Origin: Sphyrna mokarran
Taxonomy: Eukaryota
Direction: 5' to 3'
DNA: 64,000 nt
Assembly (NCBI GenBank): GCA_024679065.1
Contig: JAGIQG010000048.1
Location: 248,001 to 312,000 of the forward strand
Positions 1-64,000 of this stretch are shown piece after piece. The notes below the pieces were generated by a model. The model saw only the letters and a list, made by a program, of their open reading frames with translations. It was not told the origin of the DNA and did not search any database. The position numbers were made by a program, and so were the translations under genes. Every line of letters starts with the position of its first letter. Position 1 is the stretch's first letter.

Positions 1-795
1 TGGGAGACAGTGTTTGAGAGCAAGATTGTGCATGTGTGAGATAATGTTTAAGGGAGTGAGCATAAGAAAGAAATCTATCTTGAGAGAGAGAGAATGTATG
101 TGTTTGTATGAGAGAGCGAGCATGTGAATGAGAGAGAGAGGAAGTGAGAATACGGAAGGGGGAATGTGAAAGAGATAGTGTGTGTGTGTGTGAGAGAGAG
201 AGGGAGAATGCGTGCACGCATCTGCTTCTGTGAGAGACAGTGTCTGTGTTTAAGAGGGTGTGTTAGAGTGTGTTTGAGAGAGAGTGTTTGTAAGAGAGCC
301 AGTGTGCGAGGGCAAGAATGTGTGACAGAGTGGGTGCAAGAGAGATAAATTATATGCATGGGTGTTTGTGTGTGAAAGAGAGAGACATGTGTGTGCAAGA
401 GGAATTGTGAAAGAGCGTGTGAAAAAAATGAGAGACAGCTTGAACATAAATAAGAGAGTGTGGGAGAGAGAGAGCGAAAATGACTGTTTGTGTGAGAGTG
501 TGTCTGTGTGTAAGGCAGAACGCGTGTGGTTGTTTGTGCGTTTTGTGTGTGGAGCATAAGACGGTGAATGAGCAAGCGAGTCTAAGTATGTATTCAGATT
601 TGAGAGTGTGTAGAACGAGAGAGAGAGAGAGAGAGAATGTGTATAGTTGTGTGTGAGAGAGACAACAAGTGTGAGTATGTATGTGTGAGAGAATATGAGC
701 GTGTATATGTGGATATTTACGTGTGGGAGAGTGTGTAAATCTCTATCTGGCTGATTCAGTCTGGAAAAGCACCCTCACTACACACACACTCACCC
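1..795. repeat. Degenerate (GA)n/(GT)n low-complexity tract
   Basis: Interspersed GAGA and GTGT runs. The overlapping ORFs are repeat translations. Confidence 0.9.
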
Positions 796-1009
796 AGTAA
801 GTGGGGTTGTCAAGCGAGCACAGTATGGATTGCGGGGCAAGAGTTGGAAAAACATTTACCAGTCACGATTGAATACATTCCTCTCTTCTCAAGGGGATAA
901 ACTTGTAAAAATCCTCAAGAAATTTGACACAATCCAGGGTAAAGCCACCCACAAGTTTACCTGCTCCCCGCCCAGCCCTCATTCATCCTATTTGCTCTCT
1001 CCATCACTA

Positions 1010-1320
1010 ACAAGCAGGGTGTATTATACACAACATGCACTGCAGCAACTCACCAAGGCTCCATACAATACACTGTCTAAACCCGCTGCCTTTACACCCC
1101 AATAGGACCAGGGCAGCAGCTACATATGAACACTACTACCTGCAAACTCCCCTCCAAAACACACCATCCTGAGTTGGAACAAGATCTCAGTTCCTTCACA
1201 ATCGCTGGGGCAAAATCCTGGAACTTCCTGTCTAACAGCAGGGCGGATGCCTGCGACATATGGACTGCAGTTATTCAAGGATGCCCCACTTTGTGAAGGA
1301 AAAATTAGTGAAGGTAAAAA
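1010..1320 (+). mobile_element. Degenerate CR1/L2-clade LINE 3' remnant (related pieces at about 10480-10610+, 17830-18170+, 27930-28030-, and mirrors)
   Basis: Decayed ORF2 C-terminal motif (SFT.AG.KSWN.L) followed by a shared GCAGCAA..AAG..GGC.GCT..CCACCA 3' segment. Confidence 0.6.
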
Positions 1321-2533
1321 TTCTGGCCGAGCAAATGGCTCGAAAATGCCTTTAGAAGGTTAAAAATAAGATACAAATGAATTTGACCCTTCAACTATCC
1401 CTAAACAGTTCAGGGACTGCTGTAGTACAGAGCACAACATAGGAAATCTCACTTTCAACTTGGTCATCGAACATTCCCAAGGCTGGTACATCACTGCTTA
1501 AAAATCATCCAATTCTCCCTCTACAATCTGAAGTTTCTGCCCCTCTGACGATCACAATATGCTTCAGGGATCTAATTTCTGACTTGCCGAGTCTAGCAGG
1601 CACATTTCTCACAAATACAAGTCTATTGAAGAAATAAATAGAATTTCACTTCCTGAAATACAGCAGAAGGAACCAGAAGATTTTTTAACCAGACACATTC
1701 CTGGTCCCAACACAGTGACCCAAGCTCAGAGAAACAGAACAAACACCAACGGTTCAGAAAGATCTCTTCAATCTGTAAATTCCATTCAAACTGTTGGATT
1801 TGAATTGATCAATAGTCAACTTACAACAACTGAAAATCATGAACCTATTTTAAATTAAACTGATATTCATTTCAGAACTCCTCTCGACCTTTAATTATTT
1901 CTCTCTGCCTGTGTCACTTCTCAAACGTCATGTAAAAATGTAATTTTGCTGAAAATGAGCCAAAATAACAGATTCAACTCAGTTCAATGTCCCCCAACAC
2001 AGTAAGAATTAAACAAACTGGGAAACATTTACATTACATTAAGAAATTAGATCCAATCAACAAATTAATCAAGGCAAAACACTTCATCAAGCCGAGCACA
2101 GCCGAGTAAAGAAATGGTTTGTTTTTGAATTCATTTTGGTACAATTAAATATTCTCTAAAACTGATGATATTTTGCACGCTAGTGCAATATTCAAGGTCT
2201 TTTGTTTTGAATTAATCAGCATCAATATTACATTTTAAGTTATCATTAATTGTCAATTAGTTTTCCTGCCAGCTGTTTTGTACTCCGTAATAAAATGAGT
2301 TTTCAATCATTCAAAACCTGCTTCTGCCCCCAACATTGTTAAATAATTAGGTTACATTAAATCTCAATTTTCAACTATAATTTCAAATTACTGAATAGAA
2401 ACATTTACTTAAATCTAATCACATTGTAATATTACATTTACACTTTTCCTACATATGTCTTAAAGGTGTTAAAAACACATACTGAGTTTATATAGACTGT
2501 AACGGTCTGGCCGCTTGAAATCAATAATACTGC

Positions 2534-2618
2534 TTCCCAGATTTAATAATTTAGACCATCCATATAGTTCAGTTATAACTCAAGTTATATGGATGGTCTA
2601 AATTATTAAATCTAGGAA
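2534..2618. repeat. Perfect 28-bp inverted repeat (hairpin) with 19-nt loop
   Basis: AGATTTAATAATTTAGACCATCCATATA (2539-2566) pairs with 2586-2613. The stem extends 4 more bp past one mismatch. Confidence 0.95.
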
Positions 2619-5352
2619 CACATTAATTAAAGAGGATCTGAATTAAACATTGCAAACACAGAGAACAACTGATTCAAATCCTCTAATGCTAAAAACACGA
2701 TGCAGAATATAAGTCTGGACCTTTTTTCATTATAATATTTAATAAGAATTAAACATAAGCTTCAGTTAGTATGAATTCTTCCATTCTGTCATTTATTCTT
2801 GCTGTAATTCTATTCTGTGTTTAGCATTAATGGGAGACTTGTTAAGTGCAGAGCTAATATTATTTTTATGGTATTTATAATATCATACTATTTTTATATA
2901 AAATCATCTTCTTGAATTTCAACCATTTAATTGTCACTGTAGCCAGTTTCTGTTGACATTTTACTACAATTCAAACACAATCATGTAACAAATTTGCTTG
3001 TGTCAGCGAATTCCGTCTGTCAGAAAACTGTTCAGTCTGTCAATTTTTTATGAACTGTTTGATTCTACCTGATCAAAAGGTCAAATTGCAACAAAGAAAA
3101 AAATCATCAATAAACATTTTAAATTAACCCAATGTTCATTTTAAAATTCCCTTTGCCTTTTAACTCTCTCCCCGACTGTCTCAAATCCCAAAAACTGGGC
3201 AATTTTTTTCCTCTAAAATGAGCACTTCAAATATAATAGATTCAGGGTAGTGTAATGTCCCTAACAGAGATACAGTGAATTGTAATTCATGTTTTAGTTT
3301 AATATGTAAGCATCAGTTAACATGAATAAAATGCCCTAACATATTTATTTTCCAATACTTTTCTGCTTTTTCCCCTACAAGAATATTCAAACGCAATTTT
3401 ATTTTCATTTAGTCCGAAGTGCTCAGTGAGTTGATACAATGCAAAAACAGTTGAGGGACGCCAAACCAATTCACAAATTGAGATGAGATAAGTAATTAAT
3501 TATCTCGGTATCTAATTAAAAAATACCGAGAACGAATCGTCTGGCTGCAATTGCATAGAAAAAATTATAATCGGATACAAAATTTTCCAAAAAGGAAATT
3601 ATTCTGCAAAACTCGTATTCCAGTGAATGCGAATTTAATCTGGGATATAACCATTAATGCAAAGTATCTTGTTCAACTGAGCGCTGCTGTGAAAACAGCG
3701 TGTTATCATTCAAATAGCTTCTGGAATTGTCCCAAAATATTTCCTGTCTGGAAAATGTTCTGATCATGTTAATTGCATGAACACAGCAAAGCTATTAAAG
3801 GGGATTCTTGCTAAATCAATGTAAAATAATCTGTGATGAATATGGAGTTATATTACCAATTAATGATTCTCTGATTTATATTAATTTTACTATTAAACTT
3901 GTTAATGAAAAGTTGGTATTTGCAGCAACGATTTAGTCTCCGAATGAGCGAATAAGTCAGGATTTACTTGAATTTGTTAAAATTTATAAAAACGCTGTGA
4001 TATCTTCCAGGTTTTTTCCCCCAAACTTGCTTGTTTTCTCCCGACAGGGATTTTCAAACTCAGATTGTTTATGTTCAACCAGAAAACATCTAAGCTCTCA
4101 ACGGCACCGTTAAAACACTATTTAAACAACGCAGCAGCAATAGTGCCACAAAACTAAACCATTTCACACATTTTAAACATTCACAGTGACCCACCCACAG
4201 AATCTCCTCCACAGAAACACAACAAAACACAATGAATCCGTCTCATAGAAAAGCAGCTCAATTATCTATTCAACACAATCAAACGTAACATTGCAAAATA
4301 AAAATCTCAATATCGAATCTAGCAAACCAGCTCTTAATTATTAAATCAAACAGAAATCTGGAATAATAGCAATAGCATTGCGAGAATATACCCAACAAAT
4401 TAGTATGGAAATTTTATTCCTATTGGGTCATATTTCAAACATATTTAAACATTTGGATGGTAGAAGTTCCAGCCATCAAATGCCACCGAGATTAAACATT
4501 GCAGATACCCCAAACTGTGACAAACTATGTTCTGAACGAGTGGTGTAAGCCATTATCACTAAAGATTTTTAAAACTAGGCATACAATAAAGCCTGCTTCA
4601 TTTCTGTCTGCAGTTCTGCGTCAAGCAGTGGCAAACAGCAGTATGTTTGTACTCAATCACAAAACGTGTCACAATTCAGTCTCACTGAGTTCAAACGACG
4701 CAGAAACACCAAATTAAGTCACAATTTTTACGTATTTAAAGTCACTCAGGCACAAACTCACCACTGAGAGACTGAACCCCGCTTCATGCAGAAGCAGCAC
4801 AGTTCTGCAAACACTTCCAGCAGAAAGAAATGTAACATTTACAGAAATGTTTACTGTAAATTCCAGCCAATTCGCCCACCACCAAACTAATCAATGTTTC
4901 CAATAAGCAGAAATATTGGACAGCATTGAGAGAGAGGGGAACATTTTCACTGGATCAATTTAGAAATGAGATTTTGTTTTTCAGTTTAGGTTTAAATTTC
5001 AAACACTTGTACAACCCGTAGCCACCAGATGTCACCAAGATTAAACATTGCAGAAACGCTGAATTGTTTAACAGATATTCGGCTTGTAAAGTCACCCAGC
5101 CACACAGTAACCTCAACAGACAAACACAAAATCACAACAATTTGGGATTGAAGCCCTCAGCAGCACCCACTGTCAAGGAAGAGCGGAATTCTAAAACCCC
5201 TTTGCAGCAGAATCATAGAAAACATTGTAAAAATTCTCAACGGAGAATCCACCGAACGCATATTTATGTTACCAAATGGATTATTAGTACGGATAAAAAT
5301 TATAAAACAAAGACACATTTAAACCAGTTATTCAATAAGTGATGGTTCTTAC

Positions 5353-5400
5353 CTGAAGTCACCGTCACCATGGTCCCTTGTCCCCAGTAATCGAAGTAGT
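5353..5400 (-). CDS. IGHJ: IgH J segment YFDYWGQGTMVTVTS (23-RSS 5401-5439; donor GTAAG follows)
   Basis: WGQG motif. GGTTATTGT-23-CACTGTG upstream and G|GTAAG splice donor. Confidence 0.97.
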
Positions 5401-5792
5401 CACAGTGTCACATTCCCTGGGCTGTGTCATACAATAACCGTCTCTGCACTAAATAGACACGCAAGCACCATTATTTTAAATATCCACAAACCCAAGGAAA
5501 AACAAAGTCATTTAATGTTCAGTAAATTATAATTTGGGATTTCTGGATACCATCCGATATTTATAAATAACCCTAATGTTTTATATTTCAGAGTAATTCA
5601 TGAACGTGTTATCGAAAACACCAATTAATAATTGAGAAATTATCAAGATTTTCCATGTTTATTTTTCTCAGGTGGTCTGTGCTGGATATAAATAATACTG
5701 TCCTGTGATTAAAGCTGGAAATTAAAAGTGACACTGATCCAGCTTCAATCAATCAGTGCTGAGGGGTTTTTGTATTGACAGTAACTGCTGTG

Positions 5793-5805
5793 CTATACCA
5801 GCTAT
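5793..5805 (-). CDS. IGHD: IgH D2 segment ATAGCTGGTATAG (5' 12-RSS 5806-5833; 3' 12-RSS 5765-5792)
   Basis: AGTATTTGT-12-CACTGTG | D | CACAGCA-12-ACAAAAACC on the minus strand. Confidence 0.95.
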
Positions 5806-6162
5806 CACAGTGAGACACAGCATGACAAATACTGAGACAGACTGTTAACTGTAAAATGCAGATAATTAATTTCACTGCAATTTCAAAAGCCTGTTTCCAG
5901 CTCGGTAAGAGTGAGATATTTCAATTTTTACTGGTCATGATATTGATAAAGGGGAATTAGAAACTTTTACACTGTGCACATTCAGCGTGCAAAACAACAA
6001 CAACAATAAAATTGAAGCATTTTACATCTTAAAACAAAAAACAATGCTGTTTCTACCTATTATTTTGTTGAACCCTCATTTAGTCTGGCATTCGGCAGTG
6101 GCATTGTAAGCAATGTCCCTCTGAGGTTTTTGTATGAGGATGTCGTTTTTCACAGCACAGTG

Positions 6163-6178
6163 ACCCACTATATAGTAT
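6163..6178 (-). CDS. IGHD: IgH D1 segment ATACTATATAGTGGGT (5' 12-RSS 6179-6206; 3' 22-RSS 6125-6162)
   Basis: AGTTTTTGT-12-CACTGTG | D | CACTGTG-22-ACAAAAACC on the minus strand. The 12/22 pattern is typical of D1 in cluster-type IgH. Confidence 0.95.
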
Positions 6179-6532
6179 CACAGTGACACAAAGCCATACA
6201 AAAACTGCATTCAGTCCTACTGTTCAATATTCACTTCAAATGGACCATTAGTTTTGCTCTAATGCGAAATGTTTCTATAACACAGTCTGTCAGAAATATT
6301 AAGAAGACTAACATATTGGAGTGTCGTTCCTGCTGACACTCCAATGAATATAAAGTCGGTGAAAAGCTCACCAGGTATATCCGTGAGTTTGTGAAGTTTT
6401 ACTGTGAAATGCTTTGTGTTACTTTATTTAAAGGCGATTATAGTTTGGTTCTGACCACAGTCGATCATATTGCATTTGAAGCAGACGATGACCTTCAGGT
6501 TACGGAGGAAGATGCTGAATTCCCTCTGCAGT

Positions 6533-6571
6533 TGTCCTTGTACAGTTCCAGCCCTGGTTCCTCTCGCTGTG
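6533..6571 (-). promoter_or_regulatory. V recombination signal sequence (23-RSS), left cluster
   Basis: Heptamer CACAGCG, 23-nt spacer, nonamer ACAAGGACA immediately after the V exon. Confidence 0.92.
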
Positions 6572-7047
6572 GTCTCTTGCACAGTAATAGATGGCGGTGT
6601 CTTCAATCCTTAGACGCAACATCTCCAAAGAGAAGATGTTGTTTGAAGTGTCTTTGGACGCCGTAAATCGGCCCTCAATTCCGGGGGCGTAATCGTTGCT
6701 GGATGAACTATAGTAGCTAACCAGCCACTCCAGTCCCTGTCCGGGAACCTGCCGGATCCAAGCCATGTAATAGTCGCCAAGGTTAAAGCCGCTGGTTTTA
6801 CAGGTCAGTTTCAGGGATGCTCCGGGACGGACGGTCTCTGCCTCTTTCTGGGTCAACACAACCTCCGACTGGACACCTGTAAATAAAAAATCAAAAATTC
6901 TAAGGGTTAATCCTGGTGGAATGATTCTGGAGCATTCCAGAGATAGACTAACATTGAGACAGTAAAATGAGAGTCTTGGACAATGAAAATAAACCACTCA
7001 CCGGATAAGAAAGTCAGCAACAAACTGAGACAAATCGCCGACCTCAT
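6572..7047 (-). CDS. IGHV: Immunoglobulin heavy-chain V gene segment, IgM-type, germline (leader exon 7047-7002, intron 7001-6877, V exon 6876-6572)
   Basis: Leader [21 protein letters not shown] donor, TTTACAG acceptor. Then [101 protein letters not shown]. Canonical Cys/Trp/YYC, open frame, followed by an RSS. Frameworks resemble elasmobranch IgM VH. Confidence 0.97.
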
Positions 7048-7138
7048 CTTTCTGGTGATTTGGGGGAAATGGTTGTGTCAGGAACTCAGTGAACAAACCA
7101 GCTCCTGGGCTGTTGGATTGCGGTGCCGGTGAGCGGTA

Positions 7139-7146
7139 TTTAAATA
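7139..7146 (-). promoter_or_regulatory. TATA-like box of left VH promoter
   Basis: TATTTAAA about 90-100 nt upstream of the leader ATG, in a GC-rich context. Confidence 0.6.
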
Positions 7147-8053
7147 GCCGGTAGAAGGGGACGGCTTTCCGGGCACCGCCTGTTGATTCCCTGCTGGAGG
7201 CGGCGCCTGGATCCACCTTCCACACCCCCAGATAGAATGGACTTCCCAGATTGACAAGAATTCATACTCAAATGGACATTTGATCTGTGTCGGACTATTT
7301 GTTTGGCTGAATCTGTTCATGGATTATTCCTGATGGTGATATTACAATTCATCATTTATTTATTAAAATGACCAATTCCGTTGTAAATACGGTGATTTTA
7401 TTACCCCGCCCCCAACAAGAAAAAAAATCGAAAAATGATGGAATCACATTTGGGGAAATTAGACAATTTTGCAACAATTCCGTGCCTCTGCCACATTGGG
7501 ATAATAAAACACAATTTATCCGAAGAAATAGCGTCGATTTCTGGAACTAAATGTGGGGAATATACAAAGTGATTGTATTTCCAGTGTGGATTCAGGTTTG
7601 AAGATGAGAAACAGCTCACACAGTATTTTCCTTGTATTTTTTTTCAACCTGTCCCAATCTGGAAGACAGCCCTCTGAAAATAATATGAATTCCTGAGAAT
7701 TATATAATTAATTGACAGAGAAACATAACATTAAATTGATTTTTGACTGAGAAGTGAATGAATTGGAATGCACACGAAGATCATTAAAGTTCTCCTTCAG
7801 CATCCAAATCATTGCAGCTCATTCTATTGGCCACCGGCTGTCTAACATTCGCTGGTATCAGGAACACACATTGCACATTGCACAATGTCACAAGAATAAA
7901 TGTTTTATCTTCCATTCAAGCAGCTTATGAAATGATCATTTCTCCACTCATTGGCAACTACGAGAGGAACTCTTTAATAACAGAAATCAGCTTATACTGT
8001 ACAATAAAACACGGTGCAAATCAGCTACAAGAGATGCTGCTGTTTTAATAGGG

Positions 8054-8266
8054 GTCATGATGTAAAGATGCCGGCGTTGGATTGGGGTAGTAAGAACTCA
8101 GTAAGAATTTAGCAACACCAATTATTAATCCAACCGATTTATTTGATAGTAAATCCGCGAGTTTTCAACACTCGTGTGTCTTCCTCAGGCAAGTACAGTG
8201 TTCTGGATTTACTATCAAATAAATCAGTTGGATTAATAATTGGTGTTGCTAAATTCTTACTGAGTT
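8054..8266. mobile_element. Penelope-like element remnant with 62-bp inverted ends and 12-bp flanking direct repeat (mirror about 59498-59710)
   Basis: Arms 8095-8156 and 8205-8266 differ at 1 base. GTTTTAATAGGG occurs at 8042-8053 and 8264-8275. Sequence resembles the elasmobranch Penelope terminal repeat (CAGTAAGAA..CAACACCA..TCCAAC..TTTATTTG). Confidence 0.7.
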
Positions 8267-11200
8267 TTAATAGGGTGCAGAACTTTCACAATATTACAGG
8301 AATCGCCGTTGTTCATGTCAGTTTTATGTTGCTGGTTTAATATTTCAATTAACTGGGGAACTGTTACCATCAACATCTCTCTCTCTCTCATTTCATGATG
8401 TGGTTAATACACATTAATTAATAGAATGAAATTTACCTGGAAACTATACAATTGGAAAAAAAAGGTGACTTTATTGTTTTGTGATACTATTTACTCACAT
8501 AACGAACAGGGCATTGAATGAAAATACTTGATTAGAATGATTACCATTTTCTTGAGGGAATGAAACATTTATTATTAAAATGTCTGAATCCGGTTTTGTC
8601 CATTCAGGTTCACGCTAATCTGTGCCACGCAGTATTTGGCAGCACTCCAGGCTGCTGTCAGATACTCAGTTATTGACAGGAAGCATCTGGGCGGGTTTGT
8701 GCAGTAGATCAAAGATCTGTTTCCTCAGTACTGACCGCTTGGCTGCAAGTCAACTTGAAACTCTTCACGTTGTCAGTGTGGACTATTTATAAACAAATCT
8801 ACCCAGCAACAGTGCGGGGGGCACTTGAATTTTTGGAAGTTATAAATCGAGATGATGTGTTGCCATCTCTAAAGAAGGGATTAATATACACCTTCTTTGG
8901 CACCTTATTAATAACAGTGATGATTTATACATGAGGAGATTATGATGGACGGATAGAAAGAATCACAGGCAGATGGAAAAGTGGCTCACAGAGAGCTTAT
9001 ATGTTGTTATATTTGAACATGCACATTTATATTTTATTTCCTTTTATCTTTCCCTGGGATGTTTGGTTGGAAACACCGACACTTTTTGCCTTTCCCAAAT
9101 TCCCCTAAATTGATTGTTTTTCTGGGACACTTTCGAAGATATTAAAGAGTTAGCTATTTAATTCAATTCAATTTCTTCATTCAATTTTTGTCCGTCTAAT
9201 GCTTTCACTCCTTCCAGAGTGTCTGGGTGAAATCCATCCCGAGTTTCTCGGGAGTTTGCAAGCTGATCCTCGCGAAGAGAAGGAGGAGATGGTCCTGGGG
9301 TTCAGATGGTTCATTTCTCTGCTGATGTTGAATCTTCGTATCCAAGACAGGAAGAAGGAGCATCATGTAGTTGAGGAGGGATGATTGTACTGTACAAAAT
9401 ACTGACTCTTTCATCGAATCAATCAACATAGCCTCACCCAAATTAGTGAAGGCAACAGGGCGAAAAGTAAATATGGCAACAACAGAAATATTTGTGAAAC
9501 TCACTGGCCAACTACAGGTGTGACATTACTTCCCAAAACAGTGAAATAATGAATCGGAATTTAAAGATTCGGTAACTTCACATGAGGTACAGGTGACTCC
9601 ATTTATATCATCACTTTGAAACCCACCCAGCTTTGTATCAGGACTTTCTGTGTGATGATGAGGTGCTGACTTGTCAATGAAGTGCAGAGGCTGCTGGTTC
9701 ATTCTCCTCCATCTGAATTAATTCCATTCCCCACTGAATTCTGGGACGGATTTTATTCCTTGGTGGCAAAAAAGCCAATATATTGTCTATAAGTTTTAAT
9801 ACCAATAAATGATACGAAGCAAAGTGCAATTATACAGAAGGAAATACTGAAAATGAACAGAAAATACTGGATTATCTCAGTAACATCTGTGGAGGCAGAA
9901 CAGATCCTTTGTTTCAAATCTGGATGACGCTTCGGCAGAGAATTCCTGATGCTTTGGAGACATAATCATAGTGTCAGAAAAGCCAGATAAATTTCCTGTG
10001 AGATGGGAATAACAGAAATAGTAGATACTATTTCAGACAAACACAAGCTGCATCAATTCACAGAGTGATCCCAAATATCAGAACAAATTTCTTTATCCTA
10101 ACCTAATCAACAACTCAATCACGAACTATATCCTTAAAAAAATCCTAATCCCTATCCACTCACATCATTTCTCAATTTCATTACTCTCTTCAATTTCCTC
10201 CAAATAAAAAAAAATCTCACTGACTGGAAACTTTGTTTCTATTCTCTCTCCACAGATGCTATCAGACCCGTTGAGATTTTCCAACATTCATTATTTTTGT
10301 TTGAGTTTCCAGAATCTGCAGTATTTTGCTTTGATCAAACTGATGAACATAATTGGTGATCTAATTTTATGAATTGATGTTAACTGGAGAATTGGAACAA
10401 CCTCGCTTATAAATTCCTCTCCAAGATACTCACAAGCCCCACTTGGACCAATCCTTTCCTAACGCTGCCTCGGGATCTGGGGGGAATCCTCCCTAAGAGC
10501 ACTGTCGGTGTACCTACACTGCAGGTTCTGCAGCAATTGAATAAGGCGGCTCCCCACCAGCTTGCCGAATGCAGCTGGCAATGGGGAATAAGTGGGGGCC
10601 TCGACAACCTCGCCTTCCGACTTTAAAGTCATTTTAAATATACTCCTCTTTCTGTATGAATGAGAGCTGATGAATGAAATGATTAAATTGCAAACAGATT
10701 GTAATTGGTGAAAAGAATTACTCTCTTTCTGAACTTTATTTTGACATTCTCTTTATTTGCTCCAGGATCATTAATTACTCGGCGCTGTCTCAGTTCATGC
10801 TAAGAAGTTCCTATATCAGTAAAACTGTGTGTGTGAGACACTGTCTCAGTTTTATTTCCCTTGGCATTGTCATTTTTCAATATGTTTCATTCACGGGATC
10901 TGGGTGTCATTGGGATTTGACATTTGACCACCCCCCACTCGGCCCTAACTCACTTCTATTTTCTTGTATCAGGCCCCCGTTTATATTAAAATAAGTCTGG
11001 CTCTGTTAATACTCTGCTGGACCAGAGCTCAGTTTACATTGCACACGGCATTCTCTCTGGTTATGTATATTTGATACTGACCCTGTATTTCTCTCACTAG
11101 ACGGGGTCAATTTTGTTCCTGCACTTAACTACGCCTCTCTTTGAATTATGTTGGTTTTACTCCACTGTTTTGTGAGAAAAACAAATCATATGTTGGGATA

Positions 11201-11519
11201 AAAAAGATTGCAATCAGGCAAGATGCAGAACCAGGCATATTGGTTCACCAGTATTTTATTCTGCTGTAATTTGCTTTTCTTTTGTTTTTCATTGACAGTG
11301 CACAAGACTTGATATCCATTTTCAATGCAGTCAGCAGAAGTAGATTTCAGATATCGCTTCTTCTTTTCCACTGTTCAAAACCTGATAGAGTTTGCATTTG
11401 TAGAAGGATGCAGAGATTTGTGTTCTGCCAGCTAGTTTCATCATTACTGCCCTTGACCAGTGCAATAAAAACTGAGCCCATGTCCCAATCCAATAAAAAC
11501 ATGGAGACGGTCAATTACA

Positions 11520-12330
11520 GAAGTAAAACTGCATCTAGTTTGATACAAACAGAGACAGATCTAAAATAATATAAACACAATTAACATCTAGTTTAATATA
11601 AACAGAAACATAAACCAGAACAGTGTCTAATTTAGTACAGATAATACATCCAATTTACTATGTGTAGAGACTTAAAATTCTACGTGCTAGATAAAAAGGG
11701 TCTAGTGGATGTGGCTTATCATATAAGCTGACACAGGCTACATTTACTGTAATATAAAGAGACTGGTTCAATCCCCATCAAATTTGTAGAGACAGTTTAC
11801 TGTCCCATCGAAAACTTACAGGACAGGAGTAACACGGGGTTAGCTGCGGAATTTCCCCTCTGCTCTGGCAAATGAATAACTCCCAAAGCAGGAATAGCAT
11901 GATTTGGATGCAAAGTGAATCGCCTTCAATTCAAACATTCCAAGAACAGTCTACTGTCTATAAACAGAGTGAAACTCCGTCTACAAATCTGTTCAAACAA
12001 TATTAAGGCAGAAAGGGCATGGACGCTCTTCTATGTAAAAACTCTCCTGCTCTCTCCCTTCAGAGATTCAGGAGGCAGGTTTCAATTAGCGTTAGGAATA
12101 GGGGAAAGAGCCGCCTGCACAGTTCCACAAAACACACCCAGGCCAGGTATGGCAGAGATTAGATACGGATTAAATCTTCCTTGACAAAGATGCATCAAAC
12201 GTCCGTAAGCCAAATACAATGAGTTGAGATGCAGAGTAAATATTCCTCTACTCTGTCAGGTCAAATACTCCAAGGACAGGGACAGCACTGGCTAAATATA
12301 GGGAAAAGTTCCACATTGAATCCTTACCAC
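11520..12330 (+). repeat. Degenerate tandem arrays: about 30-bp unit (TGATATAAACAGAGAC..TCTAGT) then about 65-bp unit (TGTCCCATCAAACA.TCCCAGGACAGG.ACAGCACGGG.TTAGATAC.GAGTAAA); related arrays at about 1400-1530, 20220-20720, 23540-23750, 28860-29040, 29800-30440 and mirrors
   Basis: Recurring motif cores at regular spacing. Confidence 0.6.
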
Positions 12331-13740
12331 CAGGTTAGAAGAAGAAGAAAATGTATCAAGCATTTCAAGATCATGGATTTCTCAAGAGATCTGTTTGAGT
12401 AATTCTCAGTCATAGATTGCAATTTATTGAATTACATTATTTTAGAAGCCTGTAACTCTGGCTGAGAGAAGACATTGGGCAGACGTGGACTTTATGCTGT
12501 GGAGTTAAGACAATGAACCATTTTGGAGAGACAGGACACAGACAGGAGAAAGACAGAGATAGAGATGAAACACGGGGAGATTTACAGGAACACATTTGCT
12601 GTGTCATTACATTTAGGATCAGAGGGATTATTCCTTAATTCTGAACATAGATATCATCATGATGTTTTTTTTCCTCACATAACTGATGAAGAAATAATGT
12701 TGAAAACAATCCTCACTGGAATCCGTTCATTGATTTGCATGGTTGTCTCTATTTCTGGGCTGTGTTGGTGGGGAAATATTTGCTGTGTTTTTATCAGTCA
12801 ACAATCTAATTCGGAATTTCTATTTTCGTATTTATTTACATAAATACCTCAGTGTTTACAATGAAATGTCCGGGACAACAAAACCAGATAAACCCTCACT
12901 TATTGATCAGTTTCAATTCAAAATTGTGGTTTATTTTAAGAATTTTAACGGTTGGTTCAAAATGAATCGAAACTTTTTGAACATTTATAACACCAGTTGC
13001 ATTTAATTCAAAGAAAATGATACATTCCATTTCAGAATTAGTTCTGAAAGTTCTGATGTCACAATTAATAAAGCATTTGTGAACAGCCAGATATTCCACT
13101 AAATGTTAATTTCATTGAGGATTTGATCTGTTTAAATTAGACAAGTTAAATTTTAAAAAAATCTGATGTCTGAAGTATTTCTGTCACAAATATTGATCAA
13201 ACTCACGTGAAGGAAGAGTAAAAAAATCTAATGTGCTTATCACTAAGAGATACAATTAGCTTTGCTGCCTCACAGGCGACAGGGAAGCGGGATCGATTCC
13301 AACACTGGGTGACTGTGTATGGTTTTCAAATTCTATCCATATCCATGTGGGTTTCCTCCGAGTGCTCCAGTTTCCTTTCACAGTCCCAGGATTTGCAGTT
13401 TAGGTGGATTGGCTGTGATAAATTGCCCCTTAGCTTCCAATGATGCGCAAAGTAGAATCATAGAATCCCTACAGTGCAGAAGGAGAACATTCATCAAGCC
13501 TGCACCAGTTACCCTGCAGAGCATCCTTCCCAGGTCCAGTGTAAATTGTCTTTGCTAAATTTCCTGTTAGTGTCCAATAATGTGTAGGTTTGGTGGATTA
13601 GCCTATGAATATGTGTGGTTGTCTGGATCTAATGAAGATTTGCCTAGGTGGGATGCTCTGCTGGAAAGCCCGCTGCAGGATTATTGGAATGAATGACCTC
13701 CCTGTTGAACTGTAGGGATTCTATGATTCCATGTTATTAC

Positions 13741-14041
13741 GATCTTAGCTTCATGTCACGCTATCTGTAACCCCCACGACTTGCCTGGGTTAGCAAAAAA
13801 CCTCACTTACTGTGCTGTCTGGAGACAATACACATCTCTCTAATCTGTGCGCAGTGCTCCTTCCACTCACATTGTCAGCCACTTTAAGACTTGAATAGCA
13901 GGTTAGATGTAAGGATTCACATTCTAATCAGCAATCTGTAACTGTCTATGCTGATATGTGTGCTATTGCAGACCAGAACACCTCATTCACCTGACGAAGG
14001 CACAAACACCGAAAGCTAGCAAGTTTACTATGAAATAAATC
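13741..14041 (+). mobile_element. Penelope-like retroelement 3' fragment (mirror about 53723-54023, minus)
   Basis: ORF end DLSFMSRY, then a 3' region with CACCTGACGAAGG..CCGAAAGCTAG..AAATAAA. Confidence 0.65.
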
Positions 14042-14063
14042 AGAATGACATTTATTTGGAAGT

Positions 14064-14421
14064 TAGAACATAGAACATTACAGCGCAGTACAGGCCCTTC
14101 GGCCCTCGATGTTGCGCCGACCAATGGAACCAATTTTATGACCCTCTATCCTAAAGTATTCCAATGCTATCCATCTGCCTATCCACTGACCATTTGAACG
14201 CCCTGAAACTTGGTGAGTCCACTACTGCTGTAGGCAGGGCATTCCATGCCCTTACCACCCTCTGAGTAAAGAACCCACCTCTAACATCTGTCCTAGAACT
14301 ACCACCCCTTAATTTAAAGCTATGTCCCCTCGTGTTAGCTTTCTCCATTCGAGGAAAAATGCTCTCACTATCCACCCTATCTAACCCTCTGATCATCTTA
14401 TACGCCTCAGTTAGATCACCA
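14064..14421 (-). mobile_element. CR1 LINE 3' fragment
   Basis: RT C-terminal peptide (TRGHSFKL..FFTQRVVRAWNALP) and (TTCTATG)n tail. Confidence 0.9.
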
Positions 14422-14954
14422 AATGGATCTACACAAATGGATCAATCCAATTTACCCATTTCTGTTACTGTTTAATCACAGTACAGTCCCTGAAAATATT
14501 GCTTGGAGTGAATACCATTTAAAACGTGTCTTTATTGTGGGAATCAAGTATTTATTGTGGGACTGGTTAAGTCCCATTTTATCCCTACATGTCCACGTTA
14601 ATCCGTCCTACGCAGTATTTGGCTCCAGTCCAATTTGCTCCCAAATACGCCAAGATATTTACAAGAAGCATCCGATGCTGTTTGTTCAGTAAGTCGAAAA
14701 TCTGTTTCCTCAGTGCTGAGCGATTGGCTGCAATCAAACTTCAAACTCTCAGCATTGTCAATGGAGCCTATTTCTGAACAAATCTGCCTAGTAACAGTAC
14801 TGGAGCTAACTTAATGATTTTTTTAAATCTGGAAAGCTGATGCATGCTTTCCATTTCCTTGGGAAAAGAAAGGTATCCCGATTCTCTGGCACCTTGTTAG
14901 TAACAATGATTTCCCCAACCCAATACAACACTGGGATGGGAAATAATTACCGGC

Positions 14955-16018
14955 AAATTTTGGCTAGCAGATAGAAGACAGAGGGTGGTGGTTGATGGGA
15001 GATATTCATCGTGGAGTTCGGTGACAAGTGGTGTACCTCAGGGGTCTGTTTTGGGGCCCCTGCTGTTGTAATTTTTATAAATGATCTGGATGAGGGTATT
15101 GAAGGATGGATTAGTAAATTTGCAGATGACACTAAAGTCGTGGAGTGGTAGATAGTGAAGAGGGGTGTTATAGTTTGCAGAGAGACTTGGACAAGTTGCA
15201 GAGCTGGGCCGAGAGGTGGCAAATGGAGTTTAATGTGGAAACGTGTGAGGTAATGCACTATGGCAGAAATAATAAATGTGTAGAGTATAGGGCTAATGGT
15301 AGGATTCTTAGTAGTGTTGATGAACAGAGGGATCTTGGTGTGTATGTGCATAGATCCCTGAAAGTAGGCAGTCAAGTCGAGAAGGTGGTTAAGAAGGCAT
15401 ATGGAGTCTTAGCTTTTATTGGTAGGGGGATTGAATTTCGGAGCCGCAACGTCATGTTGAACTGTACAAAACTCTAGTGCGGCCGCACTTGGAGTATTGT
15501 GTGCAGTTCTGGTCCCCGCATTATAAGAAAGATGTGGAGGCTTTGGAGAGGGTAAAGAGGAGGTTTACCAGGATGTTGCCTGGTATGGAGGGCAGGTCTT
15601 ATGAAGAGAGGCTGAGGGATTTGAGGTTGTTTTCGTTAGAAAGGAGGCGGCTAAGAGGGGACCTAATCGTAACATATAAGATGATTAGAGGTTTAGATAG
15701 GGTGGACAGTGATAGCGTTTTTTCTAGGATGGAGAAAGCTAGCACGAGGGGACACAGCTTTAAATTAAGGGGTGATAGTTATAGGACGGATATCAGAGGT
15801 AGGTTCTTTACCCAAAGGGTGGTTCGGGAGTGGAATGCCCTGCCTGCCGCAGTTGTAGATGCGCCAGGTTTGGTGGCGTTTAAGAGGTTAGTTGATAAGT
15901 ATATGGAAGAGAAGGGATTGGTTTAGTTTGGAGGGTCATTGCTTTTTATATTGGTCGGCGCAACATCGAAGGCTGAAGGGCCTGTTCTGTGCTATAATGT
16001 TCTATGTTCTATGTTCTA
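14955..16018 (+). mobile_element. 5'-truncated CR1 LINE (RT domain to tail), frameshifted
   Basis: [30 protein letters not shown] motifs and (TTCTATG)n tail. Confidence 0.95.
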
Positions 16019-16276
16019 AATTGTGAGAGTTGATTCAGAGAGGTGATATATCTTATACTGTATAAACATTGTTGTGTTTTATTTCACTTTATTCTTCCAG
16101 GGGACGCGGGAGTCACTGGAAAGAACACCATTTGTTTCCTGTGCTAAATTCCTTTTCAGCTGAGTGGTGTGTGAGGGCATCTTAGAAGGCATTGTCTAGT
16201 TATGTACATGGCGGCCCATCTTGAGTTACAGCCCGCTGAGACATGTAGGGACGGCAGATTTCCTTCACTGGGGAAT

Positions 16277-16992
16277 CAGGAGGTGGAGAGGGACCTGGGG
16301 ATCCTTGTGCACAAATCACAAAAACCCAGTCTGCAGCTACAGCAGGTGATCAAGAAGGTGAATGGGATGGTGGCCTTTATTGCGAGGGGGATAGAATATA
16401 AAAGCAGGGAGGTCTTGCTGTAACTGTACAGGGCACTGGTGAGGCACCAACTGGAGAACTGTGTGCAGTTTTGGTCCCCGTGTTTGTGTAAGGATATATT
16501 GGCCTTGGAGGGAGTACAGAGAACATTCACCAGGCTGATATCGGAGATGAGGGGTTAGTTTATGAGGGGAGATTGAATAGACTGGGTCTGTACTCGTTAG
16601 AGAAGGTTGAGGGGGGATCTTATAGAGACTTACAAGGTAATGAAGTGGATGGATAGGGTAGAGGTAGAGAGATTCTTCCCGCTTAGAAAGGAAACCAGAA
16701 TTCGAGGGCACAGCCTCAAAATAAGGGGGGGTGGTTTAGATCAGAGTTGAGGAAGGAACTTCTTCACTCAGAGGATGGTGAATCTGGAATTCTCTGCCTG
16801 TTAAAGTGGCAGAGGCTCCCTCGCTGAATATATTTAAGTCACAGGTAGATAGGTTTCTGATAGACAAGGGAATTACGGGGAGAAAGCAGGAAAGTGGAAC
16901 TGATCCACTTCAGATCAGCCATGATCTTATTGAATGGTGGGACAGGCTCGAGGGGCTGGATGGCCGACTCCTGCTCCTATTTCTGATATTCT
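16277..16992 (+). mobile_element. CR1 LINE 3' fragment, second subfamily (mirror about 50768-51484)
   Basis: ERDLGILVHKSQK..FIARGIEYKSREVLL. 3' UTR GATCAGCCATGATCTTATTGAATGG..CTCCTGCTCCTATTTC. Confidence 0.9.
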
Positions 16993-18418
16993 AATGTCGC
17001 CTTTCTAGAGTAACAAAATCGCTCAACAGAACGTTACACAAATCAGTGAAGAATGAATCAATAAACAATATGGCAACTCAAATATTGTGAAAGTCACTGG
17101 ACAATTTGAAGCTTTAAATTATTTGTCAGAACCGTGTAAAAATCAATCTGGATTTTGAAGCTTCTATAAATTTATATTCGATAGAGATAGTTTCAGTCAT
17201 ACAGCCATTTTTAAAATGGTCACATACTCGTTATATATCAAGAGTTTCTGTGTGATGATGAGGTGATTACTTGTCAATAAAGTTCAGAGGCTGCTGGGTA
17301 GCTACTACTATTTTGTCCTGATTTCATTCAATCTCCCGCTGAATTCTGGGGCAGAAAAGCCAATGCATTTGAATCCTAATATCTTACGTTCAATATACTG
17401 CAATTAAATTGGCATCAGATAAAATATTGATAATAATTGGTGAAATATTAATTTATTTTTGTGAATTGAAGATTATTGGTAATATTGGCACCAGGCAATG
17501 ACCATTTGCAAAAATGAAAAGTCTACTCCTTGTCATATAATGATATTGTGACACTGAGTCACAGACTACAAACATCGCTGGGATACCATTGGCTGGCATT
17601 AGTTCGGTATGTGAATACTCCGGCTGCAATATCAGGTCAACATGCTGTGGGTAACTCACCTCCTGACTCCTCAAATCTCTGCACCACCTACGTGACACAT
17701 ATCAGGAGACTAAAATGGTTCTTTCCGCTTGTTTGAGTAAGTGCAGTTCGAACAACATTCAAAAATCTTCATTCCATTCAGGACAAAGCAACCGGTATAA
17801 CATTTGCAAATATTCTCTCCCTCCACCAGAGAGAATCATTATCTACAAGTTTCACTTCCAAACCTCATCAAGATTCCTCAGGCAGCACCTTCCAACCACG
17901 TGACAGTTACCATCTAGAAGGAACATGGTCACAGTTACTAGGGAATATCACCTATAAATTCCCCTCCCAGTCAGTTATATGCCTGATGTGGAACTATATC
18001 ATCCTTCCTTCATTGTCTTTGGATCAAATCCTAGAACTCCCTCTTAACAGGACGGTATGGGTGCCTACACCGCAGGATCTGCAGCAACTCAAGAAGGCAG
18101 CTTACCACCAGCTTACTAAACACAATTAGGGATAGGCAACAAATACTGACTTGGCCGGAAACACCCATATCCCTTCAATTAAAACGTCAATATATCAATG
18201 TTTATGATTGGATGATGACTAAAATTATGCATCTTTGAGAATGGATGGCAATTGATGGAAATAAACACCAACTTTCTGAACATATATGACCTTCGCACTT
18301 GTAGTTCTCCTTTCGCTCTGGACTCGGATCAATATCAGTTATTCCTCGATGAGACCAGGACCCTATTTAGACGGTACTTTCTGAGTTATAACAGTGCTGA
18401 ACTATATTTCAGTTAATA

Positions 18419-18705
18419 TGGGTGGCACGTTGGCACAATGATTATCACTGCTGTTTGACATCACCAGGGACCTGGCTTCACTTCCCAGCTATGGTGACTG
18501 TCTGTGTGGAGTCTGCCTGTTCTCCCTGTGGCTGCTGGTTCTATCCCTGTCCCCCGGTTTCCTCCCACAGTCCGAAGGACGTGCTGTTTAGGTGAATTTC
18601 GGCCATGCTACACTCTCCCTTAAATTCTACCCCAACAGCCGAGTAGGGGATTTTTACAGTAACTTAATTACAGTGTTAATGTCGGCCTAATGACACTGAT
18701 AAATA
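18419..18705 (+). mobile_element. V-SINE (HE1-like tRNA-derived SINE); mirror about 49056-49342
   Basis: tRNA-like head GGTGGCAC..GGCACAATG, then V-domain TCTGTGTGGAG..TTCTCCC..CCGGTTTCCTCCCACAGTCC..AAG. Confidence 0.8.
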
Positions 18706-18877
18706 AGCATCAAAACTTCAATCTGACTGCGTCTCAATTCCGACTGCATCAAAACATTTATGTGTGTGTGTACTAAACTGAAGCAAAATTCTTGCATTAC
18801 AAGTGTTTCGGGAACAGTATTGCTTGAACAGTTCATGAAATCAAATGCTCTCGATCTTGTTTTAGTTGGAGTTTGCT

Positions 18878-19305
18878 GTTTGAGGAACGGGTTGAGGATT
18901 CTGGGTCTGTACTCGTTGGGAGTTTAGAAGGATGGCGGGGGGATCTTATTGAAACTTCCAGGATCCTGCGAGGCCCTGGATGGAGCGGACACGGAGAGGA
19001 TGTTTCCATTAGGAGGAAAAACTCGAACCAGAGAGGGAACAACCTCAGGCTAAAGGGACGATCCTTTAAAACAGAGATGGGGAGGAATTTGTTCAGCCAG
19101 AGAGTGGGGAATGTGTGGAACTCTTTGCTGCAGAGGAGGCCGGGTCACTGAGTGTCTTTAAGACTGAGATAGATAGGTTCCTGATTAATAAGGGGATCAG
19201 GGAAAAGGCAGGAGAATGGGGGATGAGAAAAATATCAGCCATGATTGAATGGGGGAGCAGACTCGATGGGCCGAGTGGCCTCATTCTGCTCCTATGTCTT
19301 ATGGT
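18878..19305 (+). mobile_element. CR1 LINE 3' fragment (mirror about 48456-48883)
   Basis: RGDLIET..FSQRVGNVWNSL and the CR1 3' UTR. Confidence 0.85.
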
Positions 19306-19708
19306 ATGATCTTAAAGCTCCATCAGTCCATGTATGTGTTTATTTGACCCTGACTCTGCCCACATTTCATGCGACCAGGTCACTGTTATTAATGCACTGG
19401 ATTTTGCATTTGTTTGAATTATAGGCACATTAATCTACGTTTCTGTGAGAATAAGTTACTATGTTGTGCTAAAAACAATTGTATTCAGCAGGATCCTGAA
19501 ACAGAAACTATTGCATCGACAGTGCAGCCAGCGCAGGGTTTGATATCCACTTGCAATGCAGAATTGGATTTCTAGAGATCACTTGCTCCAGTGCCCAAGA
19601 CCAGTCTCCATCCGACAGAGTGGTGTCTGTAGGAGATCACAGAGAAATGTGTTCCCCAGCCATTTGTCACATTACTGCGCCTTGTCTAGAGCAGTAATAA
19701 CTGAGTCG

Positions 19709-20177
19709 TAAGAACATAAGAAATAGGAGCAGGAGTCGGCCATCCAGCCCCTCGAGCCTGACCCGTCATTCAATAAGATCAGGGCTGATCTGTAATGGTT
19801 CAGTTCCACTTTCCCGCTTTCTCCCCTTAACCCTTCATTCACTTGTCAATCAAAAACCTATCCACTCTTGAACATATTCAGTGAGGAAGACTCCACCACC
19901 TCATCAGGCAGAGAATTCCAAATAACCACCCTTTGCGTAAAGAAACTCCTCCTCAACTCCGATTTGAACCGCTCCCCTCCCCCTAATCTTGAGGCTGTGC
20001 CATCTAGTCCTGCTATCTTTGCTAAGCGGGAAGAGTCTCTCAACCTCTACCCTATCCATCCCCTTCATTATCTTATACGTCTCTATAAGATCCTCTCTCA
20101 GCCTTCTAAACTCCAAAGAGTACAAACCTAGCCTATTCAGTCTCTCCTCATAATCCTACGCCCTCATCTCCGGTATC
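19709..20177 (-). mobile_element. CR1 LINE 3' fragment (mirror about 47584-48052)
   Basis: YSLEFRRLREDLIETYKIMKG..FFTQRVVIWNSLP and tail. Confidence 0.9.
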
Positions 20178-21689
20178 CGTGTTCAATATGAAATAAACGT
20201 GGACGTAGTCAAGTGCAGATCTAAGACCGCATCCACTTTAGTAGAGAGACAGGTCTACATTAATAAAAGCAGAGTGTCTGTCGAGCTTAATAGAAACAGA
20301 TAAATGGTGGTGTGTCATATAAACAAAGACAGCATCTAATTTTGTATAAACATAGAGCATATCTAGTGTAATATGAACAGAGAAATATCTTCATTTAATA
20401 TAAACTGGCATAAAGATTAGTTAATTTAACATCAGCAGAGCAGGGTCACGGAGGAGTGTTATATAGAGACTGGGCCTAGTGTCCCATCAAACATTCCAAG
20501 CTCAGGCGCAGCATGTGTTTAGGTGCTGAGTGTTAAGCTCCCTCCACATTGCAATATTAAACGTTCCCGAGGCACGGGATAGATACGAAGTGAATCTCCA
20601 TCCCCACTGTCTCAATCTAATATTGGCTGTTGAGAAATAATCAAACTCTCCATTCAAACAGGTGGGTGGCCGGGACAGGACGGGTTAGATTTCCAGGGAA
20701 TGTCCAATATACACTTTGGAGAAAAGCTGCCCTGATATATTCCAATTAATTGAATTAGATCCATTTAGTTAGAAGCCTGTTGATTTGGCTGAGGGAATAC
20801 AATAACTGGAGCTTGACCTGATGTTGTTGAAAATGATCTATCGTGAGAGACAAGACAGAGAATCAGATAGGAGAAAAACACAGGGACATAAAACACAAGA
20901 AATCTCCACAAGTATATTTGCGGTGGCGTTCTATTTCGAGATTACAGGGAATCTTTCCCACAGAGATGATCATAGTCCTTTTTGTGTAAAATAACACATG
21001 AAAAAAAATGTCCAAGAAACGATCAGGATTGGAATCCGTTGATTTATATCCACGTTTGCCTATTTCTGTACTGTGTTGATGGAGAAATTTTTCTTGTGAT
21101 TTTTCTCAGTCAATAAATGTATTCTGGGATTGCTATTTCTCTGTTTATTTACACAAACGCCTCACTGGTTGGGTTGAAGTTTCACGACCGCAAAACCAGA
21201 TAAAGAGTCACTTTTCGATTCGTTTTAACTCAGAATAATGGTTTAATTTAAGTACATTGACAGTTGATTCAAAATGAAGAGAATCTTCCTGAATACCCAT
21301 TAGAGCAGGTGCTGTTTAATTCAAATAAAGAGATCCTTTCTAAATAAACATTTGTTCTGATGTCAAAATAAATAAAACATATTTGAACAGGTTGGTATTC
21401 CACTGAATGTCTAATTTGATTGACGATTTGATCTACTTAACTTGGACAAGTTAAAGCATCAGCCGCCGAGTGAGTACAATCTCAGAGCTTTCAACATATC
21501 AAATATTGTATTGTGTATTGGCAACATATGGAAAGAGCTTGCATTTAGTTCATGGAAATATAGAAACCATACATTGCAGAAGGAGGCCATGCAATCCATC
21601 ATGTTTGCATTGATAACAATCTCACCCAGGTTCTATCCCATTAACCCAATTCACCCTGTCAATCTCACTAACCTGTACATTCTAAGGCA

Positions 21690-21900
21690 CTAAGGGACAA
21701 TTTAGCAATCGGCCTAACCCGTTACATCTTTGCACTGTGGGAGGAAACCGGAGCATCTGGAGGAAACTTTGCCAACTTGTGTCGAATGTGTGAACTCTGC
21801 ACAGACAGGGGACCCCACGCTGGGAATCGAACCCAGGGCTCTGGAGCTCTAAGATAGCAGTGTGTCACCATGCCATCTCACTGTGCCACCGCGCCGTCCA
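21690..21900 (-). mobile_element. V-SINE (mirror about 45861-46071); further V-SINE pieces at about 13260-13435+, 22090-22310, 25230-25410-, 25820-25950+, 34320-34447- and mirrors
   Basis: GGCGCGGTGGCACAGTG..GGGTTCGATTCCCAGC..GCTCCGGTTTCCTCCCACAGT.CAAAGATGT. Confidence 0.8.
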
Positions 21901-22366
21901 CGTTTATATAACGCTTTCCCCGAACTCAGGTCGCGCCAAAGCATTTAAAACTCTCTGGTGTATTTTTGTTGAATTTATGCATTGCTGTAATATTGGGAAT
22001 GCAGGAAGTGTTCGTGGAACAACAGCCTCCCAAGTTTGATAAACAAACAGCAATTTTGTGATTTTGGATTGAAGAATGAATGGCCCACGGAGAGTTTAGC
22101 ATGGACAATGCACCTAACCAGCACATCTTTCCAGACGGTGGGAAGAAAGCGGAAGGAAACCTACACAAACTGTGGACAGGCAGTGGCCCAAGCTGGGAAT
22201 GGAGGCAGCAGTGCTAGCCACATGTCCCACCCTCATGTTATGGAGTCTGCACCTTCTCCCCGTGTCTATAAGGCTTTCTTCCGGGTTCTCCCACACACCC
22301 ACAGGTACACCTACCTAACTCCGATCTCAAATCTTCTTGCAAACGAAGGTCTTCATAATTGCTCTT

Positions 22367-23209
22367 CATAAGAACTAGGAGCAGGAGTCGGCTATCCAGC
22401 CCCTCGAGCCTGCCCCGCCATTCAATAAGATCATGGCTGATCTGAAGTGGATCAGTTCCACTTTCCCGCTTTCTCCCCGTAATTCCCTTGTCTATCAGAA
22501 AACTATCCACTCTCGACTTGAACATATTCAGTGAGGAAGCCTCCACCACCTCATCAGGCAGCGAATTCCAAAGATTCACCCCCCTTTGCGTGAAGAAACC
22601 CCTCCGCAACTCCAAATTGAACTGCTCCCTGCCCCTCTAATCTTGAGGCTGTGCTCTCTAGTCCTGCTATCTTTGCTAAGCGGGAAGAGTCTCTCAGCCT
22701 CTACCCTATCCATCCCCTTCATTATCTTATACGTCTCTATAAGATCCTCTCTCAGCCTTCTAAACTCCAAAGAGTACAAACCTAGCCTATTCAGTGTCTC
22801 CTCATAATCCAACGCCCCCATCTCCGGTATCAGCCGAGTAAACCTTCTCTGCACCTCCTCCAAGGCCAATATATCCTTCCTCGAATGTGGCGACCAAAAC
22901 TGCACACAGTACTCCAGCTGCGGCCTCACCAGTACCCTATACACCTACAACAGAACCTCCCTACTTTTATATTCGATCCCCCTCGCTATAAATGCCAACA
23001 TATCAGAGGGTGGTGAGTGAATGGAATCAGCTGCCGTCAGTGGCGGTAGAAGCGAACTCGCTGGGGTCTTTCAAGAGACTTCTGGATGAGTACATGGGAC
23101 TTAATGGGATTGGGAGTTTCAGATAGTTCTATGACCTGGTAGGTATAGATATGATCGGCACAACGTGTGGGCCGAAGGGCCTGTTTGTGCTGTAGTGTTC
23201 TATGTCCTA
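22367..23209. mobile_element. Two fused CR1 fragments of different subfamilies: 22367-23002 minus and 23004-23209 plus (mirror about 44552-45394)
   Basis: [22 protein letters not shown] on minus, abutting QRVVSEWNQLP..TTCTATG tail on plus. Confidence 0.88.
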
Positions 23210-26200
23210 GAACTTCTCCCACCCTTGAATATTATTTTGACACAATGACACTGACTAATGGGAATCCACGTCAAAGTTCCATCATGGAGAAACACGCGAG
23301 GTAAGAGGTCTTTATGGAGCTTGACGTTAACCATACATGAGGTGCACTATCAGAACAGCTGGGTGCTTGGTCTGGTTCCCTTCGAACGGAGCAGTTTATT
23401 GGGAGGGTTAGTACAGACTTTCAAAGTTATTAATGGGAATGTTTTACTCGTTGGAAAGAAACTGTTACCCTCTGGCAAAAGGGGAGGCCTACGGTAGAGA
23501 CTGCTTGATTGCATTACACAAGGCCATCTTTCTATTTGTGTTGTACCAGACCAAGCTTTCATTGTATGACAGCAAACCTTGTCTCTTTTCACACTACATT
23601 CGCTCCTTTCTCTCCTTATGCTACACTGGGCCGTCTCTCTCGTTATGCTATATTAAGTCCTCTCAAGAGTAAGCCATTTGTTTGATGATATCCCATAGAA
23701 TCTCATCTCTTTATATATTACATAATATTTCTCTCTTTACATTAGATCAGAACCTGTAGCTGTTAATCCAAAATACAACGATGAGAATGTTGCCTGCCGA
23801 ATATTATCAATCATGATATAATATGGGTGTGCCTGTGGAACACCAATCATTCCTGTTTGAAAGTGTAGATTTCATTTTTTTGTTGCTAATTTCTATAAGT
23901 AGCTGTGAGAAACTTCTAGTTACTCTGTTATGGTGTGGGTAATATGTAGCTTGAATGTTATAGTAATTTCTCAGCAATTAACTGGGAGACAGGTCAATCT
24001 CTGAACAATCGTGCAGTGCTCCTTGCAAGACCTTCAAGCAGCATCTGTTGTGATACATTTCATTAGTTGAACAGTGTCGCACTGTGTGTCAACTTGCGAC
24101 AGATTTTGGCGACAAAGATTGTTTCGCTTCTCCTGTTTCATTTATACCGTTCATGGACAGTGTGAGACAGAATTGTGTACTCACAATATCGCCAAATGGA
24201 CTCTCATAGGCTAAATGTCTATCCAATCATTAATTGTTCATCTGTTTCAGAGAGAAATGGAATGAAATGGCCACAGGACAAGAAAGAAAGTGTTACTTTT
24301 TTTCCTGAATACAATTTAAAATATATATTTTCTGCAATCTGAATTGTTTTCTTCGAAATGATTTTTCAGTTTGGGATATCTTCATCTGCCTGGACCCTAA
24401 TCTTTGTCATTCCCTCCCTAAATCTCCTGATCTCACTTCCTTCGTCTAAATCAAACTGTAAAATTGTCCCTTTATTGGTCATCCGGTCAATATCCTGATC
24501 AAATATCCCGTTGTTCAAAAACAAGGTGCTGTGGATAAATGAGACCTGGGAAAAAATAAAATGCCAGAAACACTCAGCAGATTATTCATTGTTAAGTGGA
24601 ATGGTACTCGTGTGCATCTCTCTCCCTCTCTCTTTCTCTGTGCCTGCCTCTATCTCTCTTGCCTCCTTTCTCTCTCTCTCTCTCTCTCGCACACATTTGT
24701 AACAGTTATATCCAACAATGCATTAGGCTATGCCTCTTTAATTACTCATTTGAATCATTATTGCAATAGGTTTTATAATATGCCGTTTTATTTATTATTA
24801 TATGATGGCACGCTGTGGGAAATGCTACAAATCATCACTTTTGAACTTCTGTTCATTCAAAATGTCATTTCTGTTACATTAAGCTCCACTTCAGATGTAA
24901 TTGTGCTTGGCTTATTTGACTCTCCTTCGTATTATACTGGGCCCTGATCATAAATCCAACACTGTCTCAGCAATTGTTTTTCTATAAAATGCTAAAAGAA
25001 AGAAGGAGCCAGCGAGATGAACAAATGGATATTAGCTTCAAAATATATTTGTGTCGATGAATGGGGTTCGAGGAATGTGTTGTTAATAACTACTAGCAGT
25101 TGGCTAGAATATCTAATTCCTCTCGTATTGCCTGCAATATCTTGTACAGAGTTTGGAATCCAATGTGTAACATCCTCTTGTTCAAAAGCGATTGAGGAAC
25201 ACAATAAAGGTGTGCCACGTTGCACTGCAAATGGACACTAAGGAGCAGTTTGGTCTGCCATTCCTACAAACCTGGACATCTTTGGACTGTAGGGGAAAAA
25301 CGGTAAATCTGGATGAAACCCACATGGGGTGAATGTGCACACAGTTACACAAGGTGGAAATGGACTCTGTGTCCGTCACAGTGTGAGGTACCAGTGCTAA
25401 TCACTGTGTAAATAACTGCTGTTACTTTCAAGTTCATTTTTTCAGGATTTACCTGCACATTTTTTTGCCAGTCGATGTCTAAATTTACTGAATGTCTTGA
25501 ACGTTCTTAAAGTGATGGGAATGGAGGGGTATAGAAAACTGATTTAAAATAGGGATCATGAGCCTTGGGAGTCCCTGGGAAGTGTGTAAATAGATGATGA
25601 TATTGATGTACTTGTTTTTATCCTACGGGTGCTTTGGTCCACCTTGTTGTCTAACAAGGGGCATACACGCGATGGGTCGTGAGAGGGCTGCTCTTGGATT
25701 TTTTTTTTCGAGAGTATCCTAGTGCTTCACGTCATTAGTGTACGCTTGACCTGGACCATTTGATGGGCAACACGACAGCTCAGTGACTATCGCTGTGCTT
25801 TGCAGATACATGGATTTGGGCCTGTGTCTGTGGGAGTTTGCGCATTCTCCCCGTGCTTGCGTGGTTTTCTCCGGGTGCTCCGGTTTCCTCCCACATCCCA
25901 AAGATGTGCTCTTAGGCTAATTGGCAAAACAAATTCTCCCTAAATTGTCTCAAATTTGGTTTTTAATCCATAGAAAATGTTTTAAATTTCCCTCTTGTGT
26001 CTCAGTGATGGTGTTCCCTTCAATTAAACACAAATATGATCATTTTACTTGCTACATTAAAATGGGAATGGAGGTGAATATAATGCTGAGACCGACAGCA
26101 ATATCTGTGTGGTTGTTCTTGATGTTTTCAGAGGGAGTTCACCCTCACAGGCAGGAAGACTGTTCACGGTGATAACGTCAAACTGGGCCCGGTTGGTTCA

Positions 26201-26959
26201 TTCTCCTGTTTCTTGCTGCCGCTTCCAAACCGCACATCTCGCTTCTGAGCAGAAAATAAACCCAGGGACCACAATCTGGTGAGAACATCTGTCAGTGCAG
26301 CTTACATCTGTCCACAGAATCACACAGGTCACACTGCGGTGACATTTACAAATGGGTCTGATGTGATCTGTTCAGAGTTTCCAGAACTGAATGGGCAGTG
26401 GATCAGTCACTGAGCTCTCCCAGATTCCATGTAGGAAGGGAATGATAGCTGTTATCTTGTATTTGTTGATCATTTTCTCCCCATCTATTTTCTTTTTGTT
26501 TCTCAGTTTTTATATCTATCAGCACTCTTTTTCCCTCCTAACCCTCCCGCTGTCCCCGTCTATCTCCTTGTCAAGCTTTTGAACACTTTTATTAGTCTTC
26601 AAAATCATGAGGTTGGGAGAGGGGTGATTAAAGAGAGAACAACTCCAAGGACGGTCGGTAAACAATGGGCAAAAAATAAAGTATTTTATTTTACCGAACA
26701 GGGAAACAGAATTTTAATTTTTCACCTTGACCCAAGAGTTGGCATGAACAGGAATAAAGAGCTTGGAAGGCAGATGGAATCAGATTTCACAGTAACTTAT
26801 CCTTCATGGAGTTAAAATGTGAAGGATTTTCGAGAATAGGTCCATTTTAATGGTTCTTATCTATCATTGTCCTGGCAACGTGTCTGTGTCTCCCCTGTCC
26901 TTCATTGAGACTGAATAAAATGCAGTATTTATACAATTGTATAATTCTTCTGTTACTTA

Positions 26960-27113
26960 NNNNNNNNNNNNNNNNNNNNNNNNNNNNNNNNNNNNNNNNN
27001 NNNNNNNNNNNNNNNNNNNNNNNNNNNNNNNNNNNNNNNNNNNNNNNNNNNNNNNNNNNNNNNNNNNNNNNNNNNNNNNNNNNNNNNNNNNNNNNNNNNN
27101 NNNNNNNNNNNNN
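26960..27113. other. Assembly gap (154 N)
   Basis: N run. The mirror position 40666-40799 holds a (CA)n-rich microsatellite. Confidence 0.99.
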
Positions 27114-29073
27114 GAGGCGGTTGGGGTGGGGAGTGGACTATTCTGAATTCCCAATTATCCAATTCTATTTATAAACCATCACTTTGAACGAATTAGCACT
27201 GGATTGAACTGGTTTAGGAAAATCACATTACTCTTAACGTTTATTACACTGTTCTTTTTTCCCTCTGATGATATTCTCCAACTTAGTCCTTTCAATCCTC
27301 ACGTGTCTGAATTCTATCTGTAAATGTGGAACTGTTTGTAATAATGAAAATTTCTTTTCCTCTGAAAGATTCACTATTGTTACCCCAGGGAACAGAACTT
27401 TATGGATTCTGCCATGTCTGTTCCCCCTCCTTGGGAATAACAGCCCTTAGTCGGGTGGAGTCAATCATAGGATTTCCAATCCCTGTTTGCTCCACAGATC
27501 CCTGCGTCCCTCATCATGACAAAGAAACCTTCCCCAAAGCCCTAGAAACGATTGTTTCTTTATATCAGATCCCAGTCTGACCCCGAATCCAGCTCTTAGT
27601 GATACAATGGAGCCGGTTATTCAAATTCTAATGTTCTCATTCTCTATGATTATTTTGGACACCGTTACCCAATCCGTTGTGAATTAGAACCTGTACCTCA
27701 TCTTGCTTCATTCCACACCTGCCGGTTATTATTGGACAAGTTACTTTTTCTAGAATTATCACACGCACAAAAAATATTAATTTAAATGTTCTACCACGTT
27801 CTCTCTCTTGGAAATCTCACACACTGGTTTACATGACTCTCCCAGTCAGTTAATGTTATCATTGTGTTAGAATCTCTGTTTATATTGGATTAGATTCTGT
27901 CTCTGTAGTTAGAGATAATTTTTAATCATTTATAGGATGTGGGTAGCACTGAATCTCTTGCCCTTCTCTAATTGCCCCTGAGCTGCTATCTTGAATCGCT
28001 GCAGTGCATGTCCACCAGGCAATGTCACTGTTTATATCACACAAGGTCTGGCCAACCTCATGATACACCTGATCCTGATTGATCGTATTACAGAGGTTGT
28101 ACAACCTACACACAGTAGAAAATATTTAGGATGGTTACCATGGAACTGGGGAAGGTAACGGTTAAACAGAAATATTGCTCCTTCTCTGGAGAGTAGCAGA
28201 TGTTTCAACTCTTTGCATCTACAGAAATAAGAAGTCTGAGAATTACAGATGTAATTTTGAGCTGTCGGCAATATCTCCAGGGTCCCTTTTCGCCATTGTG
28301 TTCACAAATCAGCACACAACTGAGTCGTACATCAGGAAGTTTAGTAAAACACTGAGCAGATCAATTTCCGTCATTGGAAATGTGATTTATTCATTTTCCA
28401 ACAGATTTCTAGAGGCAGAGAAGTCAACGGCGGGAACAAAACAGTGGGGCATTTTGTACACAAGAGCGCACAGCAGAATGGCTGTCAATAAATAGTTACA
28501 TGTTAAATGTGAAACACGTTTGGTGTTTTCACGCATTCGTGGAAGGCAGGGATGGGCTGAAGGTTAGCACTGGGAAAACTGAAGGGGGAATTGCTAAAGG
28601 AGATCATTTCACCAAAGGGGGTTATTAGAAAATAGGATATTTAAAATAAATTAGCACGGAAATGTCTCTGATATTTGTTAGACAGAGAACCATAGAATTC
28701 CTACAGGTCAGGGAAAAAAGGCCATCTAGTCTACCGAGTTTGTATCCCACCCAGGTCCTTCTCTCCCGGTGAGCACCACACATTAACCAGGGCTAATCCA
28801 CATACTGTAAGGGAAAATAACGGGCAATTTTGCATGGTCAATCCAACTAATACTATGTGTTATAATATGAACAAGGGACAGTGTTTGTGCAGTGATACAG
28901 AGACAGGGCCGAATGCACCAGGTATGGATCCAGCACCTGTACTGATATGAATGCAGACTGGATCCAGGTCAGTCATTACTGAGAGAGTGTATACAGTATA
29001 TTACTAACCAGCATGGTGTTTTCTCATATAAACAGAGACATGCCACACTCAGTCTTGACAAAGACACTGTCTA

Positions 29074-29800
29074 TTCAACGGTAGGAGTCTTAGCTGTGTT
29101 GTAGAGCAGAAGGATCTCGGGGTCTGGGTCCATAGGACTCTTAAATCGGCCTCGCAGGTGGAGGATGTGGTCAAGAAGGCGTACGGTGTACTGGCCTTCA
29201 TTAATTGAGGAATAGAGTTTAGGAGTCAGGAGATAATGATGCAGCTCTATAAGACTCTTGTCAGACCCCAGTTGGAGTATTGTGCGCAGTTCTGGTCGCC
29301 TCATTATAGGAAGGATGTAGAGGCTATGAGAGAGTGCAGAGGAGATTTACAAGGATGCTGCCTGGATTGGGAGGCAGGCCTTATGAAGATAGGTTGAGGG
29401 AGCTGGGACTCTTCTCACTGGAGAGACGTAGGTTGAGAGGCGACCTGATAAGAGGTTTATAAAATGTTGAGAGGAATAGATAGGGTGGACTCTCAGAGAC
29501 TATTTCCCCGAGCTGAAATGGTCACTACGAGAGGACACAGATTTAAAGGTGCAGGGAAGCAAATACAAAGGAGATGTCAGGGGTAGGTTTTTCACTCAGA
29601 GGGTGGTGAGTGAATGGAACCGACTGCCGTCGGAGGTTGTTGAGGCAAACTCACTGGGGTCTTTTAAGAGACTTCTGGATGAGTAGATGGAAAAGAATAG
29701 GATAGGGGGTTATAGATAGGTCTGTGGATTGGTAGATGTGATCGGCGCAACTCGTGGGCCGAAGGGCCTGTTTGTGCTGTATTGTTCTATGTTCTATTCT
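29074..29800 (+). mobile_element. CR1 LINE 3' fragment, frameshifted
   Basis: [36 protein letters not shown] and TTCTATG tail. Confidence 0.92.
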
Positions 29801-30811
29801 AATATATGCAGAGAGAATGTGCTCTGTAATTTAAACTGAGACTGGTTCCAGCGCTATCAGGAAATAGGGACATGATCCAGTGTGATATAAACAGAGATGT
29901 GGCTGAGTGGAATAAAAAGTAAGGGAATGCAGAGTAAAGCAATAATTGAGAAAGGATGATGTGTAAAATGAACAGAGATATGGTTTGGTGCATGAATAAA
30001 GGAGAGAGCATCCAGTGCAATAAAAACTATCACCGAATGTAATTTTGTCTGATTCTGGCCATTGTATAATATAAACGGAGACAAATCCGATGCAGTAATT
30101 CCAAACCAAACCTCTAGATTGATATAAGCTTTGACAGGGGCAATTGCAGCAATAAATAAATCATGAAATAGAATACTAATTAGAGACAGGATATTATTCG
30201 GTATAAACAGGGAGGTGCAGCAGTGATTGAGATATTGTCAATGTTCCTTTATACCCGGCAGGTTCCAGCAATGTAATAACTGAGACTGAGCCTCGTGTGA
30301 TACAGACAGTAACATGTCCTGGTGTTTTATCAGGAGGGAGAGGGTCTAGTGAAGTAACAGCGCAGATATAGAGTTTCATGGCCTTAGACAAGAATTAATC
30401 CCGTTCTGTTATAACAGCCAGACTGAACGGTGTAATGTCAAATGAGGCTTGTTGCAATATAGTAACAACTGGGATTTTGCTGAGCACAGAATCAACTGAG
30501 AATTATTGCCATTTAATCTGAAATATGATTTCCTGTCATATAAATTGGGTCAGGTTTAAGATGGCCAAAGACTGAGTCTATTATAGAAATAACCGGGATG
30601 ATCATCCGTATCGTTTGTGTTAAAAAGCACTGATTCACTGCCATCTCCTGGACTAGCTTTGCTATTGTAGGTGTGGGGAAATGCTGATTTCAGTCTCTGT
30701 TTCTTTTTCTGTCCTGGGCTGTATACCCAGCTGGTAAAGGCCACCATATATTAGCAATCGCTAATACACTGAATTTACTGGTTTTCTAGAACATCATAGA
30801 AAGCAGGTAAT

Positions 30812-31060
30812 GGCCACGCACGCGTGCGCCTGGAGTCACTTCTGGGCCAAACTGGGGAATGATGGAAAGTTTCCTTTCCTGCTGGGCATTAGAGAATCTG
30901 ATACATTTCTTGTCAAGGCCTCAATTATGGAAATGGCCTTTAAAGTCAAAATTGCAATCTTAAAACTTTTTACGGTTGGATTCGAATATACATCTTGAGA
31001 GATTTGCCTACCCTCGGAATTACTCTCGCAGAGACATTGCCACTCTGCCACTGTCTCCCT
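30812..31060 (-). mobile_element. Deu-SINE (SacSINE1-like) remnant; mirror 36712-36960; another piece about 16100-16275 minus
   Basis: GGGAGACAGTGGCAGAGTGGCAATGTC head and Deu-like core CTAATGCCC..AGGAAAGGAAAC..CCATC.TT..GTGACTCCAG. Confidence 0.6.
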
Positions 31061-31194
31061 TTTAACATTGATAAAGTATTTACAGCAGTGAAGAAGGCCA
31101 TTTTGAAGCGTCATGTGTGTGTTGACTCTATAAAGGATCAATTCATCCAATAACAATCTGAAGCCCACAGTCCAGCATTTTGTTCATTTTCAGA

Positions 31195-31470
31195 CAATTC
31201 TCCAATCCCATTTTGAAACCATTCATTGATGCTGCCTGTACCACACTCTCAAACAGCACATCCCAGACATGGATCACTCACTGTCTGAAGATGTTCTTTG
31301 TGATGTCTCTATGCTCCTTTCACCAATTTACTTCAACCCGCGCCCTGTGTGTCAAGATCCTTCTGTCATTAAACAGTTTCCCTCGATCTACTCTGTCAAG
31401 ACCCCTCGGGAGTTTGAATGCCTCATCAAAGTCACAACAGCAACTTCCCGTCAAGGAAATTAGTCCGAAC
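31195..31470 (-). mobile_element. Old degenerate CR1 3' fragment (mirror about 36302-36577)
   Basis: EAFKLPRGLDRVDRGKLF..THRARVEV remnant. Confidence 0.65.
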
Positions 31471-32111
31471 CTCTCCAAAATACATTCCTCACTGAAGTTT
31501 CTGATCTCTGGAATTACTCTGGTATTTTGCTCCTGCATCCAGTCTCCTAATGTTCCATTCTGCCTTAGGTTCAGGCAGTTAGTGTCTGTTTGAACACAAT
31601 CTTTCCTCATGCCTTGAAGTGAAGATTCTGAGCAAATTCATTTCTCATTTCTGGCGGATTATTGGGAATCAGACAAGGTTAAGCACGGCAGTTGAAATGG
31701 TCCTTCACTGCAGTTCATTCTGTTTGTGACTGGATGTGATCTCTGTTTAATTCCACAGTTCAGGATGAATTGATTCAGTGAAGGAACATGCTCAAGACAA
31801 CTCTTGGCCTTTCTCAGCTCCTTCGCTGCGTATGTCACTGAGGTTCTAGTGATCAGGATCGGCACCGTGACACTGTTTCCATTCCCAGTCACGGAGTGAA
31901 TAAGCTATTTGTTCAATTCTTCATTTAGTGAAAAACAAAACGCCTCACAGCATCTGTGAAGGGAGCAACATCGAAACCTTCCGGCTGGATGAACTTGCAA
32001 CGGGAGCTGGAAAAGTCAGACATTCCCACATTCATCAAAAATCTCCGACCTCAATCCTGTTCTACAGCCCACTGATAACACTACACATACAGGAACCAGC
32101 TTGTAGCATTT

Positions 32112-32184
32112 GGCTCCATAGCTCAGTGGTTAGAGCACTGGTCTTGTAAACCAGGGGTCGTGAGTTCAATTCTTGCTGGAGCCT
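32112..32184 (+). tRNA. tRNA-Thr(UGU), possibly decaying
   Basis: GGCTCCATAGCTCAGTGGTTAGAGCACTGGTCTTGTAAACCAGGGGTCGTGAGTTCAATTCTTGCTGGAGCCT. Perfect acceptor stem, A/B boxes, anticodon TGT. Two G-U pairs in the T stem and no adjacent T4 terminator. Confidence 0.88.
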
Positions 32185-32371
32185 CTGGGCAAAATTTAGC
32201 TGATATCAACTGTGGGGAAAAGGCAGGACACAAAACAGGGTTTCCTCCACAACCAAAGGAGATCATAACCAATCCCAAGAGTCAACATCAATTTCCAAAT
32301 GTATCCCGATGACCTTTAGATTCCAGAAATATCTCCCTCTGCACCTTCAATATTAACTGAGGATCTACAGA

Positions 32372-32752
32372 TTTCTGACTAAGGGTCATCGAGACTTGAA
32401 ACTGCTGTCTCTATTTTCTCTCCACGGATGCTTCCAGACCTGCTGAGATGTTCCAGCATTCTCTGTTTTTGTTTCAGATTCCAGCATCTGCAGTATTTTG
32501 CTTTCACCGCCACCAGTTACATTCTGTTTGATTTCTTTTTCTCTCTATCACAACTTTGCCAACTCTTATCCACAGCTCCCCCCCTCACCCCCAACGTCTC
32601 CCACACTTAAAGTGTAAATCTCGTCCTCTTTTCCCGCCTTGATGACTAGCTGTACAAATTTGAAATGTTGCTTCTATTCTCTCCGCAGAGATGCCGTCAT
32701 GAGATTTTCCAGCATTTTAAGTTATTAAGTTCCAGCATCTGCAGTAACTTGC
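32372..32752 (+). mobile_element. Penelope-associated repeat with tandem terminal copies, between the two tRNAs (mirror 35020-35400; related pieces about 9840-9945 minus and 10220-10335 plus)
   Basis: Repeated module TCTCTCC.CAGATGC..CAGACC.G.TGAG.TTT.CCAGCAT..TTCCAGCATCTGCAGTA. Confidence 0.55.
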
Positions 32753-32878
32753 TGTGGGCTGAAGCAGTCATTCCTGGTTCTATCTAAACATGAGGGTCTT
32801 TTCCCCCAACAAACCTTTTCTTGCGAACTTGAAAAACTCTGCAATCTATCAATCAGATTAAGGCTCTTGCTTGTAGCT

Positions 32879-32950
32879 TCCCTGGTGGTCTAGTGGCCAG
32901 GATTTGGCGCTTTCACCACCGCGGCCCGGGTTCGATTCCCGGTCAGGGAA
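32879..32950 (+). tRNA. tRNA-Glu(UUC), probable pseudogene or variant
   Basis: TCCCTGGTGGTCTAGTGGCCAGGATTTGGCGCTTTCACCACCGCGGCCCGGGTTCGATTCCCGGTCAGGGAA. Anticodon TTC, with a C-A mismatch and a U-G pair in the anticodon stem. Confidence 0.85.
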
Positions 32951-33387
32951 TGTAAGCTTTATTGTTGCCGACCAGCAGAAGAGTTAGGAGGGGCTGAAAT
33001 AATTTCCTGATGGAAAACAGGAGTGATTATTGTGTCAGTTTGAACTACCTGGAGGAACAAAAATAAACCCATTGGCCCAATCCCGGCAATTTCTATTTCC
33101 ATTCCCCTTGCTGCTTCCTCCTGTTAAAATGAATAATAATACATTCTACTCCACTACATTTCACCACATTCAAAGATCATTCGTAGCCTCTGCCTCTTCT
33201 ATAGCTTCTTGTGGGAAATCTGCTGAACAACATTAGTTTTTCCCAGCCCTGCTCTGATATCTGAGATTTGTATCTCATTAATCATCTTTATGCTCCCTAT
33301 TGCTTCATCCCAGGTCACTGACACTACAGATATAGTCACACAGTCATTCTATCATCAGTAGCTAATAATACACTCTGCCTTTGAATA

Positions 33388-33992
33388 TAGAACATAGAAC
33401 ACTACAGCACAAACAGGCCCTTTGGCCCACAAGTTGTGCCGATCATATCCATACCTACCAGGCCATAGAACTATCTGTAAATCCCAATCCCATTAAATCC
33501 CATGTACTCATCCAGAAGTCTCTTAAAAGACCCCAGTGAGTTCACCTCCACCACCACTGATGGCAACCGATTCCATTCACTCACCGCCCTCTGAGTGAAA
33601 AACTTACGCCTAACATCTCCTCTGTACTTACCCCTAAGCACATTAAACCTGTGTCCTCTCGTAGCGACGTTTCAGCCCTGGGAAATAGCCTTGGAGAATC
33701 CATTCTATCTATTCCTCTCAACATCTTATAAACCTCTATCAGGTCGCCTCTCAACCTACGTCTCTCCACGCAGAAGAGTCCCAGCTCCCTCAACCTATCT
33801 TCATAAGGCCTGCCTCCCAAACCAGGCAACATCCTTGTAAATCTCCTCGGCACTCTTTCAATAGCTTCCACATCCTTCCTATAACGAGGCGACCAGAACT
33901 GCGCACAGTACTCCAAGTGTGGTCTGACAAGGGTCTTATAAAGTTGCAGCATTACCTCCTGACTCCTAAACTCAATCCCTCTGTTAATGAAG
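33388..33992 (-). mobile_element. CR1 LINE 3' fragment in palindrome spacer
   Basis: [25 protein letters not shown] 33581-33952 and TAGAACA tail at 33388. Confidence 0.93.
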
Positions 33993-34024
33993 GCTAAATC
34001 TGTACTTTGCTTCTGAATTCACAA

Positions 34025-34320
34025 AGGAATAGCCCATCATTCAAACAGGAAGGAAGTGAGAAAATATGGAATGATGGACTTCTGACCCTAGTGTTGGTTG
34101 CAGGGAAGTTGCTCGAGTTTATTATCAAGGAGCTCAGCATTTGGAAAGCAGCGACATAATCTGACAAAGCCGACATAGATTTACAAAACGGGATTCATGC
34201 TTGACAACAACAACAACAAAGAACAAAGAACAAAACAGCACGGGAAACAGGCCCTTCGGCCCAACGAGCCTGCGCCGCCACCCCGATGTTCCCACCTCTA
34301 CCCGTGATCCCTGTCTATGT
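34025..34320. mobile_element. Spacer: degenerate CR1 RT N-terminal piece (plus, about 34025-34207) abutting a CR1 3' tail (minus, about 34207-34320)
   Basis: Decayed P.FK.G..GKLLEFIIKE..QHLESSDII..SCLT, then (AAAGAAC)n-ACAGCAC..CAGGCCCTTCGGCCC. Confidence 0.65.
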
Positions 34321-34821
34321 TATAGATTTATGCATTGAACCAATTTTGAGACATATTAGAGGAAATTTGTTTTAGCCAATCAGCCTAAGAGCACATCATT
34401 TGGGGAATTTGGGAATAAACCGGCAGCACCCAGGAGAAACCTCACAAGTGTCAGTGACCTGGGATGAAGCAATAGGGAGCATAAAGATGATTAATGAGAT
34501 ACAAATCTCAGATATCAGAGCAGGGCTGGGAAAAACTAATGTTGTTCAGCAGATTTCCCACAAGAAGCTATAGAAGAGGCAGAGGCTACGAATGATCTTT
34601 GAATGTGGTGAAATGTAGTGGAGTAGAATGTATTATTATTCATTTTAACAGGAGGAAGCAGCAAGGGGAATGGAAATAGAAATTGCCGGGATTGGGCCAA
34701 TGGGTTTATTTTTGTTCCTCCAGGTAGTTCAAACTGACACAATAATCACTCCTGTTTTCCATCAGGAAATTATTTCAGCCCCTCCTAACTCTTCTGCTGG
34801 TCGGCAACAATAAAGCTTACA

Positions 34822-34893
34822 TTCCCTGACCGGGAATCGAACCCGGGCCGCGGTGGTGAAAGCGCCAAATCCTGGCCACTAGACCACCAGGGA
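34822..34893 (-). tRNA. tRNA-Glu(UUC), mirror copy
   Basis: Exact reverse complement of 32879-32950. Confidence 0.85.
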
Positions 34894-35587
34894 AGCTACA
34901 AGCAAGAGCCTTAATCTGATTGATAGATTGCAGAGTTTTTCAAGTTCGCAAGAAAAGGTTTGTTGGGGGAAAAGACCCTCATGTTTAGATAGAACCAGGA
35001 ATGACTGCTTCAGCCCACAGCAAGTTACTGCAGATGCTGGAACTTAATAACTTAAAATGCTGGAAAATCTCATGACGGCATCTCTGCGGAGAGAATAGAA
35101 GCAACATTTCAAATTTGTACAGCTAGTCATCAAGGCGGGAAAAGAGGACGAGATTTACACTTTAAGTGTGGGAGACATTGGGGGTGAGGGTGGGAGCTGT
35201 GGATAAGAGTTGGCAAAGTTGTGATAGAGAGAAAAAGAAATCAAACAGAATGTAACTGGTGGCGGTGAAAGCAAAATACTGCAGATGCTGGAATCTGAAA
35301 CAAAAACAGAGAATGCTGGAACATCTCAGCAGGTCTGGAAGCATCCGTGGAGAGAAAATAGAGACAGCAGTTTCAAGTCTCGATGACCCTTAGTCAGAAA
35401 TCTGTAGATCCTCAGTTAATATTGAAGGTGCAGAGGGAGATATTTCTGGAATCTAAAGGTCATCGGGATACATTTGGAAATTGATGTTGACTCTTGGGAT
35501 TGGTTATGATCTCCTTTGGTTGTGGAGGAAACCCTGTTTTGTGTCCTGCCTTTTCCCCACAGTTGATATCAGCTAAATTTTGCCCAG

Positions 35588-35660
35588 AGGCTCCAGCAAG
35601 AATTGAACTCACGACCCCTGGTTTACAAGACCAGTGCTCTAACCACTGAGCTATGGAGCC
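35588..35660 (-). tRNA. tRNA-Thr(UGU), mirror copy
   Basis: Exact reverse complement of 32112-32184. Confidence 0.88.
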
Positions 35661-37971
35661 AAATGCTACAAGCTGGTTCCTGTATGTGTAGTGTTATCAG
35701 TGGGCTGTAGAACAGGATTGAGGTCGGAGATTTTTGATGAATGTGGGAATGTCTGACTTTTCCAGCTCCCGTTGCAAGTTCATCCAGCCGGAAGGTTTCG
35801 ATGTTGCTCCCTTCACAGATGCTGTGAGGCGTTTTGTTTTTCACTAAATGAAGAATTGAACAAATAGCTTATTCACTCCGTGACTGGGAATGGAAACAGT
35901 GTCACGGTGCCGATCCTGATCACTAGAACCTCAGTGACATACGCAGCGAAGGAGCTGAGAAAGGCCAAGAGTTGTCTTGAGCATGTTCCTTCACTGAATC
36001 AATTCATCCTGAACTGTGGAATTAAACAGAGATCACATCCAGTCACAAACAGAATGAACTGCAGTGAAGGACCATTTCAACTGCCGTGCTTAACCTTGTC
36101 TGATTCCCAATAATCCGCCAGAAATGAGAAATGAATTTGCTCAGAATCTTCACTTCAAGGCATGAGGAAAGATTGTGTTCAAACAGACACTAACTGCCTG
36201 AACCTAAGGCAGAATGGAACATTAGGAGACTGGATGCAGGAGCAAAATACCAGAGTAATTCCAGAGATCAGAAACTTCAGTGAGGAATGTATTTTGGAGA
36301 GGTTCGGACTAATTTCCTTGACAGGAAGTTGCTGTTGTGACTTTGATGAGGCATTCAAACTCCCGAGGGGTCTTGACAGAGTAGATCGAGGGAAACTGTT
36401 TAATGACAGAAGGATCTTGACACACAGGGCGCGGGTTGAAGTAAATTGGTGAAAGGAGCATAGAGACATCACAAAGAACATCTTCAGACAGTGAGTGATC
36501 CATGTCTGGGATGTGCTGTTTGAGAGTGTGGTACAGGCAGCATCAATGAATGGTTTCAAAATGGGATTGGAGAATTGTCTGAAAATGAACAAAATGCTGG
36601 ACTGTGGGCTTCAGATTGTTATTGGATGAATTGATCCTTTATAGAGTCAACACACACATGACGCTTCAAAATGGCCTTCTTCACTGCTGTAAATACTTTA
36701 TCAATGTTAAAAGGGAGACAGTGGCAGAGTGGCAATGTCTCTGCGAGAGTAATTCCGAGGGTAGGCAAATCTCTCAAGATGTATATTCGAATCCAACCGT
36801 AAAAAGTTTTAAGATTGCAATTTTGACTTTAAAGGCCATTTCCATAATTGAGGCCTTGACAAGAAATGTATCAGATTCTCTAATGCCCAGCAGGAAAGGA
36901 AACTTTCCATCATTCCCCAGTTTGGCCCAGAAGTGACTCCAGGCGCACGCGTGCGTGGCCATTACCTGCTTTCTATGATGTTCTAGAAAACCAGTAAATT
37001 CAGTGTATTAGCGATTGCTACTATATGGTGGCCTTTACCAGCTGGGTATACAGCCCAGGACAGAATAAGAAACAGAGACTGAAATCAGCATTTCCCCACA
37101 CCTACAATAGCAAAGCTAGTCCAGGAGATGGCAGTGAATCAGTGCTTTTTAACACAAACGATACGGATGATCATCCCAGTTATTTCTATAATGGACTCAG
37201 TCTTTGGCCATCTTAAACCTGACCCAGTTTATATGACAGGAAATCATATTTCAGATTAAATGGCAATAATTCTCAGTTGATTCTGTGCTCAGCAAAATCC
37301 CAGTTGTTACTATATTGCAACAAGCCTCATTTGACATTACACCGTTCAGTCTGGCTGTTATAACAGAACGGGATTAATTCTTGTCTAAGGCCATGAAACT
37401 CTATATCTGCGCTGTTACTTCACTAGACCCTCTCCCTCCTGATAAAACACCAGGACATGTTACTGTCTGTATCACACGAGGCTCAGTCTCAGTTATTACA
37501 TTGCTGGAACCTGCCGGGTATAAAGGAACATTGACAATATCTCAATCACTGCTGCACCTCCCTGTTTATACCGAATAATATCCTGTCTCTAATTAGTATT
37601 CTATTTCATGATTTATTTATTGCTGCAATTGCCACTGTCAAAGCTTATATCAATCTAGAGGTTTGGTTTGGAATTACTGCATCGGATTTGTCTCCGTTTA
37701 TATTATACAATGGCCAGAATCAGACAAAATTACATTCGGTGATAGTTTTTATTGCACTGGATGCTCTCTCCTTTATTCATGCACCAAACCATATCTCTGT
37801 TCATTTTACACATCATCCTTTCTCAATTATTGCTTTACTCTGCATTCCCTCACTTTTTATTCCACTCAGCCACATCTCTGTTTATATCACACTGGATCAT
37901 GTCCCTATTTCCTGATAGCGCTGGAACCAGTCTCAGTTTAAATTACAGAGCACATTCTCTCTGCATATATT

Positions 37972-38704
37972 AGAATAGAACATAGAACATAGAACAATAC
38001 AGCACAAACAGGCCCTTTGGCCCACGAGTTGCGCCGATCACATCTACCAATCCACAGACCTATCTATAACCCCCTATCCTATTCTTTTCCATATACTCAT
38101 CCAGAAGTCTCTTAAAAGACCCCAGTGAGTTTGCATCAACAACCTCCGACGGCAGTCGGTTCCATTCACTCACCACCCTCTGAGTGAAAAACCTACCCCT
38201 AACATCTCCTCTGTATTTGCTTCCCTGCACCTTAAATCTGTGTCCTCTCGTACTGACCATTTCAGCTTGGGGAAATAGTCTCTGAGAATCCACCCTATCT
38301 ATTCCTCTCAACATTTTATAAACCTCTATCATGTCGCCTCTCAACCTACATCTCTCCAGGGAGAAGAGTCCCAGCTCCCTCAAAATATCTTCATAAGGCC
38401 TGCCTCCCAATCCAGGCAGCATCCTTGTAAATCTCCTCTGCACTCTCTCAATAGCCTCTACATCCTTCCTATAGTGAGGCGACAAGAACTGCGCACAATA
38501 CTCTAAGTGGGGTCTGAGAAGAGTCTTATAGAGCTGCATCATTATCTCCTGACTCCTAAACTCTATTCCTCAATTAATGAAGGCCAGTACACCGTACGCC
38601 TTCTTGACCACATCCTCCACCTGCGAGGCCAATTTAAGAGTCCTATGGACCCAGACCCCGAGATCCTTCTGCTCTACAACACAGCTAAGACTCCTACCGT
38701 TGAA
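37972..38704 (-). mobile_element. CR1 LINE 3' fragment (mirror; 160-aa ORF 38060-38542)
   Basis: MMQLYKTLLRPHLEYCAQF..FFTQRVVSEWNRLP. Confidence 0.92.
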
Positions 38705-40679
38705 TAGACAGTGTCTTTGTCAAGACTGAGTGTGGCATGTCTCTGTTTATATGAGAAAACACCACACTGGTTAGTAATATACTGTATACACTCTCTCAGT
38801 AATAACTGACCTGGATCCAGTCTGCATTCATATCAGTACAGGTGCTGGATCCATACCTGGTGCATTCGGCCCTGTCTCTGTATCACTGCACAAACACTGT
38901 CCCTTGTTCATATTATAACACATAGTATTAGTTGGATTGACCATGCAAAATTGCCCATTATTTTCCCTTACAGTATGTGGATTAGCCCTGGTTAATGTGT
39001 GGGGCTCACCGGGAGAGAAGGACCTGGGTGGGATACAAACTCGGTAGACTAGATGGCCTTTTTTTCCTGACCTGTAGGAATTCTATGGTTCTCTGTCTAA
39101 AATATATCAGAGACATTTCCGTGCTAATTTATTTTAAATATCCTATTTTCTAATAACCCCCTTTGGTGAAATGATCTCCTTTAGCAATTCCCCCTCAGTT
39201 TTCCCAGTGCTAACCTTCAGCCCATCCCTGCCTTCCACGAATGCGTGAAAACACCAAACGTGTTTCAACATTTAACATGTAACTATTTATTGACAGCCAT
39301 TCTGCTGTGCGCTCTTGTGTACAAAATGCCCCCCTGTTTTGTTCCCGCCGTTGACTTCTCTGCCTCTAGAAATCTGTTGGAAAATGAATAAATCACATTT
39401 CCAATGACGGAAATTGATCTGCTCAGTGTTTTACTAAACTTCCTGATGTACGACTCAGTTGTGTGCTGATTTGTGAACACAATGGCGAAAAGGGACCCTG
39501 GAGATATTGCCGACAGCTCAAAATTACATCTGTAATTCTCAGACTTCTTATTTCTGTAGATGCAAAGAGTTGAAACATCTGCTACTCTCCAGAGAAGGAG
39601 CAATATTTCTGTTTAACCGTTACCTTCCCCAGTTCCATGGTAACCATCCTAAATATTTTCTACTGTGTGTAGGTTGTACAACCTCTGTAATACGATCAAT
39701 CAGGATCAGGTGTATCATGAGGTTGGCCAGACCTTGTGTGATATAAACAGTGACATTGCCTGGTGGACATGCACTGCAGCGATTCAAGATAGCAGCTCAG
39801 GGGCAATTAGAGAAGGGCAAGAGATTCAGTGCTACCCACATCCTATAAATGATTAAAAATTATCTCTAACTACAGAGACAGAATCTAATCCAATATAAAC
39901 AGAGATTCTAACACAATGATAACATTAACTGACTGGGAGAGTCCTGTAAACCAGTGTGTGAGATTTCCAAGAGAGAGAACGTGGTAGAACATTTAAATTA
40001 ATATTTTTTGTGCGTGTGATAATTCTAGAAAAAGTAACTTGTCCAATAATAACCGGCAGGTGTGGAATGAAGCAAGATGAGGTACAGGTTCTAATTCACA
40101 ACGGATTGGGTAACGGTGTCCAAAATAATCATAGAGAATGAGAACATTATAATTTGAATAACCGGCTCCATTGTATCACTAAGAGCTGGATTCGGGGTCA
40201 GACTGGGATCTGATATAAAGAAACAATCGTTTCTAGGGCGTTGGGGAAGGTTTCTTTGTCATGATGAGGGACGCAGGGATCTGTGGAGCAAACAGGGATT
40301 GGAAATCCTATGATTGACTCCACCTGACTAAGAGCCTGTTATTCCCAAGGAAGGGGAACAGACATGGCAGAATCCATAAAGTTCTGTTCCCTGGGGTAAC
40401 AATAGTGAATCTTTCAGAGGAAAAGAAATTTTCATTATTACAAACAGTTCCACATTTACAGATAGAATTCAGACACGTGAGGATTGAAAGGACTAAGTTG
40501 GAGAATATCATCAGAGGGAAAAAAGAACAGTGTAATAAACGTTAAGAGTAATGTGATTTTCCTAAACCAGTTTGATCCAGTGCTAATTCGTTCAAAGTGA
40601 TGGTTTATAAATAGAATTGGATAATTGGGAATTCAGAATAGTCCACTCCCCACCCCAACCGCCTCTCCTGTGCATACAG

Positions 40680-40785
40680 GCACGCACACACGTACTCACA
40701 CACACTCACTCACACACACACACAGACACACACTCACACTCACACACAGACACACACAGACACACACACACTCACACACACACAC
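40680..40785. repeat. (CA)n-rich microsatellite
   Basis: CACACA/CACAGA/CACTCA units. Confidence 0.9.
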
Positions 40786-43700
40786 GTGTTGTCAACAGAT
40801 AAGTAACAGAAAGATTATACAATTGTATAAATACTGCATTTTATTCAGTCTCAATGAAGGACAGGGGAGACACAGACACGTTGCCAGGGCAATGATAGAT
40901 AAGAACCATTAAAATGGACCTATTCTCGAAAATCCTTCACATTTTAACTCCATGAAGGATAAGTTACTGTGAAATCTGATTCCATCTGCCTTCCAAGCTC
41001 TTTATTCCTGTTCATGCCAACTCTTGGGTCAAGGTGAAAAATTAAAATTCTGTCTCCCTGTTCGGTAAAATAAAATACTTTATTTTTTGCCCATTGTTTA
41101 CCGACCGTCCTTGGAGTTGTTCTCTCTTTAATCACCCCTCTCCCAACCTCATGATTTTGAAGACAAATAAAAGTGTTCAAAAGCTTGACAAGGAGATAGA
41201 CGGGGACAGCGGGAGGGTTAGGAGGGAAAAAGAGTGCTGATAGATATAAAAACTGAGAAACAAAAAGAAAATAGATGGGGAGAAAATGATCAACAAATAC
41301 AAAATAACAGCTATCATTCCCTTCCTACATGGAATCTGGGAGAGCTCAGTGACTGATCCACTGCCCATTCAGTTCTGGAAACTCTGAACAGATCACATCA
41401 GACCCATTTGTAAATGTCACCGCAGTGTGACCTGTGTGACTCTGTGGACAGATATAGGCTGCACTGACAGATGTTCTCACCAGATTGTGGTCCCTGGGTT
41501 TATTTTCTGCTCAGAAGCGAGATGTGCGGTTTGGAAGCGGCAGCAAGAAACAGGAGAATGAACCAACCGGGCCCAGTTTGACGTTATCACCGTGAACAGT
41601 CTTCCTGCCTGTGAGGGTGAACTCACTCTGAAAACATCAAGAACAACCACGCAGATATTGCTGTCGGTCTCAGCATTATATTCACCTCCATTCCCATTTT
41701 AATGTAGCAAGTAAAATGATCATATTTGTGTTTAATTGAAGGGAACACCATCACTGAGACACAAGAGGGAAATTTAAAACATTTTCTATGGATTAAAAAC
41801 CAAATTTGAGACAATTTAGGGAGAATTTGTTTTGCCAATTAGCCTAAGAGCACATCTTTGGGATGTGGGAGGAAACCGGAGCACCCGGAGAAAACCAACG
41901 CAAGCACGGGGAGAATGCGCAAACTCCCACAGACACAGGCCCAAATCCATGTATCTGCACAGCACAGCGATAGTCACTGAGCTGTCGTGTTGCCCATCAA
42001 ATGGTCCAGGTCAAGCGTACACTAACGATGTGAAGCACTAGGATACTCTCGAAAAAAAAATCCAAGAGCAGCCCTCTCACGACCCACCGCGTGTATGCCC
42101 CTCGTTAGACAAGAAGGTGGACCAAAGCACCCGTAGGATAAAAACAAATACATCAATATCATCATCTATTTACACACTTCCCAGGGACTCCCAAGGCTCA
42201 TGATCCCTATTTTAAATCAGTTTTCTATACCCCTCCATTCCCATCACTTTAAGAACGTTCAAGACATTCAGTAAATTTAGACATCGACTGGCAAAAAAAT
42301 GTGCAGGTAAATCCTGAAAAAATGAACTTGAAAGTAACAGCAGTTATTTACACAGTGATTAGCACTGGTACCTCACACTGTGACGGACACAGAGTCCATT
42401 TCCACCTTGTGTAACTGTGTGCACATTCACCCCATGTGGGTTTCATCCAGATTTACCGTTTTTCCCCTACAGTCCAAAGATGTCCAGGTTTGTAGGAATG
42501 GCAGACCAAACTGCTCCTTAGTGTCCATTTGCAGTGCAACGTGGCACACCTTTATTGTGTTCCTCAATCGCTTTTGAACAAGAGGATGTTACACATTGGA
42601 TTCCAAACTCTGTACAAGATATTGCAGGCAATACGAGAGGAATTAGATATTCTAGCCAACTGCTAGTAGTTATTAACAACACATTCCTCGAACCCCATTC
42701 ATCGACACAAATATATTTTGAAGCTAATATCCATTTGTTCATCTCGCTGGCTCCTTCTTTCTTTTAGCATTTTATAGGAAAACAATTGCTGAGACAGTGT
42801 TGGATTTATGATCAGGGCCCAGTATAATACGAAGGAGAGTCAAATAAGCCAAGCACAATAACATCTGAAGTGGAGCTTAATGTAACAGAAATGACATTTT
42901 GAATGAACAGAAGTTCAAAAGTGATGATTTGTAGCATTTCCCACAGCGTGCCATCATATAATAATAAATAAAACGGCATATTATAAAACCTATTGCAATA
43001 ATGATTCAAATGAGTAATTAAAAAGGCATAGCCTAATGCATTGTTGGATATAACTGTTACAAATGTGTGTGTGAGAGAGAGAGAGAGAGAGAAAGGAGGC
43101 AAGAGAGATAGAGGCAGGCACAGAGAAAGAGAGAGGGAGAGAGATGCACACGAGTACCATTCCACTTAACAATGAATAATCTGCTGAGTGTTTCTGGCAT
43201 TTTATTTTTTCCCAGGTCTCATTTATCCACAGCACCTTGTTTTTGAACAACGGGATATTTGATCAGGATATTGACCGGATGACCGATAAAGGGACAATTT
43301 TACAGTTTGATTTAGACGAAGGAAGTGAGATCAGGAGATTTAGGGAGGGAATGACAAAGATTAGGGGCCAGGCAGATGAAGATATCCCAAACTGAAAAAT
43401 CATTTCGAAGAAAACAATTCAAATTGCAGAAAATATATATTTTAAATTGTATTCAGGAAAAAAAGTAACACTTTCTTTCTTGTCCTGTGGCCATTTCATT
43501 CCATTTCTCTCTGAAACAGATGAACAATTAATGATTGGATAGACATTTAGCCTATGAGAGTCCATTTGGCGATATTGTGAGTACACAATTCTGTCTCACA
43601 CTGTCCATGAACGGTATAAATGAAACAGGAGAAGCGAAACAATCTTTGTCGCCAAAATCTGTCGCAAGTTGACACACAGTGCGACACTGTTCAACTAATG

Positions 43701-46700
43701 AAATGTATCACAACAGATGCTGCTTGAAGGTCTTGCAAGGAGCACTGCACGATTGTTCAGAGATTGACCTGTCTCCCAGTTAATCGCTGAGAAATTATTA
43801 TAACGTTCAAGCTACATATTACCCACACCATAACAGAGTAACTAGAAGTTTCTCACAGCTACTTATAGAAATTAGCAACAAAAAAATGAAATCTACACTT
43901 TCAAACAGGAATGATTGGTGTTCCACAGGCACACCCATATTATATCATGATTGATAATATTCGGCAGGCAACATTCTCATCGTTGTATGTTGGATTAACA
44001 GCTACAGGTTCTGATCTAATGTAAAGAGAGAAATATTATGTAATATATAAAGAGATGGGATTCTATGGGATATCATCAAACACATGGCTTACTCTTGAGA
44101 GGACTTAATATAGCATAACGAGAGAGATGGCCCAGTGTAGCATAAGGAGAGAAAGGAGCGAATGTAGTGTGAAAAGAGACAAGGTTTGCTGTCATACAAT
44201 GAAAGCTTGGTCTGGTACAACACAAATAGAAAGATGGCCTTGTGTAATGCAATCAAGCAGTCTCTACCGTAGGCCTCCCCTTTTGCCAGAGGGTAACAGT
44301 TTCTTTCCAACGAGTAAAACATTCCCATTAATAACTTTGAAAGTCTGTACTAAACCTCCCAATAAACTGCTCCGTTCGAAGGGAACCAGACCAAGCACCC
44401 AGCTGTTCTGATAGTGCACCTCATGTATGGTTAACGTCAAGCTCCATAAAGACCTCTTACCTCGCGTGTTTCTCCATGATGGAACTTTGACGTGGATTCC
44501 CATTAGTCAGTGTCATTGTGTCAAAATAATATTCAAGGGTGGGAGAAGTTCTAGGACATAGAACACTACAGCACAAACAGGCCCTTCGGCCCACACGTTG
44601 TGCCGATCATATCTATACCTACCAGGTCATAGAACTATCTGTAACTCCCAATCCCATTAAGTCCCATGTACTCATCCAGAAGTCTCTTGAAAGACCCCAG
44701 CGAGTTCGCTTCTACCGCCACTGACGGCAGCTGATTCCATTCACTCACCACCCTCTGATATGTTGGCATTTATAGCGAGGGGGATCGAATATAAAAGTAG
44801 GGAGGTTCTGTTGTAGGTGTATAGGGTACTGGTGAGGCCGCAGCTGGAGTACTGTGTGCAGTTTTGGTCGCCACATTCGAGGAAGGATATATTGGCCTTG
44901 GAGGAGGTGCAGAGAAGGTTTACTCGGCTGATACCGGAGATGGGGGCGTTGGATTATGAGGAGAGACTGAATAGGCTGGGTTTGTACTCTTTGGAGTTTA
45001 GAAGGCTGAGAGAGGATCTTATAGAGACGTATAAGATAATGAAGGGGATGGATAGGGTAGAGGCTGAGAGACTCTTCCCGCTTAGCAAAGATAGCAGGAC
45101 TAGAGAGCACAGCCTCAAGATTAGAGGGGCAGGGAGCAGTTCAATTTGGAGTTGCGGAGGGGTTTCTTCACGCAAAGGGGGGTGAATCTTTGGAATTCGC
45201 TGCCTGATGAGGTGGTGGAGGCTTCCTCACTGAATATGTTCAAGTCGAGAGTGGATAGTTTTCTGATAGACAAGGGAATTACGGGGAGAAAGCGGGAAAG
45301 TGGAACTGACCCACTTCAGATCAGCCATGATCTTATTGAATGGTGGGGCAGGCTCGAGGGGCTGGATGGCCGACTCCTGCTCCTATTTCTTATGAAGAGC
45401 AATTATGAAGACCTTCGTTTGCAAGAAGATTTGAGATCGGAGTTAGGTAGGTGTACCTGTGGGTGTGCGGGAGAGCCCGGAAGAAAGCCTTATAGACACG
45501 GGGAGAAGGTGCAGACTCCATAACATGAGGGCGGGACATGTGGCTAGCACTGCTGCCTCCATTCCCAGCTTGGGCCACTGCCTGTCCACAGTTTGTGTAG
45601 GTTTCCTTCCGCTTTCTTCCCACCGTCTGGAAAGATGTGCTGGTTAGGTGCATTGTCCATGCTAAACTCTCCGTGGGCCATTCATTCTTCAATCCAAAAT
45701 CACAAAATTGCTGTTTGTTTATCAAACTTGGGAGGCTGTTGTTCCACGAACACTTCCTGCATTCCCAATATTACAGCAATGCATAAATTCAACAAAAATA
45801 CACCAGAGAGTTTTAAATGCTTTGGCGCGACCTGAGTTCGGGGAAAGCGTTATATAAACGTGGACGGCACGGTGGCACAGTGAGATGGCATGGTGACACA
45901 CTGCTATCTTAGAGCTCCAGAGCCCTGGGTTCGATTCCCAGCGTGGGGTCCCCTGTTTGTGCAGAGTTCACACATTCGACACAAGTTGGCAAAGTTTCCT
46001 CCAGATGCTCCGGTTTCCTCCCACAGTGCAAAGATGTAACGGGTTAGGCCGATTGCTAAATTGTTCCTTAGTGCCATAGAATGTACAGGTTAGTGAGATT
46101 GACAGGGTGAATTGGGTTAAAGGGATAGAACCTGGGTGAGATTGTTATCAATACAAACATGACGGATTGCATGGCCTCCTTCTGCAATGTATGGTTTCTA
46201 TATTTCCAAGAACTAAATGCAAGCTCTTTCCATATGTTGCCAATACACAATACAATATTTGATATGTTGAAAGCTCTGAGATTGTATTCACTCGGCGGCT
46301 GATGCTTTAACTTGTCCAATTTAAGTAGATCAAATCGTCAATCAAATTAGACATTCAGTGGAATACCAACCTGTTCAAATATGTTTTATTTATTTTGACA
46401 TCAGAACAAATGTTTATTTAGAAAGGATCTCTTTATTTGAATTAAACAGCACCTGCTCTAATGGGTATTCAGGAAGATTCTCTTCATTTTGAATCAACTG
46501 TCAATGTACTTAAATTAAACCGTTATTCTGAGTTAAAACGAATCGAAAAGTGACTCTTTATCTGGTTTTGCGGTCGTGAAACTTCATCCCAACCAGTGAG
46601 ACGTTTGTGTAAATAAACAGAGAAATAGCAATCCCAGAATACATTTATTGACTGAGAAAAATCACAAGAAAAATTTCTCCATCAACACAGTACAGAAATA

Positions 46701-49700
46701 GGCAAACGTGGATATAAATCAACGGATTCCAATCCTGATCGTTTCTTGGACATTTTTCTTCATGTGTTATTTTACACAAAAAGGACTATGATCATCTCTG
46801 TGGGAAAGATTCCCTGTAATCTCGAAATAGAACGCCACCGCAAATATACTTGTGGAGATTTCTTGTGTTTTATGTCCCTGTGTTTTTCTCCTATCTGATT
46901 CTCTGTCTTGTCTCTCACGATAGATCATTTTCAACAACATCAGGTCAAGCTCCAGTTATTGTATTCCCTCAGCCAAATCAACAGGCTTCTAACTAAATGG
47001 ATCTAATTCAATTAATTGGAATATATCAGGGCAGCTTTTCTCCAAAGTGTATATTGGACATTCCCTGGAAATCTAACCCGTCCTGTCCTGGCCACCCGCC
47101 TGTTTGAATGGAGAGTTTGATTATTTCTCAACAGCCAATATTAGATTGAGACGGTGGGGATGGAGATTCACTTCGTATCTATCCCGTGCCTCGGGAACGT
47201 TTAATATTGCAATGTGGAGGGAGCTTAACACTCAGCACCTAAACACATGCTGCGCCTGAGCTTGGAATGTTTGATGGGACACTAGGCCCAGTCTCTATAT
47301 AACACTCCTCCGTGACCCTGCTCTGCTGATGTTAAATTAACTAATCTTTATGCCAGTTTATATTAAATGAAGATATTTCTCTGTTCATATTACACTAGAT
47401 ATGCTCTATGTTTATACAAAATTAGATGCTGTCTTTGTTTATATGACACACCACCATTTATCTGTTTCTATTAAGCTCGACAGACACTCTGCTTTTATTA
47501 ATGTAGACCTGTCTCTCTACTAAAGTGGATGCGGTCTTAGATCTGCACTTGACTACGTCCACGTTTATTTCATATTGAACACGGATACCGGAGATGAGGG
47601 CGTAGGATTATGAGGAGAGACTGAATAGGCTAGGTTTGTACTCTTTGGAGTTTAGAAGGCTGAGAGAGGATCTTATAGAGACGTATAAGATAATGAAGGG
47701 GATGGATAGGGTAGAGGTTGAGAGACTCTTCCCGCTTAGCAAAGATAGCAGGACTAGATGGCACAGCCTCAAGATTAGGGGGAGGGGAGCGGTTCAAATC
47801 GGAGTTGAGGAGGAGTTTCTTTACGCAAAGGGTGGTTATTTGGAATTCTCTGCCTGATGAGGTGGTGGAGTCTTCCTCACTGAATATGTTCAAGAGTGGA
47901 TAGGTTTTTGATTGACAAGTGAATGAAGGGTTAAGGGGAGAAAGCGGGAAAGTGGAACTGAACCATTACAGATCAGCCCTGATCTTATTGAATGACGGGT
48001 CAGGCTCGAGGGGCTGGATGGCCGACTCCTGCTCCTATTTCTTATGTTCTTACGACTCAGTTATTACTGCTCTAGACAAGGCGCAGTAATGTGACAAATG
48101 GCTGGGGAACACATTTCTCTGTGATCTCCTACAGACACCACTCTGTCGGATGGAGACTGGTCTTGGGCACTGGAGCAAGTGATCTCTAGAAATCCAATTC
48201 TGCATTGCAAGTGGATATCAAACCCTGCGCTGGCTGCACTGTCGATGCAATAGTTTCTGTTTCAGGATCCTGCTGAATACAATTGTTTTTAGCACAACAT
48301 AGTAACTTATTCTCACAGAACCGTAGATTAATGTGCCTAGAATTCAAACAAATGCAAAATCCAGTGCATTAATAACAGTGACCTGGTCGCATGAAATGTG
48401 GGCAGAGTCAGGGTCAAATAAACTCATACATGGACTGATGGAGCTTTAAGATCATACCATAAGACATAGGAGCAGAATGAGGCCACTCGGCCCATCGAGT
48501 CTGCTCCCCCATTCAATCATGGCTGATATTTTTCTCATCCCCCATTCTCCTGCCTTTTCCCTGATCCCCTTATTAATCAGGAACCTATCTATCTCAGTCT
48601 TAAAGACACTCAGTGACCCGGCCTCCTCTGCAGCAAAGAGTTCCACACATTCCCCACTCTCTGGCTGAACAAATTCCTCCCCATCTCTGTTTTAAAGGAT
48701 CGTCCCTTTAGCCTGAGGTTGTTCCCTCTCTGGTTCGAGTTTTTCCTCCTAATGGAAACATCCTCTCCGTGTCCGCTCCATCCAGGGCCTCGCAGGATCC
48801 TGGAAGTTTCAATAAGATCCCCCCGCCATCCTTCTAAACTCCCAACGAGTACAGACCCAGAATCCTCAACCCGTTCCTCAAACAGCAAACTCCAACTAAA
48901 ACAAGATCGAGAGCATTTGATTTCATGAACTGTTCAAGCAATACTGTTCCCGAAACACTTGTAATGCAAGAATTTTGCTTCAGTTTAGTACACACACACA
49001 TAAATGTTTTGATGCAGTCGGAATTGAGACGCAGTCAGATTGAAGTTTTGATGCTTATTTATCAGTGTCATTAGGCCGACATTAACACTGTAATTAAGTT
49101 ACTGTAAAAATCCCCTACTCGGCTGTTGGGGTAGAATTTAAGGGAGAGTGTAGCATGGCCGAAATTCACCTAAACAGCACGTCCTTCCGACTGTGGGAGG
49201 AAACCGGGGGACGGGGACAGAACCAGCAGCCACAGGGAGAACAGGCAGACTCCATACAGACAGTCACCATAGCTGGGAAGTGAAGCCAGGTCCCTGGTGA
49301 TGTCAAACAGCAGTGATAATCATTGTGCCAACGTGCCACCCATATTAACTGAAATATAGTTCAGCACTGTTATAAGTCAGAAAGTACCGTCTAAATAGGG
49401 TCCTGGTCTCATCTAGGAACAACTGATATTGATCCGAGTCCAGAGCGAAAGGAGAACTACAAGTGCAAAGGTCATATATGTTCAGAAAGTTGGTATTTAT
49501 TTCCATCAATTGCCATCCATTCTCAAAGATGCATAATTTTAGTCATCATCCATTCATAAACATTGATATATTGACGTTTTAATTGAAGGGATATGGGTGT
49601 TTCCGGCCAAGTCAGTATTTGTTGCCTATCCCTAATTGTGTTTAGTAAGCTGGTGGTAAGCTGCCTTCTTGAGTTGCTGCCGATCCTGCGGTGTAGGCAC

Positions 49701-51741
49701 CCATACCGTCCTGTTAAGAGGGAGTTCTAGGATTTGATCCAAAGACAATGAAAGAAGGATGATATAGTTCCACATCAGGTATATAACTGACTGGGAGGGG
49801 AATTTATAAGTGATATTCCCTAGTAACTGTGACCATGTTCCTTCTAGATGGTAACTGTCACGTGGTTGGAAGGTGCTGCCTGAGGAATCTTGATGAGGTT
49901 CGGAAGTGAAACTTGTAGATCATGACTCTCTCTGGTGGAGGGAGAGAATATTTGCAAATGTTATACCGGTTGCTTTGTCCTGAATGGAATGAAGATTTTT
50001 GAATGTTGTTCGAACTGCACTTACTCAAATAAGCGGAAAGAACCATTTTAGTCTCCTGATATGTGTCATGTAGGTGGTGCAGAGATTTGAGGAGTCAGGA
50101 GGTGAGTTACCCACAGCATGTTGACCTGATATTGCAGCCGGAGTATTCACATACCGAACTAATGCCAGCCAATGGTATCCCAGCGAGGTTTGTAGTCTGT
50201 GATTCAGTGTCACAATATCATTATATGACAAGGAGTAGACTTTTCATTTTTGCAAATGGTCATTTCCTGGTGCCAATATTACCAATAATCTTCAATTCAC
50301 AAAAATAAATTAATATTTCACCAATTATTATCAATATTTTATCTGATGCCAATTTAATTGCAGTATATTTAACGTAAGATATTAGGATTCAATTGCATTG
50401 GCTTTTCTGCCCCAGAATTCAGCGGGAGATTGAATGAAATCAGGACAAAATAGTAGTAGCTACCCAGCAGCCTCTGAACTTTATTGACAAGTAATCACCT
50501 CATCATCACACAGAAACTCTTGATATATAACGAGTATGTGACCATTTTAAAAATGGCTGTATGACTGAAACTATCTCTATCTAATATAAATTTATAGAAG
50601 CTTCAAAATCCAGATTGATTTTTACACGGTTCTGACAAATAATTTAAAGCTTCAAGTTGTCCAGTGACTTTCACAATATTTGAGTTGCCATATCATTTAT
50701 TGATTCATTCTTCACTGATTTGTGTAACGTTCTGTTGAGTGATTTTGTTACTCTAGAAAGGCGACATTAGAACATCAGAAACAGGAGCAGGAGTCGGCCA
50801 TCCAGCCCCTCGAGCCTGTCCCACCATTCAATAAGATCATGGCTGATCTGAAGTGGATCAGTTCCACTTTCCCGCTTTCTCCCCGTAATTCCCTTGTCTA
50901 TCAGAAACCTATCTACCCGTGACTTAAATATATTCAGCGAGGGAGCCTCTGCCACTTTAACAGGCAGAGAATTCCAGATTCACCATCCTCTGAGTGAAGA
51001 AGTTCCTTCCTCAACTCTGATCTAAACCACCCCCCCTTATTTTGAGGCTGTGCCTCGAATTCTGGTTTCCTTTCTAAGCGGGAAGAATCTCTCTACCTCT
51101 ACCCTATCCATCCCCTTCATTATCTTGTAAGTCTCTATAAGATCCCCCCTCAACCTTCTCTAACGAGTACAGACCCAGTCTATTCAATCTCCCCTCATAA
51201 ACTAACCCCTCATCTCCGATATCAGCCTGGTGAATGTTCTCTGTACTCCCTCCAAGGCCAATATATCCTTACACAAACACGGGGACCAAAACTGCACACA
51301 GTTCTCCAGTTGGTGCCTCACCAGTGCCCTGTACAGTTACAGCAAGACCTCCCTGCTTTTATATTCTATCCCCCTCGCAATAAAGGCCACCATCCCATTC
51401 ACCTTCTTGATCACCTGCTGTAGCTGCAGACTGGGTTTTTGTGATTTGTGCACAAGGATCCCCAGGTCCCTCTCCCCCTCCTGATTCCCCAGTGAAGGAA
51501 ATCTGCCGTCCCTACATGTCTCAGCGGGCTGTAACTCAAGATGGGCCGCCATGTACATAACTAGACAATGCCTTCTAAGATGCCCTCACACACCCCTCAG
51601 CTGAAAAGGAATTTAGCACAGGAAACAAATGGTGTTCTTTCCAGTGACTCCCGCGTCCCCTGGAAGAATAAAATGAAATAAAACACAACAATGTTTATAC
51701 AGTATAAGATATATCACCTCTCTGAATCAACTCTCACAATT

Positions 51742-52800
51742 TAGAACATAGAACATAGAACATTACAGCACAGAACAGGCCCTTCGGCCTTCGATGTTGT
51801 GCCGACCAAAATAAAAAGCAATGCCCCTCCAAACTAAACCATCCCCTTCTCTTCCATATACTTATCAATTAACCTCTTAAACGCCACCAAACTTGGCGCA
51901 TCTACAACTGCGGCAGGCAGGGCATTCCACTCCCTAATCACTCTTTGAGTAAAGAACCTACCTCTGATATCCGTCCTATAACTCATACCCCTTAATTTAA
52001 AGCTGTGTCCCCTCGTGCTAGCTTCTCCATCCTAGGAAAAAGGCTATCACTGTCCACCCTATCTAAACTCTAATCATCTTATATGCTTCAATAAGATCCC
52101 CTCTTAGCCGCCTCCTTTCTAACGAAAACAACCTCAAATCCTTCAACCTCTCTTCATAGGACCTGCCCTCCATACCAGGGCAACATCCTGGTAAACCTCC
52201 TCTGTACCCTCTCCAATGCCTCCACATCTTTCTTATAATGTGGGGACCAGAACTGCACACAATACTCCAAGTGCGCCGCACTAGAGTTTTGTACAGTTGC
52301 AACATGACGTTGCGGCTCCGAAATTCAATCCCCCTACCAATAAAAGCTAAGACTCCATATGCCTTCTTAACAACCTTCTCGACTTGACTGCTTACTTTCA
52401 GGGATCTATGCACATACACACCAAAATCCCTCTGTTCATCAACACTACTAAGAATCCTACCATTAGTCCTATACTCTATACATTTATTCTTCCTGCCATA
52501 GTGCATTACCTCACACTTTTCCACATTAAACTCCATTTGCCACCTCTCGGCCCAGCTCCGCAACTTGTCCAAGTCTCTCTGCAAACTATAACACCCCTCT
52601 TCACTATCTACCACTCCTCCGACTTTGGTGTCATCCGCAAATTTACTAATCCATACTTCAATACCCTCATCCAGATCATTTATAAAAATTACAAACAGCA
52701 GGGGCCCCAAAACAGATCCCTGAGGTACACCACTTGTCACCGAACTCCACGATGAATAACTCCCATCAACCACCACCCTCTGTCATCTATCTGCTAGCCA
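51742..52800 (-). mobile_element. 5'-truncated CR1 LINE (mirror; 237-aa RT ORF 52063-52776)
   Basis: SGVPQGSVLGPLLFVIFINDLD..KFADDTK. Confidence 0.95.
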
Positions 52801-53342
52801 AAATTTACCGGTAATTATTTCCCATCCCAGTGTTGTATTGGGTTGGGGAAATCATCATTGTTACTAACAAGGTGCCAGAGAATCGGGATACCTTTCTTTT
52901 CCCAAGGAAATGGAAAGCATGCATCAGCTTTCCAGATTTAAAAAAATCATTAAGTTAGCTCCAGTACTGTTACTAGGCAGATTTGTTCAGAAATAGGCTC
53001 CATTGACAATGCTGAGAGTTTGAAGTTTGATTGCAGCCAATCGCTCAGCACTGAGGAAACAGATTTTCGACTTACTGAACAAACAGCATCGGATGCTTCT
53101 TGTAAATATCTTGGCGTATTTGGGAGCAAATTGGACTGGAGCCAAATACTGCGTAGGACGGATTAACGTGGACATGTAGGGATAAAATGGGACTTAACCA
53201 GTCCCAGAATAAATACTTGATTCCCACAATAAAGACACGTTTTAAATGGTATTCACTCCAAGCAATATTTTCAGGGACTGTACTGTGATTAAACAGTAAC
53301 AGAAATGGGTAAATTGGATCGATCCATTTGTGTAGATCCATT

Positions 53343-53700
53343 TGGTGATCTAATTGAGGCGTATAAGATGATCAGAGGGTTAGATAGGGTGGATAGTGAG
53401 AGCATTTTTCCTCGAATGGAGAAAGCTAACACGAGGGGACATAGCTTTAAATTAAGGGGTGGTAGTTCTAGGACAGATGTTAGAGGTGGGTTCTTTACTC
53501 AGAGGGTGGTAAGGGCATGGAATGCCCTGCCTACAGCAGTTGTGGACTCACCAAGTTTAAGGGCGTTCAAATGGTCAGTGGATAGGCAGATGGATAGCAT
53601 GGGAATACTTTAGGATAGAGGGTCATAAAATTGGTTCCATTGGTCGGCGCAACATCGAGGGCTGAAGGGCCTGTTCTGTGCTGTAATGTTCTATGTTCTA
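53343..53700 (+). mobile_element. CR1 LINE 3' fragment (mirror)
   Basis: ORF 53305-53613 with CR1 C-terminus and TTCTATG tail. Confidence 0.9.
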
Positions 53701-56700
53701 ACTTCCAAATAAATGTCATTCTGATTTATTTCATAGTAAACTTGCTAGCTTTCGGTGTTTGTGCCTTCGTCAGGCGAATGAGGTGTTCTGGTCTGCAATA
53801 GCACACATATCAGCATAGACAGTTACAGATTGCTGATTAGAATGTGAATCCTTACACCTAACCTGCTATTCAAGTCTTAAAGTGGCTGACAATGTGAGTG
53901 GAAGGAGCACTGCGCACAGATTAGAGAGATGTGTATTGTCTCCAGACAGCACAGTAAGTGAGGTTTTTTGCTAACCCAGGCAAGTCGTGGGGGTTACAGA
54001 TAGCGTGACATGAAGCTAAGATCGTAATAACATGGAATCATAGAATCCCTACAGTTCAACAGGGAGGTCATTCATTCCAATAATCCTGCAGCGGGCTTTC
54101 CAGCAGAGCATCCCACCTAGGCAAATCTTCATTAGATCCAGACAACCACACATATTCATAGGCTAATCCACCAAACCTACACATTATTGGACACTAACAG
54201 GAAATTTAGCAAAGACAATTTACACTGGACCTGGGAAGGATGCTCTGCAGGGTAACTGGTGCAGGCTTGATGAATGGTCTCCTTCTGCACTGTAGGGATT
54301 CTATGATTCTACTTTGCGCATCATTGGAAGCTAAGGGGCAATTTATCACAGCCAATCCACCTAAACTGCAAATCCTGGGACTGTGAAAGGAAACTGGAGC
54401 ACTCGGAGGAAACCCACATGGATATGGATAGAATTTGAAAACCATACACAGTCACCCAGTGTTGGAATCGATCCCGCTTCCCTGTCGCCTGTGAGGCAGC
54501 AAAGCTAATTGTATCTCTTAGTGATAAGCACATTAGATTTTTTTACTCTTCCTTCACGTGAGTTTGATCAATATTTGTGACAGAAATACTTCAGACATCA
54601 GATTTTTTTAAAATTTAACTTGTCTAATTTAAACAGATCAAATCCTCAATCAAATTAACATTTAGTGGAATATCTGGCTGTTCACAAATGCTTTATTAAT
54701 TGTGACATCAGAACTTTCAGAACTAATTCTGAAATGGAATGTATCATTTTTTTTGAATTAAATGCAACTGGTGTTATAAATGTTCAAAAAGTTTCGATTC
54801 ATTTTGAACCAACCGTTAAAATTCTTAAAATAAACCACAATTTTGAATTGAAACTGATCAATAAGTGAGGGTTTATCTGGTTTTGTTGTCCCGGACATTT
54901 CATTGTAAACACTGAGGTATTTATGTAAATAAATACGAAAATAGAAATTCCGAATTAGATTGTTGACTGATAAAAACACAGCAAATATTTCCCCACCAAC
55001 ACAGCCCAGAAATAGAGACAACCATGCAAATCAATCAACGGATTCCAGTGAGGATTGTTTTCAACATTATTTCTTCATCAGTTATGTGAGGAAAAAAAAC
55101 ATCATGATGATATCTATGTTCAGAATTAAGGAATAATCCCTCTGATCCTAAATGTAATGACACAGCAAATGTGTTCCTGTAAATCTCCCTGTGTTTCATC
55201 TCTATCTCTGTCTTTCTCCTGTCTGTGTCCTGTCTCTCCAAAATGGTTCATTGTCTTAACTCCACAGCATAAAGTCCACGTCTGCCCAATGTCTTCTCTC
55301 AGCCAGAGTTACAGGCTTCTAAAATAATGTAATTCAATAAATTGCAATCTGTGACTGAGAATTACTCAAACAGATCTCTTGAGAAATCCATGATCTTGAA
55401 ATGCTTGATACATTTTCTTCTTCTTCTAACCTGGTGGTAAGGATTCAATGTGGAACTTTTCCCTATATTTAGCCAGTGCTGTCCCTGTCCTTGGAGTATT
55501 TGACCTGACAGAGTAGAGGAATATTTACTCTGCATCTCAACTCATTGTATTTGGCTTACGGACGTTTGATGCATCTTTGTCAAGGAAGATTTAATCCGTA
55601 TCTAATCTCTGCCATACCTGGCCTGGGTGTGTTTTGTGGAACTGTGCAGGCGGCTCTTTCCCCTATTCCTAACGCTAATTGAAACCTGCCTCCTGAATCT
55701 CTGAAGGGAGAGAGCAGGAGAGTTTTTACATAGAAGAGCATCCATGCCCTTTCTGCCTTAATATTGTTTGAACAGATTTGTAGACAGAGTTTCACTCTGT
55801 TTATAGACAGTAGACTGTTCTTGGAATGTTTGAATCGAAGGCGATTCACTTTGCATCCAAATCATGCTATTCCTGCTTTGGGAGTTATTCATTTGCCAGA
55901 GCAGAGGGGAAATTCCGCAGCTAACCCCGTGTTACTCCTGTCCTGTAAGTTTTCGATGGGACAGTAAACTGTCTCTACAAATTTGATGGGGATTGAACCA
56001 GTCTCTTTATATTACAGTAAATGTAGCCTGTGTCAGCTTATATGATAAGCCACATCCACTAGACCCTTTTTATCTAGCACGTAGAATTTTAAGTCTCTAC
56101 ACATAGTAAATTGGATGTATTATCTGTACTAAATTAGACACTGTTCCGGTTTATGTTCCTGTTTATATTAAACTAGATGTTAATTGTGTTTATATTATTT
56201 TAGATCTGTCTCTGTTTGTATCAAACTAGATGCAGTTTTACTTCTGTAATTGACCGTCTCCATGTTTTTATTGGATTGGGACATGGGCTCAGTTTTTATT
56301 GCACTGGTCAAGGGCAGTAATGATGAAACTAGCTGGCAGAACACAAATCTCTGCATCCTTCTACAAATGCAAACTCTATCAGGTTTTGAACAGTGGAAAA
56401 GAAGAAGCGATATCTGAAATCTACTTCTGCTGACTGCATTGAAAATGGATATCAAGTCTTGTGCACTGTCAATGAAAAACAAAAGAAAAGCAAATTACAG
56501 CACAATAAAATACTGGTGAACCAATATGCCTGGTTCTGCATCTTGCCTGATTGCAATCTTTTTTATCCCAACATATGATTTGTTTTTCTCACAAAACAGT
56601 GGAGTAAAACCAACATAATTCAAAGAGAGGCGTAGTTAAGTGCAGGAACAAAATTGACCCCGTCTAGTGAGAGAAATACAGGGTCAGTATCAAATATACA

Positions 56701-59700
56701 TAACCAGAGAGAATGCCGTGTGCAATGTAAACTGAGCTCTGGTCCAGCAGAGTATTAACAGAGCCAGACTTATTTTAATATAAACGGGGGCCTGATACAA
56801 GAAAATAGAAGTGAGTTAGTGCCGAGTCGGGGGGTGGTCAAATGTCAAATCCCAATGACACCCAGATCCCGTGAATGAAACATATTGAAAAATGACAATG
56901 CCAAGGGAAATAAAACTGAGACAGTGTCTCACACACACAGTTTTACTGATATAGGAACTTCTTAGCATGAACTGAGACAGCGCCGAGTAATTAATGATCC
57001 TGGAGCAAATAAGGAGAATGTCAAAATAAAGTTCAGAAAGAGAGTAATTCTTTTCACCAATTACAATCTGTTTGCAATTTAATCATTTCATTCATCAGCT
57101 CTTATTCATACAGAAAGAGGAGTATATTTAAAATGACTTTAAAGTCGGAAGGCGATGTTGTCGAGGCCCCCACTTATTCCCCATTGCCAGCTGCATTCGG
57201 CAAGCTGGTGGGGAGCCGCCTTATTCAATTGCTGCAGAACCTGCAGTGTAGGTACACCGACAGTGCTCTTAGGGAGGATTCCCCCCAGATCCCGAGGCAG
57301 CGTTAGGAAAGGATTGGTCCAAGTGGGGCTTGTGAGTATCTTGGAGAGGAATTTATAAGCGAGGTTGTTCCAATTCTCCAGTTAACATCAATTCATAAAA
57401 TTAGATCACCAATTATGTTCATCAGTTTGATCAAAGCAAAATACTGCAGATTCTGGAAACTCAAACAAAAATAATGAATGTTGGAAAATCTCAACGGGTC
57501 TGATAGCATCTGTGGAGAGAGAATAGAAACAAAGTTTCCAGTCAGTGAGATTTTTTTTTATTTGGAGGAAATTGAAGAGAGTAATGAAATTGAGAAATGA
57601 TGTGAGTGGATAGGGATTAGGATTTTTTTAAGGATATAGTTCGTGATTGAGTTGTTGATTAGGTTAGGATAAAGAAATTTGTTCTGATATTTGGGATCAC
57701 TCTGTGAATTGATGCAGCTTGTGTTTGTCTGAAATAGTATCTACTATTTCTGTTATTCCCATCTCACAGGAAATTTATCTGGCTTTTCTGACACTATGAT
57801 TATGTCTCCAAAGCATCAGGAATTCTCTGCCGAAGCGTCATCCAGATTTGAAACAAAGGATCTGTTCTGCCTCCACAGATGTTACTGAGATAATCCAGTA
57901 TTTTCTGTTCATTTTCAGTATTTCCTTCTGTATAATTGCACTTTGCTTCGTATCATTTATTGGTATTAAAACTTATAGACAATATATTGGCTTTTTTGCC
58001 ACCAAGGAATAAAATCCGTCCCAGAATTCAGTGGGGAATGGAATTAATTCAGATGGAGGAGAATGAACCAGCAGCCTCTGCACTTCATTGACAAGTCAGC
58101 ACCTCATCATCACACAGAAAGTCCTGATACAAAGCTGGGTGGGTTTCAAAGTGATGATATAAATGGAGTCACCTGTACCTCATGTGAAGTTACCAAATCT
58201 TTAAATTCCGATTCATTATTTCACTGTTTTGGGAAGTAATGTCACACCTGTAGTTGGCCAGTGAGTTTCACAAATATTTCTGTTGTTGCCGTATTTACTT
58301 TTCGCCCTGTTGCCTTCACTAATTTGGGTGAGGCCATGTTGATTGATTCGATGAAAGAGTCAGTATTTTGTACAGTACAATCATCCCTCCTCAACTACAT
58401 GATGCTCCTTCTTCCTGTCTTGGATACGAAGATTCAACATCAGCAGAGAAATGAACCATCTGAGCCCCAGGACCATCTCCTCCTTCTCTTTGCGAGGATC
58501 AGCTTGCAAACTCCCGAGAAACTCGGGATGGATTTCACCCAGACACTCTGGAAGGAGTGAAAGCATTAGACGGACAAAAATTGAATGAAGAAATTGAATT
58601 GAATTAAATAGCTAACTCTTTAATATCTTCGAAAGTGTCCCAGAAAAACAATCAATTTAGGGGAATTTGGGAAAGGCAAAAAGTGTCGGTGTTTCCAACC
58701 AAACATCCCAGGGAAAGATAAAAGGAAATAAAATATAAATGTGCATGTTCAAATATAACAACATATAAGCTCTCTGTGAGCCACTTTTCCATCTGCCTGT
58801 GATTCTTTCTATCCGTCCATCACAATCTCCTCATGTATAAATCATCACTGTTATTAATAAGGTGCCAAAGAAGGTGTATATTAATCCCTTCTTTAGAGAT
58901 GGCAACACATCATCTCGATTTATAACTTCCAAAAATTCAAGTGCCCCCCGCACTGTTGCTGGGTAGATTTGTTTATAAATAGTCCACACTGACAACGTGA
59001 AGAGTTTCAAGTTGACTTGCAGCCAAGCGGTCAGTACTGAGGAAACAGATCTTTGATCTACTGCACAAACCCGCCCAGATGCTTCCTGTCAATAACTGAG
59101 TATCTGACAGCAGCCTGGAGTGCTGCCAAATACTGCGTGGCACAGATTAGCGTGAACCTGAATGGACAAAACCGGATTCAGACATTTTAATAATAAATGT
59201 TTCATTCCCTCAAGAAAATGGTAATCATTCTAATCAAGCATTTTCATTCAATGCCCTGTTCGTTATGTGAGTAAATAGTATCACTAAACAATAAAGTCAC
59301 CTTTTTTTCCAATTGTATAGTTTCCAGGTAAATTTCATTCTATTAATTAATGTGTATTAACCACATCATGAAATGAGAGAGAGAGAGATGTTGATGGTAA
59401 CAGTTCCCCAGTGAATTGAAATATTAAACCAGCAACATAAAACTGACATGAACAACGGCGATTCCTGTAATATTGTGAAAGTTCTGCACCCTATTAAAAC
59501 TCAGTAAGAATTTAGCAACACCAATTATTAATCCAACTGATTTATTTGATAGTAAATCCAGAACACTGTACTTGCCTGAGGAAGACACACGAGTGTTGAA
59601 AACTCGCGGATTTACTATCAAATAAATCGGTTGGATTAATAATTGGTGTTGCTAAATTCTTACTGAGTTCTTACTACCCCAATCCAACGCCGGCATCTTT

Positions 59701-60617
59701 ACATCATGACCCCTATTAAAACAGCAGCATCTCTTGTAGCTGATTTGCACCGTGTTTTATTGTACAGTATAAGCTGATTTCTGTTATTAAAGAGTTCCTC
59801 TCGTAGTTGCCAATGAGTGGAGAAATGATCATTTCATAAGCTGCTTGAATGGAAGATAAAACATTTATTCTTGTGACATTGTGCAATGTGCAATGTGTGT
59901 TCCTGATACCAGCGAATGTTAGACAGCCGGTGGCCAATAGAATGAGCTGCAATGATTTGGATGCTGAAGGAGAACTTTAATGATCTTCGTGTGCATTCCA
60001 ATTCATTCACTTCTCAGTCAAAAATCAATTTAATGTTATGTTTCTCTGTCAATTAATTATATAATTCTCAGGAATTCATATTATTTTCAGAGGGCTGTCT
60101 TCCAGATTGGGACAGGTTGAAAAAAAATACAAGGAAAATACTGTGTGAGCTGTTTCTCATCTTCAAACCTGAATCCACACTGGAAATACAATCACTTTGT
60201 ATATTCCACACATTTAGTTCCAGAAATCGACGCTATTTCTTCGGATAAATTGTGTTTTATTATCCCAATGTGGCAGAGACACGGAATTGTTGCAAAATTG
60301 TCTAATTTCCCCAAATGTGATTCCATCATTTTTCGATTTGTTTTCTTGTTGGGGGCGGGGTAATAAAATCACCGTATTTACAACGGAATTGGTCATTTTA
60401 ATAAATAAATGATGAATTGTAATATCACCATCAGGAATAATCCATGAACAGATTCAGCCAAACAAATAGTCCGACACAGATCAAATGTCCATTTGAGTAT
60501 GAATTCTTGTCAATCTGGGAAGTCCATTCTATCTGGGGGTGTGGAAGGTGGATCCAGGCGCCGCCTCCAGCAGGGAATCAACAGGCGGTGCCCGGAAAGC
60601 CGTCCCCTTCTACCGGC

Positions 60618-60625
60618 TATTTAAA
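60618..60625 (+). promoter_or_regulatory. TATA-like box of right VH promoter
   Basis: TATTTAAA about 90-100 nt upstream of ATG 60717. Confidence 0.6.
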
Positions 60626-60716
60626 TACCGCTCACTGGCACCGCAATCCAACAGCCCGGGAGCTGGTTTGTTCACTGAGTTCCTGACACAACCATTTCCC
60701 CCAAATCACCAGAAAG

Positions 60717-61192
60717 ATGAGGTCGGCGATTTGTCTCAGTTTGTTGCTGACTTTCTTATCCGGTGAGTAGTTTATTTTCATTGTCCAAGACTTTCATTTC
60801 ACTGTCTCAATGTTAGTCTATCTCTGGAATGCTCCAGAATCATTCCACCAGGATTAACCCTTAGAATTTTTGATTTTTTATTTACAGGTGTCCAGTCGGA
60901 GGTTGTGTTGACCCAGAAAGAGGCAGAGACCGTCCGTCCCGGAGCATCCCTGAAACTGACCTGTAAAACCAGCGGCTTTAACCTTGGCGACTATTACATG
61001 GCTTGGATCCGGCAGGTTCCCGGACAGGGACTGGAGTGGCTGGTTAGCTACTATAGTTCATCCAGCAACGATTACGCCCCCGGAATTGAGGGCCGATTTA
61101 CGGCGTCCAAAGACACTTCAAACAACATCTTCTCTTTGGAGATGTTGCGTCTAAGGATTGAAGACACCGCCATCTATTACTGTGCAAGAGAC
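60717..61192 (+). CDS. IGHV: Immunoglobulin heavy-chain V gene segment, IgM-type, germline (leader exon 60717-60762, intron 60763-60887, V exon 60888-61192)
   Basis: Leader and V exon match the left copy base for base by eye. Open frame, intact splice sites. Confidence 0.97.
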
Positions 61193-61231
61193 CACAGCGA
61201 GAGGAACCAGGGCTGGAACTGTACAAGGACA
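61193..61231 (+). promoter_or_regulatory. V 23-RSS, right cluster
   Basis: CACAGCG-23-ACAAGGACA. Confidence 0.92.
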
Positions 61232-61585
61232 ACTGCAGAGGGAATTCAGCATCTTCCTCCGTAACCTGAAGGTCATCGTCTGCTTCAAATGCAATATGAT
61301 CGACTGTGGTCAGAACCAAACTATAATCGCCTTTAAATAAAGTAACACAAAGCATTTCACAGTAAAACTTCACAAACTCACGGATATACCTGGTGAGCTT
61401 TTCACCGACTTTATATTCATTGGAGTGTCAGCAGGAACGACACTCCAATATGTTAGTCTTCTTAATATTTCTGACAGACTGTGTTATAGAAACATTTCGC
61501 ATTAGAGCAAAACTAATGGTCCATTTGAAGTGAATATTGAACAGTAGGACTGAATGCAGTTTTTGTATGGCTTTGTGTCACTGTG

Positions 61586-61601
61586 ATACTATATAGTGGG
61601 T
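61586..61601 (+). CDS. IGHD: IgH D1 segment ATACTATATAGTGGGT (12-RSS 61558-61585; 22-RSS 61602-61639)
   Basis: AGTTTTTGT-12-CACTGTG | D | CACTGTG-22-ACAAAAACC. Confidence 0.95.
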
Positions 61602-61965
61602 CACTGTGCTGTGAAAAACGACATCCTCATACAAAAACCTCAGAGGGACATTGCTTACAATGCCACTGCCGAATGCCAGACTAAATGAGGGTTCAACAAA
61701 ATAATAGGTAGAAACAGCATTGTTTTTTGTTTTAAGATGTAAAATGCTTCAATTTTATTGTTGTTGTTGTTGTTTTGCACGCTGAATGTGCACAGATAGT
61801 GTAAAAGTTTCTAATTCCCCTTTATCAATATCATGACCAGTAAAAATTGAAATATCTCACTCTTACCGAGCTGGAAACAGGCTTTTGAAATTGCAGTGAA
61901 ATTAATTATCTGCATTTTACAGTTAACAGTCTGTCTCAGTATTTGTCATGCTGTGTCTCACTGTG

Positions 61966-61978
61966 ATGGCTGGTATAG
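61966..61978 (+). CDS. IGHD: IgH D2 segment ATGGCTGGTATAG (12-RSS 61938-61965; 12-RSS 61979-62006)
   Basis: AGTATTTGT-12-CACTGTG | D | CACAGCA-12-ACAAAAACC. Confidence 0.95.
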
Positions 61979-62371
61979 CACAGCAGTTACTGTCAATACA
62001 AAAACCCCTCAGCACTGATTTGATTGAAGCTGGATCAGTGTCACTTTTAAATTCCAGCTTTAATCACAGGACAGTATTATTTATATCCAGCACAGACCAC
62101 CTGAGAAAAATAAACATGGAAAATCTTGATAATTTCTCAATTATTAATTGGTGTTTTCGATAACACGTTCATGAATTACTCTGAAATATAAAACATTAGG
62201 GTCATTTATAAATATCAAATGGTATCCAGAAATCCAAAATTATAATTTACTGAACATTAAATGACTTTGTTTTTCCTTGGGTTTGTGGATATTTAAAATA
62301 ATGGTGCTTGCGTGTCTATTTAGTGCAGAGACGGTTATTGTATGACACAGCCCTGGGAATGTGACACTGTG

Positions 62372-62419
62372 ACTACTTCGATTACTGGGGACAAGGGACC
62401 ATGGTGACGGTGACTTCAG
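62372..62419 (+). CDS. IGHJ: IgH J segment YFDYWGQGTMVTVTS (23-RSS 62333-62371)
   Basis: GGTTATTGT-23-CACTGTG, WGQG motif, G|GTAAG donor. Confidence 0.97.
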
Positions 62420-64000
62420 GTAAGAACCATCACTTACTGAATAACTGGTTTAAATGTGTCTTTGTTTTATAATTTTTATCTGTACTAATAATCCATTTGG
62501 TAACATAAATATGCGTTCGGTGGATTCTCCGTCGAGAATTTTTACAACGTTTTCTATGATTCTGCTGCAAAGGGGTTTTAGAATTCCGCTCTTCCTTGAC
62601 AGTGGGTGCTGCTGAGGGCTTCAATCCCAAATTGTTGTGATTTTGTGTTTGTCTGTTGAGGTTACTGTGTGGCTGGGTGACTTTACAAGCCGAACATCTG
62701 TTAAACAATTCAGCGTTTCTGCAATGTTTAATCTTGGTGACATCTGGTGGCTACGGGTTGTACAAGTGTTTGAAATTTAAACCTCAACTTAAAAACAAAA
62801 TCTCATTTCTAAATTGATCCAGTGAAAATGTTCCCCTCTCTCTCAATGCTGTCCAATATTTCTGCTTATTGGAAACATTGATTAGTTTGGTGGGGGGCGA
62901 ATTGGCTGGAATTTACAGTAAACATTTCTGTAAATGTTACATTTCTTTCTGCTGGAAGTGTTTGCAGAACTGTGCTGCTTCTGCATGAAGCGGGGTTCAG
63001 TCTCTCAGTGGTGAGTTTGTGCCTGAGTGACTTTAAAGACGTAAAAATTGTGACTTAATTTGGTGTTTCTGCGTCGTTTGAACTCAGTGAGACTGAATTG
63101 TGACACGTTTTGTGATTGAGTACAAACATACTGCTGTTTGCCACTGCTTGACGCAGAACTGCAGACAGAAATGAAGCAGGCTTTATTGTATGCCTAGTTT
63201 TAAAAATCTTTAGTGATAATGGCTTACACCACTCGTTCAGAACATAGTTTGTCACAGTTGGGGGTATCTGCAATGTTTAATCTCGGTGGCATTTGATGGC
63301 TGGAACTTATACCATCCAAATGTTTAAATATGTTTGAAATATGACCCAATAGGAATAAAATGTGATAAAATTTCCATACTAATTTGTTGGGTATATTCTC
63401 GCAATGCTATTGCTATTATTCCAGATTTCTGTTTGATTTAATAATTGTTTAAGAGCTGGTTTGCTAGATTCGATATTGAGATTTTTATTTTGCAATGTTA
63501 CATTTGATTGTGTTGAATAGATAATTGAGCTGCTTTTCTATGAGACGGATTCATTGTGTTTTGTTGTGTTTCTGTGGAGGAGATTCTGTGGGTGGGTCAC
63601 TGTGAATGTTTAAAATGTGTGAAATGGTTTAGTTTTGTGGCACTATTGCTGCTGCGTTGTTTAAATAGTGTTTTAACGGTGCCGTTGAGAGCTTAGATGT
63701 TTTCTGGTTGAACATAAACAATCTGAGTTTGAAAATCCCTGTCGGGAGAAAACAAGCAAGTTTGGGGGAAAAAACCTGGAAGATATCACAGCGTTTTTAT
63801 AAATTTTAACAAATTCAAGTAAATCCTGACTTATTCGCTCATTCGGAGACTAAATCGTTGCTGCAAATACCAACTTTTCATTAACAAGTTTAATAGTAAA
63901 ATTAATATAAATCAGAGAATCATTAATTGGTAATATAACTCCATATTCATCACAGATTATTTTACATTGAGTTAGCAAGAATCCTCTTTAATAGCTTTGC

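Follow-up and report, generated by a model that had tools for sequence, protein, structure and literature searches.

The 64,000-nucleotide window analysed here, taken from the Sphyrna mokarran assembly, carries two germline immunoglobulin heavy-chain (IgH) V-D1-D2-J units lying head-to-head in the two arms of a large palindrome. We favour the reading that the structure is real and was formed, recently on an evolutionary scale, by inverted segmental duplication of an IgH cluster; to this reading we give a probability of about 0.65. While the mirror structure is directly visible in the assembly, we infer that it exists in the animal, that it originated by duplication and that each unit rearranges independently. 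One IgM-type heavy-chain minilocus would have been copied in reverse orientation, together with about 26 kb of upstream DNA, producing two germline V-D1-D2-J units in divergent (head-to-head) orientation, which are separated by 53.7 kb and centred on a 1.1-kb repeat-rich spacer. After the duplication, the arms would mostly diverge by normal germline mutation, with some extra similarity persisting beside the centre. Each unit would then act as an ordinary cluster, in which RAG would assemble the V, D1, D2 and J segments of the unit by deletion, with splicing of the rearranged product to C exons located beyond the window. The relevant question is by what means the heavy-chain miniloci of cartilaginous fish multiply, and how their expression comes to be limited to one per B cell. 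Provided that the structure is real, it represents a recent cluster birth whose breakpoints are still legible and whose inverted copy includes the whole upstream region; the duplication probably illustrates how such gene clusters multiply.

The geometry of the palindrome was established from the inverted pairs of the window and by blastn comparison of its left part with the reverse complement of its right part. By both approaches, positions 3786-33325 (left arm) are the reverse complement of positions 34447-64000 (right arm), with a spacer of 1121 bp in between; neither arm is assigned a strand. Sixteen of the 19 inverted pairs (I1-I16) cover 3786-33325 against 64000-34447 in consecutive order. 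The blastn comparison gave two colinear blocks, 3786-26959 against 64000-40800 (98.92% identity over 23,208 columns, 209 mismatches, 21 gap openings) and 27114-33325 against 40665-34447 (99.05% over 6,222 columns, 46 mismatches, 7 gap openings). Altogether, the arms are about 99.0% identical and differ by 255 substitutions and 28 small indels, the largest of 10 bp; no large indel or repeat insertion separates them. The left arm starts at 3786 because the right arm reaches the end of the window (64000), beyond which it continues. The length of 29.5 kb per arm is therefore a minimum, the partner arm being cut by the window edge. An earlier note on this DNA had described a near-perfect palindrome with arms of at least 29.5 kb, an identity of about 99% and a 1121-bp spacer, and this description was borne out by both approaches: the inverted arms each exceed 10 kb, and the unique spacer between them is short. 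The junctions it had placed at 33325/33326 and 34446/34447 match exactly the innermost inverted pair (29783-33325 and 34447-37989, separated by 1121 nt).

The left unit is located on the minus strand. Its leader exon (7047-7002, ATG at 7047-7045), identical in the right arm, is preceded by a TATA-like motif, TATTTAAATA, at 7146-7137. The VH exon (6876-6572) is open, contains the conserved Cys/Trp/YYC residues and is identical to the right copy. It is followed by the V 23-RSS (CACAGCG-23-ACAAGGACA, 6571-6533), by D1 (6178-6163) with a 5' 12-RSS at 6206-6179 and a 3' 22-RSS at 6162-6125 (6125-6206 overall), by D2 (5805-5793) with a 12-RSS on each side (5833-5806 and 5792-5765; 5765-5833 overall), and by the J 23-RSS (5439-5401) and JH (5400-5353), together 5353-5439, with a GT donor at 5352-5351. 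On the plus strand, the right unit comprises a leader exon (60717-60762), an intron, a VH exon (60888-61192) and a V 23-RSS (61193-61231), together covering 60717-61231; D1 (61586-61601) and D2 (61966-61978) with their four RSS, between 61558 and 62006; and a J 23-RSS (62333-62371) with JH (62372-62419), at 62333-62419. The leader is split by a GT...AG intron, and both V exons match the Pfam V-set domain with an E value of 2.5e-17 each. The closest VH relatives are from Chiloscyllium punctatum (79% identity), Scyliorhinus torazame (78%) and Heterodontus francisci (Ig heavy chain V region, 73%). Consecutive segments from V to J are separated by 393, 357 and 392 bp. Each unit has thus the make-up of an elasmobranch minilocus, with an open split-leader VH, two D and one JH in a single orientation, about 400 bp apart and flanked by 12/23-compatible RSS.

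The six RSS of each unit form the series V-23, 12-D1-22, 12-D2-12 and 23-J. All six keep the initial CAC and the right spacer length, and several are otherwise off consensus: the V RSS deviates at one of seven heptamer positions and three of nine nonamer positions, and the D2 3' heptamer is CACAGCA. A consensus RSS scan passed over the V 23-RSS because of the three mismatches in its nonamer. The complete RSSs claimed previously are therefore all present with CAC and right spacers, but several deviate from consensus. In the same way, the intact miniloci of the earlier note are intact from V to J in each arm; no C exon was found within the window, none of the eight open frames tested in 1-5339 matching an Ig domain. 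Both units do point outward, each facing away from the centre. The two V genes, 53.7 kb apart, share a single mirror-symmetric upstream region, as had also been proposed, and no other gene was found in the 53.7 kb between them.

This organization resembles that of the nurse-shark IgM miniloci, for which the available text of one study (PMC2435157) and of a review (PMC5192425) describes one split-leader VH, two D and one JH spaced by about 400 bp, in one orientation. In clusters of this kind V and J carry 23-RSS, and the C exons follow several kb downstream; here they would lie beyond the window. In contrast, the nurse-shark study places its loci at least 120 kb apart, their mutual arrangement being not known as far as that text goes (PMC2435157), whereas the present twins are 53.7 kb apart and are head-to-head mirror images including the whole upstream region.

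We then considered the differences between the arms. The V exon, D1, J and five of the six RSS are identical from arm to arm. The differences that had been announced in the leader intron, D2 and the J-RSS spacer were all found, at 6964, 6971 and 6995 in the intron, at 5803 in D2 (a single base) and at 5418 in the J-RSS spacer (also a single difference). Among the 255 substitutions, 159 are transitions; 70 are in a CpG context, of which 62 are transitions. CpG sites differ at 6.3% as compared to 0.65% for other sites, an excess of about tenfold. The differences resemble genuine germline mutations and correspond to the decay of methylated CpG in the germline, not to sequencing error. The CpG figures indicate, therefore, that divergence is free over most of the arm. 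A clearly higher similarity is confined to the inner 3.5 kb, which has 2.9 differences per kb (12 differences) against 6.5-9.7 per kb elsewhere. Differences accumulate at two hot spots. One is a reverse-transcriptase-bearing repeat fragment at 14786-16285 (RVT_1, E value 9e-15), with 56 differences including 10 indels; its mirror, at about 51500-53000, has an open frame of 239 aa. The other, a retroelement 3' piece at 29194-29797, contains 22 differences, and the similarity of the arms is highest on its inner side. Since both hot spots are rich in 1-bp indels and located in high-copy repeat fragments, the consensus is not error-free.

The spacer (33326-34446, no strand) is asymmetric and, as its comparison with the arms showed, is built from interspersed repeats that also occur there. 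Between 33380 and 33997 it contains the 3' part of a retroelement, with a similarity of about 86% to the copies in the arms (29194-29797 and 37978-38584), and smaller repeat pieces are located at 34215-34277 and 34338-34439. Neither mirror symmetry nor adapter-like content was found in the spacer. Both spacer junctions are located within contiguous sequence, away from the sole run of N in the window, an unfilled assembly gap of 154 N at 26960-27113, in the left arm and 6.2 kb from the spacer. The corresponding interval of the right arm contains 134 bases, 20 fewer than the gap estimate. The flanks of the gap align colinearly to the other arm, so that order and orientation across the gap fit the mirror, and the reading frame is unaffected there since no coding feature is present. 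To the left of the gap, the contig keeps mirroring the right arm colinearly with unchanged divergence. Of the left arm, the contig with the palindrome centre covers just 6.2 kb; the other 23 kb depend on a scaffold join over the gap.

Such a structure could have been generated by the reading or the assembly of the DNA. Fold-back reads, due to a missing adapter or to template and complement being read in succession, leave no spacer of this kind. A chimera of a single molecule was rejected in view of the 1121-bp spacer of genomic repeats, of the 53 differences between the arms in the inner 6.2 kb (46 substitutions and 7 indels from gap to spacer) and of the CpG-transition signature. Differences between the arms extend all the way to the centre, so that the two are not one molecule read twice, and the tenfold CpG excess likewise excludes a fold-back read artefact. 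A false duplication by the assembler is a more serious objection, although we regard it as rather unlikely. Each haplotype would then have one copy of most of the region, and the contig on the left side of the gap would represent the right arm of the other haplotype, broken at the same hard spot and scaffolded in reverse beside a smaller real inverted repeat or a chimeric contig end. The position of the gap, within the left arm and 6.2 kb from the centre, is in line with this explanation. The contig ends flank one interval of the other arm, as is also expected if a difficult sequence breaks every copy. Genuine mutations between the arms would suit alleles as well as paralogues, an indel of at most 10 bp and the lack of repeat insertions are as expected of alleles, and a divergence of about 0.9% could be allelic if the locus were very polymorphic. 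Like retained haplotigs in long-read assemblies, the copies are about 1% apart, without large structural difference and with a gap nearby. Unlike them, they have their junctions off the gap, a spacer of natural DNA and an inverted copy within one contig for 6.2 kb. These 6.2 kb from gap to spacer are already a diverged inverted copy (99.05%), contiguous with a natural-looking spacer, so that at least this part of the palindrome would require a separate explanation. The gap is moreover sized (154 versus 134), which suggests physically spanning evidence. Were the structure an assembly artefact, caution would be needed for every IgH cluster count made from this assembly.

Another possibility is that the palindrome itself has a function, through ongoing gene conversion between the arms, RAG-mediated joining of the twins by inversion and/or shared control of their activation; we hold this to be very improbable. 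In primate sex-chromosome palindromes, gene conversion keeps the arms about 99.97% identical. The present structure is similar to these in its arms of tens of kb, its short unique spacer and its mirror-image gene pairs. However, with 99.0% identity, 255 substitutions and a tenfold CpG excess, it falls below the identity of about 99.9% or more expected of homogenised palindromes and displays an ordinary signature of CpG decay. The likeness to palindromes homogenised by gene conversion that the earlier note had put forward is thus a poor fit to a plain mutational signature. In favour of exchange between the arms, the inner 3.5 kb is two to three times more alike than the remainder and a tract of 971 bp, from V through D1, is free of differences. 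Yet this tract is not special: it is merely the fourth longest identical tract in the arms, after those of 1168, 1132 and 1039 bp, and an overall divergence of about 1% with free CpG decay is far from homogenisation.

The case for joining by inversion rests on the geometry. The coordinates confirm that the V 23-RSS of one arm and the D1 5' 12-RSS of the other have the same orientation; an inter-arm join legal under the 12/23 rule would therefore be an inversion, and such joining of the V of one arm to the D1 or D2 of the other is geometrically allowed. Inversional joining between clusters has been documented for zebrafish light chains, where, in the available text (PMC3014032), the opposite orientation of VL-JL-CL clusters permits 12/23-legal inversion with retention of the intervening DNA, as was demonstrated by cDNA. 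For the heavy-chain twins, it would be a geometric possibility adding no diversity. An exchange of V would be nearly silent, with almost no change in the product, since the two arms have the same V, D1 and J. Besides, the partner RSS is about 400 bp away within the cluster, as compared to about 55 kb in the other arm. In sharks, joining takes place within miniloci (PMC2435157; PMC5192425), the available text of the former mentioning one possible exception among 97 intermediates.

Returning to the inverted duplication that we favour, it may be asked whether it is part of a wider pattern. Replication template switching and breakage-fusion-bridge cycles yield inverted duplication or triplication products with alternating head-to-head and tail-to-tail junctions and short spacers. 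That the IgH family as a whole grew by repeated inverted duplication, as zig-zag palindromes whose twins, with their common mirror-symmetric upstream region of 54 kb, would be co-regulated and would perhaps exchange V by RAG inversion, seems to us unlikely. If this reading were true, twins differing at a handful of marker bases would offer a natural experiment on the activation of one among many heavy-chain loci in the shark B cell. More generally, a real structure would provide two loci with the same V, D1 and J and a few distinguishing marker bases, which could show whether neighbours open and rearrange together or independently, and whether joins cross clusters. As for the centre of the palindrome, its two junction patterns had no match in metagenome contigs, a blank of little weight, and only a fraction of 0.44 of the words sampled from it was present in the best sequencing run.

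Self-comparison of the window gave 19 inverted pairs, 16 of which tile positions 3786-33325 (left arm) against 64000-34447 (right arm) in order. The remaining three derive from repeats and are about 205 nt long and 89-91% identical. The innermost pair stops at 33325 and resumes at 34447, leaving a spacer of 1121 bp, with both junctions exactly where an earlier note, made from the sequence alone, had placed them. The arm length of 29.5 kb is a minimum, because the partner of the left arm runs into the window end, which sets the start at 3786. When the left part was aligned directly to the reverse-complemented right part, two colinear blocks resulted, of 98.92% identity over 23,208 columns and 99.05% over 6,222 columns, parted by nothing but the sole N run in the window (154 letters, 26960-27113). 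The flanks of this gap match the right arm with order and orientation kept, around a right-arm interval of 134 bases. Since both sides align colinearly to the other arm, they fit as neighbours separated by a short unsequenced stretch, and the closeness of the gap estimate (154) to the mirror interval (134) suggests that gap-spanning evidence underlies it. The gap holds no coding feature, so no reading frame is at stake there.

Each arm carries one IgH V-D1-D2-J set, whose segments were located by reading the sequence, by an RSS scan and by exact matching between arms. On the minus strand of the left arm, a leader exon (7047-7002) followed by a GT...AG intron precedes the V exon (6876-6572), which was identified by sequence reading, exact arm match and Pfam V-set. 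The V 23-RSS (6571-6533), D1 (6178-6163, flanked by a 12-RSS and a 22-RSS), D2 (5805-5793, flanked by two 12-RSS), the J 23-RSS (5439-5401) and J (5400-5353, with a GT donor next) lie beyond it. The mirror segments, V exon (60888-61192), D1 (61586-61601), D2 (61966-61978) and J (62372-62419), are on the plus strand, confirming that both units are oriented outward, as had been proposed. Pfam V-set was matched by both V exons (E 2.5e-17). When the V exon alone, without the spliced leader, was used as query, its nearest proteins among 47 matches were shark VH sequences, from Chiloscyllium punctatum (79%, the best identity), Scyliorhinus torazame (78%) and Heterodontus francisci (heavy-chain V region, 73%), which marks the source as an elasmobranch whose own proteins this database lacks. 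The V-D1, D1-D2 and D2-J spacings of 393, 357 and 392 bp agree with those of nurse-shark miniloci, whose segments are placed "about 400 bp apart" in PMC2435157. On the downstream side of the left J (within 1-5339), eight open frames were tested and none had an Ig domain, which would place the C exons outside the window. Within the J-C intron, some 1.1 kb downstream from J, there is an isolated RSS-like site (4182-4219, mirror 63567-63604) made of CACAGTG, a 22-nt spacer and ACAGAAACA, with no evident adjoining coding segment.

The arms differ by 28 indels, 21 of them single-base and the largest 10 bp, and by 255 substitutions, made up of 159 transitions and 96 transversions. CpG context accounts for 70 of the 255 substitutions, 62 of them transitions, and 6.3% of CpG sites differ against 0.65% of other sites. 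We attribute this tenfold excess to germline decay of methylated CpG, a signature which argues that the arms are two separately evolved copies and not a single copy read twice. Given the same CpG-transition signature, sequencing error was rejected as the origin of most of the differences, and is possible within two repeat hot spots. Difference density is uneven (index of dispersion 4.6 across 59 bins, each of 500 bp); with the hot spots excluded it is 6.5 per kb in the outer third, 9.7 in the middle and 2.9 in the inner 3.5 kb. Within the Ig units, the arms are identical in the leader and V exons, the V RSS, D1 and its two flanking RSS, the two RSS of D2, and the J coding sequence. Three bases of the leader intron (left arm 6964, 6971 and 6995), one of D2 (5803) and one of the J-RSS spacer (5418) differ, and these are the arm-specific markers already named in the earlier note. 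Nearer the palindrome centre, left-arm positions 31449, 32581 and 32595 are among those that also carry arm-specific variants. V through D1 falls in a 971-bp tract without any arm difference. Special conservation of this interval was rejected, as the tract is the fourth longest of its kind and three longer identical stretches lie elsewhere in the arms.

The hot spots, at 14786-16285 (mirror about 51500-53000; 56 differences) and 29194-29797 (mirror 37978-38584; 22 differences), are fragments of high-copy retroelements, which we take to be LINE-like. They reach about 37 differences per kb, compared with 3-10 elsewhere, and contain 14 of the 28 indels. The fragment in the first hot spot matches RVT_1 (E 9e-15); its right-arm copy is a 239-aa open frame with this match and its left-arm copy is frameshifted. 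Using the repeat copy in the spacer as outgroup for the substitutions gave a mixed picture at 29194-29797, where it sides with the left arm at 11 sites, the right arm at six and neither at one. In the aligned part of the first hot spot (15409-16019) it sides with the left arm at eight, the right at 14 and neither at seven. The hot spots could be mis-polished consensus errors or the result of exchange with other repeat copies.

A fold-back chimera of a single molecule was ruled out by the diverged arms, whose differences reach to within 731 bp of the spacer, and by the natural 1.1-kb repeat spacer between them. A haplotig that was retained and joined in reverse orientation at the gap is a possible source of the left arm's outer 23 kb, which hang on a scaffold join, the contig bearing the palindrome centre extending just 6.2 kb into this arm. 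However, the 6.2 kb from gap to spacer is already a diverged inverted copy within one contig, and on the simplest account of the sequence the left contig truly continues this copy across the gap. The two junction patterns had no match in metagenome contigs, a blank of little weight. We put the probability that the palindrome is real in the animal at about 0.65-0.75, and consider an assembly artefact unlikely.

The spacer is a patchwork of interspersed repeats also present in the arms, including a 615-bp retroelement piece 86% like a copy 3.5 kb away in each arm, and has no internal symmetry. No other recognisable gene was found in the 53.7 kb that separate the two start codons by domain search of translated frames or by Rfam. 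The window has 95 open frames of 85 aa or more; of the 24 that were tested, two matched V-set, one matched RVT_1 and 21 had no match. Rfam gave nothing in window 1-32100. Exact Ig octamers (ATGCAAAT) occur only twice in the window, at 12733-12740 (minus strand) and 55024-55031 (plus strand), mirroring each other about 5.7 kb upstream of the two V genes; this count is no more than chance (5.2 expected). The proximal promoter has no octamer, and a TATA-like box is present there at 7146-7137. A weak 12-spacer RSS-like match (CACGGTG ... ACTAGAACC) at the mirror positions 31842-31869 and 35903-35930, 1.5 kb from the spacer, is probably due to chance. A whole-window scan for tandem repeats gave just one with a score of 80 or more, a CA-type microsatellite in the right arm (40681-40785).

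If the palindrome is real, a recent inverted duplication would have copied the whole minilocus together with its upstream region, and inverted duplication would be among the routes by which the family of clusters expands. With a mutation rate typical of vertebrates, the 0.65% non-CpG divergence suggests an age of a few million years; should elasmobranch rates be slower, the duplication would be several times older. The likeness drawn in the earlier note to conversion-homogenised sex-chromosome palindromes fails on their defining feature, near-perfect arm identity.

Each twin would be expected to rearrange internally, by deletion. This is the published pattern in sharks, where rearrangement stays within the minilocus, with one possible exception among 97 intermediates (PMC2435157); the review PMC5192425 says likewise. 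The suggestion that the arms could also join by inversion was right as to RSS geometry, any 3' RSS of one arm and a compatible 5' RSS of the other sharing orientation. Because both face the same way, joining across the arms would invert the intervening 55 kb and put one V before the D1 of the other cluster. A partner RSS 400 bp away would compete with such a join, which, going by the arm comparison, would alter the protein only through the single D2 base. The nearest known case is in zebrafish, whose light-chain clusters join one another by inversion (PMC3014032).

Each of the ingredients is already known: cluster-type IgH genes, segmental duplication and inversional joining. A full-text search of the literature, covering article text, returned no paper in which IgH clusters of cartilaginous fish form palindromes or inverted pairs; the cluster maps in the figures and supplements of PMC12227049 and PMC8692893 may show cluster orientations. 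The functional consequence of the arrangement is probably small; if real, it would offer a natural experiment useful for studying how clusters are born and how heavy-chain exclusion works.

The left cluster's J-C intron also contains, at window 1-800 and 4.6-5.3 kb downstream of J, a low-complexity tract that is strongly G-skewed (GC skew +0.5 to +0.7 on the plus strand); its mirror would fall past the window end. The tract is C-rich on the sense strand of the left cluster, the opposite polarity to that of a mammalian switch region.
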